Shown here piece after piece: positions 1 through 64,000 of a stretch of DNA of 64,000 nucleotides (position 1 is the first letter of the stretch; the number at the start of each line of letters is the position of its first letter). The stretch is from a phage. The stretch is taken from the NCBI GenBank assembly GCA_014435945.1, contig GCA_014435945.1_4088.1; one strand, written 5' to 3'. Below the pieces are notes generated by a model, which saw only the letters and a list, made by a program, of their open reading frames with translations, was not told where the DNA came from and did not search any database. The position numbers and the translations under genes are program-made.

Positions 1-207
1 GAAGCAGATATCCAGGCGGTTCAACGGCTTAACGATGAGTTAACGCCGGATGACTTAAGCAAGATTGTAGATCCTCAATTCTACGAAGATATCCACGACA
101 CCGCGTTAAGCGTCGAGGATGTACTAGATAAGCACTTTATTGATACTGATTTGCAGGTTTACGGTCGTAAAAACTTTATCACTATTCACGACATTTACAA
201 TAATTAA
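1..207 (+). CDS. hypothetical protein, 5'-truncated at window edge
   Basis: Frame-1 open from nt 1 to TAA 205-207; no start in window; early promoter follows. Confidence 0.5.
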   Translation, partial: EADIQAVQRLNDELTPDDLSKIVDPQFYEDIHDTALSVEDVLDKHFIDTDLQVYGRKNFITIHDIYNN

Positions 208-210
208 GTA

Positions 211-272
211 TTGACAAAGTATCTTAGTACTGTATAATAGTTTACATCGAGTGAGGGGAAACGGTTCCCCTC
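211..272 (+). promoter_or_regulatory. sigma70-like early promoter (class A) plus 5' leader stem-loop
   Basis: TTGACA 211-216, 16-nt spacer, TGtATAAT with hexamer 233-238; leader hairpin GAGGGGAA-ACGG-TTCCCCTC 253-272. Confidence 0.75.
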
Positions 273-295
273 CTAACAAAGAGAGAGAAATAAAA

Positions 296-478
296 ATGGC
301 TAAATGCACTATCTGTAATAAAGAAATAGTATTAGTTCCAAGTGCCCGTGAACGTGCCGCTCGGTTCGGTGGCAAAGCGTCAGACTATACAAAAATGTTT
401 ACTGCCCATGCAGCTTGCCAGGTAGCAAAACGTTCACAAGAAAGCGTAGAATTAATGCGTAAACTTTCCAAAAAATAA
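296..478 (+). CDS. small hypothetical protein (60 aa), Cys/His-containing
   Basis: ATG 296 after A-rich leader; track ORF 251-478 begins at GTG inside the leader hairpin, so internal ATG preferred. Confidence 0.6.
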   Translation: MAKCTICNKEIVLVPSARERAARFGGKASDYTKMFTAHAACQVAKRSQESVELMRKLSKK

Positions 479-481
479 GTA

Positions 482-542
482 TTGACAAAGTATCTTAGTA
501 CTGTATAATAGTTTACATCAAGTGAGGGGAATGGTTCCCCTC
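482..542 (+). promoter_or_regulatory. sigma70-like early promoter (class A) plus 5' leader stem-loop
   Basis: TTGACA 482-487, TATAAT 504-509 with TG upstream; near-identical copy of 211-238; hairpin 524-542. Confidence 0.75.
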
Positions 543-565
543 CTAACTAAAAGAGAGAAATAAAA

Positions 566-889
566 ATGGCTATGATCCTTGCCCAGAAAGTGGAACTGAA
601 AATTGTAACCTCCTTTGACATTAATGTTAATCGGTGGACTGATTCACACGGCAATACTTACCACTCTTGCTACGTGTCTGCGTTAATTGGCGACCGCTGG
701 GAAGACCTGGGACATGAAACCTTTACATACGGTTACGGTACACAAGGCGAATACACGGGCTTGGAGATCATTAAAGAAACCGTTATAGGTTTCAACCCGA
801 AAGAAAAAGTTATTCACCGCATCGAGGAAGAGATCAACAAAGAAATAACAGTTCGCTACCACGATGTAAAACGTAAGAAAGACATGTAA
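566..889 (+). CDS. hypothetical protein (107 aa)
   Basis: ORF directly downstream of promoter and leader; ATG 566. Confidence 0.7.
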   Translation: MAMILAQKVELKIVTSFDINVNRWTDSHGNTYHSCYVSALIGDRWEDLGHETFTYGYGTQGEYTGLEIIKETVIGFNPKEKVIHRIEEEINKEITVRYHDVKRKKDM

Positions 890-911
890 TAGAATCCATT
901 TAAAGTACTAT

Positions 912-940
912 TTGACATTGCCCAGATAGTACTTTATAAT
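912..940 (+). promoter_or_regulatory. sigma70-like promoter
   Basis: TTGACA 912-917, 17-nt spacer, TATAAT 935-940. Confidence 0.65.
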
Positions 941-984
941 AGACTCTAACTTGTAGTACTAACTTAACTAATAGGATGTATACC

Positions 985-1380
985 ATGATTACTAAATTCT
1001 ACGCTACCCGTGAAGCTGCCCGTATTGTTGCACGCGAGGAAGGAGCAGCATTTAAAGACATGGGCAAAGATGCACCGAAAGGTCAACGCTGGGCCGTACA
1101 GTTCAAAGAAATCTCTGATATTGTGAATTCACCTGAGCCAGTACTAACAGCAGCAGAACTAAAACGAGCGGATATGCTGGCGGCAATACTTGACGCACAA
1201 GATGAATTTATCGCTGATTCTGATATCAAAGTACAGGTAAACCATACCGCTTGGACTCACGCGGATCACCTGGCAAACCTTAAGCGTCCAAGTGAACTGA
1301 TTCGCAACCAGAAAGAGATCCGACATGATCGTAAGGGTAATCGTGTAACAGTATACAGTAAACGCCGCCAGGTTATCTAA
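985..1380 (+). CDS. hypothetical protein (131 aa)
   Basis: ATG 985 with AGGA 973-976 eight nt upstream; track ORF starts at 976 where RBS spacing is poor. Confidence 0.6.
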   Translation: MITKFYATREAARIVAREEGAAFKDMGKDAPKGQRWAVQFKEISDIVNSPEPVLTAAELKRADMLAAILDAQDEFIADSDIKVQVNHTAWTHADHLANLKRPSELIRNQKEIRHDRKGNRVTVYSKRRQVI

Positions 1381-1402
1381 TAACTTGCAGTACTAACAAC
1401 AC

Positions 1403-1428
1403 GGCGGGATCAGTTCCCGCCTTTTTTA
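1403..1428 (+). terminator. rho-independent terminator
   Basis: GGCGGGA-tcagt-TCCCGCC stem-loop followed by TTTTTT. Confidence 0.7.
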
Positions 1429-1441
1429 TAGGACAAACAAA

Positions 1442-1696
1442 ATGATTAAGGTTCAACTATATAAAGATAACATCTTACGGGTACACTATAAAGCACCGAA
1501 GAGAATCATCACAAAGGCCGTACAGCTTGCTAATGAGTTTATTAATGGTAACCTATTACCTAGGAAGTTAAGCAACGGGAAACTGCGTGTAATCGACGTG
1601 GACACTAACAACAGGATAGTAATCGAGAACACAGGAAAGATAAACCTTTATGAGCATCAACAATACAATAAGAAAATAAAACTAATATCACGTTGA
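1442..1696 (+). CDS. hypothetical protein (84 aa)
   Basis: ATG 1442 with AGGA 7 nt upstream. Confidence 0.6.
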   Translation: MIKVQLYKDNILRVHYKAPKRIITKAVQLANEFINGNLLPRKLSNGKLRVIDVDTNNRIVIENTGKINLYEHQQYNKKIKLISR

Positions 1697-1721
1697 CAGT
1701 ACTCAATTGTTTTAGTACTAT
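1693..1721 (+). promoter_or_regulatory. sigma70-like promoter (class C)
   Basis: TTGACA 1693-1698, 17-nt spacer, TACTAT 1716-1721; same module repeated at 1969 and 13931. Confidence 0.6.
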
Positions 1722-1749
1722 GTACACATACCAACACGGGAGAAACAAA

Positions 1750-1968
1750 ATGAAATTATCTAAAATCGAAAAGAAAACTATTGATGAAGCAGTTAAGCAC
1801 GGTTATACCTTTCGTAATGATTCACATTTTACCAATTTTCAACAAGGGTATCGTACTATTAAAAAACTAATTGACAAAGGTTTATTAGTTGAAGTCAATA
1901 ACGGTAACGGTATCGAGTATCAACCAACACAGGACGCATTTTATTTTAAGAAATATAATATTATCTAA
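1750..1968 (+). CDS. small hypothetical protein (72 aa)
   Basis: ATG 1750 (codon 20 of track ORF 1693-1968) after GGGAG; upstream part of track ORF is promoter sequence. Confidence 0.6.
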   Translation: MKLSKIEKKTIDEAVKHGYTFRNDSHFTNFQQGYRTIKKLIDKGLLVEVNNGNGIEYQPTQDAFYFKKYNII

Positions 1969-1997
1969 TTGACAGTACTCAAATGTTTTAGTACTAT
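1969..1997 (+). promoter_or_regulatory. sigma70-like promoter (class C)
   Basis: TTGACA 1969-1974, 17-nt spacer, TACTAT 1992-1997; duplicate of 1693-1721. Confidence 0.6.
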
Positions 1998-2025
1998 ATG
2001 TACATACCAACACGGGGAAAACAAA

Positions 2026-2268
2026 ATGATTACTTTAGAAAAACGTATCAAAGAAACTACATCGCTGGTGGAACTGTTAACAGTACTGAAATGTAAAACA
2101 ACACCATTCAGCACGCCGGACTTTATTAATATGGTTGATGTTAATGGTCGCTATCGCATCACGGTCGAACAAGGAGCGGCGAAAGTATTCAGTACTAAAA
2201 ACACGAAGGAAGTGATCCACGCCGTTAATGTTAAAAAAGTAGTTGCCATTGATAGTAAAGTACTGTAA
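2026..2268 (+). CDS. small hypothetical protein (80 aa)
   Basis: ATG 2026 (codon 20 of track ORF 1969-2268) after GGGGAAAACAAA leader. Confidence 0.6.
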   Translation: MITLEKRIKETTSLVELLTVLKCKTTPFSTPDFINMVDVNGRYRITVEQGAAKVFSTKNTKEVIHAVNVKKVVAIDSKVL

Positions 2269-2271
2269 TAT
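2243..2271 (+). promoter_or_regulatory. candidate sigma70-like promoter
   Basis: TTGCCA 2243-2248, 17-nt spacer, TGTAATAT at 2264-2271. Confidence 0.4.
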
Positions 2272-2299
2272 AGTTTCATTAACTCAAGGAGAACATGCA

Positions 2300-2884
2300 A
2301 TGCGTAATTATACTAAATTCATCCGTACACTGTCAGAAATGGAAACCAACAAAGAGATCCTTTCAGCTTGTCGGTTAGCTGACCTGGAGATCATCGGTGC
2401 TGGTTCTTCCCGTATAGTTTTCGCTTTAAATGATCGGTTAGTGATTAAGGTCGCGAATTGTGATGCGGGTGTAGAACAAAATGAAACTGAATGTATAGTA
2501 TGGAATTTTTTAGACTATGACCGCCCTCAGTTGAAACAGTACTTTGCAAAGGTGCATATGCATTTATGCGATCCTGATAATATGTTTATCGTTATGGATC
2601 GGTTGAGTACTGCAAGCAAAGGCAGTGTGAAGCACGTAAACGCGTGCAATGAATTAAAGTACAATATTAAACGTAATGCAATCGAACGCCAGCACCGCTT
2701 TGCTGATGCACTACAACACGTTGATGATACATTATCAACACTAACGATAAGAGATATCAGAAAACAGAATATCGGCCAGGATCGTAATGGACTTATTAAA
2801 GTACTTGATTACGGTTTAACCAGCAATATCTGGAATCAGTACTATAAAAAGCGTGATGTGGCAGCAAGTAAGGTAACACGATAA
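2300..2884 (+). CDS. minimal Ser/Thr protein kinase-like protein (194 aa)
   Basis: Gly-rich loop IIGAGSSRIVF, Lys in LVIKVA, catalytic-loop-like RDIRKQN, DYG (DFG-like) 19 residues later; AAGGAG 8 nt before ATG 2300. Confidence 0.55.
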   Translation: MRNYTKFIRTLSEMETNKEILSACRLADLEIIGAGSSRIVFALNDRLVIKVANCDAGVEQNETECIVWNFLDYDRPQLKQYFAKVHMHLCDPDNMFIVMDRLSTASKGSVKHVNACNELKYNIKRNAIERQHRFADALQHVDDTLSTLTIRDIRKQNIGQDRNGLIKVLDYGLTSNIWNQYYKKRDVAASKVTR

Positions 2885-2895
2885 AAAAGATTAAA

Positions 2896-2929
2896 AAAGG
2901 GATTGACTCCGGTCAGTCCCTTTGCTATT
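2896..2929 (+). terminator. hairpin terminator, part of a duplicated intergenic module
   Basis: 12-bp stem AAAGGGATTGAC / GTCAGTCCCTTT with 4-nt loop, A-run before and T-rich tail after; conserved box follows at 2958-2980. Confidence 0.6.
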
Positions 2930-3025
2930 ATATATCCATTGAGAGATAACTCACTGACCCATAGGGTGCGGAAGTGTATCTATTATATAAGTATTCAGTA
3001 CTGAAAACTATTTGATAAAAAGTAC

Positions 3026-3086
3026 TTGCAAACTATCTCAATGAGCGTATAATGTTTTATATCGAGAGGGGGAAATGGTTCTCCCT
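3026..3086 (+). promoter_or_regulatory. sigma70-like early promoter (class B) plus leader stem-loop
   Basis: TTGCAA 3026-3031, 16-nt spacer, TATAAT 3048-3053; G-rich leader hairpin 3067-3086. Confidence 0.7.
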
Positions 3087-3108
3087 GGTACTAAAAGGAA
3101 TCAAGACG

Positions 3109-3330
3109 ATGACTACTATGACCTGCGTTCACGCTTCAAATCTTCTGAATGATGCAGCATTTAAAGCAGGTGAAGAATATCAATGCTATCGGGATGAAAA
3201 TAAAAAAGTTTTCGTCGTTGATGCTAACGGTTTCCATATTGAATTACAATCCGGCTTCACTGGTGTTGATGGTAAATCAGTATGGGGCGTTAATGATGAT
3301 AATGGTCTTTATCACTTTATCCGTAATTAA
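3109..3330 (+). CDS. small hypothetical protein (73 aa)
   Basis: ATG 3109 after AAAAGGAA; the MFYIERGKWF extension in the track ORF is translated promoter/leader. Confidence 0.65.
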   Translation: MTTMTCVHASNLLNDAAFKAGEEYQCYRDENKKVFVVDANGFHIELQSGFTGVDGKSVWGVNDDNGLYHFIRN

Positions 3331-3333
3331 GTA

Positions 3334-3392
3334 TTGACAAAGTATCTCAGTACTGTATAATAGTTTACATCAAGGGGAGAATAGTTCTCCCC
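3334..3392 (+). promoter_or_regulatory. sigma70-like early promoter (class A) plus leader stem-loop
   Basis: TTGACA 3334-3339, TGtATAAT with hexamer 3356-3361; hairpin GGGGAGAA-tag-TTCTCCCC 3374-3392. Confidence 0.75.
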
Positions 3393-3413
3393 AATACTAA
3401 AAGGAATAAAATC

Positions 3414-3821
3414 ATGACTACTACTAATCAAGCTCGGTCCATCGCCAACGATAAAAATCATGCTGCAATGGTCGCTGGTTACATTGAAGCTATGCAATTC
3501 AGTACTGTACACAATGAGAACGGCGATTACCTGGAAGATTATGAATTATCAGAGCAAGCCCATCAAGCGGCAGTGATTGCATGTTCACGTTTCCTTGCTG
3601 TACATGGTGAAGATATGGAAACAGTACAAAAACACCATAATCCTGATTATACTTATAGTCATGCAGGTCATGATCTCTTTCTTACTCGCGAAGGTCACGG
3701 CACTGGTTTTTGGGATCGTGATATCGGTCACTATGATGATATATTCACTAAGTACTGCGAAGAAATCAACGTTTGCGATCCCTATGTAGGCGATGATAAT
3801 CTAATCTATATGGGCGAATAA
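3414..3821 (+). CDS. hypothetical protein (135 aa)
   Basis: ATG 3414 after AAAAGGAA RBS. Confidence 0.7.
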   Translation: MTTTNQARSIANDKNHAAMVAGYIEAMQFSTVHNENGDYLEDYELSEQAHQAAVIACSRFLAVHGEDMETVQKHHNPDYTYSHAGHDLFLTREGHGTGFWDRDIGHYDDIFTKYCEEINVCDPYVGDDNLIYMGE

Positions 3822-3827
3822 AAGTAT

Positions 3828-3886
3828 TTGACAAAGTATATTAGTACTGTATAATAGTTTACATCAAGGGGAGAATAGTTCTCCCC
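3828..3886 (+). promoter_or_regulatory. sigma70-like early promoter (class A) plus leader stem-loop
   Basis: TTGACA 3828-3833, TATAAT 3850-3855; hairpin 3868-3886. Confidence 0.75.
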
Positions 3887-3910
3887 ACACCAATAAAAGG
3901 AAACAAAATT

Positions 3911-4183
3911 ATGTCCAGCTACTCCGCTACTATGATCATTAAAGATATGAACGGTAATCCTACTTCTGCTGGTGGATCATTTGGAAACATTAATTTAGAT
4001 GGTCGGTTATCCATGCAATCAGCCATCGATGCAGCGAAAGAAGTTTTTAAGAATGAATGTACTGTTAGTAAGCTGGATTATATGGGATTCGCTATCGAGA
4101 AAACTAATCGTTTTGTGAACTACAAAAATCCACTGATGATTGATACTAACCTGAAAGCTAACGAAGTGGAATACTTATTATGA
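3911..4183 (+). CDS. hypothetical protein (90 aa)
   Basis: ATG 3911 after AAAAGGAA RBS. Confidence 0.7.
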   Translation: MSSYSATMIIKDMNGNPTSAGGSFGNINLDGRLSMQSAIDAAKEVFKNECTVSKLDYMGFAIEKTNRFVNYKNPLMIDTNLKANEVEYLL

Positions 4184-4371
4184 CAGTTGAAGAAGTTAAA
4201 AAAGTACTGGCAGTACTACGCTATCATAATCATTGCAAGGTGAAGAATGATCCTGATTATCTCGATTCATCCCTGGAAGAGGATACACTACAAGCAATAA
4301 GCCATATGCAAAAAATGCTTAAGCGTATGACCGAAAAGAATAGGCCGGACTATATCGGAAATAAAATTTAA
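4180..4371 (+). CDS. small hypothetical protein (63 aa)
   Basis: ATGA start/stop overlap with upstream gene. Confidence 0.55.
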   Translation: MTVEEVKKVLAVLRYHNHCKVKNDPDYLDSSLEEDTLQAISHMQKMLKRMTEKNRPDYIGNKI

Positions 4372-4378
4372 AAAGTAC

Positions 4379-4440
4379 TTGCATTGTAGTTAGATTAACG
4401 TATAATGTTTTATATCGAGAGGGGGAAATGGTTTCCCCTC
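4379..4440 (+). promoter_or_regulatory. sigma70-like early promoter (class B) plus leader stem-loop
   Basis: TTGCAT 4379-4384, 16-nt spacer, TATAAT 4401-4406; bulged G-rich hairpin 4419-4440. Confidence 0.7.
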
Positions 4441-4458
4441 AAGTCCAGGAGATACACA

Positions 4459-4722
4459 ATGAACACTATCGAAATCACTATCAATGCACACGTATACGAC
4501 AACGTAGTACTGCAAACTACTATGACCGCCAATGATACCAGTACTTTGCGGAATACTGTTATTAGTGCTGTATGTGCCGCTATCGGTGATGTCGCCCTGG
4601 AAAATGCAAAACACGTAAACGATGGTTTCACTATGTGCAAACGTGATAACGCAAAACATATCATCGTGGAAGGTTACGGCGGTGTAGAATTTAATGTTTA
4701 TATGAAAAAAGTACTTGCATAA
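4459..4722 (+). CDS. hypothetical protein (87 aa)
   Basis: ATG 4459 after CAGGAG; track ORF 4405 begins inside the leader. Confidence 0.65.
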   Translation: MNTIEITINAHVYDNVVLQTTMTANDTSTLRNTVISAVCAAIGDVALENAKHVNDGFTMCKRDNAKHIIVEGYGGVEFNVYMKKVLA

Positions 4723-4771
4723 TAACTAAAACAAAGTATAATGTTTTGCATAGGGGGAGATATCCTCCCCC
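4715..4771 (+). promoter_or_regulatory. sigma70-like early promoter (class B) plus leader stem-loop
   Basis: TTGCAT 4715-4720, TATAAT 4737-4742; hairpin GGGGGAG-atatc-CTCCCCC 4753-4771. Confidence 0.7.
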
Positions 4772-4789
4772 ACTAAAAGGAGTAATAAA

Positions 4790-5014
4790 ATGGCTAACTT
4801 TGATGAACTGATGCGGGAAGTAGCTAACCTGGCAGAAGAGAAGAAATCATTCGATTCTATCTATAACACCGCTCACCGTGATTCAGTACTGGCATGTAAC
4901 CAGGATCAAAAAGATGAACTAATCGCCACCTATCATGAAGCATGGAAGTACTACCGACAATGGGAGAAAGAAGAAAGTGAGTCTACCATTGACGGCCTCA
5001 ATAATCTAATCTAA
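4790..5014 (+). CDS. small hypothetical protein (74 aa)
   Basis: ATG 4790 after AAAAGGAG RBS. Confidence 0.7.
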   Translation: MANFDELMREVANLAEEKKSFDSIYNTAHRDSVLACNQDQKDELIATYHEAWKYYRQWEKEESESTIDGLNNLI

Positions 5015-5033
5015 AAGTTTTATTTCAGTACTA

Positions 5034-5063
5034 TTGACATAGCTTGATAGTACTGATGTAATA
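5034..5063 (+). promoter_or_regulatory. candidate sigma70-like promoter
   Basis: TTGACA 5034-5039 with imperfect -10 (TGTAAT/TAATAA) 17-19 nt downstream. Confidence 0.4.
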
Positions 5064-5090
5064 ACTTTACTAACTACAAGGGGAAACATA

Positions 5091-5348
5091 ATGGATCAAT
5101 TCACACAATATCGGGTAAATCCTCAAGCTATGGCCTACGTAGAAGACCATAAAACGTTACCAGTACTGCAACCAGTTAAAGGCCATATCTATCGTGCAAT
5201 GTCGTGGTGTACGGCCCAGGATGGCTATAAAACCGTAGCCGTGGGTATGTATTGCGGTAATGGTGAATGGTTTGATCCAAATAATCCGGTAGCCATTGAC
5301 AGTACTGAAAAAATGAAATGGGCCGACTACATCGAAGATATTTCATAA
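5091..5348 (+). CDS. hypothetical protein (85 aa)
   Basis: ATG 5091 after AAGGGGAAA. Confidence 0.65.
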   Translation: MDQFTQYRVNPQAMAYVEDHKTLPVLQPVKGHIYRAMSWCTAQDGYKTVAVGMYCGNGEWFDPNNPVAIDSTEKMKWADYIEDIS

Positions 5349-5355
5349 AAACTAT

Positions 5356-5416
5356 TTGACAGTACTAACCAGTAATGTATAATGTTTTACATAGAGCGGG
5401 GGAATAGTTCTCCCGC
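5356..5416 (+). promoter_or_regulatory. sigma70-like early promoter plus leader stem-loop
   Basis: TTGACA 5356-5361, 16-nt spacer, TATAAT 5378-5383; hairpin GCGGGGGAA-tag-TTCTCCCGC 5396-5416. Confidence 0.7.
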
Positions 5417-5438
5417 CAATAGTTTGGAGTAAAACATT

Positions 5439-5639
5439 ATGTCTATCGCTATCGCCCTGGTTGAAGTACTGAAAGAAGCTAAAGCCAACCTTATCGATGT
5501 ACAGATTAAGGAATTGCAAAACGGCTTAATCGGCTGTACTTGTACCGCTGGTGGAGCGGCAGACTATCGAGAACACGAATCACTCGAATCACTGGTTCGG
5601 TATCTTACCATGATCGTTGATGATTGGAGAATCATCTAA
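5439..5639 (+). CDS. small hypothetical protein (66 aa)
   Basis: ATG 5439 after TGGAG. Confidence 0.65.
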   Translation: MSIAIALVEVLKEAKANLIDVQIKELQNGLIGCTCTAGGAADYREHESLESLVRYLTMIVDDWRII

Positions 5640-5654
5640 CAAAAAAGAATAAAA

Positions 5655-5688
5655 AAAGGGATTGACTCAGGTCAGTCCCTTTGCTATT
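5655..5688 (+). terminator. hairpin terminator, second copy of the duplicated intergenic module
   Basis: Same 12-bp stem as 2896-2923 with loop tcag; conserved box at 5712-5735. Confidence 0.6.
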
Positions 5689-5804
5689 ATATACGCATAG
5701 ACAAAAACTAGCCCACAGGGTGCATAAGTGTATCCAAAATATATAGTTAATAACGGTGAGTAACTATCTGCTGGTGGAGTGAAAACTATTAATAAAAAAA
5801 AGTA

Positions 5805-5833
5805 TTGACAAAGTATATCAGTACTGCAATAAT
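5805..5833 (+). promoter_or_regulatory. sigma70-like early promoter (class A variant)
   Basis: TTGACA 5805-5810, 17-nt spacer, TGcAATAAT at 5825-5833. Confidence 0.6.
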
Positions 5834-5886
5834 GTATCTCGTAGGGCGGCAATGGTGCGACGGCCCACAAAGTTAGGAGATTCAAA

Positions 5887-6219
5887 ATGACTACTTCAAT
5901 CGCTATCGTTAAAGCTTTCATCCGTACTAATGTTTCCTCTGTATTCATCGACGGCCTCGACCGTAACGTAGAATACTCAATCATTATCGCACAAACGGCA
6001 AACGGTTCTCGGTACATCCTGAATGATAGTGAAGCAAATCACTACTACTTCACTAAAGCCACTGGCTTTAAACGCATCGATGCTGATGTAGTATACGCTA
6101 AGATGAATAAGCTGGTAGACAAGATTAACGCGAAAGGTACTATCGATTTACAGTACTGGACCGAAACCGATCCAGAATATGGATCTCACCGCTACCTGAA
6201 TCCAGGTATTAAAATGTAA
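5887..6219 (+). CDS. hypothetical protein (110 aa)
   Basis: ATG 5887 after AGGAG. Confidence 0.7.
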   Translation: MTTSIAIVKAFIRTNVSSVFIDGLDRNVEYSIIIAQTANGSRYILNDSEANHYYFTKATGFKRIDADVVYAKMNKLVDKINAKGTIDLQYWTETDPEYGSHRYLNPGIKM

Positions 6220-6226
6220 AAAGTAC

Positions 6227-6289
6227 TTGCATAGTACTTAGATTCATGTATAATGTTTTACATAGAGAGGGGGAAATGGTTCTCCCTCC
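6227..6289 (+). promoter_or_regulatory. sigma70-like early promoter (class B) plus leader stem-loop
   Basis: TTGCAT 6227-6232, 16-nt spacer, TATAAT 6249-6254; G-rich hairpin about 6267-6289. Confidence 0.7.
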
Positions 6290-6308
6290 TAAATTAAGGA
6301 GTTTTATC

Positions 6309-6710
6309 ATGACCTTCTCAATCACTTCCTTCGCTGACGTTTTAGTACTGGCTCGGACTTTTGGTAAAGATGCACTGGAGTACGCTGTAAGTAATGGCAC
6401 TATCCAACCGGAACAGTGCCGCATCATTGGAAACTGCAAACGTTGGGCGGTATCCAATACTATTGCACTGGAAAACTTCAACGATGGCAACAATGAATAT
6501 TCTGTTGATGTAGTATTCGAAGCCGTAGACCTGGGCGGTATCTATAACACTAACCTGAATGATGTGCGTATCGTTCGCACTGGCTTCGGTGCTTATGATG
6601 TATCTATCCGTGAAGCTATGGACAAGGGATACATTAGCAAGGACTTACTTGCTCACATCATGCAGCTATGGACGGAACGTAACGAAGCACGTACTATCTT
6701 AGGGCTGTAA
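6309..6710 (+). CDS. hypothetical protein (133 aa)
   Basis: ATG 6309 after AAGGAG; track ORF 6246 begins inside promoter/leader. Confidence 0.65.
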   Translation: MTFSITSFADVLVLARTFGKDALEYAVSNGTIQPEQCRIIGNCKRWAVSNTIALENFNDGNNEYSVDVVFEAVDLGGIYNTNLNDVRIVRTGFGAYDVSIREAMDKGYISKDLLAHIMQLWTERNEARTILGL

Positions 6711-6734
6711 GCAATACACATCACCAAACATCAT

Positions 6735-6754
6735 AGGCCGCTCTCTAGCGGCCT
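6735..6754 (+). other. stem-loop without U-tract
   Basis: GGCCGC-tctcta-GCGGCC palindrome after stop of 6309-6710. Confidence 0.35.
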
Positions 6755-6778
6755 TAACTATATCAGGAGTACATACAC

Positions 6779-6988
6779 ATGATCTATACAGTATACAACG
6801 TTCTAGGCACTATTGCAGGCGTACATGATAACGTCGATAGTGCTATGCGTACAGTACTGCAACAGGTTCCACTAAAGCCTAAGACCATTAAGCAGATGAC
6901 AGCACGACTAACCAGGGCGACGGCTGGCGTGGAAGTATGGCAGGACTATGGGGATACACAGATAATCGTAAGCGTAACGAAGGATTAA
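6779..6988 (+). CDS. small hypothetical protein (69 aa)
   Basis: ATG 6779 after CAGGAG. Confidence 0.65.
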   Translation: MIYTVYNVLGTIAGVHDNVDSAMRTVLQQVPLKPKTIKQMTARLTRATAGVEVWQDYGDTQIIVSVTKD

Positions 6989-7134
6989 TGCGTAAAGGGA
7001 TCTAGTACTGATTCAGAAAAAAGTCAAGGCGTTTTTAAAATTATGCGTTAAAAAAATGCATAGGTAATCCCTTGACTTTTTTGAAATAAAAGGGATTGGA
7101 CTATGGCAAAATGCGTAGGGGGCTAAAGGGCGGG
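6987..7134 (+). repeat. iteron-like direct repeats in a 250-bp intergenic region
   Basis: ATGCGTA(A/G)(A/G)GGG at about 6988 and 7109 with a variant near 7044; TAAAGGG core recurs near 6994, 7088, 7124, 7153. Confidence 0.4.
7017..7082 (+). other. 13-bp perfect inverted repeat (long hairpin, terminator-like)
   Basis: AAAAAAGTCAAGG 7017-7029 pairs with CCTTGACTTTTTT 7070-7082 across a 40-nt loop. Confidence 0.45.
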
Positions 7135-7179
7135 TAACCTTAGCGACTTCGATAAAGGGGTATTACTTATAAAATGTTA

Positions 7180-7207
7180 TTGACTTTTTATATGAATCGT
7201 ATATTAT
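7180..7207 (+). promoter_or_regulatory. candidate sigma70-like promoter for the F1 array
   Basis: TTGACT 7180-7185, 16-nt spacer, TATTAT 7202-7207. Confidence 0.45.
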
Positions 7208-7237
7208 TGGATTGATATTATTTTTAATGGAGTCCCT

Positions 7238-7435
7238 ATGCGTATTTTAACTCAAGAAGAGCACAACCACACACTCATATCCAACATGGCATATATCCTA
7301 CATATGTCACATATCCGTGGTATTGCATATAAGCGTGAATTGGTTATGAAACTTTTCATAGGAACTAACTATCAAGAAAAGTATATCGAACTATACTTAC
7401 AAGAATTACGAAGGGACATAAAAGGTAGACTATGA
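7238..7435 (+). CDS. F1 small paralog protein (65 aa)
   Basis: F1 member; C-terminal motif FIGTNYQEKYIELYL; first gene of tandem array. Confidence 0.65.
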   Translation: MRILTQEEHNHTLISNMAYILHMSHIRGIAYKRELVMKLFIGTNYQEKYIELYLQELRRDIKGRL

Positions 7436-7632
7436 AAATGCGTATTTTAAATAAAGAAGATTATCAAGAACTGTTACGTAAAAACATGGTAAAGATTTAT
7501 AACACAGACACAAACTTAGAACGAATTGAGTTATACCTTTTGATTACATTGGGAACAAGCTATCAGGGAAGATGGGTGATTCAATATATGGATGCATTGA
7601 AAAATGAAATATTATCCACGAGGAAACAATGA
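7432..7632 (+). CDS. F1 small paralog protein
   Basis: F1 motif LGTSYQGRWV; ATGA overlap with upstream stop. Confidence 0.65.
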   Translation: MKMRILNKEDYQELLRKNMVKIYNTDTNLERIELYLLITLGTSYQGRWVIQYMDALKNEILSTRKQ

Positions 7633-7838
7633 AAACTATAACACGAACCCAATCATACGGTCTTATCTTGAGATACATGGACTTAATGTTGGATATCAGA
7701 AAAGACCTTCCTAAAACTGCAATTGAAGTTGCAAGAGCAGAGATCCGCATGTTGGCTGTACTGAACACAAACCATCAGGAAGAGTATGTTGACGATTGGA
7801 TTCGATTTTTAATAGAAGATATTAAGAGGAAACTATGA
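7629..7838 (+). CDS. F1 small paralog protein
   Basis: F1 motif LNTNHQEEYV; ATGA overlap. Confidence 0.65.
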   Translation: MKTITRTQSYGLILRYMDLMLDIRKDLPKTAIEVARAEIRMLAVLNTNHQEEYVDDWIRFLIEDIKRKL

Positions 7839-8047
7839 TTTTTTTAACACCAGAAGAATATAAGATACGTTTTGTTTCTGTCCAGAATAAAATCTTAATT
7901 ATATACAATTCAAATGCAGACCTTAACTTATCAAGGGTATTAGAAAAAGATTTACTTATGGGTGCATTTTTGGATACAGACTTTCAGGTGTATTATGTAG
8001 GGGAATACTTAATTGCACTCCAGAATTACATTAAGAGTAAACTATGA
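7835..8047 (+). CDS. F1 small paralog protein
   Basis: F1 motif FLDTDFQVYYV; close paralog of 8044-8256. Confidence 0.65.
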   Translation: MIFLTPEEYKIRFVSVQNKILIIYNSNADLNLSRVLEKDLLMGAFLDTDFQVYYVGEYLIALQNYIKSKL

Positions 8048-8256
8048 ATAGCATTAACTCAAATCTATATACCGAACGCGTCGCTGCCAGACAACTTGAA
8101 ATTCTCATAGTATATGAAGAGACTGATGATTTAAACTTAGCATTAGTATTGGAAAATGATATACTATTGGGTGCATTCCTCGGCACAGACTATCAGGAGC
8201 ACTTCTTGAATGAGTATATAATTGCACTCCAGAAATACATTAAGAGCAAACTATGA
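8044..8256 (+). CDS. F1 small paralog protein
   Basis: F1 motif FLGTDYQEHFL; ATGA overlap. Confidence 0.65.
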   Translation: MNSINSNLYTERVAARQLEILIVYEETDDLNLALVLENDILLGAFLGTDYQEHFLNEYIIALQKYIKSKL

Positions 8257-8471
8257 AACATTTAAGTAATTACGAGAAGAATAAAATTATCGTTGCTGCA
8301 ATAAACAAATATTTTACACTTCCTCACACAGAAGGTTTATGTGTAAGGGAACACAGGATAAACACCACCGATATACGCATGATGGCTGTACTGGGGACGA
8401 ACTTTCAGGAAGAGTATGTTGTTGCACACATAGTTGCCCTCACTGATTTAATAAGGGACAAATGCAAATGA
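8253..8471 (+). CDS. F1 small paralog protein
   Basis: F1 motif VLGTNFQEEYV; N-term MKHLSNYEK. Confidence 0.65.
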   Translation: MKHLSNYEKNKIIVAAINKYFTLPHTEGLCVREHRINTTDIRMMAVLGTNFQEEYVVAHIVALTDLIRDKCK

Positions 8472-8686
8472 AAGACATAAACACTCAAGAATATCTTAAA
8501 CGATTAGAACAAGGGAAGAACTTTAGACTTCAAGTTTACGATGATGAATCACTAACATCCAATGAAAAGTATGTTATACTAACAGACTCAACATTAATAC
8601 CATTTGTAGGAACAAACTATCAGGAGGTTATGGTAGACAACCACATCACGGCCTTAAAATGTCATGTCAGGGATTTAGGTAAATGA
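8468..8686 (+). CDS. F1 small paralog protein
   Basis: F1 motif FVGTNYQEVMV; start set at ATGA overlap (track 8462). Confidence 0.6.
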   Translation: MKDINTQEYLKRLEQGKNFRLQVYDDESLTSNEKYVILTDSTLIPFVGTNYQEVMVDNHITALKCHVRDLGK

Positions 8687-8940
8687 AACACTTAACTGAT
8701 GATGAATTTGAAACTATAATTCGTAAACTAACCCCCATCACAAGGATAGTCTACGGTGACCCCAGCCTTACATGGAACCAAATGCGAGCTAAAGTTAATG
8801 AGCTATGGTTGCTGTACTTTATGGGGACTCAATATCAAGATAAGTTTTGCACAGAATATATCGAACAATTAACGAATGTTATACAGGATAAACTAGATGA
8901 TTATTTGCTCACAAAACATGAAGACTTTATCAGGAGTTGA
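8683..8940 (+). CDS. F1 small paralog protein
   Basis: F1 motif FMGTQYQDKF; N-term MKHLTDDEF. Confidence 0.65.
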   Translation: MKHLTDDEFETIIRKLTPITRIVYGDPSLTWNQMRAKVNELWLLYFMGTQYQDKFCTEYIEQLTNVIQDKLDDYLLTKHEDFIRS

Positions 8941-9169
8941 GTATCAAACTGCCCTATTCTCTTTAATCCATACCCTTAGAAAAAACAATGCCTTACATGG
9001 TGCACCTGAAGTGGATGTTATCAACGGTGAACTTTATCTTATGAAATTCATTGGAACAAACTATCAAGATCTGTTCATTCAACGATACTTATCAGCATTA
9101 AGAAACCAAATCCAATATAAAACCATCAAGGCCAAAAAAGAATGGAATAAACAATGCGACACAGACTAA
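8918..9169 (+). CDS. F1 small paralog protein
   Basis: F1 motif FIGTNYQDLFI; start chosen at MKTLSGVEY by family N-terminal consensus (track 8897). Confidence 0.55.
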   Translation: MKTLSGVEYQTALFSLIHTLRKNNALHGAPEVDVINGELYLMKFIGTNYQDLFIQRYLSALRNQIQYKTIKAKKEWNKQCDTD

Positions 9170-9405
9170 ATCACAAAATGTATTGTAAACTATTACAGAC
9201 ACTGGCACAGAAACACTATGACACGGTATCTGAAATATTACCCTATGATATCATGCGTTTACTTCACTGTGAGGCCGAGATGCTTGTACTGATGACAGGC
9301 ACAGATAAAAAAGCAATTGCCAAATCAATAGATATGTTCATCGAAGCACAATGTCAACACATTAGAACCGAGATATGGAGGCGAGAGAATGATAACCCTA
9401 AATGA
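9154..9405 (+). CDS. F1 small paralog protein (divergent)
   Basis: Degenerate F1 motif LMTGTDKKAIA; same size and position in array. Confidence 0.55.
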   Translation: MRHRLNHKMYCKLLQTLAQKHYDTVSEILPYDIMRLLHCEAEMLVLMTGTDKKAIAKSIDMFIEAQCQHIRTEIWRRENDNPK

Positions 9406-9604
9406 GTATCAGTATCATTGGAGGTTACAAGCTATAAGAAGGAAAGTTGTTAGTATTTCTTTAGACAAGTCTATTGCACAAGAGGACAAATGTGTTATAA
9501 TAGCTGAAATGAAGTTGGGTGCTTTCGTAGGAACAAACTATCAAAACATCTACACTGACGTATTGTTAAGTGCCTTACGTAACAAGGTGATATCAAAAGA
9601 ATGA
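9389..9604 (+). CDS. F1 small paralog protein
   Basis: F1 motif FVGTNYQNIY; N-term MITLNEYQY. Confidence 0.65.
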   Translation: MITLNEYQYHWRLQAIRRKVVSISLDKSIAQEDKCVIIAEMKLGAFVGTNYQNIYTDVLLSALRNKVISKE

Positions 9605-9819
9605 GAAAATTACAAGGCTTTGAATACATCAGACTCCTGAAAACATGTGCCAACAGAAGAGTAAAGATTCAATCTGATAAGAGCATCCCTGCCAACCTAA
9701 AACATGCAATGATAGCTGAACTCTATGCAGGGGCACTCATAGGGACAAACTATCAACAAATGTATATAGACATGTGGGTTGATGCATTAGTCAAGGAGAT
9801 CCAAAGTAAATGCAAATGA
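9601..9819 (+). CDS. F1 small paralog protein
   Basis: F1 motif LIGTNYQQMYI; ATGA overlap. Confidence 0.65.
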   Translation: MRKLQGFEYIRLLKTCANRRVKIQSDKSIPANLKHAMIAELYAGALIGTNYQQMYIDMWVDALVKEIQSKCK

Positions 9820-10028
9820 TTAATTTAAGTAAAGATGAATATTATGATCGTCTTGCAAAAACTTATCCAGCACGTAACGCCGTTTATAATAGTAACATTA
9901 TTGAACGCTCAAAGAAGTTGATTGTAGTGAATGAGATTAAGATGCTTTCAGTCTTAGGAACAAACTATCAAGAGAATGCTGTACTGTTGTTAATTGATGC
10001 CCTCCAGAGAGAGATACAAAGTAAATGA
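9816..10028 (+). CDS. F1 small paralog protein
   Basis: F1 motif VLGTNYQENAV; start at ATGA overlap (track 9810). Confidence 0.6.
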   Translation: MINLSKDEYYDRLAKTYPARNAVYNSNIIERSKKLIVVNEIKMLSVLGTNYQENAVLLLIDALQREIQSK

Positions 10029-10261
10029 TTAATTTATCTTTCCATGAATATCAAAAACGTTTAAATGCATCAAGGGATATAAGGATTCAAATCTTCAATA
10101 ACAAAAAATTGAAACCTGACACCAGAAGAATCAAAATAATAGAAGCAGAGTTATGCAACTTCCTGGGGACGAACCATCAGGAAGGTAAGATAAAAAACTA
10201 TCTTAGAGAACTAATGAATTGTATCGAAAATAAATGCGATGCTTTGGAGAATAAAAAATGA
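10025..10261 (+). CDS. F1 small paralog protein
   Basis: F1 motif FLGTNHQEGKI; N-term MINLSFHEY. Confidence 0.65.
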   Translation: MINLSFHEYQKRLNASRDIRIQIFNNKKLKPDTRRIKIIEAELCNFLGTNHQEGKIKNYLRELMNCIENKCDALENKK

Positions 10262-10515
10262 TCAATTTAAGTAAAGATGAATATACCGAGCGTATGACAA
10301 AAATCTCACCTAAACGTAATGCAATCTATTACAGCCAAGAAATTCCACACAGTAAGAAGATGATTATGTATCGTGAGTTAAAGATGGGTATGTTCTTAGG
10401 AACAAACTATCAAGAACCAGAAGTAAATCGCTTAATAAATGAATTACTCATGGAAATCAGAGGTAAGCTGTACTTTCATCAAATGACCCAGCCACTGAGG
10501 TGTACTAAGAAATGA
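10258..10515 (+). CDS. F1 small paralog protein
   Basis: F1 motif FLGTNYQEPEV; N-term MINLSKDEY. Confidence 0.65.
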   Translation: MINLSKDEYTERMTKISPKRNAIYYSQEIPHSKKMIMYRELKMGMFLGTNYQEPEVNRLINELLMEIRGKLYFHQMTQPLRCTKK

Positions 10516-10727
10516 TCAACATCACATTGCAAGAAAGATTCATCCGAATCAACTATGCAATTACCAAATTAGATGCTACTATAGACAACCAAAGTTTACC
10601 GTTCAAAACAAGAATGATATTAGAGTGCGAAGCCAAGTTAGGTGTACTGTTAGGGACGCAACACCAACAACGATATGTGGAAATCTGGATTGATCTTTTA
10701 ACCCAAAATGCACATGAGAGAATGTAA
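10512..10727 (+). CDS. F1 small paralog protein
   Basis: F1 motif LLGTQHQQRYV; ATGA overlap. Confidence 0.65.
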   Translation: MINITLQERFIRINYAITKLDATIDNQSLPFKTRMILECEAKLGVLLGTQHQQRYVEIWIDLLTQNAHERM

Positions 10728-10739
10728 ATGCAAAAGGAA

Positions 10740-10958
10740 ATGATATACTTAACACATGATGAATTTCAAGAGAAGATGTTAAAAGCCAATAACATTACTC
10801 TTAAGTTCGTTCCAAATCAATCAATATATGAAATGTCTGCGAATGTATTGTTTCAGAAGCTACCATACGTTCTTGGAACTGATAAACAAGAATTTATGGT
10901 TCAAAATATGATTGAGCATCTTGCAATGAGTATTATGGAAAAAGTAAATGCAAAATGA
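10740..10958 (+). CDS. F1 small paralog protein
   Basis: F1 motif VLGTDKQEFMV; start MIYLTHDEF by consensus (track 10728). Confidence 0.55.
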   Translation: MIYLTHDEFQEKMLKANNITLKFVPNQSIYEMSANVLFQKLPYVLGTDKQEFMVQNMIEHLAMSIMEKVNAK

Positions 10959-10959
10959 A

Positions 10960-11190
10960 ATGAAATACTTAACATATAATGAATACGTCGAGAGATTAGT
11001 TAGTGCCAAGAGATATGCCAATCAACTTCCTAATGATCCAAACCAAACCCCAGAGGAAAAGAATGCGGAAGCTCTATTCCAAGCACTACCATACCTTCTT
11101 GGAACTGATAGGCAGGAGTATCACGTTGAACGTATAATTAAATCTCTTAAAATCACTATTAAGGAAAAAGTAAATGCAAAAGCAAAATGA
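10960..11190 (+). CDS. F1 small paralog protein
   Basis: F1 motif LLGTDRQEYHV; start MKYLTYNEY (track 10948). Confidence 0.55.
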   Translation: MKYLTYNEYVERLVSAKRYANQLPNDPNQTPEEKNAEALFQALPYLLGTDRQEYHVERIIKSLKITIKEKVNAKAK

Positions 11191-11191
11191 A

Positions 11192-11437
11192 ATGAAATAC
11201 TTAACAGACGATGAGTTAAAAGAACGATTAATTAAATCCAGAAAACTTACAAATCAACTTCCAATCGACACAAACAAGTCACATGCCGAAAGGAGTGCAG
11301 AAGTTTTATACATTCAACTCCTGTACTTTCTTGGAACTGACAGACAAGAGTATTACATTGAAAGTATGCTTCGATATCTTAAATTCTCTATAAAGGAAAA
11401 GGTACATGCTCAAGAATTTAAAAATCCTAACAGTTAA
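11192..11437 (+). CDS. F1 small paralog protein
   Basis: F1 motif FLGTDRQEYYI; start MKYLTDDEL (track 11174). Confidence 0.55.
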   Translation: MKYLTDDELKERLIKSRKLTNQLPIDTNKSHAERSAEVLYIQLLYFLGTDRQEYYIESMLRYLKFSIKEKVHAQEFKNPNS

Positions 11438-11648
11438 TGAATATCATAAGATTGTAATGAAAACTAATAGTGAAATTTCTAAAAAATCAAACCCAAAGTA
11501 CATACTGGAACACACATTCGAAGAACGTCAATTAGCTCTAGTTGAAGCAAAACTTCTTGCACTCCTAGGAACAAACTATCAGGAAGAATACATCAGAAAA
11601 CTAATATACCTTTTAACTAAACACATCAGGAAAAGAAAAAAAGCATGA
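11406..11648 (+). CDS. F1 small paralog protein
   Basis: F1 motif LLGTNYQEEYI; 32-nt overlap with upstream gene, start uncertain. Confidence 0.55.
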   Translation: MLKNLKILTVNEYHKIVMKTNSEISKKSNPKYILEHTFEERQLALVEAKLLALLGTNYQEEYIRKLIYLLTKHIRKRKKA

Positions 11649-11875
11649 AACACTTGACAGATGATGAACATGGGCTTATAGTAATGGATGTAATCAACAT
11701 CGAATACAAAAAGTTGATACGCTACCGTTGTTATGAAGATAAGCAACTCGTTCTAGCAGAACAGAAGTTGTTTCGACTCTTAAACACAAACTTCCAAGCA
11801 CAATACGAAGAATCGTATTTGTACCTACTGTCGAGGAAAGCAAAAAGAGATTATGAAAATTTTAAACCACAGTGA
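11645..11875 (+). CDS. F1 small paralog protein
   Basis: F1 motif LLNTNFQAQYE; N-term MKHLTDDEH; ATGA overlap. Confidence 0.65.
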   Translation: MKHLTDDEHGLIVMDVINIEYKKLIRYRCYEDKQLVLAEQKLFRLLNTNFQAQYEESYLYLLSRKAKRDYENFKPQ

Positions 11876-12068
11876 ACAAACAGAATTGTTAATCTTTAAT
11901 ACAAGTAAATTCTTAAACATAACATTGTCTGATATAGATGAGGATGAAAAAGAGTTACTTAGAGCAGATTTAAGAGTTCTTTTATATGTTGGAACTAACT
12001 TCCAAGAGCAATTCGTTGAGGACTACATCGATGAACTTAAAGAATCTGTACTGAGAACATGCAAATGA
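11853..12068 (+). CDS. F1 small paralog protein
   Basis: F1 motif YVGTNFQEQFV; N-term MKILNHSEQ. Confidence 0.6.
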   Translation: MKILNHSEQTELLIFNTSKFLNITLSDIDEDEKELLRADLRVLLYVGTNFQEQFVEDYIDELKESVLRTCK

Positions 12069-12292
12069 AAATCCTTTCACCAAGTGAATACCACGAACTA
12101 TTAAGTAGTTTAATTCTAAAATTGTATATAGCAAAGACCACAGATTTACCTGATGAAGAAAAAAATATTCTAATGAGTGAAATCTATGTTAATTCTACCC
12201 TAGGGACTAACTATCAAGAATGTAATATTAATGATTACATCAATGAACTAAAAAGGTTTATCCAATGCAAATGCGAATCATTACCGAAGTAG
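12065..12292 (+). CDS. F1 small paralog protein
   Basis: F1 motif TLGTNYQECNI; start at ATGA overlap; near-duplicate of next gene. Confidence 0.6.
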   Translation: MKILSPSEYHELLSSLILKLYIAKTTDLPDEEKNILMSEIYVNSTLGTNYQECNINDYINELKRFIQCKCESLPK

Positions 12293-12507
12293 AATACCTA
12301 ACAATCATAAATGGACTGTTTTCGAAGTTATTTGCCATTAACACATCAAAACTTCCAGATACTGATAAAATTATTAAGTTAAATGAAATCTACGTTCAAG
12401 CTACTCTAGGAACAAACTATCAAGAAGCCAATGTGTATAATTACATTAATACACTCAAAAGGGTAATACAATTAAAATGCACAGACAGCACACACACAAA
12501 CCCCTAG
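12271..12507 (+). CDS. F1 small paralog protein
   Basis: F1 motif TLGTNYQEANV; start MRIITEVEY by analogy to 12065 (track 12265). Confidence 0.55.
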   Translation: MRIITEVEYLTIINGLFSKLFAINTSKLPDTDKIIKLNEIYVQATLGTNYQEANVYNYINTLKRVIQLKCTDSTHTNP

Positions 12508-12707
12508 GAACAGCAGAATACATTGAACTAATGGCTGCAAACTTCTCATCCTTTAAGAAACTGATGCAAGAATCAAATAATGATTTAGAATATCATATCA
12601 AAAGTTCAGATTTAAGATTACTACTCACTCTAGGAACAGACAGTCAGTACAAATTCGTACAGGAGCATATTAGAGCACTTTTAAATGGCATCAGGGATAA
12701 ACTATGA
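12477..12707 (+). CDS. F1 small paralog protein
   Basis: F1 motif TLGTDSQYKFV. Confidence 0.6.
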   Translation: MHRQHTHKPLGTAEYIELMAANFSSFKKLMQESNNDLEYHIKSSDLRLLLTLGTDSQYKFVQEHIRALLNGIRDKL

Positions 12708-12919
12708 AGGAAATATCAAATCAAGAGTACTTGGCACTGTTCAGAAAAAATAGTCAAGAATTTCTGAATATTGATACAAGGACTGATATAAGTGAACTTC
12801 AGAAAAATCTTTTGCGTTCAGAGATGATAGTACTGACACTCTTAGGAACACAGCATCAAGAGAGAACTGTTAATTCACACATAGGTATTCTTATACAGAT
12901 TGTACAGGAAAAGATATGA
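12704..12919 (+). CDS. F1 small paralog protein
   Basis: F1 motif LLGTQHQERTV; N-term MKEISNQEY; ATGA overlap. Confidence 0.65.
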   Translation: MKEISNQEYLALFRKNSQEFLNIDTRTDISELQKNLLRSEMIVLTLLGTQHQERTVNSHIGILIQIVQEKI

Positions 12920-13137
12920 GAATCATAACACAACAAGATATTCTTAAGTTCACAAGGGTTCATGCATCTGAATTTGATGCTATATTATCAAAAAGTTACA
13001 ATGACCCTTATACAGAAGATGTACTCTACAATGAATTATGGGTGTATATACTTTTAGGTACAGATCATCAAGAGCAAGCCGTACAGAAGTATTTGACAGC
13101 TTTACGTGATGCTACAGCTAATGGAGTACATGTTTAA
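12916..13137 (+). CDS. F1 small paralog protein
   Basis: F1 motif LLGTDHQEQAV; ATGA overlap. Confidence 0.65.
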   Translation: MRIITQQDILKFTRVHASEFDAILSKSYNDPYTEDVLYNELWVYILLGTDHQEQAVQKYLTALRDATANGVHV

Positions 13138-13138
13138 T

Positions 13139-13390
13139 ATGAAAGTACTGACAGAATTAGAAATGTATCATAGATTTAACAAGTACTATCATTTACTTAA
13201 ACCTATACAGAGGATTAAGTGTCCCTTTGTAGTGAAACAGGTATTAATTTATGAGCATAAGTTATTTGTATCATTAGGTACGAATGAACAAGAGTATTAT
13301 TTGAAGTTGTACTTAATTACATTAATAGATTTAATTCACTATAAAACCACACAATCCAAACAAGCTAATAAAGAGAAATATGAAAACTAA
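13139..13390 (+). CDS. F1 small paralog protein
   Basis: F1 motif SLGTNEQEYYL; start ATG 13139 just after upstream stop (track 13106). Confidence 0.55.
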   Translation: MKVLTELEMYHRFNKYYHLLKPIQRIKCPFVVKQVLIYEHKLFVSLGTNEQEYYLKLYLITLIDLIHYKTTQSKQANKEKYEN

Positions 13391-13718
13391 TATACAACTC
13401 AAGGTTTATAAATCATTTGCAAGTACATACATCAAATGCTATACATGTAACTATGTAATGGACTACAAAGGTAAGCCATTTACACTTACTTACGATAATA
13501 CAAGAGGTTTTTATATATCTTTTGCTGATTACAAATATAACATATACGAACACATTGACATTGAAGATTTAAGTACTTTATCACCAGAGGAATACTTTCA
13601 GGAATCGTTAGTATGGGATTTGGAGTTTCCTATGCCATTAGTACATAAAATGGTAGTCCAAATGAAAGAAGCTAAACCGGAGTTTAACGGTTATGAAGAA
13701 TACACAATTGAGTATTAA
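13380..13718 (+). CDS. F2 paralog protein (112 aa)
   Basis: F2 module EEYFQESLVWD followed by LVHKMVVQMKE; sits inside the F1 array. Confidence 0.6.
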   Translation: MKTNIQLKVYKSFASTYIKCYTCNYVMDYKGKPFTLTYDNTRGFYISFADYKYNIYEHIDIEDLSTLSPEEYFQESLVWDLEFPMPLVHKMVVQMKEAKPEFNGYEEYTIEY

Positions 13719-13934
13719 ATGAAAAGATTATCATACGAAGATTACACCAATCTTATCAGGACTTTACAACCAGAAATTAAAAGAATTAATTCTCTTCCTA
13801 TATCTAATGAAGAATGTTCAGTACTGAAAGATGAGTTAATCTTAAAACACACAGTAGGAACAAACTATCAAGCAGATAGTGTTCGATATTTAATTTGGGG
13901 GTTGATGTGTCAAATAAAGTCCAGACAAGCTTGA
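13719..13934 (+). CDS. F1 small paralog protein
   Basis: F1 motif TVGTNYQADSV; N-term MKRLSYEDY. Confidence 0.65.
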   Translation: MKRLSYEDYTNLIRTLQPEIKRINSLPISNEECSVLKDELILKHTVGTNYQADSVRYLIWGLMCQIKSRQA

Positions 13935-13960
13935 CAGTACTCTTCATTACTGCTATAGTA
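13931..13960 (+). promoter_or_regulatory. sigma70-like promoter (class C)
   Basis: TTGACAgtactc 13931-13936, 18-nt spacer, TATAGT 13955-13960; resembles 1693 and 1969. Confidence 0.5.
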
Positions 13961-13989
13961 CACTAACGTTAATCATTAGGGTAAAAATT

Positions 13990-14235
13990 ATGTTAAATTT
14001 TTTAAATTTCCTTATCGTCTTGTGTATTGTTCTTGGGATTGCACCATTTGTATTGTATTTCATGGATTCAGATGAAATGCAGAAGATGAATTGCACAAGG
14101 ACAGGACAGAGTAGAGAAGAGACGATTCTTATGCCTGTTACGGTTATTGTTAACAACATGCCCATTACAAACATGGTCCCTACCCTAACGACAACGTACC
14201 AGTACTCTTGTACAGACGGAGAGAGGTGGAGATAA
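13990..14235 (+). CDS. small membrane protein (81 aa)
   Basis: Hydrophobic N-terminus LNFLNFLIVLCIVLGIAPFVLYF; follows promoter. Confidence 0.55.
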   Translation: MLNFLNFLIVLCIVLGIAPFVLYFMDSDEMQKMNCTRTGQSREETILMPVTVIVNNMPITNMVPTLTTTYQYSCTDGERWR

Positions 14236-14558
14236 TGTGTAAGTTCAATTGTATTGTACGTAAGAATTCATGTTACATTGTAGTAGCTGATTTTAATACA
14301 GGTTCTGGGTTGAAGATATTTGAGTACAGAAAATGCAATAATTCTTTTCATTGGAAATTGGGTGCAAGAAAAACAAAAACAATTTCAGTACCGAATTTAT
14401 GTTCTATCTCTGAAGAAGAAGAGTTTCAGTACTTGTTAGTACATGATGATTCTTTAGGATTTACATTCGAAGACATGAAGGAAGTACAAAAGCAGATGAT
14501 TGCACATTGTCATCTTCCAAAGAATTTTGTTCAACGCGTATGTGAATTCTACATATAA
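14235..14558 (+). CDS. F2 paralog protein
   Basis: F2 module EEEFQYLLVHD; TAATG overlap; GGTGGAGA RBS (track 14208). Confidence 0.6.
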   Translation: MCKFNCIVRKNSCYIVVADFNTGSGLKIFEYRKCNNSFHWKLGARKTKTISVPNLCSISEEEEFQYLLVHDDSLGFTFEDMKEVQKQMIAHCHLPKNFVQRVCEFYI

Positions 14559-14567
14559 GAGAAGAAT

Positions 14568-14879
14568 ATGAAATTTAATATAGCAAAAACATCGAGTATA
14601 TGTATTTTTGGTTATGCAGAAGAGTTAGGTGATATTGACATTCTTTTGTACAAAAAGGATGGTGTTATGCATTTCAAGTACCAGGATGAAGAGGCAGACA
14701 ATTATCTTTTACCTAATTTAGTACAAATGCAGGAAGAGGAATTATTCCAGTACAGCTTAATATACGACATTGATATTTGCACGATGCCAGTATTAATTAG
14801 TATTCAAAAAGTGATGCTCGATATGTATGATAAGCTAATACAAGGTATGTCAGGGAGGATCATTGAAATTGACATATAA
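14568..14879 (+). CDS. F2 paralog protein
   Basis: F2 module EELFQYSLIYD then ISIQKVM. Confidence 0.6.
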   Translation: MKFNIAKTSSICIFGYAEELGDIDILLYKKDGVMHFKYQDEEADNYLLPNLVQMQEEELFQYSLIYDIDICTMPVLISIQKVMLDMYDKLIQGMSGRIIEIDI

Positions 14880-14907
14880 GAATATACCTAAAGGAGATGC
14901 AATATAA

Positions 14908-15159
14908 ATGTACAAAAAAATAAACCGTTATTTGTATGCATCAAAGTACAGGGATTTTTGTTTACGAGGGGGAGAGGAAGATTTTGCTCTGAGGTTATCG
15001 GAATTTAATATGTTATTTTATCTTGGGTCAAAAGAACAAGAAGATACAGTACAGAAATTTCTCAATCATCTTGTACAAAAAATTAATATGCAAATTTTGA
15101 TGCTTAAGTTACAGGATGAGATAAATGAATATGAATCCAGAAATAGTTCAGGATCTTAA
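14908..15159 (+). CDS. F1-like small protein
   Basis: F1-like motif YLGSKEQEDTV in C-terminal half. Confidence 0.55.
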   Translation: MYKKINRYLYASKYRDFCLRGGEEDFALRLSEFNMLFYLGSKEQEDTVQKFLNHLVQKINMQILMLKLQDEINEYESRNSSGS

Positions 15160-15514
15160 AAAAGTAATATTTCTTTTGAATACAAGAAGCTCTTTATATA
15201 AGGAATTCAAAGATAATGATGGTTCTTTTAAACCATTATGTATAGAATTCAATGATTTAATTACAGATGCATTGTTTGAATTTTCAGAGAAATATCAAGA
15301 TACCGTGTTTGGTGTTAAGAATGTTATTAGTCCAAGTTCAAGGAAGATAACGTTATCTCATTTTACATTTGACAATAAAGATTTATTCAGTTATAATCCT
15401 AGTACATCTTTATATTTTATTCCTAAAGGAGAAAAGAATAGTCCTATTCATTACGGATGGATTATATCTTATACAATAAATGGAACGGAGTATCCTATCA
15501 AATGGCACGATTAG
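15125..15514 (+). CDS. hypothetical protein (129 aa)
   Basis: Long ORF with 35-nt overlap on upstream gene; AGGATGAG RBS. Confidence 0.5.
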   Translation: MNMNPEIVQDLKKVIFLLNTRSSLYKEFKDNDGSFKPLCIEFNDLITDALFEFSEKYQDTVFGVKNVISPSSRKITLSHFTFDNKDLFSYNPSTSLYFIPKGEKNSPIHYGWIISYTINGTEYPIKWHD

Positions 15515-15654
15515 GGAGTGGAGATTATAATATGAATATATTATTAAGAAATATTAATGCAGATTATTGTGTATGGGTTAAGAATCGAGATATGATGTAT
15601 TATGATTTTTATTTAGATTGTGCCATTAAGCGTTTTTTAAGAGAAGAACATTAA
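15502..15654 (+). CDS. small hypothetical protein
   Basis: In-frame ATG 15502 or 15532 within track ORF 15457-15654; start unresolved. Confidence 0.35.
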   Translation: MARLGSGDYNMNILLRNINADYCVWVKNRDMMYYDFYLDCAIKRFLREEH

Positions 15655-15836
15655 TGAAAGACGTTAATACAAAAGCAATAAATGATTTAAATGATTCTTT
15701 ATTAGTAAGTATCAAGATGTATTACAATATACATTTAAAGGGTGGTATTGATGATTACAATTATTATCTTTCATTAGTTACAATAGAACATTTAAATTAT
15801 ATAGATCATTTATTACATCCAAATCCACCAATTTAA
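15654..15836 (+). CDS. small hypothetical protein (60 aa)
   Basis: ATG at stop of upstream ORF. Confidence 0.5.
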   Translation: MKDVNTKAINDLNDSLLVSIKMYYNIHLKGGIDDYNYYLSLVTIEHLNYIDHLLHPNPPI

Positions 15837-15847
15837 GGAATACCAAT

Positions 15848-16177
15848 ATGAATAAAATTATTTTAGCTCTAACATTTATTTTATCAATGTTCTCTAATAC
15901 AGTACAGGCCGCTGATTATGAAGTATATCAATTTGATTGCAGATTACAAAACAATGATAAAATTGATATATTTTTACATAGCACAGAAATTCCGTATTTG
16001 CAAATTGAGTCCACAAAGTACATTTATTTTGGTGAGAATTCAGTACAGGAATTTTTATTCAAGCACACATCAGAAGATGTAATTGTATCATTACAATACG
16101 TTGATGCATCATTATCGTTAATGCATTTCAAGAACGCAAAAGGTTTAGTTACAGTGCTTAAATGCACAAGGGTATAA
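15848..16177 (+). CDS. predicted secreted/periplasmic protein (109 aa)
   Basis: Signal-peptide-like N-terminus MNKIILALTFILSMFSNTVQA-AD; AAGGAA RBS. Confidence 0.6.
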   Translation: MNKIILALTFILSMFSNTVQAADYEVYQFDCRLQNNDKIDIFLHSTEIPYLQIESTKYIYFGENSVQEFLFKHTSEDVIVSLQYVDASLSLMHFKNAKGLVTVLKCTRV

Positions 16178-16178
16178 T

Positions 16179-16739
16179 ATGAATGATATTGAGTTATTGG
16201 TACATAAGATTTGCACAATATCGTTAGTGCTGAACAATGCGAATACAGTACAGAGTTCCCTTTTAAGAATTAATAAAGTTGGGAGTAGTTTATATTTGGA
16301 AGTAAAAGCTGGTTTTGCAGGTCAGTACAATGATAAAATCAAAGAAGAAGTTAAGGGAAGTGAAGATGCTTTCATTGAGGTTTGTGCAACAGTTGGTTCA
16401 AATCCAATTTCAGTATCACCGTTAATGCGAAATGAAAATTCAGAATTTAATTCCATTTTTGAAGGTTATTTGTGGTATAATGCTGGAGATGATTATTTTA
16501 TATATCAGAATTCCAAAACGGATTACAGTGAAGAAGGTATAAAATTCATTGATCCTTACAATGAAGCAGAAGTATTTCAGACATCCCTAATATACAATGC
16601 AAATCAAATGAAGTATCTTATGTTGTTTAGTACAATGCATTTGAATCCATTGAAAGATAATTTAAAATTTTTCATTCGTTTAGAATTAGTTGATATTGCT
16701 TATGATCTTTTAATGCAAGGATACAGTTATGAAGTATAA
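16179..16739 (+). CDS. F2 paralog protein
   Basis: F2 module AEVFQTSLIYN; C-terminus DLLMQGYSYEV shared with 16816-17322. Confidence 0.6.
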   Translation: MNDIELLVHKICTISLVLNNANTVQSSLLRINKVGSSLYLEVKAGFAGQYNDKIKEEVKGSEDAFIEVCATVGSNPISVSPLMRNENSEFNSIFEGYLWYNAGDDYFIYQNSKTDYSEEGIKFIDPYNEAEVFQTSLIYNANQMKYLMLFSTMHLNPLKDNLKFFIRLELVDIAYDLLMQGYSYEV

Positions 16740-16809
16740 AATGCTTTATACAAAAGATATGATTTATGTTGAATTAGAAGGCAATGACGATGTATCCATC
16801 AATAGGTAA
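16729..16809 (+). pseudogene. truncated remnant of an MKYKMLYT-type F2 gene
   Basis: 26-codon ORF MKYKMLYTKDMIYVELEGNDDVSINR matches N-termini of 17312 and 17644 genes then stops. Confidence 0.5.
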
Positions 16810-16815
16810 TAATAT

Positions 16816-17322
16816 ATGAATGAGATAGAATTATTAGCACACAAGATTAGTACAGTAATGCTTATGCTCAAGAATAATCATTCTATGCATAAGTACATTT
16901 TTATAGGTGATTTACGCATAGAAGATAGATATGATAAATTATCGTTTATGTTTAAAGATGAAAGTAATGCAAAAGTTTGTTTTGCAGCATTTGCCCAAGG
17001 CAATCCAGAACAAGCATCTCCTGTTATATACGAAAATAGTGAAGGGTATTTGTGGGTCAACACAAACGATTATTTCTTTTATGTTTTGAAACAAGATGAT
17101 GAAGTAGAAGCACGAATTGATTTAATTGATATTAGTACAGATTGTAGTGCTGAATTATTTCAGAAATCGTTATTATACAGTCCTCGTCAAATACATTATC
17201 TAAAGTTATTCAGTTCATTGTACGCGAATCCTTTAATTAAGGGTTTTAAATTTTATATCAAAATTCCGCACCTTTCAAACGTTTATGATTTATTAATGCA
17301 AGGATATAGTTATGAAGTATAA
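16816..17322 (+). CDS. F2 paralog protein
   Basis: F2 module AELFQKSLLYS; paralog of 16179-16739. Confidence 0.6.
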   Translation: MNEIELLAHKISTVMLMLKNNHSMHKYIFIGDLRIEDRYDKLSFMFKDESNAKVCFAAFAQGNPEQASPVIYENSEGYLWVNTNDYFFYVLKQDDEVEARIDLIDISTDCSAELFQKSLLYSPRQIHYLKLFSSLYANPLIKGFKFYIKIPHLSNVYDLLMQGYSYEV

Positions 17323-17623
17323 AATGCTTTATACATTAACATTAATATATGTAGAATTAGAATCCGATTCAGATGCATGGAATTTGGTTAAAGAGGTCGA
17401 TACCAATCAATGGTACATGGCAAATTTAGACGCACAGGTTGTTACGGATTATTTTATAGATTTTAATACATTATCTGAAGAAGAATTTTTCCAAATGCAA
17501 TTGGTGGTTGACATGTACGGGCATGACATGGTAACATTACGAAATATACAGAAAGCCGTTAATGAAATCCAAAGCAAGAAAGATTATGAGGTAGGAGAGT
17601 ATTATGAGATCGACGTACAGTGA
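17312..17623 (+). CDS. F2 paralog protein
   Basis: F2 module EEEFFQMQLVVD then TLRNIQKAVNEIQ. Confidence 0.6.
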   Translation: MKYKMLYTLTLIYVELESDSDAWNLVKEVDTNQWYMANLDAQVVTDYFIDFNTLSEEEFFQMQLVVDMYGHDMVTLRNIQKAVNEIQSKKDYEVGEYYEIDVQ

Positions 17624-17643
17624 AAGCAATGAGTACAATAGTT

Positions 17644-17961
17644 ATGATATATAAAATGCTTTATACAGTATCGGGGATATATGTAGAATTAGAACCCGAT
17701 TATCCAGATGGATGGAATTTTATTAAACGCTCCGATAGAAATACATGGCAAATGGAACATTTGGATAATGACGTAATATTAGACAATTTTGTGGATTTTA
17801 ATACATTATCAGAAGAAGAATTCTTCCAAATGCAATGTGTGCTTGACACAAAAGGATTTGATGTGCTATTATTAAAGAATATACAGAAAGCTGTTAACGA
17901 ATTAATATCCAATGACGAGTTAGGCAAAGTGAGGCTGTTCCATGATCTCGAAGTACAATGA
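17644..17961 (+). CDS. F2 paralog protein
   Basis: F2 module EEEFFQMQCVLD; start MIYKMLYT by paralogy (track 17620). Confidence 0.55.
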   Translation: MIYKMLYTVSGIYVELEPDYPDGWNFIKRSDRNTWQMEHLDNDVILDNFVDFNTLSEEEFFQMQCVLDTKGFDVLLLKNIQKAVNELISNDELGKVRLFHDLEVQ

Positions 17962-18517
17962 AAGCAATGAGTACAATGAAATTCAGTACACCTACGCTAA
18001 TGCAATCCTTATGGGACAAAAGTTAGCTTGTATTGTTGCAGCCTTATATAATGCACAGAAAGATTACAAGCGTCACATCCACAAATGTATTGGTATTATT
18101 CCATCGAAGTACAATACATATATTGCGTGCACGAGTCATTTTGATAAACGATTCAATACACCTGATACCCCAAATGCCCATAGTGTTATTGGTCTTTTGG
18201 ATTTTGCCCCTGGTGCTGTTATTGGAAAGAATGATTTAGAGTACGCATGGTATAATAAAAATGCCCCGTTAGTAATGGTAAAATATGATACAGAAACGAA
18301 CAAAGCAATAGAGTACAATACATATAAATCAGAGGAAGAATTTTTCCAAGGTTCATTGCTTGTACCAGTGCGATTGTTATTTTATAATGTCATAATGAGT
18401 ACAGTACACGATAGTCCATTACACAAGAATCACAAAATTAATTTCAATTTTTGTGCTTATGCGATTGATGGTGTTTATGAGTGCTTAATGGAGGTATTGA
18501 GTTATGAAGCTGAATAA
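17942..18517 (+). CDS. F2 paralog protein
   Basis: F2 module EEEFFQGSLLVP. Confidence 0.55.
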   Translation: MISKYNESNEYNEIQYTYANAILMGQKLACIVAALYNAQKDYKRHIHKCIGIIPSKYNTYIACTSHFDKRFNTPDTPNAHSVIGLLDFAPGAVIGKNDLEYAWYNKNAPLVMVKYDTETNKAIEYNTYKSEEEFFQGSLLVPVRLLFYNVIMSTVHDSPLHKNHKINFNFCAYAIDGVYECLMEVLSYEAE

Positions 18518-18845
18518 TACATTTGATATTAAGAAGTTAAGAGAATGGTTTTATAGTATTGAAATTGAAGCCATTCCTTATCATAGATATGAACAAAGTG
18601 ATTTACAAAGTATTGATATCAGAGAGTTGTACAAATATTATCAGAGTGCATTAGAGATGCATAAGTTATTTTTGAGTACAAATTTCATCCTAAATTACAA
18701 TTTTGAGGAATTTAATAATTATAATTTAGTACAGAAATATGTAGTAGCAAAGTACATGTACAATCAAGGTATCAAAGGTTGCCTCGAATTCAATACCGTT
18801 CTTATTTTAGTTGAGGTAATTTTATGCACCGCATGTCTGATTTAG
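18504..18845 (+). CDS. hypothetical protein (113 aa)
   Basis: ORF in array without clear F2 motif. Confidence 0.5.
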   Translation: MKLNNTFDIKKLREWFYSIEIEAIPYHRYEQSDLQSIDIRELYKYYQSALEMHKLFLSTNFILNYNFEEFNNYNLVQKYVVAKYMYNQGIKGCLEFNTVLILVEVILCTACLI

Positions 18846-19321
18846 AGTTCAGTTTAGATGCAGCCTTTAAATTTGTTCACAAAATAGAAACAATATATCG
18901 TACATTATGTGCAATAACATCAGTATCAAAAGAGTTTGATGTTGGTGAAAGGTATCAGGTGTGGAATAATTCATTTTATAATAAAGAACATTCTGCGACG
19001 GCATTTTATATTTTAGCATTTAATCCCAGCAATTGTTACCCAGAGAAGCATGAACGTTATCCAAATGACGACATGTGGTTTGAGTACAAAGAAGATGCTG
19101 ATATGTCGTCAATTGTAGTTCCTGATGATTTTAATGCACAAGATTTAACAGAAGAGTGGTGGTTCCAGCAGAATTTAGTACATGATGATATTGATTTATT
19201 TTTCTATATAGTGTTTAAAATGCTTTATCACAACAATATAGTTAAAGAAAGTTTATCGTTTTCATGTCTATATATTGATGATTTGTACAATGAAATTCAA
19301 ATAAACATGCCTGTATCGTAA
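18824..19321 (+). CDS. F2 paralog protein
   Basis: F2 module EWWFQQNLVHDD; GAGG RBS. Confidence 0.6.
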   Translation: MHRMSDLEFSLDAAFKFVHKIETIYRTLCAITSVSKEFDVGERYQVWNNSFYNKEHSATAFYILAFNPSNCYPEKHERYPNDDMWFEYKEDADMSSIVVPDDFNAQDLTEEWWFQQNLVHDDIDLFFYIVFKMLYHNNIVKESLSFSCLYIDDLYNEIQINMPVS

Positions 19322-19339
19322 GATATGGGCTTTTTTTGT

Positions 19340-19368
19340 TTGACACGAGTACAAATGCATGGTACAAT
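19340..19368 (+). promoter_or_regulatory. sigma70-like promoter
   Basis: TTGACA 19340-19345, 17-nt spacer, TACAAT 19363-19368. Confidence 0.55.
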
Positions 19369-19394
19369 GTGTAATCATTTTTAAGGAGATACCT

Positions 19395-19943
19395 ATGGAA
19401 AATTTTAAAATACCAGATGATTTCAATTCAGTACAAGAGATGGTACACAAGGTTCATTACATTTTTAATGAATTAATTATTGCCAATTCATCCAGTATGC
19501 AAATTGAGTTAAAGGATATTGATAGAGAAGAAGTTTTTTTGGGTTCCCCAAATTCAATCATTCCTTTTTATGGTCAGGACCGTTTATGGTTCATGAGAGA
19601 TACCCCAATTGACAAATACAAAATACAAAACAAATCAGAGAATGATTTTTCTTATTATTATCTTAAAATTTCATTACAAGTACAAGATATTAGTGCAATG
19701 GGTGAAATAAGTGCAGAGGATTATTTTCAGTACAGTACATTGCATAGTCCAGAAGAAATCTTTGTTGCTATGCTCGTTGCAAAATTGAGCACAGTTGATT
19801 TTGGGACATACCCACATAAATCATTCAAGATTATTATTCCTGCATTCGTCGATCTTTATGATTTCATTGTGCACAAGAAAGAAAGTACAGTGTACGATAT
19901 GTATCGTTCAAATTTCAGTATGATTACAGGGGCATTAAAATGA
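19395..19943 (+). CDS. F2 paralog protein
   Basis: F2 module EDYFQYSTLHS; AAGGAG 7 nt before ATG 19395 (track 19359). Confidence 0.6.
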   Translation: MENFKIPDDFNSVQEMVHKVHYIFNELIIANSSSMQIELKDIDREEVFLGSPNSIIPFYGQDRLWFMRDTPIDKYKIQNKSENDFSYYYLKISLQVQDISAMGEISAEDYFQYSTLHSPEEIFVAMLVAKLSTVDFGTYPHKSFKIIIPAFVDLYDFIVHKKESTVYDMYRSNFSMITGALK

Positions 19944-20548
19944 ACATAGATCAATTAATGAAGTACAGTACAAATGCAATTCCAGTGCTAAGTAAAGCAT
20001 TAGATGCATTCAATGCTAAGTACCCTGAAGGTTCAGAGTTAAATATTCCTTTTACCACAGAGGGGATTGTTGATACGTACATTGTAAACATCAGTAGTAC
20101 AGGTATTGTTTTGAAGCAGAAGTACGGCGAAGGTGAATATTATGGATTGAAGCTGGATAATATTTCAGGAGAGAAAACACCTTATGAGTTTTGGGTTCCG
20201 AATAACATTGAGTCATGGAAAACAAATATTAATAAGAGAGACGAAAGAAATTTACCTCTTGTACAAAATAATGAAAAAAGAATTGACGTATTTTATTATT
20301 ACAGTACAGACCAGTTTCCAGAAGAGATTTATTTAAATTCAGAGGTGCATGAAGATATTGAATCATTTTTCTTTCAGTTATCATTGGTACAGGATATCAT
20401 GCCTGTGCAAATGTTCAGGGATGAAATAAATTTAGCGAAAGAGATTTCGGATATGTTACCTGAATTTAGTGTTCTTTATGGTAGTAGAGCTTTACCTGAA
20501 AATGTATACAAAGAATTTATTTCCATTGTTAAAGGGTTGAATATATAA
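19940..20548 (+). CDS. F2 paralog protein
   Basis: F2 module ESFFFQLSLVQD; ATGA overlap. Confidence 0.6.
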   Translation: MNIDQLMKYSTNAIPVLSKALDAFNAKYPEGSELNIPFTTEGIVDTYIVNISSTGIVLKQKYGEGEYYGLKLDNISGEKTPYEFWVPNNIESWKTNINKRDERNLPLVQNNEKRIDVFYYYSTDQFPEEIYLNSEVHEDIESFFFQLSLVQDIMPVQMFRDEINLAKEISDMLPEFSVLYGSRALPENVYKEFISIVKGLNI

Positions 20549-20549
20549 T

Positions 20550-20744
20550 ATGACCGCCTATGATATCAAACAAAGGCATACGAAGTTTGATTTGTTCACA
20601 TACCAATTCCACAATGATATAGTGAATTTTAACATCAATGCGTCATTGCATCCTACATCACAAGATGATTTTGACAACAGAGTGCTTAACATAGTGGTGC
20701 TTTTGTGTTATAATCATTTCAGTGAATATTTTAACACAAGATAA
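20550..20744 (+). CDS. small hypothetical protein (64 aa)
   Basis: ORF directly after upstream stop. Confidence 0.5.
   Translation: MTAYDIKQRHTKFDLFTYQFHNDIVNFNINASLHPTSQDDFDNRVLNIVVLLCYNHFSEYFNTR
20686..20714 (+). promoter_or_regulatory. candidate extended -10 promoter
   Basis: TTAACA 20686-20691, 17-nt spacer, TGtTATAAT with hexamer 20709-20714. Confidence 0.4.
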
Positions 20745-20757
20745 GGTTGAGGCACAC

Positions 20758-21276
20758 ATGTATCAGGCCAAGTACAATACATCATATGTATTTGCACACA
20801 ACATTTTGAAGATCATCAAAGCGTTAGAGGGTGGATTGCTTAGTCATAAGTACACCAAAGTAGGTGACAATTGGTTCAGAAATGATGATGAGTTCAGAAG
20901 TCATAAGATTGTTTACAGCAATAATTACAGTGCCAATTACCTTCAGGATGTTGCTATGTGCTTCGAATACGTGTTACAGTTCAGGGGTTCCATCAGTCCA
21001 GAGCTAAGAGAACACATGTACATTCGATACCTACCAATGCTTAAGGATGAGAAATCAATATTCAATTCAGTACACCACAGAGTACGAGAGAGAACATTCA
21101 GGGATATTTTAGAAGATGAAGCTGCCTATTTTCAGCAATCATTGATTGATGCTCCTGATGTGTTACAGATGCAGAATTTGTATAATGTATTAGATGCGAA
21201 CATCGATACGGATATCTTTTTTTCCTTAAGTGATTATGAAACATTTTTGGAAGATTTAAAGGAAATAGGATTATGA
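20758..21276 (+). CDS. F2 paralog protein
   Basis: F2 module AAYFQQSLIDA; ATG 20758 after AAGGTTGAGG (track GTG 20722). Confidence 0.6.
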   Translation: MYQAKYNTSYVFAHNILKIIKALEGGLLSHKYTKVGDNWFRNDDEFRSHKIVYSNNYSANYLQDVAMCFEYVLQFRGSISPELREHMYIRYLPMLKDEKSIFNSVHHRVRERTFRDILEDEAAYFQQSLIDAPDVLQMQNLYNVLDANIDTDIFFSLSDYETFLEDLKEIGL

Positions 21277-21617
21277 GTAGATTTTCAGTGTATATAGTGA
21301 ACGTCAGTAAAGATGGTAGTTTAATTGAATTTGATGTAGTTGATAACAATGATAATTCATATGGTATTAAGGTACAGGACAATGATGTACAGTTCAGTAC
21401 AAGGACAAATTTTGAGAATCCAGTCCAAGTTCCGAATTTCATAGAAGATGAAGCTGCACGATTCCAATACGAAACGGCCTTTGATAATGTAGCGATGCAT
21501 ATTATTATGCAACAAAGTTTAGTTCAATTGCTTCAGGTATTCAGACAAAATATATATATACATGAAGTGTCGATTAATGGCATTCAAAGTTCCGTTTTGT
21601 TCGGTACAAATATGTAA
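21273..21617 (+). CDS. F2 paralog protein
   Basis: F2 module AARFQYETAFD; ATGA overlap. Confidence 0.55.
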   Translation: MSRFSVYIVNVSKDGSLIEFDVVDNNDNSYGIKVQDNDVQFSTRTNFENPVQVPNFIEDEAARFQYETAFDNVAMHIIMQQSLVQLLQVFRQNIYIHEVSINGIQSSVLFGTNM

Positions 21618-21627
21618 GGAAAGTACA

Positions 21628-22182
21628 ATGAGTTCAATGAGTTTATTAGATACATTAGAAAAAGACAGAAGTGCCATTAAGAGATTAAAAAATCTTGTCC
21701 AGAGCATTGCGAACAACGCTGAGAAGTTCAGTGACAATCTTAGTATAGGTGATATAACCAGTACAGGAATAAAATCCCTGAAGTCAGATTTATTAATTCA
21801 TAAGGAAGATAAATTATTATTTGTATTGAGTTCAGATTTAATGGTTGCAAGTAATGGTTTCAATTCGATATCAACACAAGATGGTAGCACAGGATTATAT
21901 CTATCACAGGGTGTCCAGACGAACGAACAAAAGTGTTTTAGTTCAGGAGTACAGAATCCCTTTAAGTTCAGTACAGAACAAGCTACAGAGCTTTTAGATG
22001 CATCAGAAGAGATGTTATTTCAGTACAAAACGGTTCATACAGATTTTGAATTACGATGCATGTACGCTGTTAAGCATTATGTTCAGGAGTTCGAGGATTT
22101 AAGTTATCTTTTAGTTCGAACGAATACAAAGAACATTGGTGCATTAGAAGATTACATTTCAAAAGTTGTTAAAGGGTGCTAA
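21628..22182 (+). CDS. F2 paralog protein
   Basis: F2 module EMLFQYKTVHTD; ATG 21628 after AAGGAAAG (track 21562). Confidence 0.55.
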   Translation: MSSMSLLDTLEKDRSAIKRLKNLVQSIANNAEKFSDNLSIGDITSTGIKSLKSDLLIHKEDKLLFVLSSDLMVASNGFNSISTQDGSTGLYLSQGVQTNEQKCFSSGVQNPFKFSTEQATELLDASEEMLFQYKTVHTDFELRCMYAVKHYVQEFEDLSYLLVRTNTKNIGALEDYISKVVKGC

Positions 22183-22191
22183 AGGGTGCTG

Positions 22192-22353
22192 ATGAAAGAG
22201 TTATTTGAAGAACAGTTCGATACATATGTGGATAATATTCTTTATTCTAGCCGTGCTAGTCAACGAGGAAATCGTGCTTACAACATAGATTACCTATTAA
22301 CGGTGCTGAGTTCACAGTACACCTACGCTGTACAGAGGACATATTATGAATAA
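22192..22353 (+). CDS. small hypothetical protein (53 aa)
   Basis: Unlisted small ORF filling gap; begins after a 10-bp tandem duplication AAAGGGTGCT x2. Confidence 0.35.
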   Translation: MKELFEEQFDTYVDNILYSSRASQRGNRAYNIDYLLTVLSSQYTYAVQRTYYE

Positions 22354-22549
22354 TTTTAGAGATGTTGCAAAGGAGAAGTTCAAGTGCAGTTTAGATTACG
22401 GTTTAAATGATTTTCTTACATGCACAATGTACAGGAATGATGATTATGAGCAATCCGTAATTTCGTTGCACAGATATTTCGAAATAATTTATGCAAGATA
22501 TCTTAGAAGGTTAGATGGGATAGGGGATTGGAATTATGATTACGTTTGA
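22346..22549 (+). CDS. small hypothetical protein (67 aa)
   Basis: ORF in array; no family motif. Confidence 0.5.
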   Translation: MNNFRDVAKEKFKCSLDYGLNDFLTCTMYRNDDYEQSVISLHRYFEIIYARYLRRLDGIGDWNYDYV

Positions 22550-22760
22550 AGAGCCGGAAGTGGTATATTGCTTTAGTGTGAAAGGTTTTGAATACATGAT
22601 GGATTCGATTTTGAAGGATACATATTTGGTTCAGATTGAAGTTACAGATAATACAGATAATGCATTACAACGAGTATTGAATATATACGAGAGGACGAGT
22701 CGAAGGCTTTGTGCAATGAAAAGGATTGAAGAAATCAAGCTTTCTAGGCTGAATAAATAG
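22536..22760 (+). CDS. small hypothetical protein (74 aa)
   Basis: ORF overlapping upstream stop. Confidence 0.5.
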   Translation: MITFEEPEVVYCFSVKGFEYMMDSILKDTYLVQIEVTDNTDNALQRVLNIYERTSRRLCAMKRIEEIKLSRLNK

Positions 22761-22957
22761 AGACGTTTCGTTTTCACAGGCCGCAGGAGGGGGGTCAAAA
22801 AAATTTTCGCTGAAAAACATGTTAAGGTATATGTTTAATATAAAGTTTTAAAATGTGTTCACAGAGTACAGTTCATGTTTCCTGAAACAAAAAATACCCC
22901 GCCGCGAACGTTCTCCTTATATTGGAGTTTACCTTATTAATTACAGTTGAGATTAAG

Positions 22958-23335
22958 ATGGAAATAAAATATAAAGAATTTTGTATAGGGACATGGATGT
23001 ACACGGGTGAGTTGATTACGTGTTGTAATTTGTACAAAGGTGATTTAAACTACACAAGGGGCAAGGTTATAAAGTTCTGGAATTCACAATTTTATTTAAT
23101 GGATCTTGGTACTGGATTTAGTTGTAAAGCAACCGATATGCTGGACTATACCTTAATGGATGATGCTGCACTATTTCAGGAGTCATTAGTATTTGACAAG
23201 AAGTACATCTGTACATTAGAAGAGATTGTTGAAATCCAGCGTAGAATTAAATGTATTCACAGGGAATGTATAGATAAATGGTGTAAAACTGGTGAAACTA
23301 ATTTTAGTAATCATTTCAATCTAGGGGAAGAGTGA
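22958..23335 (+). CDS. F2 paralog protein
   Basis: F2 module AALFQESLVFDKKYICTLEEIVEIQRR; ATG 22958 (track TTG 22922). Confidence 0.55.
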   Translation: MEIKYKEFCIGTWMYTGELITCCNLYKGDLNYTRGKVIKFWNSQFYLMDLGTGFSCKATDMLDYTLMDDAALFQESLVFDKKYICTLEEIVEIQRRIKCIHRECIDKWCKTGETNFSNHFNLGEE

Positions 23336-23691
23336 TGGAATTTGATTTTGTAATATCAGTACATTCTTTTAAGAACAGTTTTCAGTACTTTTGTAATTTA
23401 AACAAAGGTGATTTAATGCACAGTGCAAATGAGTATATTCATTACACTCAGGGTAAATTTACATTCATTGATTACAGTTCATTACAGTATCCGCATCAGG
23501 ATATGCCGGATTATACAGTACTTGATGAGGCTGAACTATTTCAGGAGTCATTAGTATTTGATAAGAAGTACTTGTGTACATTTGAAGAAGTAATTGCAAT
23601 ACAAAATGAAATGAAAGAGTATGACTCTTTGAATAAAGGCAATGTCAGTATTAATCAAGAATACAAATTCAATATAGGAATTCCAGAATGA
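23332..23691 (+). CDS. F2 paralog protein
   Basis: F2 module AELFQESLVFDKKYLCTFEEVIAIQNE; tandem triplet member. Confidence 0.6.
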   Translation: MMEFDFVISVHSFKNSFQYFCNLNKGDLMHSANEYIHYTQGKFTFIDYSSLQYPHQDMPDYTVLDEAELFQESLVFDKKYLCTFEEVIAIQNEMKEYDSLNKGNVSINQEYKFNIGIPE

Positions 23692-24032
23692 CATTTGATT
23701 TTTCTATGTTTATACCTAAGATTAGTACTTCACTGGAAGTGTATTGCAATCTTAACAAAGGTGATTATGAACACAAAATGGATCAGTACATTAAATTTAA
23801 TGGTTCTTACTTTAGCTTCATTGATTATCAGACCAAAGGAACAGTTGTAGAAAATATGAAAGACTATACAACAGTACAGGGTGAGGCTGAAATATTTCAA
23901 GAGTCATTAATATTTGACAAGAAGTACTTGTGTACACTAGAGGAAGTAATTGAACTCCAACAGAAGATGAAAGAATATAGAAGAATCTGTATAGAGACTG
24001 ATTCCAAAGATAGGTATTGTTTTAAGCTATGA
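23688..24032 (+). CDS. F2 paralog protein
   Basis: F2 module AEIFQESLIFDKKYLCTLEEVIELQQK; tandem triplet member. Confidence 0.6.
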   Translation: MTFDFSMFIPKISTSLEVYCNLNKGDYEHKMDQYIKFNGSYFSFIDYQTKGTVVENMKDYTTVQGEAEIFQESLIFDKKYLCTLEEVIELQQKMKEYRRICIETDSKDRYCFKL

Positions 24033-24214
24033 ATAAAAAAGAACAAATGGAATCATTCATGAATACAATGCTTCGACGATTCGTAATTGATATTAGACAT
24101 AACAACAGCATTAGGAATGACATGTACTTCGGTACATATGATATTAGTGAATTGTATATAGCTAATATTCACATGGTGTACCGAGATTATATCAAGACAC
24201 AACACAGGAGTTGA
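24029..24214 (+). CDS. small hypothetical protein (61 aa)
   Basis: ATGA overlap with upstream gene. Confidence 0.5.
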   Translation: MNKKEQMESFMNTMLRRFVIDIRHNNSIRNDMYFGTYDISELYIANIHMVYRDYIKTQHRS

Positions 24215-24215
24215 T

Positions 24216-24686
24216 ATGAGTTTTGCAAGAGCATTAGAAATTGCTAAGTTAATTGATTTATGTAAAAAGGAAATAGTACTCAATCGACTCAATGGGTATC
24301 TATTCAAGGAAGGTAAAGCTTATTGTCGAATGATATACGATGACAGTAGTGAGTACATTCACATGTACGAAGAAAACTTAGATTCTTCTGAAACAACACT
24401 CACTGGGTGTGATGTTAATCTGGAAGATAATTACATGTACTTCTGTCGTGATGCTGATATTTTAATACAATATACTGACATTATAACTGGTGCAGCAGAA
24501 AAACATCTTCCGTATTCAGTACTGGATAATGACTGGGGAAGTGAAGAGTTCTACTTCCAGCAGAATACTATCTACGAGGAATATGTGCTTGACAAGCTTG
24601 TCATTCTGTGGTACTTTAATAATACCGATTGTCCTAGCTTCTATCTGGACTTGGATCTACTACGAGTTATTAAAGAGGATATATGA
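24216..24686 (+). CDS. F2 paralog protein
   Basis: F2 module EEFYFQQNTIYEE; first of four similar genes (LVILWYF). Confidence 0.6.
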   Translation: MSFARALEIAKLIDLCKKEIVLNRLNGYLFKEGKAYCRMIYDDSSEYIHMYEENLDSSETTLTGCDVNLEDNYMYFCRDADILIQYTDIITGAAEKHLPYSVLDNDWGSEEFYFQQNTIYEEYVLDKLVILWYFNNTDCPSFYLDLDLLRVIKEDI

Positions 24687-25123
24687 GTTTAGCAAGTGCA
24701 CTTAAACTGGCACACAAAATACATCACTTCCACGATAACATAAAAAGTGGTTTCTATGGTGATAAAGTAAGTGCATTTGGTAATGAGTATTATCTATCAG
24801 GTATAAAGACATACTCTGATGATATTTTACTTATGGGCCATGATAAAGACAATACTATACAGTACTCTTCATGTAGTCAATATACTAGTTTTTTTGTATA
24901 TATTCCAGGTACTAAGATTACTTTTGACACATCAAATACACCTGTTGACTTCGGGGTACTTGATGGGCCGTGGGGTACTGAAGAGTATTACTTCCAACAG
25001 AGTCTTATTTTTAACCAAGAAATGCTTGATTCCTTGGTTGTTTTGTGGTACTTTAAGGAATTGAATTTTGAACCCTTCTTCCTTGACTGGGGAGCATGTG
25101 AATATTTAAGTACAGGGGATTAG
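24683..25123 (+). CDS. F2 paralog protein
   Basis: F2 module EEYYFQQSLIFNQ. Confidence 0.6.
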   Translation: MSLASALKLAHKIHHFHDNIKSGFYGDKVSAFGNEYYLSGIKTYSDDILLMGHDKDNTIQYSSCSQYTSFFVYIPGTKITFDTSNTPVDFGVLDGPWGTEEYYFQQSLIFNQEMLDSLVVLWYFKELNFEPFFLDWGACEYLSTGD

Positions 25124-25125
25124 TA

Positions 25126-25614
25126 ATGTCATTACAAAGTGCATTGAAAGAAGCAAAGAAGATTCATGAGTACATGATTATGGTACAAGAAGGTTCAGTG
25201 CCTGGTGTGTATAAAACATCTGATACTGAATTTTTTGTAAAAGACCGCGACGATTATGATGAGTCAGAGATACATGCAGAAACGTTAGTACTACACACTG
25301 ATACGGGTGATACTGATGACTGTGAATATCATATGTACAATCAGTACATTAGTTATTGTAGAGATGAAGATATTATAATTTACAGCCCTGATTACGATGA
25401 TTATGACACAATCATTCCGTATTCAGTACTGGAAGGTCCGTGGGATAGTGAAGAATATTACTTCCAGAACAGTACTGTGTACAATGAAGAAGAATTAGAT
25501 GTTATTGTAATTATGTGGTACTTTAAAAGTATTGGTTCTGGTAGTTTCTATTTCGATTATGAATACGTAGAGAATACTGTAGGGGAAGATAATGTCATTA
25601 CGAAGTGCTCTTGA
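25126..25614 (+). CDS. F2 paralog protein
   Basis: F2 module EEYYFQNSTVYNEE. Confidence 0.6.
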   Translation: MSLQSALKEAKKIHEYMIMVQEGSVPGVYKTSDTEFFVKDRDDYDESEIHAETLVLHTDTGDTDDCEYHMYNQYISYCRDEDIIIYSPDYDDYDTIIPYSVLEGPWDSEEYYFQNSTVYNEEELDVIVIMWYFKSIGSGSFYFDYEYVENTVGEDNVITKCS

Positions 25615-26035
25615 TAAAGCAAAAGAACTACAGGCATATATTGAAGATATTAAGGCTGGGAAGTTCGAAGAAGTATACAAAGCCGAGAATGGTAACTACT
25701 ACAAGGATATTGATTTTGCTACAACTACAGTTATTCTTGGGTTGAATTCCAAAAGTCCCGCAGATTTTTCACAATACAATCCAGATGCAGAATTTATCAG
25801 TTATGCTTATGGTGGTGAAATCCGTTTTTATAATCGCAGTAGACCGTTAAAATTGAACTTTGAAGTACTGAAAGGTCCGTGGGATAGTGAAGAATACTAC
25901 TTTCAGAATAGTACTTTGTATGATGATGAAGTAATAGATACTTTAGTTATTATGTGGTACTTTAAAAGTATTGATAGTACAAGATTTTATTTGGATTATG
26001 AATATGTACGTGAAGTATATAAGGGTAAACGATGA
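25592..26035 (+). CDS. F2 paralog protein
   Basis: F2 module EEYYFQNSTLYDDE. Confidence 0.6.
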   Translation: MSLRSALDKAKELQAYIEDIKAGKFEEVYKAENGNYYKDIDFATTTVILGLNSKSPADFSQYNPDAEFISYAYGGEIRFYNRSRPLKLNFEVLKGPWDSEEYYFQNSTLYDDEVIDTLVIMWYFKSIDSTRFYLDYEYVREVYKGKR

Positions 26036-26346
26036 AATTCTTATACAGTATTCAGTACATTCCAGGTACAATTAGTTTAATGTATTTCTTCGATCATGAT
26101 AATTTCCAGCACCTTGCCGTTAGAAGATGTAATGAATCTTTAATGATTGAATATCTTCACGATTGTGATTATATTCCTGACTTCCTTGAATGTGATTACA
26201 GAGATGATCATGAAACATTTCTTTTTCAGGAATCACTTATATGGGATAAGAGAATTAATTTTCATGCCTTAATTGAGATACAAAAACAAGTGAAGTACTA
26301 CTGGGATTACTTAATTACCCAAGAATATATAGAGATTGAAATATAA
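26032..26346 (+). CDS. F2 paralog protein
   Basis: F2 module ETFLFQESLIWD then LIEIQKQVKYY. Confidence 0.6.
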   Translation: MKFLYSIQYIPGTISLMYFFDHDNFQHLAVRRCNESLMIEYLHDCDYIPDFLECDYRDDHETFLFQESLIWDKRINFHALIEIQKQVKYYWDYLITQEYIEIEI

Positions 26347-26789
26347 TGTACGAAAGTGATCTTAAGCACGCTGAGGAATTAGTTAATATAGTAAAGTTCT
26401 TTCAAAATAATGTAAAGTACTTAGACGACAAAGGGGCATATATTAGTACTATAAGTGTTGGTACAGATATTCTAGGATTAGGTAATGAATATAAGTACGA
26501 GTCCCATGATTATGATTTGGAATTCAAGTACTTCGAATGGAATTCTGGAACTTTCTATTCAATCGATGAAAGTGGGGGATACATTGAATTCACAGAAGAA
26601 GAAGTACTATTCTTAAATTCAGAATATGCTTACTTCCAGTACAGTACTATATACCCAAATAGTGCATTAAGAGCTTTAGTAGTTTTTAATGCATTTCTGA
26701 AAGAGAACTTTAATAATTCTATATTCATTGATTTAAATTATGTATATGAACTAAATCAGGTGATATATATGGAGTCCAGAAAAAAATGA
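26346..26789 (+). CDS. F2 paralog protein
   Basis: F2 module YAYFQYSTIYPN. Confidence 0.6.
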   Translation: MYESDLKHAEELVNIVKFFQNNVKYLDDKGAYISTISVGTDILGLGNEYKYESHDYDLEFKYFEWNSGTFYSIDESGGYIEFTEEEVLFLNSEYAYFQYSTIYPNSALRALVVFNAFLKENFNNSIFIDLNYVYELNQVIYMESRKK

Positions 26790-27232
26790 GTTACGAAAGT
26801 GCAATCAAGAAAGCAAATGATATTCTAAAAGTTGTTAAGTTCTTCAAAGAAAATCCTGAATACGTAGATGATGAACGAAGAGAAGTTTCTAATGGCACGA
26901 AGATTACAATTGATTCTTTATTTGACACTAGCAACAACAACTGTAGTACTATTGAATTAGCATACGATTATATTTCATTGAACAGAAAATATGATGAAGT
27001 TACGATAGAGCGTCATGAGAATGAAGAATCTTTTAAAATTTCTGATATTTTATCTCTGAGTACAGAAGAAGGGTACTTCCAGGGAAGTACTGTTTATAAT
27101 GAAGGAACACTAGACAATCTATGTACATTTAGTGTACTATATCAGAAGTCAGTACTGGATATATTTTATCTAGACACTGAAAAACTTGATAGGTTAGTTG
27201 ATTTCGTTACTATAGAAGAGGCATCCGTTTGA
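26786..27232 (+). CDS. F2 paralog protein
   Basis: F2 module EGYFQGSTVYNEG. Confidence 0.6.
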   Translation: MSYESAIKKANDILKVVKFFKENPEYVDDERREVSNGTKITIDSLFDTSNNNCSTIELAYDYISLNRKYDEVTIERHENEESFKISDILSLSTEEGYFQGSTVYNEGTLDNLCTFSVLYQKSVLDIFYLDTEKLDRLVDFVTIEEASV

Positions 27233-27762
27233 GAAAAATTAACATTAATGATTATGATGCATTACAAGATTTATCAAAAAAGATTCGCACTATCGTACCA
27301 GTACTGAAAAAATGCAGTACTGGATTAATTGATCCTAGTACAGTTATTAGTGAGAAGTACGATTTCCATAAACTGTTACAAGGGAATGGTGCATTCCAGA
27401 AGTGTGAGATACGTGAGAAACACGTCATTGATACATCATTGCTTTCAATTGGTTCAGCCGTTCATAAGAATGTTGTATACCTTGAATCCAGATCTGAAAC
27501 TATTCGACAGATGACTTTTAAGAAAAAGTGTACTGAAATTGACGTGTACACTATGATATGGGGTTATCCAGAGTTATATCGTACTATTAATATTCCTAAG
27601 TACAATTACAATTCATTTGAAGAACAGTGCTTTCAACTATCTTGTACTGATCCTGACTATGCTATTATTCAGTTCTATATGGAATTACAGATGGCATTTA
27701 ACAGTAATTTAAATATCAATTTATTAAAGGTTGATTTCGATGAAGTATTCAAAAACATTTAA
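27229..27762 (+). CDS. F2 paralog protein
   Basis: F2 module EQCFQLSCTD; apparent TTG start overlapping upstream stop. Confidence 0.45.
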   Translation: MRKININDYDALQDLSKKIRTIVPVLKKCSTGLIDPSTVISEKYDFHKLLQGNGAFQKCEIREKHVIDTSLLSIGSAVHKNVVYLESRSETIRQMTFKKKCTEIDVYTMIWGYPELYRTINIPKYNYNSFEEQCFQLSCTDPDYAIIQFYMELQMAFNSNLNINLLKVDFDEVFKNI

Positions 27763-27958
27763 TCGAATTGAATACATGAGAACTGTGAGTGCAGTGTGGG
27801 ACATATGGTTCACTACTAAACCAAAAATGGATTACCATGACTTTAAGCTATTGTTTTTCGTTGGCTCTAACAAACAGGATGTTGCAATGAAGGGTTATAT
27901 TCAGCACTTACAGGAACTAATACAGAAGAGGGTTTATGAAAATAATAAACCAAGATGA
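27731..27958 (+). CDS. F1-like small protein
   Basis: F1-like motif FVGSNKQDVAM inside the F2 array. Confidence 0.55.
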   Translation: MISMKYSKTFNRIEYMRTVSAVWDIWFTTKPKMDYHDFKLLFFVGSNKQDVAMKGYIQHLQELIQKRVYENNKPR

Positions 27959-28127
27959 TATTGCTAAACTATTCAATATATATTCTTCTAAAATGATGCA
28001 AACCGACTCATATAGTACTGAATTCAAAGAATTAAAAGTACTGATGTATTTGGGCACACAGTATCAGGAACAAGTTGTTAAAGAATATATTGATTCTTTA
28101 CAGAAGGATATCCGTTATGTACAATGA
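27936..28127 (+). CDS. F1-like small protein
   Basis: F1 motif YLGTQYQEQVV. Confidence 0.55.
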   Translation: MKIINQDDIAKLFNIYSSKMMQTDSYSTEFKELKVLMYLGTQYQEQVVKEYIDSLQKDIRYVQ

Positions 28128-28671
28128 ACTTGACTTGGCATTTGAGCGTGTAAAAATCTTCATTGAAACTTATCTTATGCATGAAACTATACTGAAAACA
28201 AAAGGAATATGGTTCACTGATAAATTTCTTACTCTAGCTATGAGAGGTGGAATGAAACATCTGTACTGCACAGATAATGCAAGAATTTCAGTACTGAATT
28301 ATGATGAAAGTGTAGCATCCAGTACCAGTTTAATTTCTACATACAATGATAATGTTATTAGTATTATGTGCAATATGAATGTCCCATCTATTTCTGTATA
28401 TAAAAACTGTGATAGTTCATTGGAGTACAAGATTGAGCAGTACTTATATCCTAACACAGAAGAAAACATCTTTCAAAATAGTCTTATGTGGGATGATACA
28501 TCTACTAAGTGCATATATCTTTATAATAAATTAAAAGAGTACATTGTTGATAGTTCAATTAGTACTGCTGTATTCAGTGTTACTGTTTTTAATGATAATC
28601 GTGAAGATATGAGTTATTACAGAGACATTGTAAGAATACATGCAATGTATAAGGATCTACTATGTTATTAA
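28117..28671 (+). CDS. F2 paralog protein
   Basis: F2 module ENIFQNSLMWDD; ATG 28117 after AAGGA (track 28075). Confidence 0.55.
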   Translation: MYNELDLAFERVKIFIETYLMHETILKTKGIWFTDKFLTLAMRGGMKHLYCTDNARISVLNYDESVASSTSLISTYNDNVISIMCNMNVPSISVYKNCDSSLEYKIEQYLYPNTEENIFQNSLMWDDTSTKCIYLYNKLKEYIVDSSISTAVFSVTVFNDNREDMSYYRDIVRIHAMYKDLLCY

Positions 28672-29264
28672 ATGTAAATAAATGTTGTAGTACTGAGGTT
28701 CATTTGTATTTTAAGAAATTAGTAAATGATATTATCTATATGCAAGAAATCATTTATCACAAAAGAATGGACTTAGAAAAAGCATTAGTTCAGTTCTCTT
28801 TTAATCTCGATGGTGATATATCGTTAGATGGTGATGGATTGCGTATAGCATTTGACGGTAATACAAATAGGGTTTTCTTTTGGATAGATAATAAATTATG
28901 TTCATCAATATGTCGTACTTTTTATAACCCTATTTCGGACTTATATCAATTGGTGTATTCTAAAGGTGCAGTTGAAGCATCATACGGTGATAGCTTTGCA
29001 CTAGGGAAGAGTATCCCATATATGCAATCATTTGATATTGAATTAGTCAGTACTGATGAAGATGCGATGTTCACAAATGATATAACAATGCAGCGTGAAT
29101 CTGCAATGAGATATATTACAAATTCTATGCATACATTCTTCGAAAGAACAGAATTTGATAATGTGTATATAGCAAATGTAAATATTTTTACTGACCTTTG
29201 TCAGTTCTTGAGAAGTATTTTTGATTTCGATGAAAGCTATTGTAAGCTTTATACTGAGGTTTAA
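28662..29264 (+). CDS. hypothetical protein, degenerate F2-like
   Basis: 200-aa ORF in array; only weak motif DAMFTNDITMQ. Confidence 0.5.
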   Translation: MLLNVNKCCSTEVHLYFKKLVNDIIYMQEIIYHKRMDLEKALVQFSFNLDGDISLDGDGLRIAFDGNTNRVFFWIDNKLCSSICRTFYNPISDLYQLVYSKGAVEASYGDSFALGKSIPYMQSFDIELVSTDEDAMFTNDITMQRESAMRYITNSMHTFFERTEFDNVYIANVNIFTDLCQFLRSIFDFDESYCKLYTEV

Positions 29265-29269
29265 ATGCC

Positions 29270-29629
29270 ATGAATACCATTAGTATTACGTACTACACAA
29301 CGAAAAAATACGTTTGTTGTTTACTTTCGTTAAAGACAAATGATGATATGTTTGAAATGGCGGCATATACATTAGAATTGTCAGAAGATGGATTTCAATG
29401 TCATGAAGCGTACTCAAATACACGTGAAGATACAATTGATACTACGCTAATGCAAGAAGATGAGTTATTTCAAGAAAGTTTAGTATGGGATAAAAAATAC
29501 TATTGTGATTTTGATTTTCTTTGTTTAATCCAGAAAGAAATGAAAAGGATCTTCGACAATTATCCGGTGAAGAGATTGAGTACTAAGCCGGAGCAGTACA
29601 GGAGAATTTTATTCCGTTATGAAGACTGA
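29270..29629 (+). CDS. F2 paralog protein
   Basis: F2 module DELFQESLVWDKKY then LCLIQKEMKR. Confidence 0.6.
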   Translation: MNTISITYYTTKKYVCCLLSLKTNDDMFEMAAYTLELSEDGFQCHEAYSNTREDTIDTTLMQEDELFQESLVWDKKYYCDFDFLCLIQKEMKRIFDNYPVKRLSTKPEQYRRILFRYED

Positions 29630-29957
29630 ATTAGTAAAAATAATGTACGCAACTCACACCAAGTTATTATTGGTTAAAATGGATTACAACAGAAAACATA
29701 ATGAATTCTGTACATTAATCCGAAATGAGGAATCATTTACATTGCGTACAAATGATAAGCCAATGCTAACTATAAATGATTTTTCATGTTTAGATACAGG
29801 TGAATTGTTCCAGGAGTCATTAGTACTGGATAGTAGTATACATTTGGAAATTGAAGTACTACAACAGTACCAGATACTTTTGAATCGTATTATGGAAAAT
29901 TATCCATGTGAAGTTGGTGGACCAATGCAATTCAAATCAAAGATGTATGAACTATGA
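29619..29957 (+). CDS. F2 paralog protein
   Basis: F2 module GELFQESLVLD. Confidence 0.6.
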   Translation: MKTELVKIMYATHTKLLLVKMDYNRKHNEFCTLIRNEESFTLRTNDKPMLTINDFSCLDTGELFQESLVLDSSIHLEIEVLQQYQILLNRIMENYPCEVGGPMQFKSKMYEL

Positions 29958-29964
29958 GGTTAGT

Positions 29965-30498
29965 ATGTTAGATAAAATAAAGAACGAGGGAACTCTATAC
30001 AATCATCTTAAGTTGGATACGTTCGAGGCAGCAATCAGTACTGCACAAGATATAATTGATATTATCAAGTACATTAAAGAAAATAAGTTAAAATGTGTGA
30101 AAACGCCAGAACGTACAATGTACAAAGATGACGACCTTCACGTATCAGTTGTTAAGCCAAAAGATAAGGATGGTAATAGAGATTTCTATAATAACAGTGG
30201 ACAGTATGAATGTGAATATGATCCCGAATTTAGAGGTGGATTCATGTGCTTCAGTAAAACAGATACTTCACATGTTGAGATACGTACATTAAAAGGTCTA
30301 GGTAGATTTGAGTTCATGGATATAGAACTAAATGAAGAAAACTACTTCCAACAATCATTACTTAATACTGAATACAATTTAGGTGTACTATTCATGTACA
30401 AGTACTTATATGAGCACTTAAATGAAGACTTCTATCTGGACTTAGAAGATTACCATTTAGTATGGAAAGAAATGGTAGAACTTCGTGAGAACTCTTGA
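29965..30498 (+). CDS. F2 paralog protein
   Basis: F2 module ENYFQQSLLNTE; ATG 29965 after GAGG (track 29908). Confidence 0.55.
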   Translation: MLDKIKNEGTLYNHLKLDTFEAAISTAQDIIDIIKYIKENKLKCVKTPERTMYKDDDLHVSVVKPKDKDGNRDFYNNSGQYECEYDPEFRGGFMCFSKTDTSHVEIRTLKGLGRFEFMDIELNEENYFQQSLLNTEYNLGVLFMYKYLYEHLNEDFYLDLEDYHLVWKEMVELRENS

Positions 30499-30524
30499 CA
30501 CCCTCCAAATCTTTGTGATATAAT
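30495..30524 (+). promoter_or_regulatory. sigma70-like promoter with extended -10
   Basis: TTGACA 30495-30500, 18-nt spacer, TGaTATAAT with hexamer 30519-30524; -10 lies in inverted repeat TGTGATATAA / TTATATCACA. Confidence 0.6.
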
Positions 30525-30557
30525 CTCTTTATATTAATTGTAAAGGGTTATATCACA

Positions 30558-31040
30558 ATGTCCAAAGACCTATCATTTAGCAATGCACAAAAAATCGCAC
30601 AAAATATCATTAAACTTCATAAGTTCCTTTTAACAGTTAAAGAGAATATAATTCTCCCACGATGCACACTTTATGCGTACAAAAATTATTTGTCAATGAA
30701 TAGCAATTTGTTGTATACTACAGATGAGAATTTCTGTGGTATTCGTGTACTTGACGATGCACCAACAGGGGATTTTATCTCATATTGTTTCCATACATCT
30801 GATAGTTTTAAGTACTATCATCCTAGATTTAATGATGATGAATATGAATATGACACATTTAATGTTAGATCAGAAGAAGAATTCTTCCAGTACAGTACTT
30901 TGTACAATGAGAGAATCGTGTTTAGTTCTACAATTTTTACAGTACTTAAAGATGAACTCAATGACGCAGATGATAGATTCTATATGGATTTAAACTTCGT
31001 AGATGAAATCATTGAGTACATGGAGAAAAATGGTCTATGA
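30558..31040 (+). CDS. F2 paralog protein
   Basis: F2 module EEFFQYSTLYNE. Confidence 0.6.
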   Translation: MSKDLSFSNAQKIAQNIIKLHKFLLTVKENIILPRCTLYAYKNYLSMNSNLLYTTDENFCGIRVLDDAPTGDFISYCFHTSDSFKYYHPRFNDDEYEYDTFNVRSEEEFFQYSTLYNERIVFSSTIFTVLKDELNDADDRFYMDLNFVDEIIEYMEKNGL

Positions 31041-31519
31041 TTACAACAGAATATGATTACGATGGTGTTTTAGAATTTGCATCTAACATTCATCGCATTG
31101 CAAAGGAGTTCAGAAGTCCCCAACCTTTCGGTGGAATGCCTTTTGGTGGAATGTTCCAATATGACCAATTCAGTTCAACCAAAGGAAGACTTGCCTTTAA
31201 AAATAATAGGGACAATCAAGTATATGCTGAGTACTTTGACGATAATGACTTTCATTACAGAGGTGAATATATTTCATATTGCCAAGGGTCCGATTTGAAG
31301 ATTAACATTGATACATTTAGAGATTCAGTGCTTATCCCTTACAATGAGTTAGTTTTCATGACTGAAGAAATGTACTTCCAAGGGTCTTGTATTCATGATG
31401 CAAAAGTACTTAATGCTATATTACTTTATGGTGCACTACTTCATCATTACAAATACAAACAACGATTCTTTTTAGATTTAGATGTATACCATAAATGCGT
31501 GGATTATTTGAATGCATAA
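31037..31519 (+). CDS. F2 paralog protein
   Basis: F2 module EEMYFQGSCIHD; ATGA overlap. Confidence 0.6.
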   Translation: MITTEYDYDGVLEFASNIHRIAKEFRSPQPFGGMPFGGMFQYDQFSSTKGRLAFKNNRDNQVYAEYFDDNDFHYRGEYISYCQGSDLKINIDTFRDSVLIPYNELVFMTEEMYFQGSCIHDAKVLNAILLYGALLHHYKYKQRFFLDLDVYHKCVDYLNA

Positions 31520-31874
31520 TACAACAACAATTCAGTACATGACGGATGGCAATGATTGCTTTGCTTCAAGATATGAATTCACCAAGAACCATTTCGTAAC
31601 CTATATCCCTGAATATAATCAGTTTTATCTACAGATTTACCAAAATGATTCATATATGAATGAGATATATTCTGAAATAAAAATCCCTGATTATAGTACT
31701 TTATCAGAAGAGGAATTGTTTCAGGAGAGCACTGTCAATACTGAAGATGTGTACGAACTAATGGAATACCAGAAGGTACTTAAATATTTCCATGAAGTTC
31801 AGGATATACAAATGGATAGTGTTAAAACGTGGAATTATAACACATACGAGGTAAATTATGTTCGAAATGATTAA
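31512..31874 (+). CDS. F2 paralog protein
   Basis: F2 module EELFQESTVNTED. Confidence 0.6.
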   Translation: MHNTTTIQYMTDGNDCFASRYEFTKNHFVTYIPEYNQFYLQIYQNDSYMNEIYSEIKIPDYSTLSEEELFQESTVNTEDVYELMEYQKVLKYFHEVQDIQMDSVKTWNYNTYEVNYVRND

Positions 31875-32271
31875 AATTATGCAACGATGCATTGTTGACC
31901 AACATGGAATATATGGATATAGTTTAAGTGCAGCTATTGACAAAAACAAAACAACCTATGTAAGCTATAATTCAGTACTTGGATTTGATATATTCATTGA
32001 TGCCAACAATAAAATCAAACAAGCCAAGGATGTATCTATAATGACCCCTGATGAGCTATTTCAGTACAGCTTAGTTCTGCCCACCTGTATTGATTTACAA
32101 CGCCTAGGAGCTATACAGAAGGTTTTACGCGAACATAAAGTACAACCAAATAAAATTACACACATTCCAGAAACATTCTACAAACCCATAGAAGTAGAAA
32201 CACCTGATTATATGTTAAGTGATGATGAGTTCTACAAGAAACACTTCCCTGGTAAAGTTTGGAGAGACTAA
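31858..32271 (+). CDS. F2 paralog protein
   Basis: F2 module DELFQYSLVLP. Confidence 0.6.
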   Translation: MFEMIKIMQRCIVDQHGIYGYSLSAAIDKNKTTYVSYNSVLGFDIFIDANNKIKQAKDVSIMTPDELFQYSLVLPTCIDLQRLGAIQKVLREHKVQPNKITHIPETFYKPIEVETPDYMLSDDEFYKKHFPGKVWRD

Positions 32272-32753
32272 TGAACCGAAAGTACAGAGAAACTATGAAG
32301 TTCGCTAAGGAGTGTTTAGAGACAGTTGATTTCATTTTCGATAACAAAGACTCATTGGGTCGCCACTTCGTAATTACAAAGAAAGAAGATAAGAGATACA
32401 AATGTCAACGATTAGGATACAGTATTGAGTTCTCCTTAATGATTGATGGCATGATAAACTCCTTATATGAATGTGGTAAGACTGATTACATTTCATTTAG
32501 ATCTTGGAGTGAACGTGTCATGTTCTTGACTCCAAATGGAGTTGTATATCCTTTTCTTGATGATTTATCAGAAGAAAGTTACTTTCAAAATAGTTTAATT
32601 TACACAGAAAAAGAACTCAAAATGCTATTCATTATGTCGTACTTTAAAAAGTACTGCAATTTTAAATCATTATCTTTTGAGATCTCTGCAATGAAAGTAT
32701 TCATTAAAAATGTAAAAGAATTAAAGAGGATTTACGATGTACATAGAAAATGA
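32271..32753 (+). CDS. F2 paralog protein
   Basis: F2 module ESYFQNSLIYTE; ATG 32271 at TAATG overlap (track TTG 32259). Confidence 0.6.
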   Translation: MNRKYRETMKFAKECLETVDFIFDNKDSLGRHFVITKKEDKRYKCQRLGYSIEFSLMIDGMINSLYECGKTDYISFRSWSERVMFLTPNGVVYPFLDDLSEESYFQNSLIYTEKELKMLFIMSYFKKYCNFKSLSFEISAMKVFIKNVKELKRIYDVHRK

Positions 32754-33279
32754 TAATGTAAAATGCATTGCCGACATTTGTATAAAATTAATGAAAATTT
32801 TCATTAACCCAAAATACAAGACTCGTTCTTTACGTCATAATATTGATGATCATTGTGTAATTACTATTCTAGGTAGTATGCTTGATGTAAAGTACGATGG
32901 TAAATTGTTATTCGGTGTCCGAGAAGAGAAGATAGATGATGTCTTCTTTTCTCCTAAAGATAAGTTTGAACCTTCTGATTATAAAGTAATTATTCGTGAT
33001 GATAGTATCTACATTAGTAGTGACTATTCAAATTACGTCGAACAGATATACACTGAAAATGTTGACTACAACCATGAACTACTAGATTTACCAACATCAG
33101 ACATAGATATGGAGAGAATCAAATTTTCATTATCAAATAATGAGTACTTAGGTATACAAACATATTATGCACTTCAGGGAAAGATTCCACCTGCGATGTA
33201 TATAAGAATTGAGATTGGTAATGTATTCAGTGATACGGTTATATCAATTGCTGATAAAATATTGAAGGTACAATTATGA
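32737..33279 (+). CDS. hypothetical protein, degenerate F2-like
   Basis: 180-aa ORF in array; weak motif only. Confidence 0.5.
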   Translation: MYIENDNVKCIADICIKLMKIFINPKYKTRSLRHNIDDHCVITILGSMLDVKYDGKLLFGVREEKIDDVFFSPKDKFEPSDYKVIIRDDSIYISSDYSNYVEQIYTENVDYNHELLDLPTSDIDMERIKFSLSNNEYLGIQTYYALQGKIPPAMYIRIEIGNVFSDTVISIADKILKVQL

Positions 33280-33833
33280 ATTTTACTAATTATAATTTAC
33301 ATAGACTTGAATTACGTCATTGTATTGCATTTGCAAAAACATTAATGTGCATCATTGATACACTATCATCTAAAACTTTTCGAAAGGATAATGATTTATG
33401 CCTTAAAAAAGGTAAAGTACAAAAATACGATTATACAGATGAAACGTATTTTGATATCTTTTTGGGAACAAATGATAGTACAAGAGTAGGATGTTTGGGA
33501 ACAGTTGGGACACATTGCTTTACATGGAATCCAAATTCAAGTACAGTACGAATTGACACCAACGATACATGTTATGCTGACCTTAGTACTGAATCTGATT
33601 TAGAATCAGTTATGTTCCAACACATGTTAATCCATAAACCAAATGAAATTCTTTATCTTGTTGCTTTTAGTTATCTCTTACAAAATTATAAATCAGGTTT
33701 TACTATTGAAACTGATATCGATGAGATTATGGATGAGATTCCTAGTTTAAAAGATATTCTTGAAGAAAAAGATTTCTATCAGGACTTTAGAGATTTATAC
33801 AACATGCACAGGGAGTTATCTGATAATGAATAA
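33276..33833 (+). CDS. F2 paralog protein
   Basis: F2 module ESVMFQHMLIHKP. Confidence 0.55.
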   Translation: MNFTNYNLHRLELRHCIAFAKTLMCIIDTLSSKTFRKDNDLCLKKGKVQKYDYTDETYFDIFLGTNDSTRVGCLGTVGTHCFTWNPNSSTVRIDTNDTCYADLSTESDLESVMFQHMLIHKPNEILYLVAFSYLLQNYKSGFTIETDIDEIMDEIPSLKDILEEKDFYQDFRDLYNMHRELSDNE

Positions 33834-34344
33834 AGATGATATTCTAATCAGACTAATCAACAGTCTGTTAAATTTCGTGAATAGTGGCAGTGATACACAC
33901 AATGTAGGTGACATTGAATTCAAATCATTTGGAATGTACGGTGAGGAAAAAACATATTATGCATCAATGAAATTCCAAGATTATTATGAAATGTTAATTG
34001 CGTTAACATACGAAGATGTGGACCCAAGATGGAGTTCCAGTATTTCTCTGTCGAGAATGGTAATTCGTAGTAAACATCGTTACATTTCGTCAAAGAATAC
34101 TCCTAATTTGTTTGATATTGTTTTGAATGAAAATACCAACCCCCCATCTAAACATGATATCGTACCTTTAACTGATGAAGTACAGTTTCAATTGAGTACC
34201 ATTTGTGATGAAGATGTGATATCATGTATGAAAATTTACGAGAAGATTGGTAGTGATATCCCTAAGAACTATTACATAACAATAGATGGAACGTACCTCC
34301 GAGATGAGGCTCTAGCGTACATTGACAGCGTTTTACCAAAATAA
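33826..34344 (+). CDS. F2 paralog protein
   Basis: F2 module EVQFQLSTICDED; start at ATGAATAA overlap (track 33760). Confidence 0.55.
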   Translation: MNKDDILIRLINSLLNFVNSGSDTHNVGDIEFKSFGMYGEEKTYYASMKFQDYYEMLIALTYEDVDPRWSSSISLSRMVIRSKHRYISSKNTPNLFDIVLNENTNPPSKHDIVPLTDEVQFQLSTICDEDVISCMKIYEKIGSDIPKNYYITIDGTYLRDEALAYIDSVLPK

Positions 34345-34366
34345 AGACCCTTATGGGTCTTTTTGT
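34343..34366 (+). terminator. rho-independent terminator
   Basis: AAAGACCC-ttat-GGGTCTTT stem-loop followed by T-run. Confidence 0.65.
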
Positions 34367-34375
34367 GTTTAGTGC

Positions 34376-34404
34376 TTTACATGAGCATTCAGGTGTGTTA
34401 TAAT
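34376..34404 (+). promoter_or_regulatory. sigma70-like promoter with extended -10
   Basis: TTTACA 34376-34381, 17-nt spacer, TGtTATAAT with hexamer 34399-34404. Confidence 0.55.
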
Positions 34405-34431
34405 CGCTTTTAACAGAGTACAGGAGAAGAT

Positions 34432-34995
34432 ATGAGTACTGAATTAATTAAAGAAATCACATTGTTGGTAAAGCATTGTTTTAAGTTCATTGATGATAAT
34501 GGTTCACGCCAGTACATTAAAGTTAATGAGAAATATAACATTAACGTCCTAAAGAATGAAACCGTTAACAGTTATGCAAACATTGAGTTAGATGTTGAGG
34601 ACAAATACACAGCATTACACATCATTTCGTCCGGCGATAGAAAACAAGATTATCGTTCTACATTTTATGATGATAGTGTTACTGTTGGTTATAAATTTCA
34701 TAAAAATAAAATTGCTTATAAGAATACATACACACATGAAGTAATTGAAGAGTACAATTATAAAATTAAAAAAGACGAGTACGATGTACTTTTATTCAAT
34801 GCGAACCTCATACACAACGCTGGTACTGTTCGCAATCTTATGTTAGCATATGAAATTCCAAAGATTATAGAAAGAAATGAATTGATAATCTTTAAAACTA
34901 TATTAAAATTCAGTACAGAAGAATTAGAAGATCTAGTACTGGCTCTTAAGACGTTCATCAATGAACATGTACCTGTTAAATTAGAGGACTTATAA
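34432..34995 (+). CDS. hypothetical protein, degenerate F2-like
   Basis: ATG 34432 after CAGGAG; 187-aa ORF. Confidence 0.55.
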   Translation: MSTELIKEITLLVKHCFKFIDDNGSRQYIKVNEKYNINVLKNETVNSYANIELDVEDKYTALHIISSGDRKQDYRSTFYDDSVTVGYKFHKNKIAYKNTYTHEVIEEYNYKIKKDEYDVLLFNANLIHNAGTVRNLMLAYEIPKIIERNELIIFKTILKFSTEELEDLVLALKTFINEHVPVKLEDL

Positions 34996-35579
34996 TGCAA
35001 GCTGAACACATTCAAATTATGAAATTGATGCATGACATTGCAGAACTATCTGAAAAGCACAACATTACTGAACATGAGCCTATTGGAAATTATCGTCTTA
35101 AAGTTGAATGCAAATCACCATATCGTTTTGGTTCAGTAGTACTGGAGTCTTATAAAGTTTACGATTATGGAACGACGAAAAAAGGTTCATGGGATACTAT
35201 GGCAATGTATATCCGCACATCAAGGCATAGTGAGCAAATCGGTTCCATTACTCCAAACATGATATTTGTCAATGCTTTACACGAAGATATTAATCGAATT
35301 GTTGAATCTAATTTTGATGACGTAGAGAATGATACATATTTGGAAATTCCACCAGAACTAGATCAATGTGAAGACATTCGCGAAGGATACATTTTTCAGA
35401 GATCAGTACTTGACAACTTCAAGGAATTTGAGTACATGATGCTTTGCTATGAAACTGCAAAAGCTATTGACACTGGTGAATTGGTAATGTATAGTAAGTT
35501 CATTAACTGTGAATCCGATACATTAAAAGAGCTACACACGGCAATCAAAAACATCAAGGATACATATGAACGCTTATAG
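34995..35579 (+). CDS. F2 paralog protein
   Basis: F2 module EGYIFQRSVLDN. Confidence 0.55.
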   Translation: MQAEHIQIMKLMHDIAELSEKHNITEHEPIGNYRLKVECKSPYRFGSVVLESYKVYDYGTTKKGSWDTMAMYIRTSRHSEQIGSITPNMIFVNALHEDINRIVESNFDDVENDTYLEIPPELDQCEDIREGYIFQRSVLDNFKEFEYMMLCYETAKAIDTGELVMYSKFINCESDTLKELHTAIKNIKDTYERL

Positions 35580-36144
35580 TTATATGACAGCCCGACACCA
35601 ACAGCTATATGATATCAGTACAAAGATGCTACACATTGTTGGTAGTGCCAAAGAAATTAACAAACATTACCTCATTCGTGATGTGTCATTTTCATCTAAA
35701 TGTTTGTCCAAAGAATATTACGATCACGGTATTCTTACTATTTCTGGTGCCAGGAATATTTGTATTGTAAAAAATAATAGTAAAAGTAATGAAGAGTGCG
35801 AGATTAGATCCGATATCCAAATTAATGATGATGGAAGTTTTTCACACCATCCATTTCATATTAGTACTGTTGGTGTTTTATATAATATTAAAGTAATATT
35901 CGGTGATGAAGAGTATAAGTTAAAAGCTATCAATCCAGAATCAAGTACAGTTGATGAAGAACTGTTTCAGATGAGCACCGTTATACCTGAAGAGGTTCTT
36001 AGTACTGTTGTTTTTTGTAGTTTAATTTATCACACATACAAAAAGAACCAGTTCGATTTCCACATTTTAGGAACGTACATCTTCAATACTTTGAATGTTG
36101 ATCGTTTAAAAGCATTAAATGCAGCAATGGATAAGGTGCTATAA
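35566..36144 (+). CDS. F2 paralog protein
   Basis: F2 module EELFQMSTVIPEE. Confidence 0.6.
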   Translation: MNAYSYMTARHQQLYDISTKMLHIVGSAKEINKHYLIRDVSFSSKCLSKEYYDHGILTISGARNICIVKNNSKSNEECEIRSDIQINDDGSFSHHPFHISTVGVLYNIKVIFGDEEYKLKAINPESSTVDEELFQMSTVIPEEVLSTVVFCSLIYHTYKKNQFDFHILGTYIFNTLNVDRLKALNAAMDKVL

Positions 36145-36572
36145 TGACAAGAGATGATTGTTTGTACATATGGGATATAATTGAAACTACACTTTCAAAT
36201 CCAGAAAATTATAAAACAAAAAAAAGACAACGACACAAAATATGGATAGATTTGTTCGTTGAGGGCATACACGCAGTGACTATTTGGGATTCACCGAGGG
36301 CATCATCATCTACTCTGTTGGACAATGAATGCATTGATTGCATTAATTCCAATTTTCATCTCCACGGTACTACATATTTCGGCACATTTCTGGATATTGA
36401 AAGTAAAGATGATATTGATTCACTTGCTTTACAATACGGAGTACTGTATGATACTAAATTAATTTACGATTTAGTACTAGCTTCTTATGTGTATAAATTA
36501 ATGATGAAATACAATCACATTTCTGTATCAGTTTATACTAAGGATATTCTTTCATTAAGAGACAAAACATGA
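36144..36572 (+). CDS. hypothetical protein, degenerate F2-like
   Basis: ATGA overlap; weak motif SLALQYGVLYD. Confidence 0.5.
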   Translation: MTRDDCLYIWDIIETTLSNPENYKTKKRQRHKIWIDLFVEGIHAVTIWDSPRASSSTLLDNECIDCINSNFHLHGTTYFGTFLDIESKDDIDSLALQYGVLYDTKLIYDLVLASYVYKLMMKYNHISVSVYTKDILSLRDKT

Positions 36573-37075
36573 GTTTATTAAATGCACGAGAATTAGTTGA
36601 GATGTATGAGATCTTATCTTCATATAAAAATTCCCCAAAAGATGTAATTCTAAACAAAAAGTTCCATGTCAATGTTGATCATATGAAAAATATAGATATG
36701 ATTTCTTTAGTGGAAAGTCGCAAATCGGGTATTGAGCGTGATATCATGCGTTTGATTTATATTACCAAACCATCATATACTAATGATAGTTCAATTAGTA
36801 ATGAGACGTTTTTGTACACTCCTTATACTGATTGTACTTTAGTTTCAATGTCTAATCAGAAACAAGATACTATCCAATTCATCAATACCAGTACTGATAA
36901 CATTGAAGAAAATGAATTCCAAAACAATACATTAAGTTCATGTAGTAGTGTTATAACCTTTATGTCATATCTGTGGTCAATCAAATCAAATGCAATTGTA
37001 TATAGTTCTAATTACACACAAGATAGTATTGTTGAATCATTTAAAGTTCTAAAGGAATACTATGAAAATAACTAA
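36569..37075 (+). CDS. F2 paralog protein
   Basis: F2 module EENEFQNNTLSS. Confidence 0.55.
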   Translation: MSLLNARELVEMYEILSSYKNSPKDVILNKKFHVNVDHMKNIDMISLVESRKSGIERDIMRLIYITKPSYTNDSSISNETFLYTPYTDCTLVSMSNQKQDTIQFINTSTDNIEENEFQNNTLSSCSSVITFMSYLWSIKSNAIVYSSNYTQDSIVESFKVLKEYYENN

Positions 37076-37643
37076 TGATTTTATTAGAAGCTTAGTGCAC
37101 CCTATGCTTGGTGTTATGAAAAAATTACAAACTCTACCTGAAGACAACGATTACAAGTTTAATCGTTTTGATTCAGATGTGTTTTGTATTGAAATGGAAA
37201 TTAATAACAATCGTTATTTTCATTTAAAATTCAAAGAATCGTCGAGTTCGCACTACAACTTTGACATGAATTTTAAAATAAGCAATGATATTGAAGAAAA
37301 CGCAATATCAAATCATATTAGCAGAAATGGTTTCATGCATAGAACTAATATGTTCAATAATAAAAACAGTATTATATCTAAATGGAATCATCAATTCACT
37401 AAAATTTGTGATATTGATTGCAGTACATTTGGTGAAGAACAATACTTTCAGTTAAGTACAATACATGAACTTCCACCATATGATTGTGTAAAAACATGGT
37501 TTGATATTCATAATATAATTGATGATGCAATCGTACTTCCATTTGGGTTGTCAATATCATATACTGCACCTAAAACGTTTGTTTTTACTGAAGATATGAT
37601 TATGAAAAAGATATGGGCGATGATCCCACTTATGCTTGATTAA
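37062..37643 (+). CDS. F2 paralog protein
   Basis: F2 module EEQYFQLSTIHELP; paired with next gene. Confidence 0.6.
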   Translation: MKITNDFIRSLVHPMLGVMKKLQTLPEDNDYKFNRFDSDVFCIEMEINNNRYFHLKFKESSSSHYNFDMNFKISNDIEENAISNHISRNGFMHRTNMFNNKNSIISKWNHQFTKICDIDCSTFGEEQYFQLSTIHELPPYDCVKTWFDIHNIIDDAIVLPFGLSISYTAPKTFVFTEDMIMKKIWAMIPLMLD

Positions 37644-37654
37644 CGGAGAACTAC

Positions 37655-38206
37655 ATGAATCAAAGTCATGATCTTTTTAAATTATGTGCATCCAAAGATG
37701 TGGAAGGATGGGCAGATAAAATCAATACAATTATTAACCGTTATCTTGGCTTCTGTGCACGTTCACGAAGTGAAGGTTCAATGCGTTTCCAAATAACCAT
37801 GACAATCGATGGTGTTACGATTTATGTCAACGAAGAACGTCTTGGTATTAATCTCTATGATAGTTGTGTCTTTGCTATTCACCAGAAAATGGGGGCAGGT
37901 TGGGGTTGTAATAATATGAACACCAATGCTTTTTTCTGGGTAGGTCATAGCAACACAGTACTTGATCCTTCAAAGAAATCAAACCTTTTAGATGATAATT
38001 TGGTATATGATTTAGCTTACTCTGAAGAACAACATTTCCAGTTAAGTACAATACATAGCTTAGTTCAATATGAAGATTGTATCAAAGCATTAGAATTATG
38101 CCATTCACTTGAACTTAAAGAAAAATTGATACAAATTTACCCATTGTTCTTCCATGAAGAAGTACAATGCACACTAGATCATATTTTATATGGGTACGAC
38201 AAATGA
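37655..38206 (+). CDS. F2 paralog protein
   Basis: F2 module EEQHFQLSTIHSLV. Confidence 0.6.
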   Translation: MNQSHDLFKLCASKDVEGWADKINTIINRYLGFCARSRSEGSMRFQITMTIDGVTIYVNEERLGINLYDSCVFAIHQKMGAGWGCNNMNTNAFFWVGHSNTVLDPSKKSNLLDDNLVYDLAYSEEQHFQLSTIHSLVQYEDCIKALELCHSLELKEKLIQIYPLFFHEEVQCTLDHILYGYDK

Positions 38207-38805
38207 GAAAAAGTTATCAAGAAGCTATTGACCTAATTCGAGAAGTTATTAAGGTGGCTCCTGGTGCGATAGCATTCAAGAAGTCCCTATATAAAAAGTA
38301 TGGCTCTATGTCAAGTATGTGCTGTCAAAAGAAACGTAGTAAATTCACTACGCAGTACTGGCACGATTCTATTATCCTGAGTAATGAACATCAGCGTATT
38401 TTAACAATCGAATCAGTAGATAATCAATATGGTGAAGGAATGATTTGTGTTCCTGACTATGATGAAATTAATTTCAATTGTGGAGATTATGAGACAACAT
38501 TATTATTACACGAGGGTTACCCTGAAGGTGATGTAATGGCAGAGTATAATCCAAAAACCAAAATACTGAAACATGGTATGCAGTTCAAAATCAATAATAA
38601 AGATGATGTGGAAGCAGCACTAATGCAACTTAGTACTAGTGAACCTATCACTATTGATGTAGAAGAGTTATGGGGCATCATTTCAGTACTTAATGAGTGT
38701 TATAAAATTAAATCATTACATAAGTACTCTATCATTTTACATACTAATTGTGCAATGATAAAATGCAAGAACATACAAGAGATGGTGGTTCCAGATGAAC
38801 TTTAA
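38203..38805 (+). CDS. F2 paralog protein
   Basis: F2-like EAALMQLSTSEP; start at ATGA overlap (track 38167). Confidence 0.55.
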   Translation: MRKSYQEAIDLIREVIKVAPGAIAFKKSLYKKYGSMSSMCCQKKRSKFTTQYWHDSIILSNEHQRILTIESVDNQYGEGMICVPDYDEINFNCGDYETTLLLHEGYPEGDVMAEYNPKTKILKHGMQFKINNKDDVEAALMQLSTSEPITIDVEELWGIISVLNECYKIKSLHKYSIILHTNCAMIKCKNIQEMVVPDEL

Positions 38806-39379
38806 AGAAATAGAAAGTAAAATTAAGTACTTCAAAGATATTAAAAAACTTTGGGAAAAGTATAAAATTGATTATCAGTTCCAAGATGATGATACGGTTC
38901 AAAGCATTGATATTAATATTCGTGTGAAGTTCAAGAATGGCAATTATGGCGAAGTTAAATTGAATGCTATTGGTGTATTCCTTAAGGATTATGATGGTTC
39001 TTCACTCGCTCAATTCGATTTCACACCTGATCCTGATGATATGTTATTGAGTGAAGTCAATGCATATGACCTTGAGATGTTTAATGGTAAACCTTTACTA
39101 TTCCGCTTATCAGATGAATGGGATGAGATTTACTACACATACAAAGATGGTGTGATTCGAGACGTAAATGATGAAGTAGTAAATGATATGGAAGAACGTC
39201 TATTTCAAGAATCATGTGTGTCATCGGAGTCATATACATATCAATATCTACTTGACATGTTCGATTTGTATAGTAAAATAGATTCAGAAATGAGTACATT
39301 GGGTATTCATTATCTTACAATCAACGACTTTGCACAACTTGAAACAGCGGTTAAAGCCCTGGTCAAAGTACTGAAATAG
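38795..39379 (+). CDS. F2 paralog protein
   Basis: F2 module EERLFQESCVSSE. Confidence 0.6.
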   Translation: MNFKEIESKIKYFKDIKKLWEKYKIDYQFQDDDTVQSIDINIRVKFKNGNYGEVKLNAIGVFLKDYDGSSLAQFDFTPDPDDMLLSEVNAYDLEMFNGKPLLFRLSDEWDEIYYTYKDGVIRDVNDEVVNDMEERLFQESCVSSESYTYQYLLDMFDLYSKIDSEMSTLGIHYLTINDFAQLETAVKALVKVLK

Positions 39380-39388
39380 GAATGAATA

Positions 39389-39802
39389 ATGAAACTGTAT
39401 CATGCGAGTACTGTAAAAATTGATAACTTTTATATCCCGTATGGTGGCCTTCATATGGGAGGTAAACACAGTGCTTTAGAAGCTGCATTACGCAAACTGA
39501 GAAGCCCACTAAACGTCGTTGACGCTGATACAGTATACTTGCATACATTAGAAGTTGATGTTGATAACGTGCTTCTATGGACGGATATGGGCAGTGATGA
39601 TGAATGGCGTGGAGTGATTGAGTACTGCGAAATTAACGGCTATGATGCAGTTCAGTACCAAAACGATTACGAACCAGATACAGTTCCTAGCTATATGATT
39701 TGGGATACGTCTAAGGTTCGCATTATTGAAGTTGATGCGATGCATATGGATGAAGCTGAAATGATCATCGAAGATTTCCTTGATGAATATGAAGGTGTAT
39801 AA
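39389..39802 (+). CDS. hypothetical protein (137 aa), not F2
   Basis: N-terminus MKLYHASTVKIDNFYIPYGG; distinct from neighbours. Confidence 0.55.
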   Translation: MKLYHASTVKIDNFYIPYGGLHMGGKHSALEAALRKLRSPLNVVDADTVYLHTLEVDVDNVLLWTDMGSDDEWRGVIEYCEINGYDAVQYQNDYEPDTVPSYMIWDTSKVRIIEVDAMHMDEAEMIIEDFLDEYEGV

Positions 39803-40320
39803 TGATTGAACCTATGACAGTACTAGCACGTACTAAATTATTATTGAAGATTGGTGAGATATTCACTGATATTTTGTACAGTGGGATTGATATACATGAA
39901 TTAGGCATTAAGCAACCGTGGGAAATAACCAAGTTCTCTGCGTTCTATCGTTTATCATATAAAGGGGAAACGGTTCTGGACTGGAACCCCAAAGCCAAAT
40001 TCATGGAATATGCGGCGTTATATGGAAGCAATGGTGGTATAACAAATAATTTTAAAGAAATTAAAGTCCTAATTGGGTCAAAGGAATTTAATGATCTACT
40101 ATATCCAGAATTTAAGTTAACAGAAGAATTAATATTTCAGTACTCATTGATTTTAAAAGATCTTAATGATTTAAAGTACTACAAAGAGTTAGTAGATATT
40201 TTTATTAATACTCGACTTTCAAAAGATATTGTGATATTCTGGTATGTTGAGTATGTTACAGAGGAATTGCTTGAAGAATTTCTTCTAAATATGACAGCAA
40301 TCAAGGAGAAGTTATGTTAG
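39802..40320 (+). CDS. F2 paralog protein
   Basis: F2 module EELIFQYSLILKD. Confidence 0.6.
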   Translation: MIEPMTVLARTKLLLKIGEIFTDILYSGIDIHELGIKQPWEITKFSAFYRLSYKGETVLDWNPKAKFMEYAALYGSNGGITNNFKEIKVLIGSKEFNDLLYPEFKLTEELIFQYSLILKDLNDLKYYKELVDIFINTRLSKDIVIFWYVEYVTEELLEEFLLNMTAIKEKLC

Positions 40321-40787
40321 ATATTTTAGGAAACATCGATACAGCAAATTATTTTATTCAAGATGCACTGTTCAATACAGTACAGAAAGGGTTGGATGTA
40401 CGATGTAATATCCATCAGGGAGATGGGTATTTTGTTGATATCACTGAAACACGCAAGAACGTGTTCAATTTAAACATTACAACATTAGCACGTCAGAACA
40501 TTGCACGTATTTTGGTCAATAAAGATGAAGTAGTTCTTCGTTATAATTCCAAATTCTTGTTCACATACAAGAAGAAGACTGACATGTTCAGTACTAATTT
40601 GTTTGATGAACCCTTCAATCTGGAAGACTTAGAAGCAACTTTCTTTACACAGAACACTATGCTGAAATTCAATGATGTTGAATTTTCATCAGAAGTAATG
40701 TCTGAAACACTACAAATGGTTAAGGTAGTATTCTATGCTTTTCAACAGTTTAACGAAGAACGAAACAAGGTTAACAACAACAGATGA
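40314..40787 (+). CDS. F2 paralog protein
   Basis: F2-like EATFFTQNTMLKFND. Confidence 0.55.
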   Translation: MLDILGNIDTANYFIQDALFNTVQKGLDVRCNIHQGDGYFVDITETRKNVFNLNITTLARQNIARILVNKDEVVLRYNSKFLFTYKKKTDMFSTNLFDEPFNLEDLEATFFTQNTMLKFNDVEFSSEVMSETLQMVKVVFYAFQQFNEERNKVNNNR

Positions 40788-41148
40788 ACTAATCGCGGCG
40801 ATGGGAGCCAATGAGAAATACTTCAATGGGATTCATTTTTTTAAAACGGATCTTAGTGAAAGTAAAGTACTATATGTGTATGGTTCCCAGTACTGCATTG
40901 TTACAAAGCACCCCGACGCGATTTCACTAAAATTTAATACTTATTCAAAAAACTTCTTGACGATTAATAAAAGCAATGTTACTATGTCTGGTATAGGGAA
41001 TCAGGTTGTTGAGATTCCTTTGGACTCAATTGATTCTATTGAGTTCTTTCAATACGAGTGCTTAGGTGTTGATTTTGGTACGGTCAGTACTGAATCTATG
41101 CGAACATTAATTAATCTACTTAAAGGTAAAGTTCATGCTTTTAACTAA
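40735..41148 (+). CDS. F2 paralog protein
   Basis: F2 module SIEFFQYECLGVD; AAGG RBS; 53-nt overlap with upstream gene. Confidence 0.5.
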   Translation: MLFNSLTKNETRLTTTDELIAAMGANEKYFNGIHFFKTDLSESKVLYVYGSQYCIVTKHPDAISLKFNTYSKNFLTINKSNVTMSGIGNQVVEIPLDSIDSIEFFQYECLGVDFGTVSTESMRTLINLLKGKVHAFN

Positions 41149-41635
41149 TTCGATGAAGAATTCATTTAAAATTATCAAAGAAATACTAAATGGTTCTAAA
41201 AATCATAGTGGGTCTTCCTTTACTAGTGACCAGATCCAACACAGTACAAAGGATTGTACTGTAATCTTTGGGTTACATAGTCTGCGTTTGACAATAGTAA
41301 ATAATATTGATAACACAGCAATTGTAATCACCCCATGTCATATTCAGAATGAAACTGGTGTATACTTACACCACATGGGGACTGTATTCTACATCTTCAA
41401 TACTGAAGAAAATATTGTTAAAGAATACAACACACTCAATGTTGATGCGGGTGAGTTATTTCAATTGAGTACTGTCAATGATTGTAACTTCAGTGACAAT
41501 GCAGAAGTACTTCCATTGTTTCTAAGTCTTCTCAATAACATGGAAAAACTAACCACTGCATACAACAAAAATGACGTACCGCAAGCAGTATTGAATATCA
41601 CCGAAGCAATGGAGAAATACAAAGCTGTGACCTAA
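41135..41635 (+). CDS. F2 paralog protein
   Basis: F2 module AGELFQLSTVNDCN. Confidence 0.55.
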   Translation: MLLTNSMKNSFKIIKEILNGSKNHSGSSFTSDQIQHSTKDCTVIFGLHSLRLTIVNNIDNTAIVITPCHIQNETGVYLHHMGTVFYIFNTEENIVKEYNTLNVDAGELFQLSTVNDCNFSDNAEVLPLFLSLLNNMEKLTTAYNKNDVPQAVLNITEAMEKYKAVT

Positions 41636-41677
41636 TATATGTGCACATGGAGTGCCTTTGAAGATCAAGGATAGATC

Positions 41678-42151
41678 ATGGAGATTAAAACTGTTGAGAA
41701 TGGAAAGATAGATGACATTTTAGAGTTGGACGCATTCAAAGTTCATGATATAATGTTCAATGTAAAGGACATAATTCAGTGCTTGTTTTTATGCAGTAAA
41801 ACTATGCACGACTTCTTTCACAATCCAAATACTAATGTTTTTATACTAACAATCAGTACTAGCAATTCGTTTATCATGGGTATGCCTATGAGTACAAATG
41901 ACGAGTACATTGATTGTGTTATTCGTAACAATGATAATATTACCCCACAATCTGAAGTACGTAAGAAAAAGAATACATACACTATCAAAGATGATAAAAT
42001 CATGATGTGTTGTAGTAAAGGGTTTATTTTGGATAATTTTAAAGTGAAAGATAGTTATCATGATTTTAAAGTATCAGAGACACAAACTAATGTAGTTCTT
42101 TACGCAAGTGATATTGAAAGCCTAACAGTTAAAGATCCCGATTTGGAGTAA
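41678..42151 (+). CDS. hypothetical protein (157 aa)
   Basis: ORF with AAGG upstream; no family motif. Confidence 0.55.
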   Translation: MEIKTVENGKIDDILELDAFKVHDIMFNVKDIIQCLFLCSKTMHDFFHNPNTNVFILTISTSNSFIMGMPMSTNDEYIDCVIRNNDNITPQSEVRKKKNTYTIKDDKIMMCCSKGFILDNFKVKDSYHDFKVSETQTNVVLYASDIESLTVKDPDLE

Positions 42152-42153
42152 GT

Positions 42154-42285
42154 ATGGCTAAAAATGTAAACAACTTTGTACAAAAGCATATGAATGAGTT
42201 TAATAAACCTCAAACACATGTGGACCGTAAAAAAGCAATGAAGAATGGTAAAGTAAAACACAAGTCGAGATTTATTCTCGACTAA
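42154..42285 (+). CDS. small basic protein (43 aa)
   Basis: Unlisted ORF MAKNVNNFVQKHMNEFNKPQTHVDRKKAMKNGKVKHKSRFILD; GGAG 5 nt upstream; hairpin plus T-run 42264-42291 overlaps its end. Confidence 0.45.
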   Translation: MAKNVNNFVQKHMNEFNKPQTHVDRKKAMKNGKVKHKSRFILD

Positions 42286-42318
42286 TTTTTTGTCCGAAAT
42301 TTAGGAGATTGTATTACT

Positions 42319-43167
42319 ATGGATACAACAGATTTTCGTAATTTCAAAAAGTATTCAGTACTTGAACATATCAACGAATTTCTGAATTCCCCAACACCAT
42401 TTGGTATCAGTACATCAGATACATACGATGGATATAGAATCTTCCCATGCAATGACTTTCAAATTTCTGTCAAAAAAGGTACTTCAAAAGAAGTTGCAAT
42501 TCGTGATGTAGTACTGTATAGCGATTCTTCTATTTCTTACTGTCATGATGTGAACAATTTTGAATCTCTTTCAACACCTAATTGTTCATACTACAAATCG
42601 AATGACACTATGATGTACAAAGAAGAACACATCAATGGGGTTTCGTTTTATAAAACCGCCAGTGATAAATCTTATACATCTAGAGATGATTTTGGAAAAT
42701 ATACATGCACTATGTATACGGATGATGAAAAATCAAATCGTATTCATTCATTCGAATCCAAATTCAAAGAGAGTGAAGTTTCAAATATCACTATACAAGA
42801 ACAGGTTACCGAAGATGGTGTTGTGTATCGTAGTACTGCATTCTTCCGAATGAAAGATATTGCAACTGGTCGCCCAATGATGTATAATATTGACATATTC
42901 ATGAAAGGTGAAACATCGGAAGTGGTGATTAGTACTGGTTATCGTGCCAACTACACATTTACAATGCATTCACCTGATGCATCGTTGGTACATCTATTCA
43001 ACAATTTATATACTTTTCAATTCGAACTTGGTTTCGAAACAAATGAATATCAAATATTTGAGATATTAAAAAGTAATATTATTAAGAAATTGGAATATTA
43101 CTTCCAGTTAGGCGGGAAGATGAACATAGTTAATACTATGTTGTGCAACATAAAAGAAACAATGTAA
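42319..43167 (+). CDS. hypothetical protein (282 aa)
   Basis: ATG 42319 after AGGAGATTG; C-terminal EYYFQLGG resembles weak F2 motif. Confidence 0.6.
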   Translation: MDTTDFRNFKKYSVLEHINEFLNSPTPFGISTSDTYDGYRIFPCNDFQISVKKGTSKEVAIRDVVLYSDSSISYCHDVNNFESLSTPNCSYYKSNDTMMYKEEHINGVSFYKTASDKSYTSRDDFGKYTCTMYTDDEKSNRIHSFESKFKESEVSNITIQEQVTEDGVVYRSTAFFRMKDIATGRPMMYNIDIFMKGETSEVVISTGYRANYTFTMHSPDASLVHLFNNLYTFQFELGFETNEYQIFEILKSNIIKKLEYYFQLGGKMNIVNTMLCNIKETM

Positions 43168-43183
43168 TTATGGAGGATTTGGT

Positions 43184-43477
43184 ATGGATACTAAATTCAA
43201 ACTTATTTTCAAAACAGAACCGTATATCCCTTATACTGGTGAACGTTTTATTCCACCTGGTGCTGTGGAGATTGAGCATCCTGATGGAACAAAATTGTAT
43301 CTCAGCCCATGTTCATATGAACGTGCAGTTGAAATGCTAATTATGAATAGCAAACACTGTAGTAATAAGTACATTAGCTACTTATACAATGAACACATTC
43401 TAGAATTTAATGATGAGAATATGTTTATGCTGGCTATTAACGATTTCAATAACTGGCACGAAAGTTTGACTATTTGA
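43184..43477 (+). CDS. hypothetical protein (97 aa)
   Basis: ATG 43184 after GGAGGATTTGGT. Confidence 0.6.
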   Translation: MDTKFKLIFKTEPYIPYTGERFIPPGAVEIEHPDGTKLYLSPCSYERAVEMLIMNSKHCSNKYISYLYNEHILEFNDENMFMLAINDFNNWHESLTI

Positions 43478-43505
43478 TAAAATATTGTGGACATAACAAT
43501 TCCTT

Positions 43506-43515
43506 GTGATATAAT
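43506..43515 (+). promoter_or_regulatory. extended -10 promoter element
   Basis: GTGATATAAT with TG at 43507-43508 and hexamer 43510-43515; no good -35. Confidence 0.45.
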
Positions 43516-43548
43516 GTTCACATCTTTTTTTGATAAATGGAGATATAG

Positions 43549-43935
43549 ATGAATACAAGTTCTGTTCTAAAAGCGATTGGTGGTGTACTTCTGATTGAAG
43601 TCCAGGGTGAACCTAAGCTATGTTGCTTAGAAGACATGAAGAATACTAAACACTTCAGTACTGGACAGATTTTCAATGCTATTCGTGTTCTTAACGACAA
43701 ATCAGTACAAGACTATGGAAAGGTATGGCCTTCGTATGTAAATCCTGAAGGTGAAATTAGTGCTGATTGGAAAACAATTGAAGCAGTACGTGTGAGTTGT
43801 GAGAGCGATTGGGATTTCATCGTTGAAGTATGTGACCAACTGCAAGAAGATGTGCCAGAGATTGTCGAACGTAAAGAAGTTCTTGCACAACTTGATAAAT
43901 TCCGTCACGGTACTCTACCGTATGACGTAATCTAA
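43549..43935 (+). CDS. hypothetical protein (128 aa)
   Basis: ATG 43549 after GGAG. Confidence 0.6.
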   Translation: MNTSSVLKAIGGVLLIEVQGEPKLCCLEDMKNTKHFSTGQIFNAIRVLNDKSVQDYGKVWPSYVNPEGEISADWKTIEAVRVSCESDWDFIVEVCDQLQEDVPEIVERKEVLAQLDKFRHGTLPYDVI

Positions 43936-43986
43936 TCTGATTTATTAAAAACTATCTAACTAACATTATATAAAAAGGAATTTAAA

Positions 43987-44292
43987 ATGGAAGACAACGG
44001 AATGAAATTTGATATGTTTGAAGGTGTACCAGAGTTCGATTTCAATAAACTTGAAAATGGTGAAGAATCAGAACTAGTAAGTGTTACACTAAAATCAGAT
44101 ACCAAAAAGAAATATTCCCCATCAGTTCGTTCACGTTCTCAAGAAGAATATGAAACCTTCATTGATAGTATTCATTACGAAACGTTCCATCATGCAGATG
44201 GTACTCCGTATGAAGTTCGTGTTACAGTACTGAAGCCTGAAGTAAACCCAATGGAAAATCTACGTCCTGTTTACTGCTGGGCAAGCCACTAA
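43987..44292 (+). CDS. hypothetical protein (101 aa)
   Basis: ATG 43987 after AAAAGGAA. Confidence 0.6.
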   Translation: MEDNGMKFDMFEGVPEFDFNKLENGEESELVSVTLKSDTKKKYSPSVRSRSQEEYETFIDSIHYETFHHADGTPYEVRVTVLKPEVNPMENLRPVYCWASH

Positions 44293-44300
44293 TAAACCAA

Positions 44301-44331
44301 AGGACGGGATATAATATCTCGTCCTTTTTTT
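44301..44331 (+). terminator. rho-independent terminator
   Basis: 10-bp stem AGGACGGGAT / ATCTCGTCCT with one wobble, loop ATAAT, then TTTTTTT. Confidence 0.7.
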
Positions 44332-44343
44332 GTCTGGAGATAT

Positions 44344-45201
44344 ATGAAACTTTATCTAATCGTTGACTACAGTAAGGGTTATTATGACTACGCAGAAGAA
44401 TCTGAAGGGTATTGCTCGTCTACTAATGTCAATGTACGCACCAGTAATACACATGAGCATGAATCTATTACAAACCTAAAAGATTTCATCGCATATCGAG
44501 CATTTGAAAAGAATTTCTGTCGTAGTAGATATTCGAAGTTTGAGTACCCGTTGATTGATGTTCCTGATGAATTGATGTTCCAGTTAATGCTCACTGGAGT
44601 ACAAGATTATGATTACATCGCGTACAATCACATTACTAAGAAAATTTATATCGGTACGTCAACACATGACATTTCTATGTATGCATCATGCCCGGATGAT
44701 CGAATGAAGGATAGAAATTCACGAAATTCATACAGTAGTGGTTCAGTTGGTTTAAATGATGCATTAAATAAAAATTTATTCTTTGAGTACGAGTTTGATA
44801 ATCATCGAAGGAAAAAAGACCGAGAAGATTATTGTACTGAAATTGATAGTACCAATGGATATGAAGAAGTGAAAGAAGCGTTAATGCCATATATCCTTGA
44901 CAAGTACTACAAAGATTTTCAGTACTGTAGTAATTTTCTAATCCGAAATTCTATCATAATCGGTCGTCAAAGTACTGCATTCTCTAAGTACTACAATGAT
45001 TCCCCTGTTGCTGAAAATGAAAACTGTAATGTTCTCTCAATCCCACGTGAAGATATGGTATTCATGTTCACATCTTTCATTGAAGATGATGAGTTGTATG
45101 TAAAAAACAAGCACAGGTTCATGCCAAGTAAGATTGAGGTTATGAGAAGCTTAAGTGCAGATATCTTAACGAATTTCACTGAAAAAACAGAATACAACTG
45201 A
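44344..45201 (+). CDS. hypothetical protein (285 aa), F2-like
   Basis: Contains DELMFQLMLTGVQD; GGAG RBS. Confidence 0.55.
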   Translation: MKLYLIVDYSKGYYDYAEESEGYCSSTNVNVRTSNTHEHESITNLKDFIAYRAFEKNFCRSRYSKFEYPLIDVPDELMFQLMLTGVQDYDYIAYNHITKKIYIGTSTHDISMYASCPDDRMKDRNSRNSYSSGSVGLNDALNKNLFFEYEFDNHRRKKDREDYCTEIDSTNGYEEVKEALMPYILDKYYKDFQYCSNFLIRNSIIIGRQSTAFSKYYNDSPVAENENCNVLSIPREDMVFMFTSFIEDDELYVKNKHRFMPSKIEVMRSLSADILTNFTEKTEYN

Positions 45202-45230
45202 GACATACCATAAGTTTATGATATAATGTA

Positions 45231-45262
45231 AGGTGACAGCAGAATATGTTGTCACCTTTTTT
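45231..45262 (+). terminator. rho-independent terminator
   Basis: AGGTGACA stem, 11-nt loop, TGTCACCT then TTTTTT; GTGATATAAT-type element sits just upstream at 45219-45227. Confidence 0.65.
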
Positions 45263-45794
45263 AATCCTGAAAGGTTCCATATGGAAATGATTGAAGCCTA
45301 ATCCACTCGAAAAGTAGAGGGTAGATGAGTAGTCCTTTCAGTACGAACAGCAAATGAAACCCGTTAGATGATGGCATAGTTTGAACCACTCACGGCAATG
45401 CGGCTGTATAAAGAACTCCAATAGGATAAAGAGAGTTCCTCGATAGACATATAAGGATCGCACCTTACCAATTATCTAAGGGAGATTTCATGAGAAATTT
45501 GCGGTCGTAATTTATACAATATAGTTGCGTCCAAAATTCGTGAAATCAAATACAAGTACTGGTCATATGGTATTTGTATTATGTGTCGGGATGTTTAAGA
45601 CCGACGACCGTTGCTACAAGAACCGCGATAGAGAGAAACAGAGCAACCCGCTTTCGCCTCGTAAGAGAATTCGTGATATGAACTATGTGAAGGCCACCAG
45701 CGTCAAACTTTTTTTGTTCTTTCCCCTGCGGGGGGATGAAATATGCTCAAGCAAACCCCGTCAATATTAATTAAAACAAATCATAGTACTTTCG
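45263..45794 (+). other. unassigned noncoding island (candidate structured RNA or decayed gene)
   Basis: About 530 bp with no convincing ORF, visibly higher GC than flanks, 12-bp palindrome TTCCATATGGAA near 45273. Confidence 0.3.
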
Positions 45795-45823
45795 TTGAAT
45801 TAGACATGCGAAGCGTGTATAAT
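45795..45823 (+). promoter_or_regulatory. sigma70-like promoter with extended -10
   Basis: TTGAAT 45795-45800, 17-nt spacer, TGtATAAT with hexamer 45818-45823. Confidence 0.6.
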
Positions 45824-45884
45824 TCGACTGGTGTTGATGAAGTCAACGCCATGTACAGTCATTGATGTTTCCATAGGAATAATG

Positions 45885-46427
45885 ATGTCATTTATTAAAA
45901 AATCTAAAAGCGTCACTTATAAAACACTAGAATTTGTTGATTCAGACAATCAGAACCAAGACCAAGAGAATTTTACTGGTTTTGTTGTGATTAAAGAAAA
46001 GGGATGTATTTCGTACATCAAAGAGTTGCAGTGCGGTTTTGAATTAACTTCCATTAAGTTATTCCCAACCAAGAAGCCTACAATTCTTAAAGCTCGTTAT
46101 GGGAACTACTACGAAGAGCGTTATAGTAATAATCTAATCAGTGCGAAAGCACATATCGTCAATGGAGAACTAGAAGGAGAATATAGAAAATTCAACCCAC
46201 AAGGAAAATGTGTTTGGGTTAAATACTTCAATTCAGGAAATGATGTAACATCAGAAATTATTGAGTTTTTAGGTTTAACATGTACCCTTGAAACTCTTCA
46301 TGATTACAAATTTAATACTGAAGAAGAGTTTAATCTGATGATGCGTTATGGATCACATTTTAAATTTTTATATGAATACAACATTGACAGTAGTACTTTT
46401 GATGACATAGTACTTAACTGTCTATAA
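45885..46427 (+). CDS. hypothetical protein with MORN-like repeats
   Basis: AGGA 6 nt before ATG 45885 (ATG 45882 also possible); YxGxxxxG-type repeats e.g. NGELEGEYRKFNPQGKCVWVKYFNSG. Confidence 0.5.
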   Translation: MSFIKKSKSVTYKTLEFVDSDNQNQDQENFTGFVVIKEKGCISYIKELQCGFELTSIKLFPTKKPTILKARYGNYYEERYSNNLISAKAHIVNGELEGEYRKFNPQGKCVWVKYFNSGNDVTSEIIEFLGLTCTLETLHDYKFNTEEEFNLMMRYGSHFKFLYEYNIDSSTFDDIVLNCL

Positions 46428-46443
46428 TCAAAGGAAATTATGT

Positions 46444-46968
46444 ATGTCGAAGAAGGATGCTTCGAAGAAAAAACAATCAGTACATTTCAGTACTGGAAAA
46501 GATAACTGGACTACTCCAAAGGATTTCTTTGAAGATTTGGATGAACTCTGGGAATTTACACTAGATGCAGCGTGTGTCAAAGAAACTGCATTGTGTGATA
46601 AGTTCTTTACACCAGAAGACAATTCACTTGAACAGGACTGGGGAAACAATATCGTGTGGCTCAACCCACCGTACAGTGATTTGAAAACGTGGTTATCTAA
46701 GGCAGTTGATGCATATAACAAAGGTGCTACAGTACTGATTCTCGTACCATCAAGAACTGATACTATAGCCTTTCAGGATTATGCTGCGAAAGTTTGTGAT
46801 TGTATTTGTTTTATAAAAGGTCGCTTAAAGTTCGGTATCCCTGAAGAACCAGATAAAAAGACGGACAGTGCTCCATTCCCTAGTTGTTTAATAGTACTGG
46901 ATAAGTATTTGACTCCAGCTAAAATCAACTATCTTAAATCTATTGGTCAGGTGATGAAGAACATATGA
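46444..46968 (+). CDS. dam: phage Dam-type N6-adenine DNA methyltransferase
   Basis: DNWTTPKDFF, FTLDAAC and catalytic WLNPPYS motifs typical of the phage Dam N6A-MTase family; AAGGAAA RBS. Confidence 0.8.
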   Translation: MSKKDASKKKQSVHFSTGKDNWTTPKDFFEDLDELWEFTLDAACVKETALCDKFFTPEDNSLEQDWGNNIVWLNPPYSDLKTWLSKAVDAYNKGATVLILVPSRTDTIAFQDYAAKVCDCICFIKGRLKFGIPEEPDKKTDSAPFPSCLIVLDKYLTPAKINYLKSIGQVMKNI

Positions 46969-47498
46969 AAGAAACATGCGTAGTGACATTCGGAAGAATT
47001 AACCCTGTACATCGAGGTCATGGTTTAGTGTTTGAAAAAGCTCAAGCACTACAAGAACAGTACAATGCTGATTTGAAAATATTCCTTAGTACCAGTACTG
47101 ATGCCGTCAAAAACCCATTACCTCCTGAACTGAAAATGTACTATACAGAAGGATTTTACCCATCTGTACAAGAAAATATCTATACAGAAGATAATCTGTT
47201 TGATATAATGAGAGAACTGGATGGAAAGTACTTAGATGTTCTTTTCATATGTGGTTCAGACAGACTTGAACCATTCCAAAAAACGCTTGACACGTACAAT
47301 GGGAAGTTATATAATTTTTGTTCAATCAAGGCAGTTCAAGCTGGAATTGATCGAAATGTAAGTCGCTACAGTTCCACACAGATGCGTGAGTTTGCCAAGA
47401 ATGAAGATTTTAATAGCTTCAGTACTTTTCTACCTGGTAATGATGATGCACTGAAAACTAAACTATTTGAAGATGTAATAAAATACATGAGGAAATAA
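46965..47498 (+). CDS. HxGH nucleotidyltransferase, NMN adenylyltransferase-like
   Basis: N-terminal FGRINPVHRGH and C-terminal SRYSSTQMRE (ISSTxxR-like) of the cytidylyltransferase-like superfamily; about 177 aa. Confidence 0.6.
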   Translation: MKETCVVTFGRINPVHRGHGLVFEKAQALQEQYNADLKIFLSTSTDAVKNPLPPELKMYYTEGFYPSVQENIYTEDNLFDIMRELDGKYLDVLFICGSDRLEPFQKTLDTYNGKLYNFCSIKAVQAGIDRNVSRYSSTQMREFAKNEDFNSFSTFLPGNDDALKTKLFEDVIKYMRK

Positions 47499-47500
47499 CT

Positions 47501-47794
47501 ATGTCAGTACTGTTTAAAACTAACCCAGTACTTTGGGATCAGAATGAGGATTCGGGTTTCCGTTCAATCCATGTTGAATTCAAAGGTAATACGGTGGTTG
47601 CAATCATTGCAAACAAAACTTTAGGAAACTGGACTGCACAAGTTGTTCCTATGGGATATTCTTATACATCTGATGAAGTTGCGTTTCTGGCTGAATTATA
47701 TAGTCAAACACCATTCATCATCAATGTTTTAGAGCGTAGTGATAAGTTAACACATGACGAAGTAATTGACTTCCTGGCGAACTTACATGTCTGA
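47501..47794 (+). CDS. hypothetical protein (97 aa)
   Basis: ATG 47501 after GAGGAAATAACT. Confidence 0.6.
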   Translation: MSVLFKTNPVLWDQNEDSGFRSIHVEFKGNTVVAIIANKTLGNWTAQVVPMGYSYTSDEVAFLAELYSQTPFIINVLERSDKLTHDEVIDFLANLHV

Positions 47795-48074
47795 TGATTC
47801 GAATCTAACAGGTTATTTTTTACAAGAATCAATGATCAAATTCAGTGAACATTTTCCAGTACTAGATGGTGTGGAGATGTGGCATGTAAAACCACTCTTC
47901 CACACTTTCAGTAAAGAGCACAAAATGTTATTGACTGAGGCTTGTAAATCGAATAAAATATGCCAAATCAAGATTGGTGTAAATGTCTACAAAGGATTAG
48001 TCATCTTTTTTGACAACAACAGCAACTACTTTTATATTGTTAAGGAGCATTACGTTGACAAATACAAATACTAA
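47787..48074 (+). CDS. hypothetical protein (95 aa)
   Basis: ATG 47787 overlapping upstream stop (track TTG 47766). Confidence 0.55.
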   Translation: MSDDSNLTGYFLQESMIKFSEHFPVLDGVEMWHVKPLFHTFSKEHKMLLTEACKSNKICQIKIGVNVYKGLVIFFDNNSNYFYIVKEHYVDKYKY

Positions 48075-48672
48075 TACATACTTTCGTTATCTTCGCCTAG
48101 GGCTTTCCCTACGCCCAATCCGTGGTAAGTGTGATTCACTTGCTGATTTGGATTATGCATATGCATTACATTGTGATGGTGTTCAATATGTATTAGGTGA
48201 CTATGGCACATTCGAAGAATCCAATGACAGTTCAGAAATTATTGCTGGTGTTGCTAACCTTAACAACATTGCCAATAGTTCTCGTCATGAAATCGTTCTT
48301 GAAATTCAGAACTTCATTGAGAAAAATACTGGCAAGCGTACATGGTCATATGTCGGTACTGATGCACAAATGTCAATCGCATTTGGTAACGAAGATGGTT
48401 ATGTAGCACAACTTATTATGGATTTCGAATCAGAAGAGAAGTTCCTAGAATACAAGGAAAAAATCATCCAATCCTTGTTGCAAATGGGTATTCCTGAAGA
48501 TCGTATGCCTGAAATTCAAAGCATTGATGAGTTTGTTCTTATCCCATCTGATGAAAAATATGATGCGATGTTTACAGCACTGAACATTCCTGGTGTAGTT
48601 GTTGAGTACTTCGATGATGGTGATGCTGACATTTACCTAGATCTCGACGACGATGATGACGATGATGAATAA
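48055..48672 (+). CDS. acidic protein with poly-Asp C-terminal tail
   Basis: AAGGAG 48042-48047 seven nt before in-frame TTG 48055 (start uncertain); ends YLDLDDDDDDDE. Confidence 0.45.
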   Translation: MTNTNTNTYFRYLRLGLSLRPIRGKCDSLADLDYAYALHCDGVQYVLGDYGTFEESNDSSEIIAGVANLNNIANSSRHEIVLEIQNFIEKNTGKRTWSYVGTDAQMSIAFGNEDGYVAQLIMDFESEEKFLEYKEKIIQSLLQMGIPEDRMPEIQSIDEFVLIPSDEKYDAMFTALNIPGVVVEYFDDGDADIYLDLDDDDDDDE

Positions 48673-48678
48673 TACATA

Positions 48679-48707
48679 TAGCCCGACATAAGTTCGGGCT
48701 ATTTTTG
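48679..48707 (+). terminator. rho-independent terminator
   Basis: TAGCCCGA-cataagt-TCGGGCTA stem-loop followed by TTTTT. Confidence 0.7.
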
Positions 48708-48718
48708 TAAGGGGAAAT

Positions 48719-48988
48719 ATGAATTACAAACATATACAATTCACTTATATGGAATTATTTAAATTACACCATAATCACAGAAGTACTAACACAATTAATA
48801 AAAATGCGTTTACTCATAAATTATGGTCAAATTACCTAGAAGAATTACGTGAGTATTTTATTGATACTGAAATTTTCATTAATGGAAAAAAACGAAAGAT
48901 ACTTAGAGTCGATAGTTTTGGTGGTAGATTAGTACTTTCATATAAATTTGATAACGACTTATTCTCTGTTGATTTGGTGAATATATGA
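48719..48988 (+). CDS. F3 small paralog protein
   Basis: N-terminal MNYKHIQFTYMELF; first of five tandem F3 genes. Confidence 0.6.
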   Translation: MNYKHIQFTYMELFKLHHNHRSTNTINKNAFTHKLWSNYLEELREYFIDTEIFINGKKRKILRVDSFGGRLVLSYKFDNDLFSVDLVNI

Positions 48989-49245
48989 ATTATAAAGATT
49001 TCCAATTAACATTCAAGTGCATTCGTGACCTAGCAAATAAAAATAATAGTATATTTTTAGAAGATACATGTATTGAAATGATTAATATTGTGCGTGAGAG
49101 GATTAAAGAAAAATTCAGTACTGTAATTATCAACAACGATCATGCAGAATTTTCAGATATAATCATTAAGCTCGATGGTAAAGTAGAGGTACAGTTCTAC
49201 ACTGATTTTGGATTTACGAGTGTTCCTCTGGAGATATTCCCTTGA
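48985..49245 (+). CDS. F3 small paralog protein
   Basis: N-terminal MNYKDFQLTFKCI; ATGA overlap. Confidence 0.6.
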   Translation: MNYKDFQLTFKCIRDLANKNNSIFLEDTCIEMINIVRERIKEKFSTVIINNDHAEFSDIIIKLDGKVEVQFYTDFGFTSVPLEIFP

Positions 49246-49553
49246 AATTAAATTTGAATGATGTTCAATTCACGTATAAAAATATATATGGTTTGTATGA
49301 CATGTATCTTTTTAGTGGGAAGATTGGTGAACATGTCGAATCAAAAGAATCACCATTTATTAATAATTACTATGATTACTTAGATTCTATTGCTGAATAT
49401 ATAAAAAAGAATTACAGTACTTACACTGATGGAGATGATATATTCGAATATTCAGGTGTAAAATCTTATCAAGGTATTATCCATGTAGAATTTCTTGAAA
49501 AAACTGATAGGGAATTTATGGAGATTAAAGTTTTGAAGTTAACGGACCTATAA
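49242..49553 (+). CDS. F3 small paralog protein
   Basis: N-terminal MKLNLNDVQFTYKNIY. Confidence 0.6.
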   Translation: MKLNLNDVQFTYKNIYGLYDMYLFSGKIGEHVESKESPFINNYYDYLDSIAEYIKKNYSTYTDGDDIFEYSGVKSYQGIIHVEFLEKTDREFMEIKVLKLTDL

Positions 49554-49563
49554 GAGTTGACAT

Positions 49564-49875
49564 ATGAATATTAATGATATACAATTCACATACAAATTTT
49601 TGTATATCCAATACGCTACGGTTGATGCTGGAGAATATCTCTACGGTGAAATCTATCGTTCGGTATGGATAAAGTTTTTGGATGAATTACATGAATATTA
49701 CCATGATTTGTGTATAGTTCGTGATAATAAAATATACAAATTCCGCGATATTGTTAGTCATAGCGGTAAGCTACGATTGGAATTAAGTACTGATAGTGAT
49801 GTTGATTGGATTGGTGTAAATTTACTGGAGTTGGAGAATGAAAAACAACTTAAAGGAAATACAAGTATTTTATAA
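49564..49875 (+). CDS. F3 small paralog protein
   Basis: N-terminal MNINDIQFTYKFLY. Confidence 0.6.
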   Translation: MNINDIQFTYKFLYIQYATVDAGEYLYGEIYRSVWIKFLDELHEYYHDLCIVRDNKIYKFRDIVSHSGKLRLELSTDSDVDWIGVNLLELENEKQLKGNTSIL

Positions 49876-50122
49876 ATTCTTATACTTGTCATATGTAAAA
49901 GATGAGTACTATGAAAGTGTGTATTATTTTTTATGGCAACATTACCGTACTATAGTAAGAGATTTATATATAGGAAAATCTATCATATCCAATGGTGAAA
50001 AATGTATATGTACGGATGTCGTGAGTTATAATGGTTCTTTAACACTGTGTTTCAGATGCGTTAATAATAGTGGGTCATTTTCATTAAACATATATCAGTT
50101 AGAAGGAATAAATTTTGAATAA
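49838..50122 (+). CDS. F3 small paralog protein
   Basis: N-terminal MKNNLKEIQVFYKFLY; GGAG RBS inside upstream gene. Confidence 0.55.
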   Translation: MKNNLKEIQVFYKFLYLSYVKDEYYESVYYFLWQHYRTIVRDLYIGKSIISNGEKCICTDVVSYNGSLTLCFRCVNNSGSFSLNIYQLEGINFE

Positions 50123-50315
50123 ATGTCCATATTGCAACAGTACTCAATTAGCTCGTTTCCGTTTAGATTCAGACTGGGCCTCTGGTGCTGGGGATTTCTT
50201 TCCTATCAATGATGATGCGGAATACACTGAAGAACAGCACAAAGATTTCGATAAATCATGGCGACCTGACATTGAGTGCATTTATTGTCTGGCATGTGAG
50301 CGTATTCATGACTAA
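50115..50315 (+). CDS. small zinc-ribbon protein (66 aa)
   Basis: CPYC near N-terminus and CIYCLAC near C-terminus. Confidence 0.55.
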   Translation: MNKCPYCNSTQLARFRLDSDWASGAGDFFPINDDAEYTEEQHKDFDKSWRPDIECIYCLACERIHD

Positions 50316-50571
50316 AGCTGAACTGATCGTGCAAACACTGCGTTTATTGAGGGATTTAGATATACCACGCATGGATGTGAAACTTGAAGATATCTACATT
50401 GAATCTCTTAGTGAAGATTACACCGATACCGTAATGATGCTGAATGACGTGCTTTATCGTATAGATAGCATTAGTCGTATTGGAAGAACTTTAAAAGTTA
50501 ATATGGAACGAGTTGATAAACTTTATGTACATATATATAGTCTTCCCATTTCAATATTAAACTATAGATGA
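50308..50571 (+). CDS. hypothetical protein (87 aa)
   Basis: ATG 50308 overlapping upstream stop (track 50185). Confidence 0.5.
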   Translation: MTKAELIVQTLRLLRDLDIPRMDVKLEDIYIESLSEDYTDTVMMLNDVLYRIDSISRIGRTLKVNMERVDKLYVHIYSLPISILNYR

Positions 50572-50858
50572 ATATCATATTAATACAAAAAACATATGCT
50601 CTACTGATGAAAGAATATACTAATACTTATGATGAAAAGTGTAGTGCAAATCATCATATGTATAAATTCATTACTCAAGAGTACAGGGATTATATATATG
50701 CTGCGTTAGTGGGTAGATATTTCAGTACTAAAAAACGAAAAGAACTAAAAGTTGTGGATGTTACATTTTTCTACAACGGGCATATAACAATTCATGGTGT
50801 GGAACATAATTCACAAATATATCGTAACTACTCATCTAACGAGGTAACATTTTTATGA
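50568..50858 (+). CDS. F3-like small protein
   Basis: N-terminal MNIILIQKTYALLMKEY resembles F3; ATGA overlap. Confidence 0.55.
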   Translation: MNIILIQKTYALLMKEYTNTYDEKCSANHHMYKFITQEYRDYIYAALVGRYFSTKKRKELKVVDVTFFYNGHITIHGVEHNSQIYRNYSSNEVTFL

Positions 50859-51028
50859 GAGCATTATTTTTTATCTGGAGTCTTTTCTCACTAGCAGTAC
50901 TGACAGTAAGTGGGATTTGTTTCCTTTCAACAATGAATGTCTGGTACATTAATTTACTATTCCCATTCGTAGGTGTAGGTTTAGGATTTACTTTACATAG
51001 TGTTTGTAAGGATTTTAATGGCAAATAA
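50855..51028 (+). CDS. small membrane protein (57 aa)
   Basis: Unlisted ORF MRALFFIWSLFSLAVLTVSGICFLSTMNVWYINLLFPFVGVGLGFTLHS, two hydrophobic segments; ATGA overlap. Confidence 0.45.
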   Translation: MRALFFIWSLFSLAVLTVSGICFLSTMNVWYINLLFPFVGVGLGFTLHSVCKDFNGK

Positions 51029-51302
51029 ATCGAATGAAGTACTTGTTGCTGAAACAATGAAGATGGTTTATGCCATAACAACTAGTAATGATATGTCTTA
51101 CCCAATTAAGTCCAAGTTGAGGGATATAACTCTTCAGGTTATACAGCAGTACTACAAATCTAAACACAAAAGTATTATTAATGTTTATCGTGACTATGAA
51201 AGGATTCGCATTTTGTTCTGGAACAAGAATCGAGTTCGTTCGGAATGTGATATAGAAAACTTTAAATTTGAGAATCTTTATTGTTACAGAGCGGGACAAT
51301 AG
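51018..51302 (+). CDS. hypothetical protein (94 aa)
   Basis: ATG 51018 after AAGGA (track 51000). Confidence 0.5.
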   Translation: MANKSNEVLVAETMKMVYAITTSNDMSYPIKSKLRDITLQVIQQYYKSKHKSIINVYRDYERIRILFWNKNRVRSECDIENFKFENLYCYRAGQ

Positions 51303-51311
51303 CTCAAGTAG

Positions 51312-51320
51312 TGATATAAT
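51312..51320 (+). promoter_or_regulatory. extended -10 promoter element
   Basis: TGaTATAAT with hexamer 51315-51320; no clear -35. Confidence 0.4.
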
Positions 51321-51360
51321 ATTGGATGAGGAACAATAACTAACACAAGGAGTGTGTAAA

Positions 51361-52089
51361 GTGCTTGACCGTATCCGTTTCGCTACAGAGATGGCGAATG
51401 AATTAAACATGGCAAATTTTCAAATGTTAACATCAGTGATGGCTGAACATGCATGTGCTTATTCTGTAAGTGGTGTGCAGTGCGGTCAGGAGAATATGTT
51501 AGCAGATGTATATAGCGAAGTTCAAAGTAAACAATACAGTGTAAAGACGTACAAGGATAAGTTCGTTAGTCTTTATATGAATGAAGACATTGCAGAAGAC
51601 CGCAAATATACTGATTTTATTATTGAACGAAGAGTATCAGGTGTATCCAACCCAAATGCTGACAGTACTACAGTATTTGAAGAAGTACTTCAAGATATAT
51701 ATGAAAATGAATTGAAAAGTAAGAATCATTACAATGTACGTGAAACTAACACAGTGCTCTTGGGATATGATGAAGACGATCAATATTATTATTTCCGTAT
51801 GACTGAAGTTCCTTTTGAATATAAATCACCAAGTACTACTGCTGTAAAAGAATTTACCGAGAAAAGCAAGAACTACAAGAAACATGAAGGTAACCGTTGT
51901 AGTATAAATGGTTATAATGAAGATGGTGTTCATATATATGAATGGGTTCATCCTAATTGCCAGACATATACCCGTTGCTTGAAGAAACGTTATAATTTAG
52001 AAGACAATGAATCCTTCTACTTTAAAGTTAAGAAACAAGGCTATACTCGCCCTGAAGATTCAGAATTGATGGGTATGGTATATTTCTAA
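51361..52089 (+). CDS. hypothetical protein (about 242 aa)
   Basis: AAGGAG 51347-51352 eight nt before in-frame GTG 51361; start uncertain. Confidence 0.55.
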   Translation: MLDRIRFATEMANELNMANFQMLTSVMAEHACAYSVSGVQCGQENMLADVYSEVQSKQYSVKTYKDKFVSLYMNEDIAEDRKYTDFIIERRVSGVSNPNADSTTVFEEVLQDIYENELKSKNHYNVRETNTVLLGYDEDDQYYYFRMTEVPFEYKSPSTTAVKEFTEKSKNYKKHEGNRCSINGYNEDGVHIYEWVHPNCQTYTRCLKKRYNLEDNESFYFKVKKQGYTRPEDSELMGMVYF

Positions 52090-52098
52090 GGAACTGTT

Positions 52099-52380
52099 AT
52101 GGATTTTTACCTACACACATGGTCATACGAACAATACATTACATTATATCTTGAGATTATTAATACTGATCCCAGATATGGTTGTGATTTTGCTGATATT
52201 ATAAAAGAGTATGCAGATGAGTTTGAGTTTGTATATCTTGGCTCTGACCTATTCGTGAAGAGTGTAGGTAAAACCGGACGCATCACTGAGATTGATTATG
52301 ATACTGTTAGTGTGAATTTCTATGTTGATTTTCCTTGTGATGGCGTTGATGGTGTATATTGTCTATATGAAATAATTTAA
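52099..52380 (+). CDS. hypothetical protein (93 aa)
   Basis: ATG 52099 after AAGGAACTGTT. Confidence 0.6.
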   Translation: MDFYLHTWSYEQYITLYLEIINTDPRYGCDFADIIKEYADEFEFVYLGSDLFVKSVGKTGRITEIDYDTVSVNFYVDFPCDGVDGVYCLYEII

Positions 52381-52385
52381 ATTTT

Positions 52386-52411
52386 GAGGCCAGCGTTTGC
52401 TGGTCTTTTTT
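52386..52411 (+). terminator. rho-independent terminator
   Basis: GAGGCCAGC-gttt-GCTGGTCTT stem-loop followed by TTTTT. Confidence 0.65.
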
Positions 52412-52424
52412 CGCAGGTACAAAG

Positions 52425-52727
52425 ATGATTAGTATAGATTTAATTAACAGTACTATAAAGTTGTTGGCTGATGTAGTAAGAGAATCCAATGGAACTTTAT
52501 ACCCATCAATGTATAAAATCTTTGAACGATACATCAAGGATTGTAACATATCCTTATATGGACTGGCGGTTGATATAGACGACCACTATGAAATTAATAC
52601 TTCATATAAAACTGGAATGTTAATTGGTATTAATATAAAGATGGGATATTTTCCTTATTACTGTATAGGATTACCAGATAGTACTATGGTAGATTATCCA
52701 GCCAGTATTATTAAACTAAGAGGATAA
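52425..52727 (+). CDS. hypothetical protein (100 aa)
   Basis: ORF after terminator. Confidence 0.55.
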   Translation: MISIDLINSTIKLLADVVRESNGTLYPSMYKIFERYIKDCNISLYGLAVDIDDHYEINTSYKTGMLIGINIKMGYFPYYCIGLPDSTMVDYPASIIKLRG

Positions 52728-52734
52728 AACTAAA

Positions 52735-53313
52735 ATGAATGTATTAGAATTATGTACTAAGCTGATTACTATGCGTAATGAGTGGTACGATTGGTTTTAT
52801 AATGGTACTGATATGGATTTTTCAAAATATCCATTTATGGAATCAGGATGTGATGCAAGATACCGCTGGTTGAGCAAAGATTGTTCTGGTTTACATATTC
52901 TAGTTGACGATAGTGGTCAGGGAATTATAAAAGATTTACTTCAAGTTCAACAACTCGTCCATGATAATTTGTGTGATAACGATCCATACCTTGGAAATAT
53001 GATTTATGTAAGTGAAGATGATTGCATATTCGTTATCCAGCGTCATGGTAATTCTATGTTTTATATAGCAGACAGCAGTACTCCAGAAGGTGCAGCAGCA
53101 GATGGACTTATGCCTAAGATTGATATATTGGAATTTGGATTACCTGAGCACTTCCAGATTGGTACTTTATACGATATTCCCCCACTTGAGTTCTTTGAAG
53201 AATTTAAATTGTACTACAATGATCTTCAAAAATTGAGTACTGATCGTCGCATTGAAATAACTGTTAAGTACATGGACGGAACGAAATTAACCGATACGAG
53301 GATAGAATTTTGA
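52735..53313 (+). CDS. hypothetical protein, F2-like
   Basis: Contains PEHFQIGTLYD. Confidence 0.55.
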   Translation: MNVLELCTKLITMRNEWYDWFYNGTDMDFSKYPFMESGCDARYRWLSKDCSGLHILVDDSGQGIIKDLLQVQQLVHDNLCDNDPYLGNMIYVSEDDCIFVIQRHGNSMFYIADSSTPEGAAADGLMPKIDILEFGLPEHFQIGTLYDIPPLEFFEEFKLYYNDLQKLSTDRRIEITVKYMDGTKLTDTRIEF

Positions 53314-53999
53314 TTAAAGATTTAGATAGAATTTTATATGTACTGAGGGGTGTAATTACATTACAACCACAGGTTAATCGTATGGAGAGAGCCTTTGAAT
53401 TAAAATCAAGAGAAACTCCATATTCACATATATCAAATGTAGTTGGTTCATTCAGTACTGAAGACTCGCCTTATGATATTTGTGTATGTGAAGTACAGCC
53501 AAGTTCGGATCTTGGATTTGCTATTTTTGATAAAAATCAAAATCTCATTAGTATGTTTCAGTGCAATAATCCTTTTTGGAAAACATGCCTGTATCCAGAG
53601 TGGGCTATGCTTGATCCAACAAAGAGTTCCATTAAAGTATATGACTCTAAAAATGATGAAGTCGTTATTGATTTGGATGAGTCAATGTCAGAGGAAGAAC
53701 ACTTTCAGCTAATGATGATGCGTGCTATGCCTGAGTACAATGCAATGATTAACACGGTGCAATACATTAAGGATACCATGCCATCATTGCGTACACATGA
53801 GTTTTGCCATCCTGTATTGTATGAACATTTGGATTTAGATTTCAGTACTATTAAATTTAAAGATAATGTTATTAATTACATTCAAGAGAATGTTAAATTT
53901 GATTTTATTAGTACAATGACAAATAATCCAAATACTAATTTCAGGCATCAGTACAATGAATCTTTGTCTGGTGGTCGTGATACAACTTGGTGGAAATAA
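53310..53999 (+). CDS. hypothetical protein, F2-like
   Basis: Contains EEEHFQLMMMRAM; ATGA overlap. Confidence 0.55.
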   Translation: MIKDLDRILYVLRGVITLQPQVNRMERAFELKSRETPYSHISNVVGSFSTEDSPYDICVCEVQPSSDLGFAIFDKNQNLISMFQCNNPFWKTCLYPEWAMLDPTKSSIKVYDSKNDEVVIDLDESMSEEEHFQLMMMRAMPEYNAMINTVQYIKDTMPSLRTHEFCHPVLYEHLDLDFSTIKFKDNVINYIQENVKFDFISTMTNNPNTNFRHQYNESLSGGRDTTWWK

Positions 54000-54000
54000 T

Positions 54001-54264
54001 ATGAATATCCAAGATAGATTGCAATTATTGCACACACTTGAAGAAGCTGCTTTTGAACTTGTTAATAAAATTGCACAAGAACTCCCAAAAGGAACCAAAG
54101 TTCGTGTTCGTGAAATGGATTATTTAACGGGAAAAATTGATGAAAAAGTTCTAACAGTGATCAAAGTAACATACTATGAATCAGAGTTATCAATTCAATG
54201 TAATTCAGATAATGGTTACGTTTCCTACTATGGTACAGATGTAGATATAGAGGTAATAAAATGA
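54001..54264 (+). CDS. F4 small paralog protein
   Basis: Motif ELPKGTKVRVRE; ATG 54001 right after upstream stop (track 53956). Confidence 0.55.
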   Translation: MNIQDRLQLLHTLEEAAFELVNKIAQELPKGTKVRVREMDYLTGKIDEKVLTVIKVTYYESELSIQCNSDNGYVSYYGTDVDIEVIK

Positions 54265-55403
54265 CCCTTTTACAAATATATGAAGATTTAATGCACTTAT
54301 GTAATACCCGTGAGGCTTTCTTTTATGTGGATCATAAAAGTCCTGCTGGTGGAACATATCGTGTATTCAGTTATCGTCTAGCATCATATACCGATTTCAT
54401 GCAACCCAATGCATTAGAAACCCGTGGTTCTATGTGGGAAATTGATGAAGACGGTGATATGATTCGTTGTGCTGCTCGTACTATGAAAAAGTTCTTCAAT
54501 GCTTACGAAAATCCTGCTACAATGTTCCCTGCTGATACCTCATTCGATGACATTGCAGTAGTGATGCCTAAGTTGGATGGTTCAGTAATCAGTACTTACC
54601 GTGATAATGATGGTGTAATTCGTTGTAAATCACATACTGCATTGTATTCAGATCATGCGATTAACAGTACTCGTCTTCTCAATGAGAACCAAAATTTGTA
54701 TCAATACATTGACGAAGCAGACCGTTTGGGCTATACTGTTAATCTGGAGTATACAAGTCCAGAGTACCGTATTGTATTACCATACCAGGTTGAACAATTA
54801 TTTGTACTAAACGTTCGCCATCGCAAGAGTGGTGAACTATTATGTGGTTCTGCATTACGTAATAAGTTCCCATGCCTTGCACAGTACAGTACTAACATGA
54901 CAGGTAAAGATATTCATTACACTTTCCCTGCTCGTGCTACATTCAAAGAAAGTGTTGAAGAAGTTAAGAAAATGCTTGACATTGAAGGTTTTGTGTGCAT
55001 CCTAAATAATGGTACAATGTGCAAAATCAAAACCGACTGGTATTGTTCTTTGCATTTAACGAAAGACAGTATTATAATCGATTCCCATTTATATGAAGCT
55101 GTATTAAATGGTTCGAGTGATGATTTAAAACAGTTGTTCAGTACTGACGAATATGCTACCCAAAAGATATTAAGAATGGAACAACTAGTCTTTTCGTGCT
55201 ATAATGCTTTACAAGATGAAGTTGAAAGCTTCGTCAAGGAACACAAGCACTTGGAGCGAAAGGAATTCGCTAAGAAGGTTCAGGAGTGTTTAACTAATGA
55301 ACTGAATCGTCAGGGCTTGGCCTTTGCAATGTACAACAATAAGAAAGTCGATTACAAAGAGACTCTTATTAAGTACATGAAAATTGTACTAAAGGATTTT
55401 TAG
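54261..55403 (+). CDS. rnlA: RNA ligase 1 (T4 RnlA-like)
   Basis: Collinear with T4 Rnl1: CNTREAFFYVDH, GGTYRVFSYRLASY, ETRGSMWE, KxDGS lysine motif MPKLDGSVISTY, KIKTDWYCSLH; 380 aa. Confidence 0.85.
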   Translation: MTLLQIYEDLMHLCNTREAFFYVDHKSPAGGTYRVFSYRLASYTDFMQPNALETRGSMWEIDEDGDMIRCAARTMKKFFNAYENPATMFPADTSFDDIAVVMPKLDGSVISTYRDNDGVIRCKSHTALYSDHAINSTRLLNENQNLYQYIDEADRLGYTVNLEYTSPEYRIVLPYQVEQLFVLNVRHRKSGELLCGSALRNKFPCLAQYSTNMTGKDIHYTFPARATFKESVEEVKKMLDIEGFVCILNNGTMCKIKTDWYCSLHLTKDSIIIDSHLYEAVLNGSSDDLKQLFSTDEYATQKILRMEQLVFSCYNALQDEVESFVKEHKHLERKEFAKKVQECLTNELNRQGLAFAMYNNKKVDYKETLIKYMKIVLKDF

Positions 55404-55432
55404 TACTATCTAGCCTAGCACAAGGAGAAGTG

Positions 55433-55687
55433 ATGGCTAAACCTAAGTATAAAAATGACGGTTCCCTTTCTCCGACAGAATTCAGGAAAATACAAGAAGA
55501 AATCGATGAATTACAGCACAAACGCTCTAAGAAAGGTGTGAAGATTAGTAAGAAACGAATCGAGAATACTTTCGGGTGTAGTAGTACTGAATACAAGAAG
55601 AAAAGGAAACCAAAAGGTGTTAAGCCGAGAATACATGATGTAACTCGCTATACATCGAAACGTGAAAATAAATTCGACCCACTATAA
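55433..55687 (+). CDS. small highly basic protein (84 aa)
   Basis: AAGGAG 5 nt before ATG 55433; Lys/Arg-rich. Confidence 0.55.
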   Translation: MAKPKYKNDGSLSPTEFRKIQEEIDELQHKRSKKGVKISKKRIENTFGCSSTEYKKKRKPKGVKPRIHDVTRYTSKRENKFDPL

Positions 55688-55696
55688 GGAGTTCAT

Positions 55697-55933
55697 ATGA
55701 AAGTTGAAGTTCAGCATAGTATTGTTCAGGATATGTCAGTAGTTAAATTTCTTTCCTTGAAAGATTATTTCAGATGTATCAAGTTCCTAGAAGAATCTCA
55801 ATTACAGTGGACCCCATTAAAGTACAGTTCATCCAATGATACTGCTAGTATTCGTTGTGATGAATCTGTACTTGTGAAAATCTCCAAGCGATTTGGGATT
55901 GGGAAATACAATGATAAACAATGCACAAAGTAA
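55697..55933 (+). CDS. small hypothetical protein (78 aa)
   Basis: ATG 55697 after AAGGAG. Confidence 0.6.
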   Translation: MKVEVQHSIVQDMSVVKFLSLKDYFRCIKFLEESQLQWTPLKYSSSNDTASIRCDESVLVKISKRFGIGKYNDKQCTK

Positions 55934-56222
55934 TTTACTATATATAAAGTCAGTAGAAGCTGAAATTAAAAATTCAGTACAAACTATCGTCGATGAAATG
56001 ATTGACAAATACAAGAGCAATCTTATTGGAAAGAAAGTCAGATGTTGGGATTACACATTCAAACACTGGTACGATTCCGAGATTGTGAAAGTTGATGTGA
56101 ATACTGATAGTAATGGTCTAATTAATGGTATTGCGTATATTGGTGTTTTAATACGCAAGGGAACACCACAGGAATGGCTCACATATCATAATATAGAGCA
56201 TGTTAAATTTTTAGAGGATTAA
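55911..56222 (+). CDS. F4 small paralog protein
   Basis: Motif KYKSNLIGKKVRCW; start 55911 uncertain (track 55893). Confidence 0.5.
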   Translation: MINNAQSNLLYIKSVEAEIKNSVQTIVDEMIDKYKSNLIGKKVRCWDYTFKHWYDSEIVKVDVNTDSNGLINGIAYIGVLIRKGTPQEWLTYHNIEHVKFLED

Positions 56223-56225
56223 AGG

Positions 56226-57158
56226 ATGCCAACTATCACACTAACAGTTGGATTGCCAGGGTGTGGTAAAACTACATGGGCAGTGCAAGAGATTAAAAAA
56301 GCCAAATCCAAGACTATCAACATCAACCGTGATGATATTCGTGAATCTATGGCTGGGTCACATGATGCTTACAAATTCAACGATGCTAATGAGCAGTACG
56401 TAACTAATTTACAGTTCAGTGCAGCAAATTCAGCCGCAGAGAATGGTTGGAACATCATCATATCCGATACGAACCTTAAACAACATTTCCGTAATCTATG
56501 GAAAGTATGGGCTACAGATAATGGTTATGATTACAAAGAAAAGAATTTCTATGATGATTTTGTACCTAATGAAGACCGTGGTGCAGATGTTCATGAATTC
56601 TTTAAGATTAAAGAGTTCGTAAAACTTTGTAAGAAATATAACCTCCAGCGTGAGCGTTCAGTACAAGATAATATCATTGACACTATGGCAGATACGTACT
56701 ATTATAGTAAGGCATTACACATTGGTTACTATGGTAATTCACGCGAAGCTGCTATTATCGTTGATATCGACGGTACTCTTGCTCATAAATGGGGACGTAA
56801 CCCGTTCGATGAAAGTACTGTTCTCCAGGACACACCAGACGAAGAAGTTATTTTGTCTATTATCGCAGAAGCAGTTTTTCATAAACGCAAGATTATCGTC
56901 ATGAGTGGGCGTACTGAAGGGTGTCGTGCTGATACCGAACAGTGGCTTAAGAATTGGGGTATTCCTTACGATGCATTGTTTATGCGAGACATTGATGATA
57001 AACGTCCTGATGATGTTGTCAAATTCGACCTGTACATGAAAAATGTGGTTGATCATTACGATGTTAAAAAGGTATATGATGACCGCAATCAAGTTGTGTT
57101 CATGTGGCGTAAGTTACTTGGGTTGAAAGTTTTTCAAGTGGCTGAAGGAAATTTCTAA
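56226..57158 (+). CDS. pseT: polynucleotide 5'-kinase/3'-phosphatase (T4 Pnk-like)
   Basis: P-loop GLPGCGKTT, NINRDD, ISDTN, phosphatase DIDGTLA and DDR motifs; collinear with T4 Pnk over full length. Confidence 0.88.
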   Translation: MPTITLTVGLPGCGKTTWAVQEIKKAKSKTININRDDIRESMAGSHDAYKFNDANEQYVTNLQFSAANSAAENGWNIIISDTNLKQHFRNLWKVWATDNGYDYKEKNFYDDFVPNEDRGADVHEFFKIKEFVKLCKKYNLQRERSVQDNIIDTMADTYYYSKALHIGYYGNSREAAIIVDIDGTLAHKWGRNPFDESTVLQDTPDEEVILSIIAEAVFHKRKIIVMSGRTEGCRADTEQWLKNWGIPYDALFMRDIDDKRPDDVVKFDLYMKNVVDHYDVKKVYDDRNQVVFMWRKLLGLKVFQVAEGNF

Positions 57159-57163
57159 TACAA

Positions 57164-57194
57164 AAGGGATCATATATTGGTCCCTTTTTCTTTT
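57164..57194 (+). terminator. rho-independent terminator
   Basis: AAGGGATCA-tatat-TGGTCCCTT stem-loop followed by T-rich run. Confidence 0.7.
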
Positions 57195-57225
57195 AAGGTA
57201 CATTATAGTGAATGTAACAACACAG

Positions 57226-57384
57226 ATGTTATTACGAAAAGACTACTTAGAAAATATAGAACGATACTATAGATTGTCTTTGTATGAAAATAAGCATAAA
57301 AATTATAGTTTTGATAAACTACTAAATTCTAGTACTGAAGATTATCTATTTTCATCAATGTTTTATGTGAGAGGATTATTGTAA
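57226..57384 (+). CDS. small hypothetical protein (52 aa)
   Basis: Unlisted ORF filling gap; stop overlaps next start (TAATG); weak RBS. Confidence 0.3.
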   Translation: MLLRKDYLENIERYYRLSLYENKHKNYSFDKLLNSSTEDYLFSSMFYVRGLL

Positions 57385-57644
57385 TGGATAAATTTCACAC
57401 AGATATATCACAGATAGGTAATCTTATCAATAGTCTAATTACTGATTTAGAAGAAAAGTACTTAGGACGAAATGTATACTTAGAAATGTATGAAACATAT
57501 GGTGTTATTGATATGATTTATTACAGTGCATTGAAGTATGAAATACGTTTAACTGTATGTTTATATGAAAAAGGTACATTTAAAAGAAGTACTGCAATTC
57601 GCCAAGTTGGAGTTGATGACATGGAATTATACGAGGAACACTGA
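57384..57644 (+). CDS. F4 small paralog protein
   Basis: Motif EEKYLGRNVYLEMY. Confidence 0.55.
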   Translation: MDKFHTDISQIGNLINSLITDLEEKYLGRNVYLEMYETYGVIDMIYYSALKYEIRLTVCLYEKGTFKRSTAIRQVGVDDMELYEEH

Positions 57645-57895
57645 TGTTTGAGCAGGACTTAGAGCTATTCAAAAGTTATGTCGAGTACTTAGTTACATTA
57701 GAAAAAGAGCTAACGACAAAGTACAAAGGTATTCGTGTTCTGTGCTGGTATGATGATTCGGATTATAAACGTGAACTCACCATTGACCGAATCTATTTCA
57801 TCGACGGTGTATTGAATGTGCATGGTGTAAATGATTTTGGACATTCATATACTTATTCGAATAATGCTAAATTCAAGAGGATTGACAATGAATGA
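57644..57895 (+). CDS. F4 small paralog protein
   Basis: Motif TKYKGIRVLCWYDD; ATGA-type overlap. Confidence 0.55.
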   Translation: MFEQDLELFKSYVEYLVTLEKELTTKYKGIRVLCWYDDSDYKRELTIDRIYFIDGVLNVHGVNDFGHSYTYSNNAKFKRIDNE

Positions 57896-58190
57896 GTACT
57901 ATCAAAATTTATTCAATTACATAAAACTAATAGATGATCTTGCTTTCGATTTTCTTAGTACTGATAAAGTTGGTGAGCCTTTATATTATGATTGTATTGG
58001 AACACTTTGTTCAGATGAAAAGAATATATTAGAAAATAAATTACCGTCATCACAGTGCTTAATCAATGGTTCCAAAGCAGTAATAACTGATGTTAATTTT
58101 TATAAATCTCTTAATACTATTTGTTATGTATTCAATAACACTGTGTTTAAACATGTAACAAGTAATATTAAATCTGTGAGGTTCTTATGA
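57888..58190 (+). CDS. hypothetical protein (100 aa)
   Basis: ATG 57888 overlapping upstream stop (track 57831). Confidence 0.5.
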   Translation: MNEYYQNLFNYIKLIDDLAFDFLSTDKVGEPLYYDCIGTLCSDEKNILENKLPSSQCLINGSKAVITDVNFYKSLNTICYVFNNTVFKHVTSNIKSVRFL

Positions 58191-58483
58191 ATTTAAAACT
58201 TTTGTTAGAACAGGTACATTTATTGTATAGCTGTGCTGATGGTTCTGATAAGGAGTATAGTGAAGTTTATTTAGAACTGTTTAGAACGGAAATACACATA
58301 ATTAGAAGATACTTAATTGATAATAAAACTGAAGTAAAAGTTAGATACCATAATGGTACTTTAAAGAATGGTATAATTATTGGATTGATAGTTACACGAA
58401 TGTCTAGTAATATTAAAGTTGCAGTTAGATTAATGACTGATGATGGTGTCTACACCATAGAAGTAAGTGAGATTATATATTAA
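58187..58483 (+). CDS. hypothetical protein, F4-like
   Basis: ATGA overlap; KTEVKVRYHNG resembles F4. Confidence 0.5.
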   Translation: MNLKLLLEQVHLLYSCADGSDKEYSEVYLELFRTEIHIIRRYLIDNKTEVKVRYHNGTLKNGIIIGLIVTRMSSNIKVAVRLMTDDGVYTIEVSEIIY

Positions 58484-58789
58484 ATGGATATACAAACATT
58501 CAATAAACTAAAGTACTATGACAATGGTTTTGCTATTATCATTGATGAACTAGATGGAATACCATATGAGTATCATAATGATGTAATGAAGATAGTAAAA
58601 AGTATTTGTAATGATTTAAAAACTATTTTCGAAAATGAATATGTATACGACTTAGGTACAAACAATAAGAAACTATACATAAAGAAATTCTGTGGAACGC
58701 ATTGTGGTCTGATGGTTGATTTAGGTTTAAGTGCTGACAACAATTTCGAAGCATGTAGTTTATATCTGGATGAAATGCGAATCTCATGA
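58484..58789 (+). CDS. hypothetical protein (101 aa)
   Basis: ATG immediately after upstream stop. Confidence 0.5.
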   Translation: MDIQTFNKLKYYDNGFAIIIDELDGIPYEYHNDVMKIVKSICNDLKTIFENEYVYDLGTNNKKLYIKKFCGTHCGLMVDLGLSADNNFEACSLYLDEMRIS

Positions 58790-58806
58790 GACATATCTTG
58801 ATTCGG

Positions 58807-58815
58807 TGATATAAT
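58807..58815 (+). promoter_or_regulatory. extended -10 promoter element
   Basis: GTGATATAAT with TG 58807-58808 and hexamer 58810-58815. Confidence 0.4.
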
Positions 58816-58846
58816 TTCATTACAACACTGACATGGAGTAGTTGTT

Positions 58847-59176
58847 GTGAATAACGATTTTTTAAAAATGTGGGAAAAAACAATAGTAATTCTATCTAGT
58901 TCATTAATGCACATTATCAGTACTGATAATTCTTATAGTTCACATACATTTGATTTAATATGTAATAACTATGTAAATGGTATATCAGATGAAATATGTC
59001 CATTCATTGCGTATTCACCGGATGGTATTGAAGAATTTAATATATGCAACATCAGTTGTGGTTTTGGTGATTGGCTTGTGTTAAATGATCGAGGTGGAAT
59101 ATGTTTATACATCGAAGATATTGGTAAATTTATATACAAAGGAGTAGAATATGTTAACAATCGCAGCAGTTATTAG
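58847..59176 (+). CDS. hypothetical Cys-rich protein (109 aa)
   Basis: GGAG 8 nt before GTG 58847; in-frame ATG at 58868 is an alternative. Confidence 0.45.
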   Translation: MNNDFLKMWEKTIVILSSSLMHIISTDNSYSSHTFDLICNNYVNGISDEICPFIAYSPDGIEEFNICNISCGFGDWLVLNDRGGICLYIEDIGKFIYKGVEYVNNRSSY

Positions 59177-59747
59177 TGTACTTGGTGTAGTTATTGCAGG
59201 TATGCTTGCATACAATTACAATCGTAGTGTTATCGGCTATGTACTACTTAGTCTAGTACTAACCCCAGTACTCACCATCGTTACTTTATTAGTTCTAGGT
59301 GAACGTAATATCAACTTCATGATTAATGATAAACGTGATCAGGTTACACCAGAACCTGAAAAAGTTATTCCTGAAGAACAAGAAGAACTTAAAGTTGAAG
59401 TTCAAATGCAAGTGAATGTTCACAATGCACTTGATGAAACTGATCCAAAAGTTAATGTTACTGTTGTTCCTGTCGTCAATGAAGTAAAGCCTAAAGCAGC
59501 ACCGAAAAGTACTAAAGCACCAAAGAGCACCAAGACTACAAAGAAAGCTCGCTATACTAAAGGGAAGAATAAAAACAAAGTCCAAGATGAACCACAACAA
59601 GGTACACACGACCATACTTCCCATATTATTACAGCAGCCACCACCGCAGCAATCGTAACGCCATATATCTCTTCTGCTGATACTGGTTCATATGATAGCT
59701 CTAGCTGTGATTCAAGCTCTAGTTCAAGTTCCGGTAGCTGTGATTAA
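59151..59747 (+). CDS. membrane protein with Lys-rich and Ser/Cys-rich tail
   Basis: Two hydrophobic segments at N-terminus, then KPKAAPKSTKAPKSTKTTKK and C-terminal SSSCDSSSSSSSGSCD. Confidence 0.55.
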   Translation: MLTIAAVISVLGVVIAGMLAYNYNRSVIGYVLLSLVLTPVLTIVTLLVLGERNINFMINDKRDQVTPEPEKVIPEEQEELKVEVQMQVNVHNALDETDPKVNVTVVPVVNEVKPKAAPKSTKAPKSTKTTKKARYTKGKNKNKVQDEPQQGTHDHTSHIITAATTAAIVTPYISSADTGSYDSSSCDSSSSSSSGSCD

Positions 59748-59749
59748 CA

Positions 59750-60082
59750 ATGAAACATCTTGCACAATATAATCAGTACTTGATTGCGTTGCATCAAATG
59801 AAAGATGATTTCTATAAAAGTGCAGAAACAGAACTCGTCGGTAAGATAGTAAAATTTACTGACGAGTACATCAACCGATATGCGGAAATGGACGATGATC
59901 CAGAGTATGAATCATACTACCAGTACATAAATTCCAATACAAGAATGAGAATTATTGAAATTATGAAATACGGTATACGTTTAATTGCACAAGTAGAATA
60001 CATCAATCACGATGCAATTGATGCCGCTGCCTTTGGTGATGAAATAAGTTTAGAATATCTTATTCAAGTTGATGAGGAATAA
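59750..60082 (+). CDS. F4 small paralog protein
   Basis: Motif ETELVGKIVKFTDEY. Confidence 0.55.
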   Translation: MKHLAQYNQYLIALHQMKDDFYKSAETELVGKIVKFTDEYINRYAEMDDDPEYESYYQYINSNTRMRIIEIMKYGIRLIAQVEYINHDAIDAAAFGDEISLEYLIQVDEE

Positions 60083-60084
60083 TA

Positions 60085-60300
60085 ATGACTACCTTTTTTG
60101 CAATATATGGATTTGTTGCGTTTTGCTCATTTATATGTAACTTTCTAGTACTGAATTGGAAATGTTTCAAAGATGAAATCATAACTGCAATGAGTCTACA
60201 ATCAGCAGCACTAATGGCTATAATTTGGCCTGTAACTATGGTGTATCTTTTTATCTCAATAACAAAAGATATCATATCCCACTTCAAGAGAAAGAAATAA
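60085..60300 (+). CDS. small membrane protein (71 aa)
   Basis: Two hydrophobic helices FFAIYGFVAFCSFICNFLVL and AALMAIIWPVTMVYLFI. Confidence 0.55.
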   Translation: MTTFFAIYGFVAFCSFICNFLVLNWKCFKDEIITAMSLQSAALMAIIWPVTMVYLFISITKDIISHFKRKK

Positions 60301-60551
60301 TGTTCAACACCGACTATTCACATTTGCGATATCTTATGTCTTTGGCTGATGATTTTATTAATGATTTGAAGCCGAAGTATATTGGACAAGAAGTATCTTT
60401 GATAAACTCAAGGGGTTATGGGAAGTACATTATCGCTGATATGTATATTAGCGGTGGTGAATGGCGTTTCAAAGTTAATACGTATCTTAAAGATGGTTCT
60501 TTTGCAGGTACACAAGTTACAAAACACACTAACATTATATGGTTGAAATAA
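60300..60551 (+). CDS. F4 small paralog protein
   Basis: Motif KPKYIGQEVSLIN; TAATG overlap (track 60225). Confidence 0.55.
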   Translation: MFNTDYSHLRYLMSLADDFINDLKPKYIGQEVSLINSRGYGKYIIADMYISGGEWRFKVNTYLKDGSFAGTQVTKHTNIIWLK

Positions 60552-60553
60552 TA

Positions 60554-61297
60554 ATGAAACATTTTTTGGAAATTACAGTACCGGATGATAAAGATTTATA
60601 TATCGTTGGTGATTTACACGGCAATGGAAAACTGTGGGATGCTACCAAGAAAGAATTTGGTATCACCAATAATGACTATGTTTTTTGTGTAGGTGATGTT
60701 ATTGACCGTGGTGACCAGAATTCCAAACTACTATTTGAATTCCTTTTCGGTGAAAACCGTTTTATGATTGCTGGGAACCACGAGATCATGTGTGTTGATT
60801 CTGAAACTCACCGTGACTGGCATCACTGTTGGGTACAAAATGGTGGAGATAAGTTCATTGATGAAGTTGGTGAGACAGGTATACAGTTCTTCCGTCAGTA
60901 CTTAAAGGATCTCCCTATGATTATCCAAATCAATCACCGAGGATTGAAGATTGGTCTAGTTCATGCTGGTGTTCCATTGGAATATACCACATGGGAACGT
61001 TTCGTTAGTGGGACAAAATCACTTAGTGCTGATATAATTGAGAAGTGCTTGTGGGACCGTGATACATTCGACTACTGCAAGAAAAATAACACATATTACG
61101 TCCCTAGACTTGATGGCATCCATTGCGTCTTTAGTGGTCATACCGCAGTATCCGACCCACTCATCTACGGTAATCGTATCTGGATTGATAGTCAGTTTTT
61201 AACTGGTGATTTGACTCTTGCAACTCCCCAAAGTGGCGGGATGAGATACTTACGTAAAGAAAAAGATGAGTATTCATTTAACCGCTTCAAAAGGTAA
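60554..61297 (+). CDS. Ser/Thr protein phosphatase (calcineurin-like metallophosphoesterase)
   Basis: GDLHG, GDVIDRGD and GNHE metal-binding motifs in canonical order; start 60554 or 60539. Confidence 0.8.
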   Translation: MKHFLEITVPDDKDLYIVGDLHGNGKLWDATKKEFGITNNDYVFCVGDVIDRGDQNSKLLFEFLFGENRFMIAGNHEIMCVDSETHRDWHHCWVQNGGDKFIDEVGETGIQFFRQYLKDLPMIIQINHRGLKIGLVHAGVPLEYTTWERFVSGTKSLSADIIEKCLWDRDTFDYCKKNNTYYVPRLDGIHCVFSGHTAVSDPLIYGNRIWIDSQFLTGDLTLATPQSGGMRYLRKEKDEYSFNRFKR

Positions 61298-61301
61298 TAA
61301 T

Positions 61302-61571
61302 ATGCATGATGATATTAAAAAATCATTGTATGATTTATATATTATGAAAAAAACCATCAATTCTATACTTGCCGACCAGATCAAACAGGTACGTAACTTC
61401 CTATCAAAAAAACTTATTGGTGCAGAGGTTAAATTCCATTACAAAAAAAATGTCGTGGTTGATGGTGTTATTAGAAGAGTAGTTACAATTTCAGACCAAA
61501 CAATATATGTTGAAGTTGAATATGATGGTAAATTATCACAATTAAGTACTGAAGATTTAACATTTTTATAA
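61302..61571 (+). CDS. F4 small paralog protein
   Basis: Motif SKKLIGAEVKFHY (track 61266). Confidence 0.5.
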   Translation: MHDDIKKSLYDLYIMKKTINSILADQIKQVRNFLSKKLIGAEVKFHYKKNVVVDGVIRRVVTISDQTIYVEVEYDGKLSQLSTEDLTFL

Positions 61572-61581
61572 GGAAATAGAA

Positions 61582-61809
61582 ATGAAAGTAATTCAAGTTA
61601 TGGTAGAAAAATACCAAACTGAAGATGGCCGTATTTTTGATTCAGCTAAACAAGCTGAACATCATGAACGTATTATTTCTGGTGCACGTAAAGTATGCCC
61701 TACATGTAATGGAACACAACAAGTACCATCTGAAGACTATCGCAGTTATTATGCTTGTCCACATTGTGATGGTAAAGGGTTTGTAGAAAAACAAGAGGTA
61801 TGGAAATGA
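61582..61809 (+). CDS. small zinc-finger protein (DnaJ-type CxxCxGxG)
   Basis: CPTCNGTQ and CPHCDGKG motifs; AAGGAA RBS. Confidence 0.6.
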   Translation: MKVIQVMVEKYQTEDGRIFDSAKQAEHHERIISGARKVCPTCNGTQQVPSEDYRSYYACPHCDGKGFVEKQEVWK

Positions 61810-62219
61810 AATTATATTGCTTAACAAACATGTACTGCCAAGGTGTACAAGCTGGAATTCAAGCATTTCATGCTGGCGTAAAACTAATTAAAGAATATGA
61901 AGGTACTGCTTTCAGTACTATTATTGATGAATGGTATTATGACCACGAAACTATTGTAGTACTAAATGCTGGCGGTCATGATAAGTTAAATTCTTATTAT
62001 GATGACCTTTGTAAGCAGGGAAAAGTGCCATTCGCTAAATTCAATGAAGCCGGATTAAATGATGCAACTACATGTGTAGCAGTACTGTGTACATCTGAAA
62101 TGGTTGAAGACATGTCTGTTATGCGTATGAATCTTCCTGCTGGGGATCAACTAATGCAAGTAAAATATGGTGCATTGTTTAACACATTAAAAGCAATTAG
62201 TACAATGAGGACTGTTTGA
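61806..62219 (+). CDS. hypothetical protein (137 aa)
   Basis: ATGA overlap at 61806 (track 61800). Confidence 0.55.
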   Translation: MKLYCLTNMYCQGVQAGIQAFHAGVKLIKEYEGTAFSTIIDEWYYDHETIVVLNAGGHDKLNSYYDDLCKQGKVPFAKFNEAGLNDATTCVAVLCTSEMVEDMSVMRMNLPAGDQLMQVKYGALFNTLKAISTMRTV

Positions 62220-63418
62220 TGGATTTTCCAGAGAAGTTATTTGTTGCTCGTTCGTATGTAAATCATAACCAAGTTACTGGTTACATTATAGATGCCACAA
62301 AATCGCACACAAAAGCGTTTGAGACTAAAAAAGAAAAGGCCGAGTACTGGGCTAAGAAAAACAATCTACCTTCACTATGGATTGATAATGTGCCTACAAT
62401 TGGGTTTTCTGTGGTACATAAGCTCACTGTTCATGCTCGTGAAACATACTTCACCATACGTCACCCTGAAGGTTTCGAGTTCTTGGTGAGTGCTAAAAAC
62501 ATGAACGACCTTATCATCAACAATGATATTGTTAAGGGTGTATTTGTTGAACCTATGTTCTTCAATAATAGTTTAGAACTAATTAACGGTAAAACTAAAA
62601 CCTTTGCTAAATTGGTTGAGAAGGAAAATAAGAAAGAACAACAAAAAGAAGTTGTTTCTAAATTGAAAGTGGGTGATGGTTTTAGACACAATAAAGAAGA
62701 TTACTATTATTGTGGTAAAGTAAATGCTATTTGTATCAAGAAAACTAAAGAGTTTTCATTTTCTGATAAGAGTTCCAAGTATCACTTAGTATATAATACT
62801 ACTCGTGGGACATATGCTCTTAATGCTCGTCTTGAAACTTATGCATTAGAACCAAGTGCTGCACTGAATGTGAAAACTACAGTTCAAGATGAAATTGTTA
62901 AAGCTAATGCATTTTGGCAAAATATCCAACGAAATCGCCATAACCCATTATGTGAAAGCAATGTACCAGTACTGATAAGTGATAAGTCGTTTAAAGCACA
63001 AGATTTGAAAGTAAAGTACGAAGAAATCAATCCTGATGATATAATGAGTAATGGACGATTCAACGAGAACGTACCGTTCATGTGTAAAGTTGATGAACAG
63101 GCATATCGTGTTTTCTTTGGTGTAAAGAACAATACAACCAGAAGTTATTATGGTCGTAATGGTGATTATATTCTTCAATACACTGATGTATTTGAACGAT
63201 ACAGTGCGTATCCAGTTGAAATTGATGCTAATGGCATTATGACAATGGATGTGGATTTAAACGAACATGTATCATTTGGTACATGGAATGGATACCGTTC
63301 TCCTTTCTTCCCACCAACAGAAAATAAAACATCATCAACTCGTTACTACCAAGAAAAACCTTGTCACGTCCAGCTATCACTAAGTAATACACTTTACATT
63401 GGAAAGTATTATCTATAA
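62216..63418 (+). CDS. hypothetical protein (400 aa)
   Basis: Long ORF with ATGA overlap; no recognised motif. Confidence 0.65.
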   Translation: MMDFPEKLFVARSYVNHNQVTGYIIDATKSHTKAFETKKEKAEYWAKKNNLPSLWIDNVPTIGFSVVHKLTVHARETYFTIRHPEGFEFLVSAKNMNDLIINNDIVKGVFVEPMFFNNSLELINGKTKTFAKLVEKENKKEQQKEVVSKLKVGDGFRHNKEDYYYCGKVNAICIKKTKEFSFSDKSSKYHLVYNTTRGTYALNARLETYALEPSAALNVKTTVQDEIVKANAFWQNIQRNRHNPLCESNVPVLISDKSFKAQDLKVKYEEINPDDIMSNGRFNENVPFMCKVDEQAYRVFFGVKNNTTRSYYGRNGDYILQYTDVFERYSAYPVEIDANGIMTMDVDLNEHVSFGTWNGYRSPFFPPTENKTSSTRYYQEKPCHVQLSLSNTLYIGKYYL

Positions 63419-63429
63419 GGGAATATATA

Positions 63430-64000
63430 ATGAGCATTTTAGCAATTCTTGAAAGCATTAAAAATACTAGCAGTACTCTGGGTAAAAAAGCTATCCTTGA
63501 ACAAAACAAAGATAACCAAACATTACAAAAAGTACTGAAATATACACTAGACCCTTCAATTGTAAGTGGGTATAAAAAGCTACCACAAGCTGATGATGTA
63601 TATCAACATATGACATTAGACGAAGCTATTGATAAGCTAGAATGCATTTACAAACGTGGTGTGACCGGAAATGCTGGACGTGACTTCATTGCTTCAGTAC
63701 TGGGTTCAGTATCAGAAGATGACCAAGAAGTTCTTCGTAAAATGCTCACGAAGAACCTTGATTGTGGTATCCAAGAAAAGAACTGCAATGATGTGTTCGG
63801 GAAAGGTTTCATCAAAGACGAACCATACATGCGTTGTTCGTTGATTGACAAAAAGACTGCAAAGAACATTAACTTCAAAGATTATGGTTATGCTATATCA
63901 GAAGTGAAAATGGATGGTCAGTACTTGAACCACGTTGTCATTAATGGTTCATTAACTTCTACATCCCGTAATGGTAAACTATACGACTTCCTGGGTTGTC
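63430..64000 (+). CDS. ATP-dependent DNA ligase (T4 gp30-like), 3'-truncated at window edge
   Basis: N-terminus MSILAILESIKNTSSTLGKKAILEQNKDNQTLQKVL parallels T4 ligase; lysine motif EVKMDG; frame open to window end. Confidence 0.8.
   Translation, partial: MSILAILESIKNTSSTLGKKAILEQNKDNQTLQKVLKYTLDPSIVSGYKKLPQADDVYQHMTLDEAIDKLECIYKRGVTGNAGRDFIASVLGSVSEDDQEVLRKMLTKNLDCGIQEKNCNDVFGKGFIKDEPYMRCSLIDKKTAKNINFKDYGYAISEVKMDGQYLNHVVINGSLTSTSRNGKLYDFLGC

Follow-up and report, generated by a model that had tools for sequence, protein, structure and literature searches.

In a 64,000-nt stretch of phage DNA (hereafter the window), two intergenic regions carry the same compact module, in which a terminator-like hairpin overlaps a promoter and is followed by a conserved box. 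On the basis of comparative sequence analysis we propose, with middling confidence, that each copy is a pre-early operon junction in the direct terminal repeat (DTR), combining a terminator, a promoter embedded in it, and a functional box RNA that has a conserved partner. The functional product would be the RNA and not the DNA, and it would belong to a multi-copy small-RNA family. Rak2-like jumbo phages, a group under development for therapy, have hundreds of genes without annotation and a terminal repeat of ~20 kb. Should the RNAs prove to be made, they would give direct access to pre-early regulation or to the takeover of the host in these phages, and would also be a clean natural case of one hairpin serving both as terminator and as promoter. 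The unit is short, present in many copies and readily testable.

By sequence identity, the window is assigned to Asteriusvirus, a Rak2-like jumbo coliphage. Positions 2200-6300 share 94-98.5% identity with Asteriusvirus jumbo coliphages (EC.P1, vB_Ec-M-J, G17, 121Q, PBECO4 and others), and nucleotides 14,393-22,886 of vB_Ec-M-J are colinear with window positions 1-8494 at 97% identity. The DTR of vB_Ec-M-J is annotated at 1-21,525 (~21 kb), and given this colinearity the DTR ends near window position 7,130, with both copies of the module in its final 4.3 kb. The hairpin of copy A starts 12 nt after the stop codon (2882-2884) of a plus-strand ORF at 2243-2884, and that of copy B starts 16 nt after the stop codon (5637-5639) of a plus-strand ORF at 5439-5639. 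The two intergenic regions are alike over ~250 nt (80% identity), a longer stretch than originally noted, and this similarity takes in the next strong early promoter together with its 5'-UTR hairpin. After box A, this promoter is found 41 nt downstream at 3026-3053 (plus strand, TTGCAA-16-TATAAT) and is followed by the conserved 5'-UTR hairpin and an ATG at 3109; after box B, it is found at 5805-5833 (plus strand, TTGACA-17-AATAAT), with an ATG at 5887.

Two further features of this neighborhood were recorded. The ORF upstream of copy A gives a sub-threshold match to the protein kinase Pfam family PF00069 (E = 0.009), the sole Pfam match among the flanking ORFs; its counterparts are annotated as serine/threonine kinase in several relatives, and in K64-1 a unit lies directly upstream of the annotated kinase gene, rather than after the ORF as copy A does. 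In addition, the window contains a family of near-consensus early promoters, each with an A-rich upstream element and followed by a conserved 5'-UTR hairpin (GAGAGGGGGAAATGGTTCTCCCTC or GGGGAGAATAGTTCTCCCC) and then a ribosome-binding site. Members of this family are located at 194-269, 465-540, 3004-3087, 3317-3392, 3811-3886, 4357-4440, 4697-4753, 5334-5417 and 6205-6288, so that every window copy falls inside the DTR part.

The hairpin of copy A (2896-2923, plus strand) has a 12-bp stem and a 4-nt loop, AAAGGGATTGAC-N4-GTCAGTCCCTTT, and recurs with one loop difference in copy B (5655-5682, plus strand). That the hairpin occurs twice was the starting observation of the original prediction, and these two positions indeed prove to be its sole matches: no third copy is present in the 64-kb window at up to 3 mismatches, and in shuffled controls none of 100 sequences gave a hairpin match at 2 mismatches. 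As RNA, the hairpins of copies A and B fold with energies of -19.5 and -18.9 kcal/mol, respectively (z about -6.1 each). A terminator scan of the window lists both of them, with GC-rich stems that directly follow the coding regions, and ARNold terminators are annotated at the two hairpins in phage G17, where nothing more is marked, and also in GAP32. In the plus-strand tail, UUUGCUAUUAU, the last three stem positions are U and the U-run that follows is interrupted. The copy A hairpin is described here as an intrinsic-terminator-like element of the upstream operon, and in the proposed junction this GC-rich structure past the stop codon would end the transcript of that operon.

The same DNA presents the hexamers, the 17-bp spacer and the TG one base before the -10 that define a sigma-70 extended -10 promoter, in both copies. 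In copy A (2903-2931, plus strand), the -35 element TTGACT (2903-2908) is placed within the 5' arm and loop of the hairpin, and a 17-nt spacer that includes TG at 2923-2924 leads to the -10 element TATTAT at 2926-2931. In copy B (5662-5690, plus strand), TTGACT lies at 5662-5667, TG at 5682-5683 and TATTAT at 5685-5690. The earlier claim of TTGACT inside the hairpin and TATTAT 17 nt downstream thus holds for both copies, with the TG as a further element. Because the -35 sits in the hairpin arm and the U-tract merges into the TG and the -10, the same ~45 bp could both end and start transcripts. Host RNA polymerase would start at about A2938 in copy A, 7 nt past the -10 on the plus strand and at the A of a conserved CAU, and, judging from the same spacing and the same CAU, at about A5697 on the plus strand in copy B. 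This CAT column, ~7 nt downstream of the -10, is conserved in both alignments inspected (A2 and A3).

The module is widespread among related phages. Searched with a 98-nt query reaching from the hairpin to the box, 70 phage records show 3-10 places in each genome, and those that contain both DTR copies have 10 places rather than 5. Across Asteriusvirus genomes the 98-nt module is 99-100% identical, whereas the surrounding 4.1 kb is only 94-96% identical. Other genera retain 73-81% identity along 93-98% of the query, and the carriers include Klebsiella phage K64-1, Cronobacter phage GAP32, Serratia phage BF, Erwinia pEa_SNUABM phages, Salmonella phages Munch and 7t3, Yersinia phage fHe-Yen9-03 and Pectobacterium phage CBB. 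For comparison, phages such as Munch and fHe-Yen9-03 share only ~24-29% identity with Asteriusvirus over whole genomes (PMC13070987). An identity that exceeds both that of the flanks and that of the whole genomes suggests that the module is under selection.

With extra loci from pattern scans of IMG/VR and metagenomes, ~140 related units were gathered from Escherichia, Klebsiella, Cronobacter, Serratia/Erwinia/Yersinia and Pectobacterium jumbo phages and from metagenomes. Exact-pattern matches fall in one ~20-kb stretch of each ~350-kb contig, so the family is DTR-specific in every genome examined. The original prediction, which stood to fall if the full genome held no additional conserved copies, is borne out on this point: a covariance model identifies 11 units in the DTR of the close relative vB_Ec-M-J. 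In the 57 kb of the window that lie past the DTR end, the model identifies none. On these comparisons, the unit is the most conserved non-coding feature of the DTR, across at least five genera.

The promoter is the more constant part of the upstream half. Among 85 non-redundant units, 76 score at least 10/12 against TTGACA-17-TATAAT, and the -10 ends 20-30 nt upstream of the box. An antisense promoter of at least 10/12 downstream of the box was found in none of the 85 (mean score 6.5). A terminator-like hairpin surrounds the -35 in 41 of 80 units, and the other 39 have none. Where the hairpin exists, its outer stem covaries (GGGG/CCCC, GUAC/GUAC, GUGG/CCAU, GGGA/UCCC), with TTGAC fixed in the 5' arm. 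Since promoter and box are always present and the hairpin only in half of the units, promoter and box form the core of the unit; the hairpin is an optional housing, used where a unit directly follows a same-strand gene. The original prediction of a terminator with an embedded promoter firing a box transcript is largely supported, by the sense-strand promoters, the lack of antisense ones and the covarying 5' hairpin described below, with the correction that the terminator hairpin is not the core of the element.

The non-coding RNA expected from these promoters would have, within its first ~50 nt, a short 5' stem-loop whose loop is A-rich (copy B has a reduced version), followed by the box of ~30 nt. 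In copy A, the box occupies 2955-2985 on the plus strand (22-nt part, 2959-2980; invariant core, 2958-2969) and reads UGA-CCCAUAGGGUGC-GGAAG-UGUAUCUAUUA. In copy B, its 22-nt part lies at 5713-5734 on the plus strand and its core at 5712-5723, and the box reads UAG-CCCACAGGGUGC-AUAAG-UGUAUCC. The distance from the hairpin end, anticipated as about 30 nt, measures 36 nt in copy A and 31 nt in copy B. No further box is present in the 64-kb window beyond 2959-2980 and 5713-5734, and neither sensitive BLAST nor the covariance model finds a third unit in it; the model scores 60.9 bits for copy A (2936-2985) and 36.5 bits for copy B. Across the family the box has the consensus UAR-CCCAYAGGGUGC-N5-UGUAUCUAU, the 3' part reading UGUAUCUAUW among the 85 units. 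In its position matrix C0, C1, G6-G8, U9 and G10 are near-invariant, and the information fades past about +31. The box is conserved as had been claimed, but the length first given to it, 22-23 nt, was too short, and it is bipartite.

Three small hairpins can be drawn in this RNA. The first, H1, is 5'-proximal and lies four nucleotides from the box; in copy A it spans 2940-2953 on the plus strand (UGAG-AGAUAA-CUCA), with an A-rich loop. Throughout the family H1 has 3-5 bp, with at least 25 different stems and loops such as GCGAAA, AGAUAA, AGAACAA and GAGAAA. A short form, in which a 2-3-bp mini-stem around an A-rich loop is left, occurs in 14 of 59 non-redundant units. Copy A has the long form and copy B the short one: in the 5' domain of the copy B transcript (5695-5739, plus strand), the A-rich segment CAUAGACAAAAACUAG replaces a stable H1. 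In a model-based alignment of 89 distinct units, the covariation of H1 is 0.304 versus 0.136 after shuffling (none of 500 shuffles reached the observed score), and sliding the partners gives no more than 0.086; the pairing is somewhat inflated because the covariance-model alignments were fitted to H1. All four H1 pairs vary on both sides in these units, many distinct H1 stems are also visible in the raw sequences, and a metagenomic set outside model building gives 0.282 versus 0.129 shuffled (0 of 500). Pairing that is kept through compensatory changes argues for an element that acts at the RNA level.

The other two hairpins involve the box itself. Its GGG(UG) would have two alternative partners, CCC on the upstream side, giving H2, and YRUYY on the downstream side, giving H3. 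In copy A, H2 pairs 2957-2960 with 2964-2967 (plus strand, RCCC/GGGU) and its alternative H3 pairs 2964-2969 with 2976-2981 (plus strand, GGGUGC/GYRUYY). Both use the same GGG and are thus mutually exclusive; both are weak and near-isoenergetic (-3.4 versus -2.9 kcal/mol for H2 and H3), and of the minimum-energy folds 35 contain H3 and 32 contain H2. H2 is closed by G-U in 42 units and by A-U in another 40. H3 is paired in 90% versus 32-66% with partners slid, its five varying positions show transitions only, each keeping G-U, G-C, U-A or U-G, and its loop is exactly the variable pentanucleotide of the box. In each of H2 and H3 one strand is invariant, so that two-sided covariation is absent; mutual information over all column pairs of the box reveals no Watson-Crick covariation beyond relatedness, and RNAalifold on a MAFFT alignment recovers H2 alone.

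What follows the box differs from unit to unit. A same-strand strong early promoter lies downstream in at least 17 of the 85 units, both window copies among them, and a convergent partner within 110 nt in 25, most of which sit in extended non-coding stretches on the left side of the DTR. A terminator is reached first in 10, with predicted RNAs of 94-102 nt; 32 show neither feature under strict criteria, and one lies too near a locus end to be classified. The terminated units are antisense to the local coding strand and use the bidirectional terminator of a neighboring gene. The window copies and most co-directional units have no terminator, and the next strong promoter is 27-140 nt downstream of them. 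A trans-acting small-RNA gene of the Hfq type is recognized by its own promoter and a Rho-independent terminator some 50-300 nt apart, a combination that 10 related units have and the window copies do not. No terminator lies between the box and the next promoter in either window copy, so a discrete small RNA is not assured there, and the box would form the 5' end of a read-through transcript or of a processing product. Transcripts of copy A would extend into the early promoter at 3026-3053. Over the family, units are used in either orientation relative to the coding strand, as would be expected of independent small-RNA genes.

These contexts bear on the idea that the unit is a cis-acting 5' leader, for example a nut/put site or an attenuator, which modifies polymerase or decides whether it halts at H3 or continues, thereby controlling read-through over the many DTR terminators into the next operon. 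Such a role seems unlikely to us. Both window units face the next operon without a terminator of their own, H2 and H3 exclude each other at nearly equal energies, 5-7 U directly follow H3 in some units (e.g. locus L003, position 1259, and locus L005, position 17348), and the DTR is rich in terminators. The H1 loops resemble the purine-rich loops of boxB, and as in the lambda nut sites and rrn antiterminator leaders, a promoter-proximal hairpin with a purine-rich loop stands beside a linear box in a terminator-rich early region. Unlike in lambda nut, however, the hairpin precedes the box, there are ~10 copies per genome, and many of them are antisense or convergent with no operon to antiterminate. 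The operon-head position that a nut-like site requires is true of the two window copies but untrue of the convergent and antisense units, which have nothing to regulate, and ten units meet a terminator at once, past which there is no gene. Moreover, nothing similar to boxA (consensus CGCUCUUA) is found in the position matrix of the box, the downstream operons each own a much stronger promoter, and in the window copies H3 has neither the strength nor the U-rich tail of a standard terminator. A unit that works either way round between a terminator and the next promoter is hard to fit with a leader of the downstream operon.

A site that acts as DNA, namely an operator or roadblock for a phage or host DNA-binding protein past some pre-early promoters, is a quite improbable account. 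In its favor, the conservation is one of primary sequence, bipartite with a fixed 5-bp variable spacer, and includes the short dyad CCC-N3-GGG; the two boxes of a convergent pair build long inverted repeats and would make inverted-repeat double sites; and sequences like the Fur box and the LexA box, as well as Chi, adjoin units in related phages. A DNA-binding protein that tolerates transitions could also yield the box pattern, which counts against the RNA reading. However, the box never leaves the transcribed side and keeps a single orientation towards a conserved promoter, and its distance from that promoter shifts by up to 10 bp between the short and the long form. A DNA site would also leave the covarying H1 between start and box without a role, and the alternations of G-U with A-U and of G-U with G-C fit pairing in the sense RNA only.

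It is very unlikely that the box is instead a minigene, with AGGGUG as Shine-Dalgarno sequence and, 5 nt on, NUG-UAU-CUA-stop, which would sequester a rare tRNA or load ribosomes. The bar minigenes of lambda offer a parallel for such a tiny ORF, and ATG, GTG or TTG stands at the required position in 47 of 89 distinct units, with exactly M-Y-L-stop in 14; the window copies would encode 13 (A) and 11 (B) residues. Yet the other 42 units have no start codon there, the ORFs run from 1 to over 38 codons, and the variation is not codon-like, with third positions conserved and first and second positions varying. Finally, a minus-strand small RNA, with the box read as its complement and the hairpin ending the opposite-strand transcript at the better U-run CCCUUUUUUAAUCUUUUUU (U6-7, longer than the plus-strand U-tract), is almost certainly to be rejected because of the promoter asymmetry and the wobble pairs, since no antisense promoter accompanies the sense ones, half of the units lack a hairpin that could end the transcript, and the G-U pairs of H1, H2 and H3 turn into A-C mismatches, although a TATAAT lies on the minus strand at 2987-2982 in copy A and the minus-strand folds have z scores of -1.7 and -2.3.

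Returning to the favored reading of the unit as the source of a functional box RNA, ~10 such genes in each DTR mean that the RNAs could be made first, and in quantity, upon DNA entry. The RNA would act through its box by binding a conserved partner. Binding of a partner to the two-state motif is favored by the primary sequence being invariant from genus to genus, by the bipartite pattern, in which the spacer resembles a loop, and by the large number of gene copies, and we lean towards a protein or a structured RNA rather than a simple antisense target. In the window, the 12-nt core has no further match at up to 1 mismatch on either strand; BLAST gave no similarity among 5,426 E. coli genomes, and an exact search of both strands of 185,579 species genomes yields no copy of the 26-nt box pattern; these searches are blind to short seed matches. 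A bolder and rather less probable reading is that the box RNAs constitute a new class of pre-early effector, in which the two-state 30-nt motif titrates or re-programs a conserved enterobacterial factor, such as an RNA-binding protein, a nuclease or a defense component, as an RNA-based system of host takeover or anti-defense. Around ten near-identical small-RNA genes would then enter the cell with the first DNA, and the promoter set in a terminator would serve specifically to fire the RNAs at each operon boundary.

Three component ideas of the unit are already known individually. What is new is their combination, in which a terminator-promoter overlap, a 5' stabilizer-like hairpin and a multi-copy small-RNA block are joined and confined to the terminal repeat of jumbo phages. 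Overlaps of terminator and promoter are a general arrangement in compact phage and bacterial genomes, where a stem-loop and U-tract end one unit and the same DNA gives the hexamers; here, in contrast, the overlap is a conserved and repeated design, with TTGAC fixed and the U-tract merging into TG-n-TATTAT. The Qrr1-5 RNAs of Vibrio are similar in being several separately promoted genes for RNAs of ~100 nt that share a conserved 5'-near stretch, some with Rho-independent terminators. The present units differ from them in being phage-encoded, in ~10 copies confined to the terminal repeat and many without a terminator, and in that the phage block is a two-state hairpin motif with no obviously single-stranded seed.

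Neither Rfam nor the searchable literature describes the element. Rfam 15 gives no hit in the window at gathering score, and permissive thresholds return only chance-level matches around the module (E above 2) and E values of at least 0.05 in the K64-1 unit region; a tRNA/tmRNA scan of the window finds nothing. In the literature on Asteriusvirus, Rak2-like phages, phAPEC6, promoters and RNA-seq the element is undescribed, and the papers on CBB, GAP32-type promoters, Sharanji and fEgEco12 report RpoD-like promoters, terminators and DTRs, the element not among them. In genome annotations the hairpin is sometimes marked as 'terminator' and the rest of the element is unmarked. Several resemblances to known sequences were also considered: RfaH ops (GCGG in copy A only), the type I-F CRISPR repeat (copy A linker only), the CsrA site (GGG here, not GGA), the Tus Ter site (two units only), and RNase P RNA and the 16S 530 region (same-sense matches of 8-13 nt, consistent with chance); a presumed likeness to ToxI was set aside. 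RNA-seq of PA5oct, a distantly related jumbo phage, has revealed abundant non-coding RNAs from the DTR that are high from early infection (PMC7318152). They are 236-451 nt long and defined by RNA-seq. A pair of these RNAs is the nearest experimental precedent; homology with a PA5oct DTR non-coding RNA was looked for by eye, and none is visible.

Other sequence features of the units in related phages were noted in passing. Many units of K64-1, RaK2 and GAP32 have a direct repeat, TTTACAAATCTTTACAAA, immediately before the -35 (L004 at 10230, 11246, 11469, 18164 and 19577; L005 at 6542 and 23532); it is not found in the window, from which the motif AAATCTTTACAAA, present ahead of K64-1 and GAP32 units, is absent as well. 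In K64-1 and several uncultured relatives, convergent pairs contain a central palindrome (L004 ~11340-11400, L006 ~8080-8110, L008 ~1280-1300, L028 ~6090-6110) that nearly matches the Fur-box consensus (GAGAATGATAATCATTTAC); the window has no match to it below 2 mismatches. Some units are followed by a sequence that resembles the LexA (SOS) box, for example TACTGTACATAAAAACAGTA in CBB and GAP32 (loci: L011 (-)5438, L005 (-)12884, L025 +691 and +2621, L028 (-)10020).

The E. coli Chi sequence, GCTGGTGG, occurs 6 times in the window versus 0.32 expected, at 2064-2071, 3968-3975, 5547-5554, 5770-5777 and 54345 on the plus strand and at 45694 on the minus strand. Four of these sites, all co-oriented, thus fall in the 7-kb DTR part, and one of the four is located 31 nt past box B. 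Related DTRs hold 10-11 Chi sites, mostly co-oriented, and several unit promoters have Chi or its complement in the spacer. This enrichment suggests that the linear genome ends may be protected from RecBCD.

The palindrome AGTACT is found 203 times in the window versus 17 ± 4 expected from dinucleotide shuffles, in promoters (AAAAAGTACTTGCA; CAGTACTGG ahead of CATAAT), in intergenic DNA and in gene interiors. It is missing from two deserts, 7010-12725 and 14434-23383, the first of which starts almost exactly at the DTR boundary (~7130). The window also contains arrays of small paralogous genes at 7336-12423, 10718-11442, 23135-26008 and 29438-29832; one example is a 40-nt block ending in GGAACAAACTATCAA, repeated in 10 copies at a spacing of ~200-1200 bp, and 10718-11442 consists of tandem units of 220-232 bp.

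Follow-up and report, generated by a model that had tools for sequence, protein, structure and literature searches.

What might a large phage do with dozens of small, related genes packed head to tail? This question is raised by a 64,000-nucleotide stretch of phage DNA (hereafter, the window), which belongs to an Asteriusvirus jumbo coliphage and shows 98% identity to phage Turkey3. An initial annotation of its sequence had described 32 small paralogs, most of them in a tandem array spanning 7238-13934. The explanation favored here, with a probability of roughly 45%, is that of a genuine coding, operon-like block of 28 tandem and four dispersed, anciently diverged paralogs that may form an early host-takeover or anti-defence battery of small binding proteins.

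Of the 385 window ORFs with 40 or more aa, an HMM made from the 28 array ORFs matched 32 (E <= 5e-5) and no further one up to E = 10. An enlarged HMM (118 sequences) retrieved the same 32 ORFs, with the next window ORF at E = 0.53. Leave-one-out HMMs recovered 31 of the 32 members (E from 7e-23 to 8e-7), and non-family window ORFs did not appear in these searches, even at E = 100. The members share one profile, and the failure to align that the initial annotation had named as an argument against a family was not found. Its count, coordinates, protein sizes (about 70 aa, range 63-94 aa) and two motifs, an N-terminal MKxLTxxEY and LGTNYQE...IxxLxxxIxxK, are likewise borne out. The family consists of 28 consecutive ORFs at 7238-13390 and of members starting at 13719, 14908, 27731, and 27936. 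The span first given for the array covers the run of 28 and the member at 13719, but it also includes a gene of another family (13380-13718).

All members are on the + strand, and within the array same-strand genes extend over 6.15 kb with a largest intergenic gap of 12 nt. Member 1 (7238..7435, 65 aa, leave-one-out E = 9e-13; the last figure in the following brackets is likewise the leave-one-out E) is preceded by a GGAG Shine-Dalgarno motif. The 27 junctions comprise 16 ATGA overlaps, seven overlaps of 16-32 nt, three 1-nt spacers, and one 12-nt spacer. Thus, the proposal that almost every gene starts on the stop of the previous one is correct for 16 of the 27 junctions but overstated, since the other 11 differ. 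Genes opening on an ATGA overlap are those of members 2 (7432..7632, 66 aa, 7e-13), 3 (7629..7838, 69 aa, 4e-15), 4 (7835..8047, 70 aa, 2e-17), 5 (8044..8256, 70 aa, 2e-15), 6 (8253..8471, 72 aa, 1e-17), 7 (8468..8686, ORF opening at 8462, 72 aa, 1e-16), 8 (8683..8940, 85 aa, 2e-19), 12 (9601..9819, 72 aa, 2e-17), 13 (9816..10028, ORF opening at 9810, 70 aa, 2e-20), 14 (10025..10261, 78 aa, 3e-17), 15 (10258..10515, 85 aa, 7e-23), 16 (10512..10727, 71 aa, 3e-14), 21 (11645..11875, 76 aa, 2e-9), 23 (12065..12292, ORF opening at 12059, 75 aa, 5e-20), 26 (12704..12919, 71 aa, 6e-17), and 27 (12916..13137, 73 aa, 9e-14). The other junctions lead into members 9 (8918..9169, ORF opening at 8897, 83 aa, 5e-13), 10 (9154..9405, 83 aa), 11 (9389..9604, 71 aa, 2e-15), 17 (10740..10958, ORF opening at 10728, 72 aa, 7e-15), 18 (10960..11190, ORF opening at 10948, 76 aa, 3e-16), 19 (11192..11437, ORF opening at 11174, 81 aa, 3e-15), 20 (11406..11648, 80 aa, 2e-16), 22 (11853..12068, 71 aa, 2e-20), 24 (12271..12507, ORF opening at 12265, 78 aa, 2e-20), 25 (12477..12707, 76 aa, 6e-14), and 28 (13139..13390, ORF opening at 13106, 83 aa, 3e-11), which ends the contiguous run. 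Beyond the other-family gene at 13380-13718 lies member 29 (13719..13934, 71 aa, 1e-13). Member 30 (14908..15159, 83 aa, 8e-7) is divergent, with LGSKEQE, and reaches E = 1e-11 with the enlarged HMM. Member 31 (27731..27958, 75 aa, 4e-8), also divergent, with VGSNKQD and a TTG start in its longest ORF, reaches E = 8e-16 and stands in tandem with member 32 (27936..28127, 63 aa, 8e-15). The dispersed members sit within a second large paralog family.

Member 10 was the one missed by its leave-one-out HMM at default filters; with the HMMER filters off, it was found at E = 0.0023. In this protein, GTDKK and a 6-aa insertion replace GTNYQE. Its AF2 model, guided by the family alignment (pLDDT 81; helices 7-26, 31-46, and 52-80), has a helical layout as in the family, and the gene is kept at the same position in 7 of 7 related arrays. 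On its sequence and predicted fold, the 9154-9405 ORF is a very divergent family member.

Mapping of the direct terminal repeat (DTR) feature 1..21525 of OQ718158 onto the window places the right boundary of the left ~21-kb DTR at ~7140. The DTR of fEgEco12, 20,993 bp according to PhageTerm and restriction digests (PMC13070987), ends at the same window point. The array is therefore in unique sequence, its first gene ~100 bp past the boundary. The promoter that had been suspected near 7180 corresponds to a predicted sigma70-like site at 7180..7207 on the + strand (TTGACT-N16-TATTAT; 10/12 consensus matches), 31 nt before the first array gene. This site is conserved in the window, vB_Ec-M-J, Turkey3, fEgEco12, ph0011, and 121Q; PBECO4 has a different one, TTGACA-N17-TATGAT, at the corresponding place. 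Perfect sigma70 consensus promoters number nine in the window, versus 0.13 expected; all nine are on the + strand, and six belong to the DTR part immediately before the array. Inside the array region, promoter-like sites show no excess over shuffled sequence. Shine-Dalgarno pairing in the array is above background (mean -4.4 versus -1.7 kcal/mol). With one strand, gaps of at most 12 nt, a conserved promoter and a Shine-Dalgarno signal, the array appears compatible with the single translationally coupled transcript that had been postulated.

How did the array arise? The initial annotation saw near-identical neighbors and ongoing duplication. Neither view is sustained. The neighbor pairs 7835/8044 (members 4 and 5, 51%), 10948/11174, and 12059/12265 (members 23 and 24, 49%) share 49-51% protein identity, and the closest pair in the window, members 13 and 15, reaches 56%. 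The maximum is 46-69% in seven other genomes, so that 69% is the highest protein identity of any paralog pair in the eight genomes examined. The closest DNA copies within the array, as between member 18 and its neighbors, are only about 70% identical, and the array is therefore not a recent repeat. Recent copy-number amplification (a "genomic accordion") was rejected, as near-identical tandem copies are absent. Moreover, the paralogs of one phage lineage are as far from each other as from those of other lineages, which indicates that most duplications are old.

Orthologs are syntenic across the genus (seven genomes compared) and are under purifying selection, with a dN/dS of about 0.4 (pooled 0.35-0.45, similar to the 0.28-0.36 of flanking accessory genes). 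By column, dN/dS is 0.20 for the scaffold versus 0.45 for the surface. Both are below 1; each paralog's own surface thus seems constrained, and even the surface columns do not point to pervasive positive selection. These data bear on the possibility that evolutionary debris or an annotation artefact accounts for the array, be it repeated DNA open by chance or functionless selfish duplicates. The annotation of the members as hypothetical proteins only would fit such an origin. However, dS is higher than dN whichever genomes are compared, ortholog order is retained across phages differing by up to ~18% in array DNA, Shine-Dalgarno sites are present, and the predicted fold has high confidence, which makes this origin very improbable.

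The member set is less stable than the order of its genes. Copy number ranges from 25 to 31 per array locus, and the set differs between strains by cassette replacement or loss. Member 16 has such a cassette-like distribution, with 97% identity in Turkey3, 90-93% in PBECO4, 121Q, and SD-15, and 35% in fEgEco12, vB_Ec-M-J, and ph0011; an ortholog of member 7 is absent from vB_Ec-M-J, PBECO4, 121Q, and SD-15. For the same pairs of genomes, nucleotide identity is 82-87% in the array and 90-97% in the DTR part next to it. Clustering the family worldwide at 50% identity gives 93 clusters, and for 51 of these the loci examined contain no close counterpart. The range of copy numbers, the cassette replacement, the lower conservation of the array than of the DTR and the 93 clusters together suggest an arms-race-like turnover.

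The structure prediction recommended in the initial annotation was run on member 15 and gave four helices (6-15, 17-24, 31-45, and 52-77; AF2 pLDDT 95.3, pTM 0.77). For other members, independent models from BFVD superpose with TM-scores of 0.77-0.95 (normalised to target length). The hydropathy score is negative in 30 of the 32 members, indicating soluble proteins, and the family is modelled as a ~70-aa soluble four-helix protein. Conservation of 80-90% or more is confined to G, T, Q, and L, also across 60 sequences from three lineages. They sit at the turn and at helix starts, and hydrophobic periodicity is retained. Non-conserved positions and net charge vary widely between paralogs (charge -7 to +9, pI 4.4-9.9). 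The G/T/Q/L conservation, the superposable models and the wide pI and charge range argue for a common scaffold that carries individual surfaces. The invariant G-T-x-x-Q could nevertheless have a function common to the members and not just a structural role, which would count against the favored explanation.

Could the proteins instead assemble into one or a few helical hetero-oligomers, with coupling keeping the stoichiometry of the subunits? The gap-free ATGA coupling, the long amphipathic C-terminal helix with its a/d-like hydrophobic spacing and an invariant G-T-x-x-Q that could serve as common interface would agree with this. However, single members are lost or replaced between close phages, with copies varying from 25 to 31, RaK2 retains just small scattered clusters, charge is highly heterogeneous, and the monomer model is already self-consistent at its pTM of 0.77. 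Such assemblies therefore seem unlikely.

Database comparisons gave the family a name. Seven of the eight members tested matched PHROG 4148 (E from 4e-26 to 1e-12), and the matches covered at least positions 1-70 of the 74 in the profile; the seven include members 6 (7e-14), 8 (9e-21), 12 (1.5e-19), 29 (1e-12), and 32 (9e-18), while member 30 had no PHROG match. RaK2 and metagenomic members also match this entry. It represents the same family, end to end, but describes neither a function nor a tandem array. In PADLOC and Pfam, each family was matched by at most one member (E of at least 0.001), the best match of a PDB sequence search had E = 0.9, and no similarity of the family to known anti-defence or host-shutoff proteins was found. 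As judged from such profile comparisons, no protein with a known fold or function is detectably related to the PHROG 4148 family. Two local resemblances were considered. One, concerning the N-terminal LTKTDYLMRL, was to Hha/YmoA, small four-helix H-NS modulators, but neither profiles nor folds proved similar across the full ~70-aa domain, and membership was rejected. The turn, which we took to resemble G-V-S-Y-Q-T of helix-turn-helix domains of the LacI/XRE/TetR type, was likewise supported neither by profile nor by structural superposition.

The paralogs could also act as small regulators or architectural proteins that bind nucleic acids, every one of them at different sites on phage or host DNA or RNA. 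A pI of at least 7.8 in 19 of the 32 members is in line with this idea, as are the lineage-specific expansions of putative DNA-binding proteins in jumbo phages, and the array would then resemble the zinc-ribbon and Myb-type HTH expansions of phage G (PMC7824862). However, none of the members matches a Pfam model for HTH or other DNA-binding domains, the LacI HTH reached a probability of 0.5% in hhalign, and net charge is zero or negative in 13 members, down to -7 in the acidic member 22. We consider this alternative improbable, if slightly less so than the hetero-oligomer.

In the favored explanation of a host-directed battery, host sigma70 RNA polymerase would transcribe the block early from the 7180 promoter, and coupled translation of one mRNA would deliver ~28 different small proteins in roughly equal amounts during the first minutes of infection. 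Each protein, through its own surface on the common helical scaffold, may bind a different host macromolecule and thereby block or redirect it, or the proteins may each bind a different variant of one polymorphic host macromolecule, such as defence-system components. Birth-and-death evolution and cassette exchange would keep the battery. The DTR genes of the related phage PA5oct are early genes, and its infection requires host RNA polymerase (PMC7318152). We infer early timing of array transcription by extrapolation from this distant relative. The DTR-adjacent start, the conserved sigma70-like promoter, the nine consensus promoters, PA5oct and the fact that RaK2 virion proteins map to gene clusters without the family's RaK2 members all point to early expression by the host polymerase. 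On the other side stand the lack of anti-defence or host-shutoff similarity, dN/dS below 1 and the shuffled level of promoter-like sites in the array.

A parallel may be found in SPO1, whose terminal host-takeover module encodes small early proteins with host RNA polymerase and ClpC as binding partners (PMC6873191). Modules of this type bring together small early genes, mostly orphans, at or next to long terminal repeats, with strong host-type promoters and good ribosome-binding sites, and encode proteins that bind such host machines as RNA polymerase or ClpC (PMC6873191; PMC9241854; PMC7318152). The same layout is found here, from the position ~100 bp past the DTR, the conserved promoter and the six consensus promoters upstream to the Shine-Dalgarno values of -4.4 versus -1.7 kcal/mol. 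However, SPO1 has 26 unrelated proteins in several operons, whereas the array has 28 paralogs of one fold in a gap-free run just outside the repeat, and no sequence or fold relationship between SPO1 proteins and the array family was found. The array may be likened to the SPO1 module as a functional class, not by homology; a search for transcriptome, proteome or toxicity data returned none for any Asteriusvirus. The same location and promoter type, which equally fit classical host-directed early genes, weaken another proposal, in which the array would act within the phage's own biology or in conflicts between phages (by excluding related jumbo phages from superinfection, or by modulating phage enzymes, with each paralog fitted to a variable partner encoded by a phage). 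That the family is confined to Rak2-like phages, that strain variation is cassette-like and that the second large paralog family around the dispersed members could supply variable partners would suit this proposal, which we hold to be about as doubtful as the hetero-oligomer.

Among viruses of eukaryotes, the MGF110/360 families of African swine fever virus and the poxvirus host-range families are (sub)terminal sets of many diverged paralogs that are gained, lost or replaced between strains, with a presumed counter-defence role. The array seems to resemble them in sub-terminal place, diverged paralogs, strain turnover and presumed role. We know of no homology between them; the array belongs to a virus of a bacterial host, its members are 3-6 times smaller, and its closest DNA copies, at ~70%, give no sign of recent accordion amplification. 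It may be viewed as an uncharacterised case among the lineage-specific multigene families of large viruses. In phages, RaK2 has "about 10% paralogues" (PMC3622015), and phage G encodes ~35 zinc-ribbon copies as well as Myb-type HTH proteins, proposed to be transcription factors (PMC7824862). In these expansions, as in the array, one small domain occurs dozens of times within the genome of a single giant phage. The array family differs from those of phage G by its unrecognised all-helical fold, which has neither metal ligands nor a DNA-binding signature, and a contiguous, translationally coupled arrangement is not described for the phage G and RaK2 expansions (PMC7824862; PMC3622015). The description of the locus as highly unusual therefore holds in part, but beside the ~35-copy expansion of phage G, array DNA is matched in 36 phage records, annotated there as hypothetical proteins only, Klebsiella phage RaK2 has at least 12 members in small scattered clusters, and an uncultured relative carries 15 members in tandem.

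The array appears in the ORF listing as an uninterrupted series of plus-strand ORFs of 65-94 aa, running from 7238 to 13390. An HMM built from its 28 ORFs was searched against the window's 385 ORFs of 40 aa or longer, both strands included, and matched exactly 32 of them; the additional matches, starting at 27936, 13719, 27731 and 14908, had E-values from 2e-14 to 5e-5, and no further window ORF was retrieved up to E = 10. Because seed sequences match their own HMM by construction, a leave-one-out run was added, in which 31 of the 32 members were recovered (E from 7e-23 to 8e-7) with zero non-family ORFs, even at E = 100. A larger HMM including 86 database relatives again selected exactly 32 ORFs, the next one having E = 0.53. 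Thus, the 32-member family proposed in the initial annotation is real; it accounts for about 5% of the phage genes (32 of roughly 600-670, totals taken from related phages). The member missed was ORF 9154-9405, where GTDKK and a six-residue insertion replace GTNYQE; with the HMMER filters off, it was retrieved through its N-terminal 50 residues (E = 0.0023). Its slot is kept in 7/7 related arrays, and modelling with the family alignment as guide gave the family helical layout at lower confidence (pLDDT 81). This ORF was counted as a very divergent family member.

The gene block is gap-free, but the view that almost every gene starts on the preceding stop codon (ATGA) was too strong. Such starts are found at 16 of the 27 junctions, the others being 7 overlaps of 16-32 nt, 3 spacers of 1 nt and 1 spacer of 12 nt. 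For several members, the C-terminal residues are specified by the start of the following gene, which overlaps (AAA-CTA-TGA for K-L-stop, AAA-TGA for K-stop). Shine-Dalgarno pairing ahead of the 28 starts averages -4.4 kcal/mol, versus -1.7 kcal/mol at random array positions.

The end of the annotated direct terminal repeat (DTR) of phage vB_Ec-M-J (1..21525) maps to window position ~7140. The repeat of fEgEco12, experimentally confirmed at 20,993 bp (PMC13070987), has its end at the same point. This places the start of the array's first gene about 100 bp beyond the boundary, in unique sequence. In the stretch between the two, the plus strand carries a sigma70-like promoter, TTGACT-N16-TATTAT (7180-7207), kept in six of the related genomes aligned; in PBECO4, a gene is inserted at this place and the site there differs (TTGACA-N17-TATGAT). 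Moreover, nine perfect sigma70 consensus promoters (TTGACA-N16-18-TATAAT) are found in the window, against 0.13 expected by chance, all on the plus strand (211-238, 482-509, 912-940, 3334-3361, 3828-3855, 5356-5383, 15369-15397, 30495-30524 and 47287-47315). Six of them, with N16/17 spacing, lie in the DTR part just upstream of the array, each located between genes, in front of one on the plus strand. The spacer AAGTAT(C/A)T(T/C)AGTACTG, common to four of the nine, suggests a phage-specific class of strong early promoters. Within the array region, promoter-like sites are no more frequent than in shuffled sequence, and no convincing terminator was found where the block ends. In PA5oct, a related jumbo phage, the terminal-repeat genes are those of the early class, and infection is sensitive to rifampicin (PMC7318152). 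As read from the sequence, the signals of the array would fit an early, translationally coupled operon driven by the host polymerase.

Database searches gave few clues to the nature of the encoded proteins. Neither Pfam, searched with 32/32 members, nor PADLOC returned a match common to the family, and the best hits in the PDB had E = 0.9 by sequence profile and E = 2.4 by Foldseek. PHROG 4148, whose function is listed as unknown, was matched by 7/8 members tested. The AlphaFold2 model of member 15 (ORF start 10258), computed with the 32 paralogs as input alignment, is very confident (pLDDT 95.3, pTM 0.77). It comprises helices 6-15, 17-24 and 31-45 and a long one at 52-77, with residue 2 bridged to residue 49. 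Among the viral structures of BFVD, only Asteriusvirus family members were returned; their independent models superpose with TM-scores, normalised by target length, of 0.77-0.95. In 60 sequences drawn from three phage lineages, conservation above 80% is limited to G, T, Q and L, and hydrophobic periodicity is kept. The motif L-[TS]-x-x-E-[YF] lies at the start of helix 1 and G-T-[ND]-x-Q-E at the start of helix 4. Judged by the secondary-structure string and by what is generally known of capping boxes, both would be mainly turn and helix-capping signals defining the fold; a functional role of the invariant Gln is possible. Suspected resemblances to Hha/YmoA and to HTH proteins were ruled out by hhalign.

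The net charges of the 32 members span -7 to +9 and their pI values 4.4 to 9.9; 30/32 have negative hydropathy, and no cysteine or histidine pattern was found among them. One alternative is that the paralogs bind nucleic acids, a role proposed for the zinc ribbons expanded to ~35 copies in phage G (PMC7824862). Against it speak the acidic members and the negative outcome of the HTH tests.

Sequences matching window 7000-14000 were found in 36 phage records, all of them from the PBECO4/121Q group (genus Asteriusvirus) of jumbo phages, with Escherichia or Salmonella as hosts; phage Turkey3 matches best (98.2%). Matches to window 30000-50000 agree with Asteriusvirus, with weaker ones to Erwinia, Yersinia and Klebsiella relatives. 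All annotated records list the array genes as 'hypothetical protein'. An exhaustive search of the family profile against 1.84 billion representative proteins returned only 93 clusters, made of short proteins except for one 269-aa form, a few of 90-96 aa and at least two of ~120 aa. On this search, the family has no cellular homologs. The only named sources are Escherichia phages and the Klebsiella phages RaK2, K64-1, KP13-7 and RCIP0023; the array is also present in Salmonella Asteriusvirus phages. A 49-kb segment of RaK2 contains at least 12 members, grouped by twos and threes, and a 9-kb metagenomic contig from an uncultured relative has 15 members in tandem plus two more. Many members carry the database title 'hypothetical protein [Escherichia coli]' and lie on contigs 343-360 kb long (database hits P0004, P0007, P0011, P0012 and others). 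These contigs are whole Asteriusvirus genomes within bacterial assemblies; lytic phage genomes reportedly occur in bacterial genome data (PMC12768965), consistent with this assignment.

Seven related arrays contain 25-31 members, with ortholog order kept but mosaic content. Member 16 (ORF start 10512) is 97% identical in Turkey3 and 90-93% identical in PBECO4, 121Q and SD-15, and only 35% identical in fEgEco12, vB_Ec-M-J and ph0011; member 7 (8462) is without ortholog in four genomes. If the paralogs formed a hetero-oligomeric assembly, each would be a subunit; that members are lost and replaced one by one speaks against it. For the same genome pairs, nucleotide identity is 82-87% in the array versus 90-97% in the adjacent repeat segment. 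Pooled ortholog dN/dS is 0.35-0.45, close to that of flanking accessory genes (0.28-0.36). By column class, dN/dS is 0.20 for the scaffold and 0.45 for the surface, with no blanket positive selection; the surface value implies that each paralog's own surface is also constrained. The array might also be regarded as a run of non-functional ORFs, an idea opposed by selection on orthologs, by synteny and by the confidently predicted fold.

The initial annotation had deduced ongoing duplication from near-identical neighbours. The pairs it cited are 49-51% identical; pairwise protein identity has a median of 23% and a maximum of 56% (9810, member 13, versus 10258), and the closest copies are ~70% identical in DNA. 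Since, in addition, no genome examined has a paralog pair above 69% identity, neither the near-identity nor the recent duplication is sustained. Identity between lineages (0.21-0.22) is about that within lineages (0.22-0.24), with nearest neighbours mixed across lineages. This suggests that most of the diversification is old, a rough estimate given such short sequences.

The most economical reading is that the array is an early operon encoding about 28 different small helical host-directed binding proteins, to which we give slightly less than an even chance (probability about 0.45). These proteins would be delivered early from one operon, with a scaffold in common and different surfaces, and each paralog would bind a host target of its own, or its own variant of a target that is polymorphic. 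The locus is classified with the lineage-specific multigene families of large viruses and the terminal early-gene blocks of phages. Terminal multigene families occur in large eukaryotic viruses, and the array resembles them in evolutionary style. By analogy, its closest functional counterparts may be the SPO1 host-takeover module (PMC6873191) and the Kayvirus terminal-repeat genes (PMC9241854), which likewise encode small early proteins at genome termini. Products of the SPO1 module bind RNA polymerase and ClpC (PMC6873191).

Action in phage-phage conflict or in phage-internal regulation is a rival to a host-directed role. It is also conceivable, though improbable, that the family is a modular adaptor library in which G-T-x-x-Q docks all members on one machine while ~44 variable surface positions pick clients. 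Docking would use the G-T-x-x-Q turn and helix start, for instance on a host protease, RNA polymerase, the ribosome or a phage enzyme, and a single operon would act on dozens of host factors or polymorphic immune proteins together, by retargeting or neutralising them. With such a library, built on a new fold, a bacterial virus would have its own equivalent of the large multigene families that serve eukaryotic giant viruses as adaptors and in host range.

The sequences are already public and the family has a PHROG number. Paralogues were reported to form about 10% of RaK2 proteins (PMC3622015), and 22 ORFs of phage CBB are paralogs (PMC5259590). In the literature searched on Asteriusvirus/RaK2 paralogs, tandem arrays and transcriptomes, we found no description of the array, nor of its repeat-boundary position, fold or evolution. 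Its scale, gap-free coupling and orphan fold are notable, and its value is moderate to high as an experimental target, less as a conceptual surprise. If the products are early host-directed binders, they would form a natural collection of about 90 sequence types (grouped at 50% identity), small and with confident predicted folding, in which new weak points of E. coli, Salmonella and Klebsiella, or new ways of evading their immunity, could be sought. Phages of the genus Asteriusvirus are under development for therapy with more than 70% of their genes unannotated. The array also offers a clean system to ask how and why a phage keeps dozens of anciently diverged gene copies under purifying selection.

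Window 13380-41635 carries, on the plus strand, a second and larger family of paralogs with the motif EE-x-FQ-x-SL and lengths of 103-206 aa (phrog_13866 and relatives; e.g., 13380-13718, 14208-14558, 14568-14879, 16179-16739, 25126-25614, 30558-31040 and 31037-31519). An iterative HMM started from 3 seeds collected at least 40 plus-strand ORFs; direct phmmer links connect 16 of them in one group and 11 in another, and the rest are linked by profile only, for which drift is possible. Kinship between the two families was ruled out (hhalign probability 0.15%). The four dispersed LGTNYQE members fall within the second family's region, and together both families take up most of the initial ~35 kb beyond the terminal repeat. 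In EC.P1 (338002-338808) and UB (185239-186045), the counterpart of member 13719 is a single called ORF of 269 aa, corresponding to window ~13.7-14.5 kb. Its ~200-aa fusion partner domain has only RaK2/K64-1 ORF380-like hypothetical proteins as relatives. RaK2 ORF362 and ORF372 carry the family domain with C-terminal extensions. No annotated partner domain was found in the fusion forms (269 aa in EC.P1/UB; 115-122 aa in RaK2 or metagenomic sequences).

Other features lie in the DTR part. A gene at window ~2800-3380 is annotated as 'serine/threonine-protein kinase PknA' in the Turkey3 record (18020-18604). A 38-nt element, AAAGGGATTGACTC(C/A)GGTCAGTCCCTTTGCTATTATAT, is repeated at 2896-2933 and 5655-5692; it consists of a 12-bp hairpin with a TTGACT -35 box in its stem, followed by a TG-extended TATTAT -10 box, and may combine terminator and promoter functions. 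Finally, a conserved hairpin, AATCCCTT...AAGGGATT, is found at 7067-7098, just inside the DTR boundary, and a G-rich stretch, GCGTAGGGGGCTAAAGGGCGGGTAACC, terminates at this boundary (region 7067-7140); both are candidates for a packaging or terminus-generation signal.

Follow-up and report, generated by a model that had tools for sequence, protein, structure and literature searches.

The block of open reading frames (ORFs) that occupies about 28 kb (13380-41635) of the analysed window, a 64,000-nucleotide stretch of an Asteriusvirus genome (PBECO4/121Q, a Rak2-like jumbo coliphage; host E. coli), is one multigene family of cytoplasmic proteins built on a single small α/β domain. Its members stand head to tail on the plus strand, and outlying members lie beyond the array at 44344 and 53310 (Table 1).

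The union of two HMM searches gives 42 robust same-strand members at E<1e-3. Specifically, a module HMM, built and iterated within the window, retrieves 41 ORFs below this threshold, whereas the best of ~980 reversed or shuffled control sequences reaches E=0.011. A full-length HMM from 134 distant database representatives, iterated on 582 real and 582 shuffled sequences, matches 39 ORFs of the window but none of the shuffled set. Additionally, profile-profile alignment adds six probable diverged members (E 2e-6 to 8e-4), aligned over nearly their full length, and four borderline ones (hhalign, E 0.005-0.02). The hhalign controls from outside the array give E>=0.04, except 3414-3821, whose 15-column match (E 0.01) is confined to the motif. 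Copy number is 42, or up to ~52 with diverged copies counted. A sequence-only reading of this DNA had described a large same-strand tandem family with a common E-E-x-[FY]-F-Q-x-S-[LT]-[VI] motif, which is borne out; its count of about 54 paralogs is an upper bound, because 42 robust, 6 probable and 4 borderline members are found. The array had been drawn to 45201, yet its contiguous part ends at 41635, and the ORF at 44344 carries the motif but is atypical in the motif's position (residue 75 of 285) and in matching the module HMM only; it possibly consists of an N-terminal family domain plus an extension, and its RaK2 ortholog retains DEYVFQFMLM. As for two further members proposed at 52735-53999, the second holds and the first is only borderline. 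The count of about 54 must take in ORFs that do not belong to the family, among them 42319-43167, 39389-39802, 43549-43935 and four from a separate 70-aa family.

Table 1. Family members and putative expression signals. Paired E values: module HMM / iterated full-length HMM. Short, 100-137 aa; long, 145-200 aa; RBH, reciprocal best hit.
Coordinates	Strand	Feature	Evidence
13380..13718	+	Member, short, 112 aa	2.5e-13 / 5.5e-11; motif PEEYFQESLV
14208..14558	+	Member, short; possible ATG start 14235	3e-11 / 3.4e-14; RBH to RaK2
14568..14879	+	Member, short	4.2e-15 / 2.1e-11
16179..16739	+	Member, long	8.3e-13 / 1.2e-22
16816..17322	+	Member, long; paralog of 16179, 39% identity	7.2e-14 / 3.3e-26
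17312..17623	+	Member, short	2.2e-15 / 4.9e-10
17620..17961	+	Member, short; 55% identity to 17312, window's closest pair	1.4e-13 / 6.5e-12
17942..18517	+	Member, long	1.8e-11 / 1.7e-23
18824..19321	+	Member, long	2.2e-12 / 3.3e-19
19359..19943	+	Member, long	1.9e-10 / 4.5e-17
19940..20548	+	Probable diverged member, FFFQLSLVQD	hhalign vs family E 6.5e-5, prob 64%
20722..21276	+	Member, long	1.2e-10 / 2.7e-21
21273..21617	+	Borderline member	hhalign E 0.0058
21562..22182	+	Member, long	3e-11 / 4.6e-10
22922..23335	+	Member, short; possible ATG start 22958	6.4e-13 / 3.7e-9
23332..23691	+	Member, short; model m09cdd5460526	2.1e-16 / 2.7e-15; AF2 pLDDT 84.9, pTM 0.82
23688..24032	+	Member, short	2.2e-11 / 2.4e-12
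24216..24686	+	Member, long	2.3e-14 / 4.3e-26
24683..25123	+	Member, long	1.3e-15 / 3.2e-29
25126..25614	+	Member, long; model m7b75cfa1002d	1.1e-18 / 1.5e-32; AF2 pLDDT 88.3, pTM 0.84
25592..26035	+	Member, long	3.9e-18 / 1e-32
26032..26346	+	Member, short	module HMM 4e-12
26346..26789	+	Member, long	1.5e-11 / 2.8e-24
26786..27232	+	Member, long	2.5e-12 / 9.5e-31
27229..27762	+	Probable diverged member	hhalign E 1.5e-4, 137 columns; RBH to RaK2 E 8e-10
28075..28671	+	Member, long; possible ATG start 28117	8.2e-13 / 5e-14
29270..29629	+	Member, short	5.5e-16 / 1.2e-8
29619..29957	+	Member, short	3.9e-10 / 1.3e-8
29908..30498	+	Member, long; possible ATG start 29965	1.1e-11 / 1.3e-29
30558..31040	+	Member, long	3.2e-12 / 5.8e-26
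31037..31519	+	Member, long	7.4e-14 / 3.6e-31
31512..31874	+	Member, short	1.1e-14 / 3.3e-15
31858..32271	+	Member, short	2.9e-13 / 3.5e-8
32259..32753	+	Member, long	1.1e-15 / 4.2e-33
32737..33279	+	Probable diverged member, degenerate motif	hhalign E 2.1e-6, prob 89%, 153 columns
33276..33833	+	Member, long	1.5e-8 / 1e-26
33760..34344	+	Member, long	5.9e-12 / 5.5e-13
34432..34995	+	Probable diverged member	hhalign E 1.6e-4, 153 columns
34995..35579	+	Probable diverged member, YIFQRSVLDN	hhalign E 4.4e-4, 153 columns
35566..36144	+	Member, long	2.3e-12 / 3.3e-13
36144..36572	+	Probable diverged member	hhalign E 7.6e-4, 135 columns
36569..37075	+	Member, long	3.6e-11 / 2.2e-8
37062..37643	+	Member, long	1.9e-11 / 1.3e-9
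37655..38206	+	Member, long	1.9e-6 / 9.4e-9
38167..38805	+	Borderline member	hhalign E 0.018
38795..39379	+	Member, long	module HMM 2.7e-12
39802..40320	+	Member, long	4.4e-5 / 1.1e-5
40735..41148	+	Borderline member, IEFFQYECLG	hhalign E 0.0094
41135..41635	+	Member, long; last of contiguous array	3.1e-4 / 7.2e-8; RBH to RaK2 E 8e-11
44344..45201	+	Atypical protein, 285 aa, motif at residue 75	module HMM only, 1.8e-7
52735..53313	+	Borderline outlying member	hhalign E 0.0052, 138 columns
53310..53999	+	Outlying member, 229 aa	iterated full-length HMM 9.3e-7; 0 shuffled matches
30495..30524	+	Putative sigma70-type promoter, perfect (TTGACA-18-TATAAT), intergenic gap	consensus match
starts 13931, 19340, 20686, 34376, 43488	+	Putative sigma70-type promoters	11/12 consensus matches
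19309..19330	+	Terminator-like hairpin and T-run, directly before promoter match 19340	

The motif, with consensus [ST]-E-E-x-[YH]-F-Q-x-S-[LT]-[ILV]-[YH], lies ~45-75 residues from the C-terminus, on the C-terminal side as first read (30-50 residues). Its F and Q are invariant in 41 of 41 aligned window members, although overall identity is only 15-30%; across the 134 distant representatives F is kept in 100%, Q in 97%, S in 91% and each E in ~85%. Because synonymous codons vary freely (TTT 23/TTC 18, CAG 26/CAA 15, Ser AGY 18/TCN 12), selection acts at the protein level. Purifying selection is strongest on the motif (omega 0.17 versus 0.25-0.28).

In the AlphaFold models, the motif forms a helix (pLDDT >95) inside one compact domain. 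Specifically, the long form, modelled from 22 paralogs alone, is predicted to run from an N-terminal helix through a 5-7-stranded antiparallel sheet and a short helix to the motif helix [ST]EEx[YH]FQxS, followed by a long helix, a strand (FYLDL) and a helix; the predicted short form lacks the terminal helices. Helical-wheel reasoning on the predicted helix suggests that the motif is buried within the fold and that its two variable positions would face solvent. The strong conservation of the polar residues E109, E110, Q114 and S116 would not usually be expected of a motif with a structural role alone, and may point to a functional site common to the family.

The sequence-only reading had placed a common targeting module behind unrelated, hypervariable N-terminal regions, and on this point structure prediction and full-length profiles disagree with it. 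In the 145-200 aa class the database HMM matches run end to end, and conserved positions, mostly core hydrophobic or aromatic, extend along the whole domain, including A10 and I13 in the N-terminal helix and the aromatic strand residues Y44, Y68, Y74 and Y77, while loops and sheet surfaces vary in sequence and length. Orthologs are under purifying selection in both halves, with a pooled omega of 0.28 for the part that precedes the motif and 0.25 for the part that begins with it. The profile link between short and long classes is limited to the 20-residue motif (hhalign E 5.8e-6), and the predicted topology, together with intermediate-length RaK2 members, points to a fold common to both. The [LI]xx[IV]Q[KR]xMKE segment described as usual is present in the 13 short members and absent elsewhere.

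The family was originally not recognised, and searches of Pfam, NCBIfam, PADLOC and PDB sequences likewise yield no relative above curated thresholds. The fold has no known match, and in BFVD the only matches are proteins of Rak2-like phages, all uncharacterised. In PHROGs, proteins of the window belong over their full length (E 1e-33 to 1e-98) to families without assigned function (phrog_9317, 12674, 34017, 15629, 13866, 33987, 19795, 28549, 30625 and others), which split the family into many groups with weak cross-hits (E 1e-4 to 1e-13) and do not record the unifying motif and fold.

Carriers of the family are Rak2-like phages only, with syntenic arrays upstream of dam; the array of Klebsiella phage RaK2 takes the equivalent position, and in a metagenomic contig 24 of 34 ORFs are members. 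Phage SP27 holds reciprocal-best orthologs of 37 of 41 members, leaving 4 without, and RaK2 contributes 18 reciprocal-best pairs, partly collinear. ORFs are intact across all genomes compared. BLASTP detects just 52 of the 861 paralog pairs, and 20 of 48 members are nearer a RaK2 protein than any paralog in their own genome. The duplications are ancient: the local sub-clusters earlier taken for recent tandem duplicates have closest paralogs at 33-55% protein identity, most with their own SP27 ortholog. A fast arms race was considered and rejected on the purifying selection between orthologs and the closeness to RaK2. Most likely, this is an old, stable repertoire in which every paralog persists as an ortholog in other phage species, and many do so in other genera.

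The left terminal repeat is 21 kb long, and the array begins ~6 kb beyond it. A consensus scan finds 24 putative near-consensus sigma70 promoters on the coding strand versus 2 on the opposite one, several of them in the array's few gaps, and gene packing is tight, in a translationally coupled arrangement. In PA5oct, a distant member of the clade, the genes of the terminal repeat make up the early class, and the phage uses host RNA polymerase (PMC7318152). Position, promoter matches and this comparison suggest that the array genes are expressed early. The proteins are soluble and mostly acidic (median pI 4.9, net charge -9; other ORFs 5.9, -1). In the virion proteome of the close relative phAPEC6, none of gp396c-gp466c, the family region, is among 62 proteins detected by mass spectrometry, which has limited sensitivity for small low-copy proteins.

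Position, promoters, small acidic products and absence from the phAPEC6 virion are consistent with the diversified effector repertoire suggested at first reading. We tentatively propose, at slightly below even confidence, that the family is a set of early, cytoplasmic proteins that share one scaffold and bind host proteins. Host sigma70 RNA polymerase would transcribe the array soon after DNA entry into long polycistronic messages; the products would remain cytoplasmic, and each member's own variable surface would bind a different host protein, inhibiting or redirecting it. The invariant motif would be a keystone packing the helical layer onto the sheet rather than a separate targeting signal. 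Because paralogs are kept as orthologs across species and genera, the targets of such a host-takeover repertoire should be conserved host components, not fast-changing strain-specific ones; some of them could be defence proteins shared among Enterobacterales. Stable orthology across genera fits host takeover, but it would suit a function internal to the phage just as well.

The motif's near-invariant polar E, E, Q and S amid extreme family divergence, its strongest purifying selection, and its being the sole segment aligned between short and long classes also suit an adaptor family, comparable to the F-box or PRANC adaptors of large eukaryotic viruses, in which the EExYFQxS surface docks all paralogs on one partner, either a host hub (protease, RNA polymerase, ribosome) or a phage protein, and the variable sheet recruits clients. 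This is unlikely given a motif within a confidently folded helix, with two variable positions expected to face solvent, conserved core positions distributed over the entire domain, and no candidate partner gene co-varying with the array. It is hardly credible that the motif is a short linear signal, as resemblance alone suggests: several members (EEGYFQGS, EEMYFQGS) match ExxYxQ|G/S, the potyviral NIa/TEV cleavage consensus, and QxSL[IV][FYW] (QESLVF) resembles the beta-clamp-binding consensus QL[SD]LF. The residue after Q is free (Y, E, N, Q, G, L, M), whereas the protease needs G, S or A, and no 3C/NIa-like protease was found within the window; the clamp motif needs L at a position where half of the members carry T, and the segment is predicted to sit in a well-ordered fold, not a disordered tail.

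Alternatively, the paralogs might bind each other through the conserved face, forming a heteromeric intracellular structure or regulatory complex for the phage. Such co-assembly would agree with the stable one-to-one orthologs in genera that infect different hosts, with the purifying selection acting on each copy and with the coupled gene packing, but we consider it improbable: ~45 distinct subunits would be extraordinary and without precedent, copy number differs between close relatives (including the members lacking SP27 orthologs), and cytology of the relative Sharanji reported no nucleus-like compartment (PMC11895373). We give very little credence to the view that the copies have no individual function and are a by-product of tandem duplication by which the genome grew to fit a larger capsid, as in the ratchet proposed by Hua et al. 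2017 (PMC5646251). The 121Q and phAPEC6 arrays have been cited as duplication-driven expansion (Hua et al. 2017, PMC5646251; Wagemans et al. 2020, PMC7247149), yet omega of ~0.25, intact ORFs, orthologs kept between genera, an invariant motif and ancient duplications all speak against it.

The proposed host-binder repertoire has parallels in large eukaryotic viruses and in other phages. The ASFV MGF360/505 and the poxvirus Bcl-2-like and ankyrin/PRANC families likewise comprise dozens of diverged one-fold paralogs near a genome terminus, are early and non-structural, and bind diverse host factors. The array here has no sequence or fold relationship to them, a bacterial host, a putative function, and content more stable between relatives than is usual for those families. 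Generic antiparallel-sheet-plus-helix platforms (ATP-grasp subdomain, RNA polymerase beta lobe, MHC-like platform, polo-box, LolA) are also among the closest systems. The genes for the small early proteins with which T4, T5 (pre-early, terminal repeat), T7 and SPO1 take over the host resemble the array: they lie near the end that enters first, have strong promoters of the sigma70 type (putative in the array), and encode small, acidic, cytoplasmic proteins that are not part of the virion. The proteins of those sets are unrelated to one another, whereas most of the array derives from one ancestral domain. In Bacillus phage G, another jumbo phage, a small domain has also multiplied to tens of copies in a lineage-specific expansion of ~35 zinc-ribbon proteins (Iyer et al. 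2021, PMC7824862), yet the array belongs to another lineage, has another fold without metal ligands, and is acidic rather than nucleic-acid-binding. From the same phage group come the large tandem paralog arrays of 121Q and phAPEC6, reported together with that of G (PMC5646251, PMC7247149), and RaK2, with ~10% paralogues (PMC3622015). The 121Q, phAPEC6 and RaK2 reports give one sentence each, without family definition, motif, fold or function; distinct from the arrays as reported for 121Q, phAPEC6 and G, the copies here are ancient and individually conserved.

The FQ family, the tandem plus-strand paralogs at 13380–41635 with outliers at 44344 and 53310 (ORFs are named by start coordinate), is a real and ancient multigene family under constraint; its members share one domain that looks novel, and it is confined to Rak2-like phages. 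A module HMM seeded with 29 obvious carriers of the [ST]EEx[YH]FQxS[LT][ILV] motif and iterated inside the window (cut-off E<1e-3) converged at 41 ORFs, every one within 13380–45201. A second, independent HMM, built from 134 distant database representatives and iterated on 582 real and 582 shuffled sequences, matched 39 window ORFs and no shuffled sequence. The union of both searches comprises 42 window ORFs at E<1e-3, including 53310–53999, against a best module-HMM control of E=0.011 among ~980 reversed or shuffled sequences, which bears out the same-strand motif family recognised in the sequence-only reading. All ORFs of 90 aa or more outside this set were then compared, along with their orthologs, with the family profile to profile: six further ORFs matched over nearly their full length and four were borderline; ORFs outside the array gave E≥0.04, except for 3414–3821 (E 0.01), whose 15-column match covers the motif only. 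By these sequence comparisons the family numbers 42 robust, 48 probable and at most 52 members, so that the initial figure of about 54 is best taken as an upper bound. Likewise, of the two extra members first placed at 52735–53999, the ORF at 53310–53999 belongs to the family and 52735 is borderline only.

Coordinates of array features (family assignments from HMM and profile comparison)
Feature	Position	Strand	Remarks
Additional probable FQ members	19940, 27229, 32737, 34432, 34995, 36144		profile-profile E 2e-6 to 8e-4
Borderline FQ candidates	21273, 38167, 40735, 52735		profile-profile comparison
Non-members within the FQ block	15848, 18504, 28662, 39389, 41678, 42319, 43184, 43549, 43987		HMM/profile comparison
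Second (LGTNYQE) family	7238-13390		28 consecutive ORFs
Second (LGTNYQE) family	13719-13934, 14908-15159, 27731-27958, 27936-28127		four small ORFs within the FQ array, non-members of the FQ family
Predicted sigma70 promoters	13931, 19340, 20686, 30495, 34376, 43488	+	consensus matches in the array's few intergenic gaps; 30495 matches 12/12
Terminator-like hairpin	19309-19330		directly before promoter match 19340

The genomic setting is that of an Asteriusvirus. In a megablast search with 13380–33380, Escherichia phage vB_Ec-M-J aligns to 98% of the query at 97% identity, followed by about 35 other Asteriusvirus genomes at 83–97% identity, including PBECO4, 121Q, phAPEC6, SP27 and Sharanji, which with their kin are Rak2-like jumbo myophages of 350–385 kb. 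The direct terminal repeat of vB_Ec-M-J is annotated at 1–21525, and because base 1 of the window aligns to base ~13997 of that record, the window begins within the left terminal repeat, which ends at ~7.2 kb. A packed array of ~70-aa genes follows and then the FQ block, a near-continuous run of plus-strand genes whose stops overlap the next starts. The idea of an import signal as in nucleus-forming phages was dropped, since the phage is an Asteriusvirus and no chimallivirus.

The ~70-aa genes make up a second tandem family, with 32 ORFs of ~65–94 aa that carry a C-terminal LGTNYQE..V..YI.AL motif (HMM E 1e-11 to 1e-27 against 0.015 for the best shuffled control). Its layout consists of an N-helix, the motif and a C-helix, without a sheet, and homology to the FQ family was rejected (hhalign E 0.05–0.36). 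Several other genes are embedded in or adjoin the array. Two genes stand out in this otherwise presumably cytoplasmic array: the 109-aa product of 15848–16177 bears a typical signal peptide (MNKIILALTFILSMFSNTVQA/AD), and the 81-aa product of 13990–14235 has a hydrophobic N-terminal segment. The conserved non-family gene 39389–39802 (137 aa, phrog_11632, no Pfam match) has a counterpart of the same size at the corresponding place in Klebsiella phage RaK2 (28862–29272). The largest gap after the array, 45201–45831, gave no Rfam or tRNA match; its sole ORF, 45525–45770, has a TTG start and is probably non-coding because its omega against SP27 is ~1.0.

The F-Q pair of the motif is invariant in all 41 aligned window members. 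Among the 134 representatives, at an overall identity of only 20–40%, F is conserved in 100%, Q in 97%, the S two positions on in 91% and the two E in ~85% each, within the flanking consensus [ST]-E-E-x-[YH]-F-Q-x-S-[LT]-[ILV]-[YH]. Synonymous codons are used freely in the window members (TTT 23 and TTC 18; CAG 26 and CAA 15; Ser AGY 18 and TCN 12), and conservation therefore acts on the protein rather than on a DNA or RNA element; a recombination signal or regulatory element was ruled out on the same grounds, both serine codon families being in use, and Rfam and tRNA scans of the window gave no match. On a helical wheel the two variable positions of the motif fall on one face and Y/F on the opposite one, and for this reason we regard the motif as probably a packing element. 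Two known short motifs were considered and set aside. A beta-clamp-binding motif, QL[SD]LF, requires an exposed flexible segment with L at position 4, whereas the FQ motif segment is modelled at pLDDT >95 in the long form, and 17 of 41 members have T or C at that position. An NIa/TEV-type cleavage site (ExxYxQ followed by G/S/A) was ruled out, the residue after Q being unconstrained, and a cognate protease was not found among the scanned window ORFs. Exact ExxYxQ(G/S) consensus matches do occur in several members, for example 26786 (EEGYFQGS) and 31037 (EEMYFQGS); we judge them coincidental, but they call for caution with TEV-cleavable tags when these proteins are expressed.

The motif lies within a single domain. 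Specifically, 22 aligned long members (145–200 aa) have in common an N-terminal amphipathic helix, a “Y-I-S-Y-C” strand and a C-terminal “FYLDL” strand in addition to the motif, and per-column information over the 134 representatives identifies conserved positions along the full length (A10, I13, Y44, Y68, Y74, I75, Y77, L124, L133 and F141–D144). The AlphaFold2 model of the long form, computed from an alignment of the 22 paralogs only, reaches pLDDT 88.3 and pTM 0.84 and comprises helix 3–22, seven strands, helix 99–103, the motif helix 109–115, helix 121–135, strand 141–144 and helix 146–152. The initial picture of a module behind unrelated N-termini thus gives way to that of one domain. The 13 short members (100–137 aa) have no N-terminal helix and carry an “L..IQK..K” helix after the motif, with its Q at least 90% conserved; this helix had been described as a usual companion of the motif, and it is present but restricted to the short class. 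In the short-form model (pLDDT 84.9, pTM 0.82), five strands, motif helix 66–75, helix 84–101 and strand 109–113 follow the same order as in the long model, minus the terminal helices. The profiles of the two classes align over the 20-residue motif only (hhalign E 5.8e-6). RaK2 has members of intermediate size (124–140 aa) that match the long HMM at 1e-11 to 1e-19; one of them, 124 aa in length, superposes on the long model at a TM-score of 0.74, normalised to the target. On these models, the two classes likely have a common fold.

Database comparisons delimit the family narrowly. The sole Pfam match, DUF1803, scored 19.8 bits against a gathering threshold of 32.2, in one member and over 38 residues; NCBIfam and PDB sequence-profile searches gave no match, and PADLOC none better than E 0.004, so that the PADLOC and PDB searches point to no described anti-phage-defence or anti-defence family. 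In PHROGs the proteins are scattered over many separate groups of unknown function, and BFVD returned only uncharacterised proteins from 121Q, RaK2, Serratia BF, Yersinia fHe-Yen9-04, GAP32, Erwinia pEa_SNUABM_47 and SP27. In a HMMER scan of 1.84 billion representative proteins, no more than 158 clusters reached E≤1e-3; almost all measure 145–210 aa and match over their whole length, and those with a name are “hypothetical protein” entries on ~350 kb contigs. Word-indexed searches found only close Asteriusvirus relatives, every one a “hypothetical protein”. Many NCBI entries (including P0152–P0154 and P0170) are filed as Escherichia coli on contigs of 347–359 kb that are evidently jumbo-phage genomes; a 563-bp contig assigned to Actinomadura adrarensis carries one partial copy that shares 89% identity with a coliphage protein, a probable contaminant. 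A literature search on Asteriusvirus and Rak2-like phages for transcriptomes, anti-defence work and family descriptions turned up nothing specific; the mentions of tandem arrays that it found are one-line remarks, the first of which fits the neighbouring 32-member family better than the FQ family.

In tblastn with 18 concatenated distant representatives, FQ arrays were found in Klebsiella phages RaK2, K64-1, Muenster and KP13-7; one metagenomic representative used alone, P0118, matched no phage genome. The RaK2 array, with more than 20 HMM-positive genes, occupies the same position as in the window; beyond it come two ~285-aa genes, dam, a cytidyltransferase and, further on, rnlA. On a 109-kb metagenomic contig, 24 of the 34 ORFs in a 20-kb stretch are members. 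BLASTP detects no more than 52 of the 861 paralog pairs in the window, the closest being 55% identical; 20 of 48 members match RaK2 better than their own genome, and there are 18 reciprocal-best pairs with RaK2, whose order is conserved in the distal half. The bulk of the diversification is therefore older than the split of Asteriusvirus and Alcyoneusvirus, and the sub-clusters first read as recent duplications, although the youngest duplicates, are not recent at 33–55% identity.

SP27 has syntenic reciprocal-best orthologs for 37 of 41 members. Pooled NG86 estimates between these two genomes give omega of 0.28 for the part N-terminal to the motif, 0.25 for the motif plus everything C-terminal to it and 0.17 for the 14-residue motif, against 0.17 for neighbouring non-family genes. 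Both halves are thus under purifying, somewhat relaxed selection, and the comparison of N- and C-terminal parts suggested earlier shows no sign of positive selection on the variable part. Over 13–52 kb, divergence from SP27 is highly mosaic: dS of neighbouring genes varies from 0 to >2, a pattern indicating that lineages have recombined. The identity of adjacent orthologs runs from 100% (26786) to 55% (28075, dS 2.9). Many array genes have dS of 0.03–0.3, against 0.9–1.4 for downstream dam-region genes, implying recent recombinational exchange of array parts.

Near-consensus sigma70 promoter matches (at least 11/12 positions) number 24 on the coding plus strand of the window and 2 on the minus strand. 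In the terminal-repeat part (1–7200), a perfect TTGACA-16/17-TATAAT match precedes nearly every gene. Two near-identical 28-nt hairpins there, 2896–2923 and 5655–5682 (AAAGGGATTGACTC.GGTCAGTCCCTTT), each include the -35 hexamer of one such match and recall the promoter-stem-loop cassettes of T4-type hyperplastic regions. The matches in the array gaps suggest that the host polymerase produces long polycistronic transcripts early in infection. In PA5oct, a distant clade member, the early class consists of terminal-repeat genes, and transcription relies on host RNA polymerase from start to end (PMC7318152). Inspection of the FQ member sequences revealed no signal or membrane segments, and the proteins are acidic, with a median pI of 4.9 and a net charge of -9. 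In the virion mass spectrometry of the relative phAPEC6, of limited sensitivity, none of the 62 proteins in Table 1 comes from the orthologous block gp396c–gp466c. We infer early expression and cytoplasmic action.

As to function, we tentatively favour a scaffold-based repertoire for host takeover, in which the paralogs would bind conserved host proteins from one scaffold and the motif would act as the structural keystone of the domain. The conserved polar residues of the motif keep alive an adaptor role, which we nevertheless consider unlikely. Its fuller version, in which the invariant EExYFQxS face would dock every paralog on one host machine (such as an AAA+ protease or the machinery of transcription or translation) and ~45 sheets would deliver or sequester distinct host proteins, appears quite unlikely. 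Stable cross-genus orthology leaves room for an internal co-assembly role of the paralogs, which we hold to be improbable. Neutral filler, to be set beside omega values well below 1 in both halves, is very improbable and poorly supported, and a linear signal carried by the motif, set beside its confidently modelled helix, is the least credible of these accounts and equally poorly supported. Functions beyond these five readings take up the remaining probability.

The binder repertoire, if real, would amount to a ready-made library of inhibitors against conserved enterobacterial proteins. Regardless of function, ~7–8% of a 350–380 kb phage genome is devoted to one uncharacterised domain, an investment kept across Rak2-like phages of Escherichia, Klebsiella, Serratia, Yersinia, Cronobacter and Erwinia. 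Such phages are being put forward for therapy while over 80% of their genes lack annotation. Once the ~45 “hypothetical proteins” in each genome are seen to form a single family with a confidently modelled fold and an invariant motif, an unapproachable block becomes tractable, and a single structure, motif mutant and interaction screen would inform dozens of genes. The multigene families of large DNA viruses offer a functional analogy only, which would hold if the FQ paralogs bound distinct host factors. If the motif serves all members for docking, the FQ family would be the first multigene family of adaptor type reported from a phage; in the fuller version of that reading, it would equip a jumbo phage with a programmable toolkit for remodelling the proteome, akin to the F-box/PRANC families of eukaryotic viruses.
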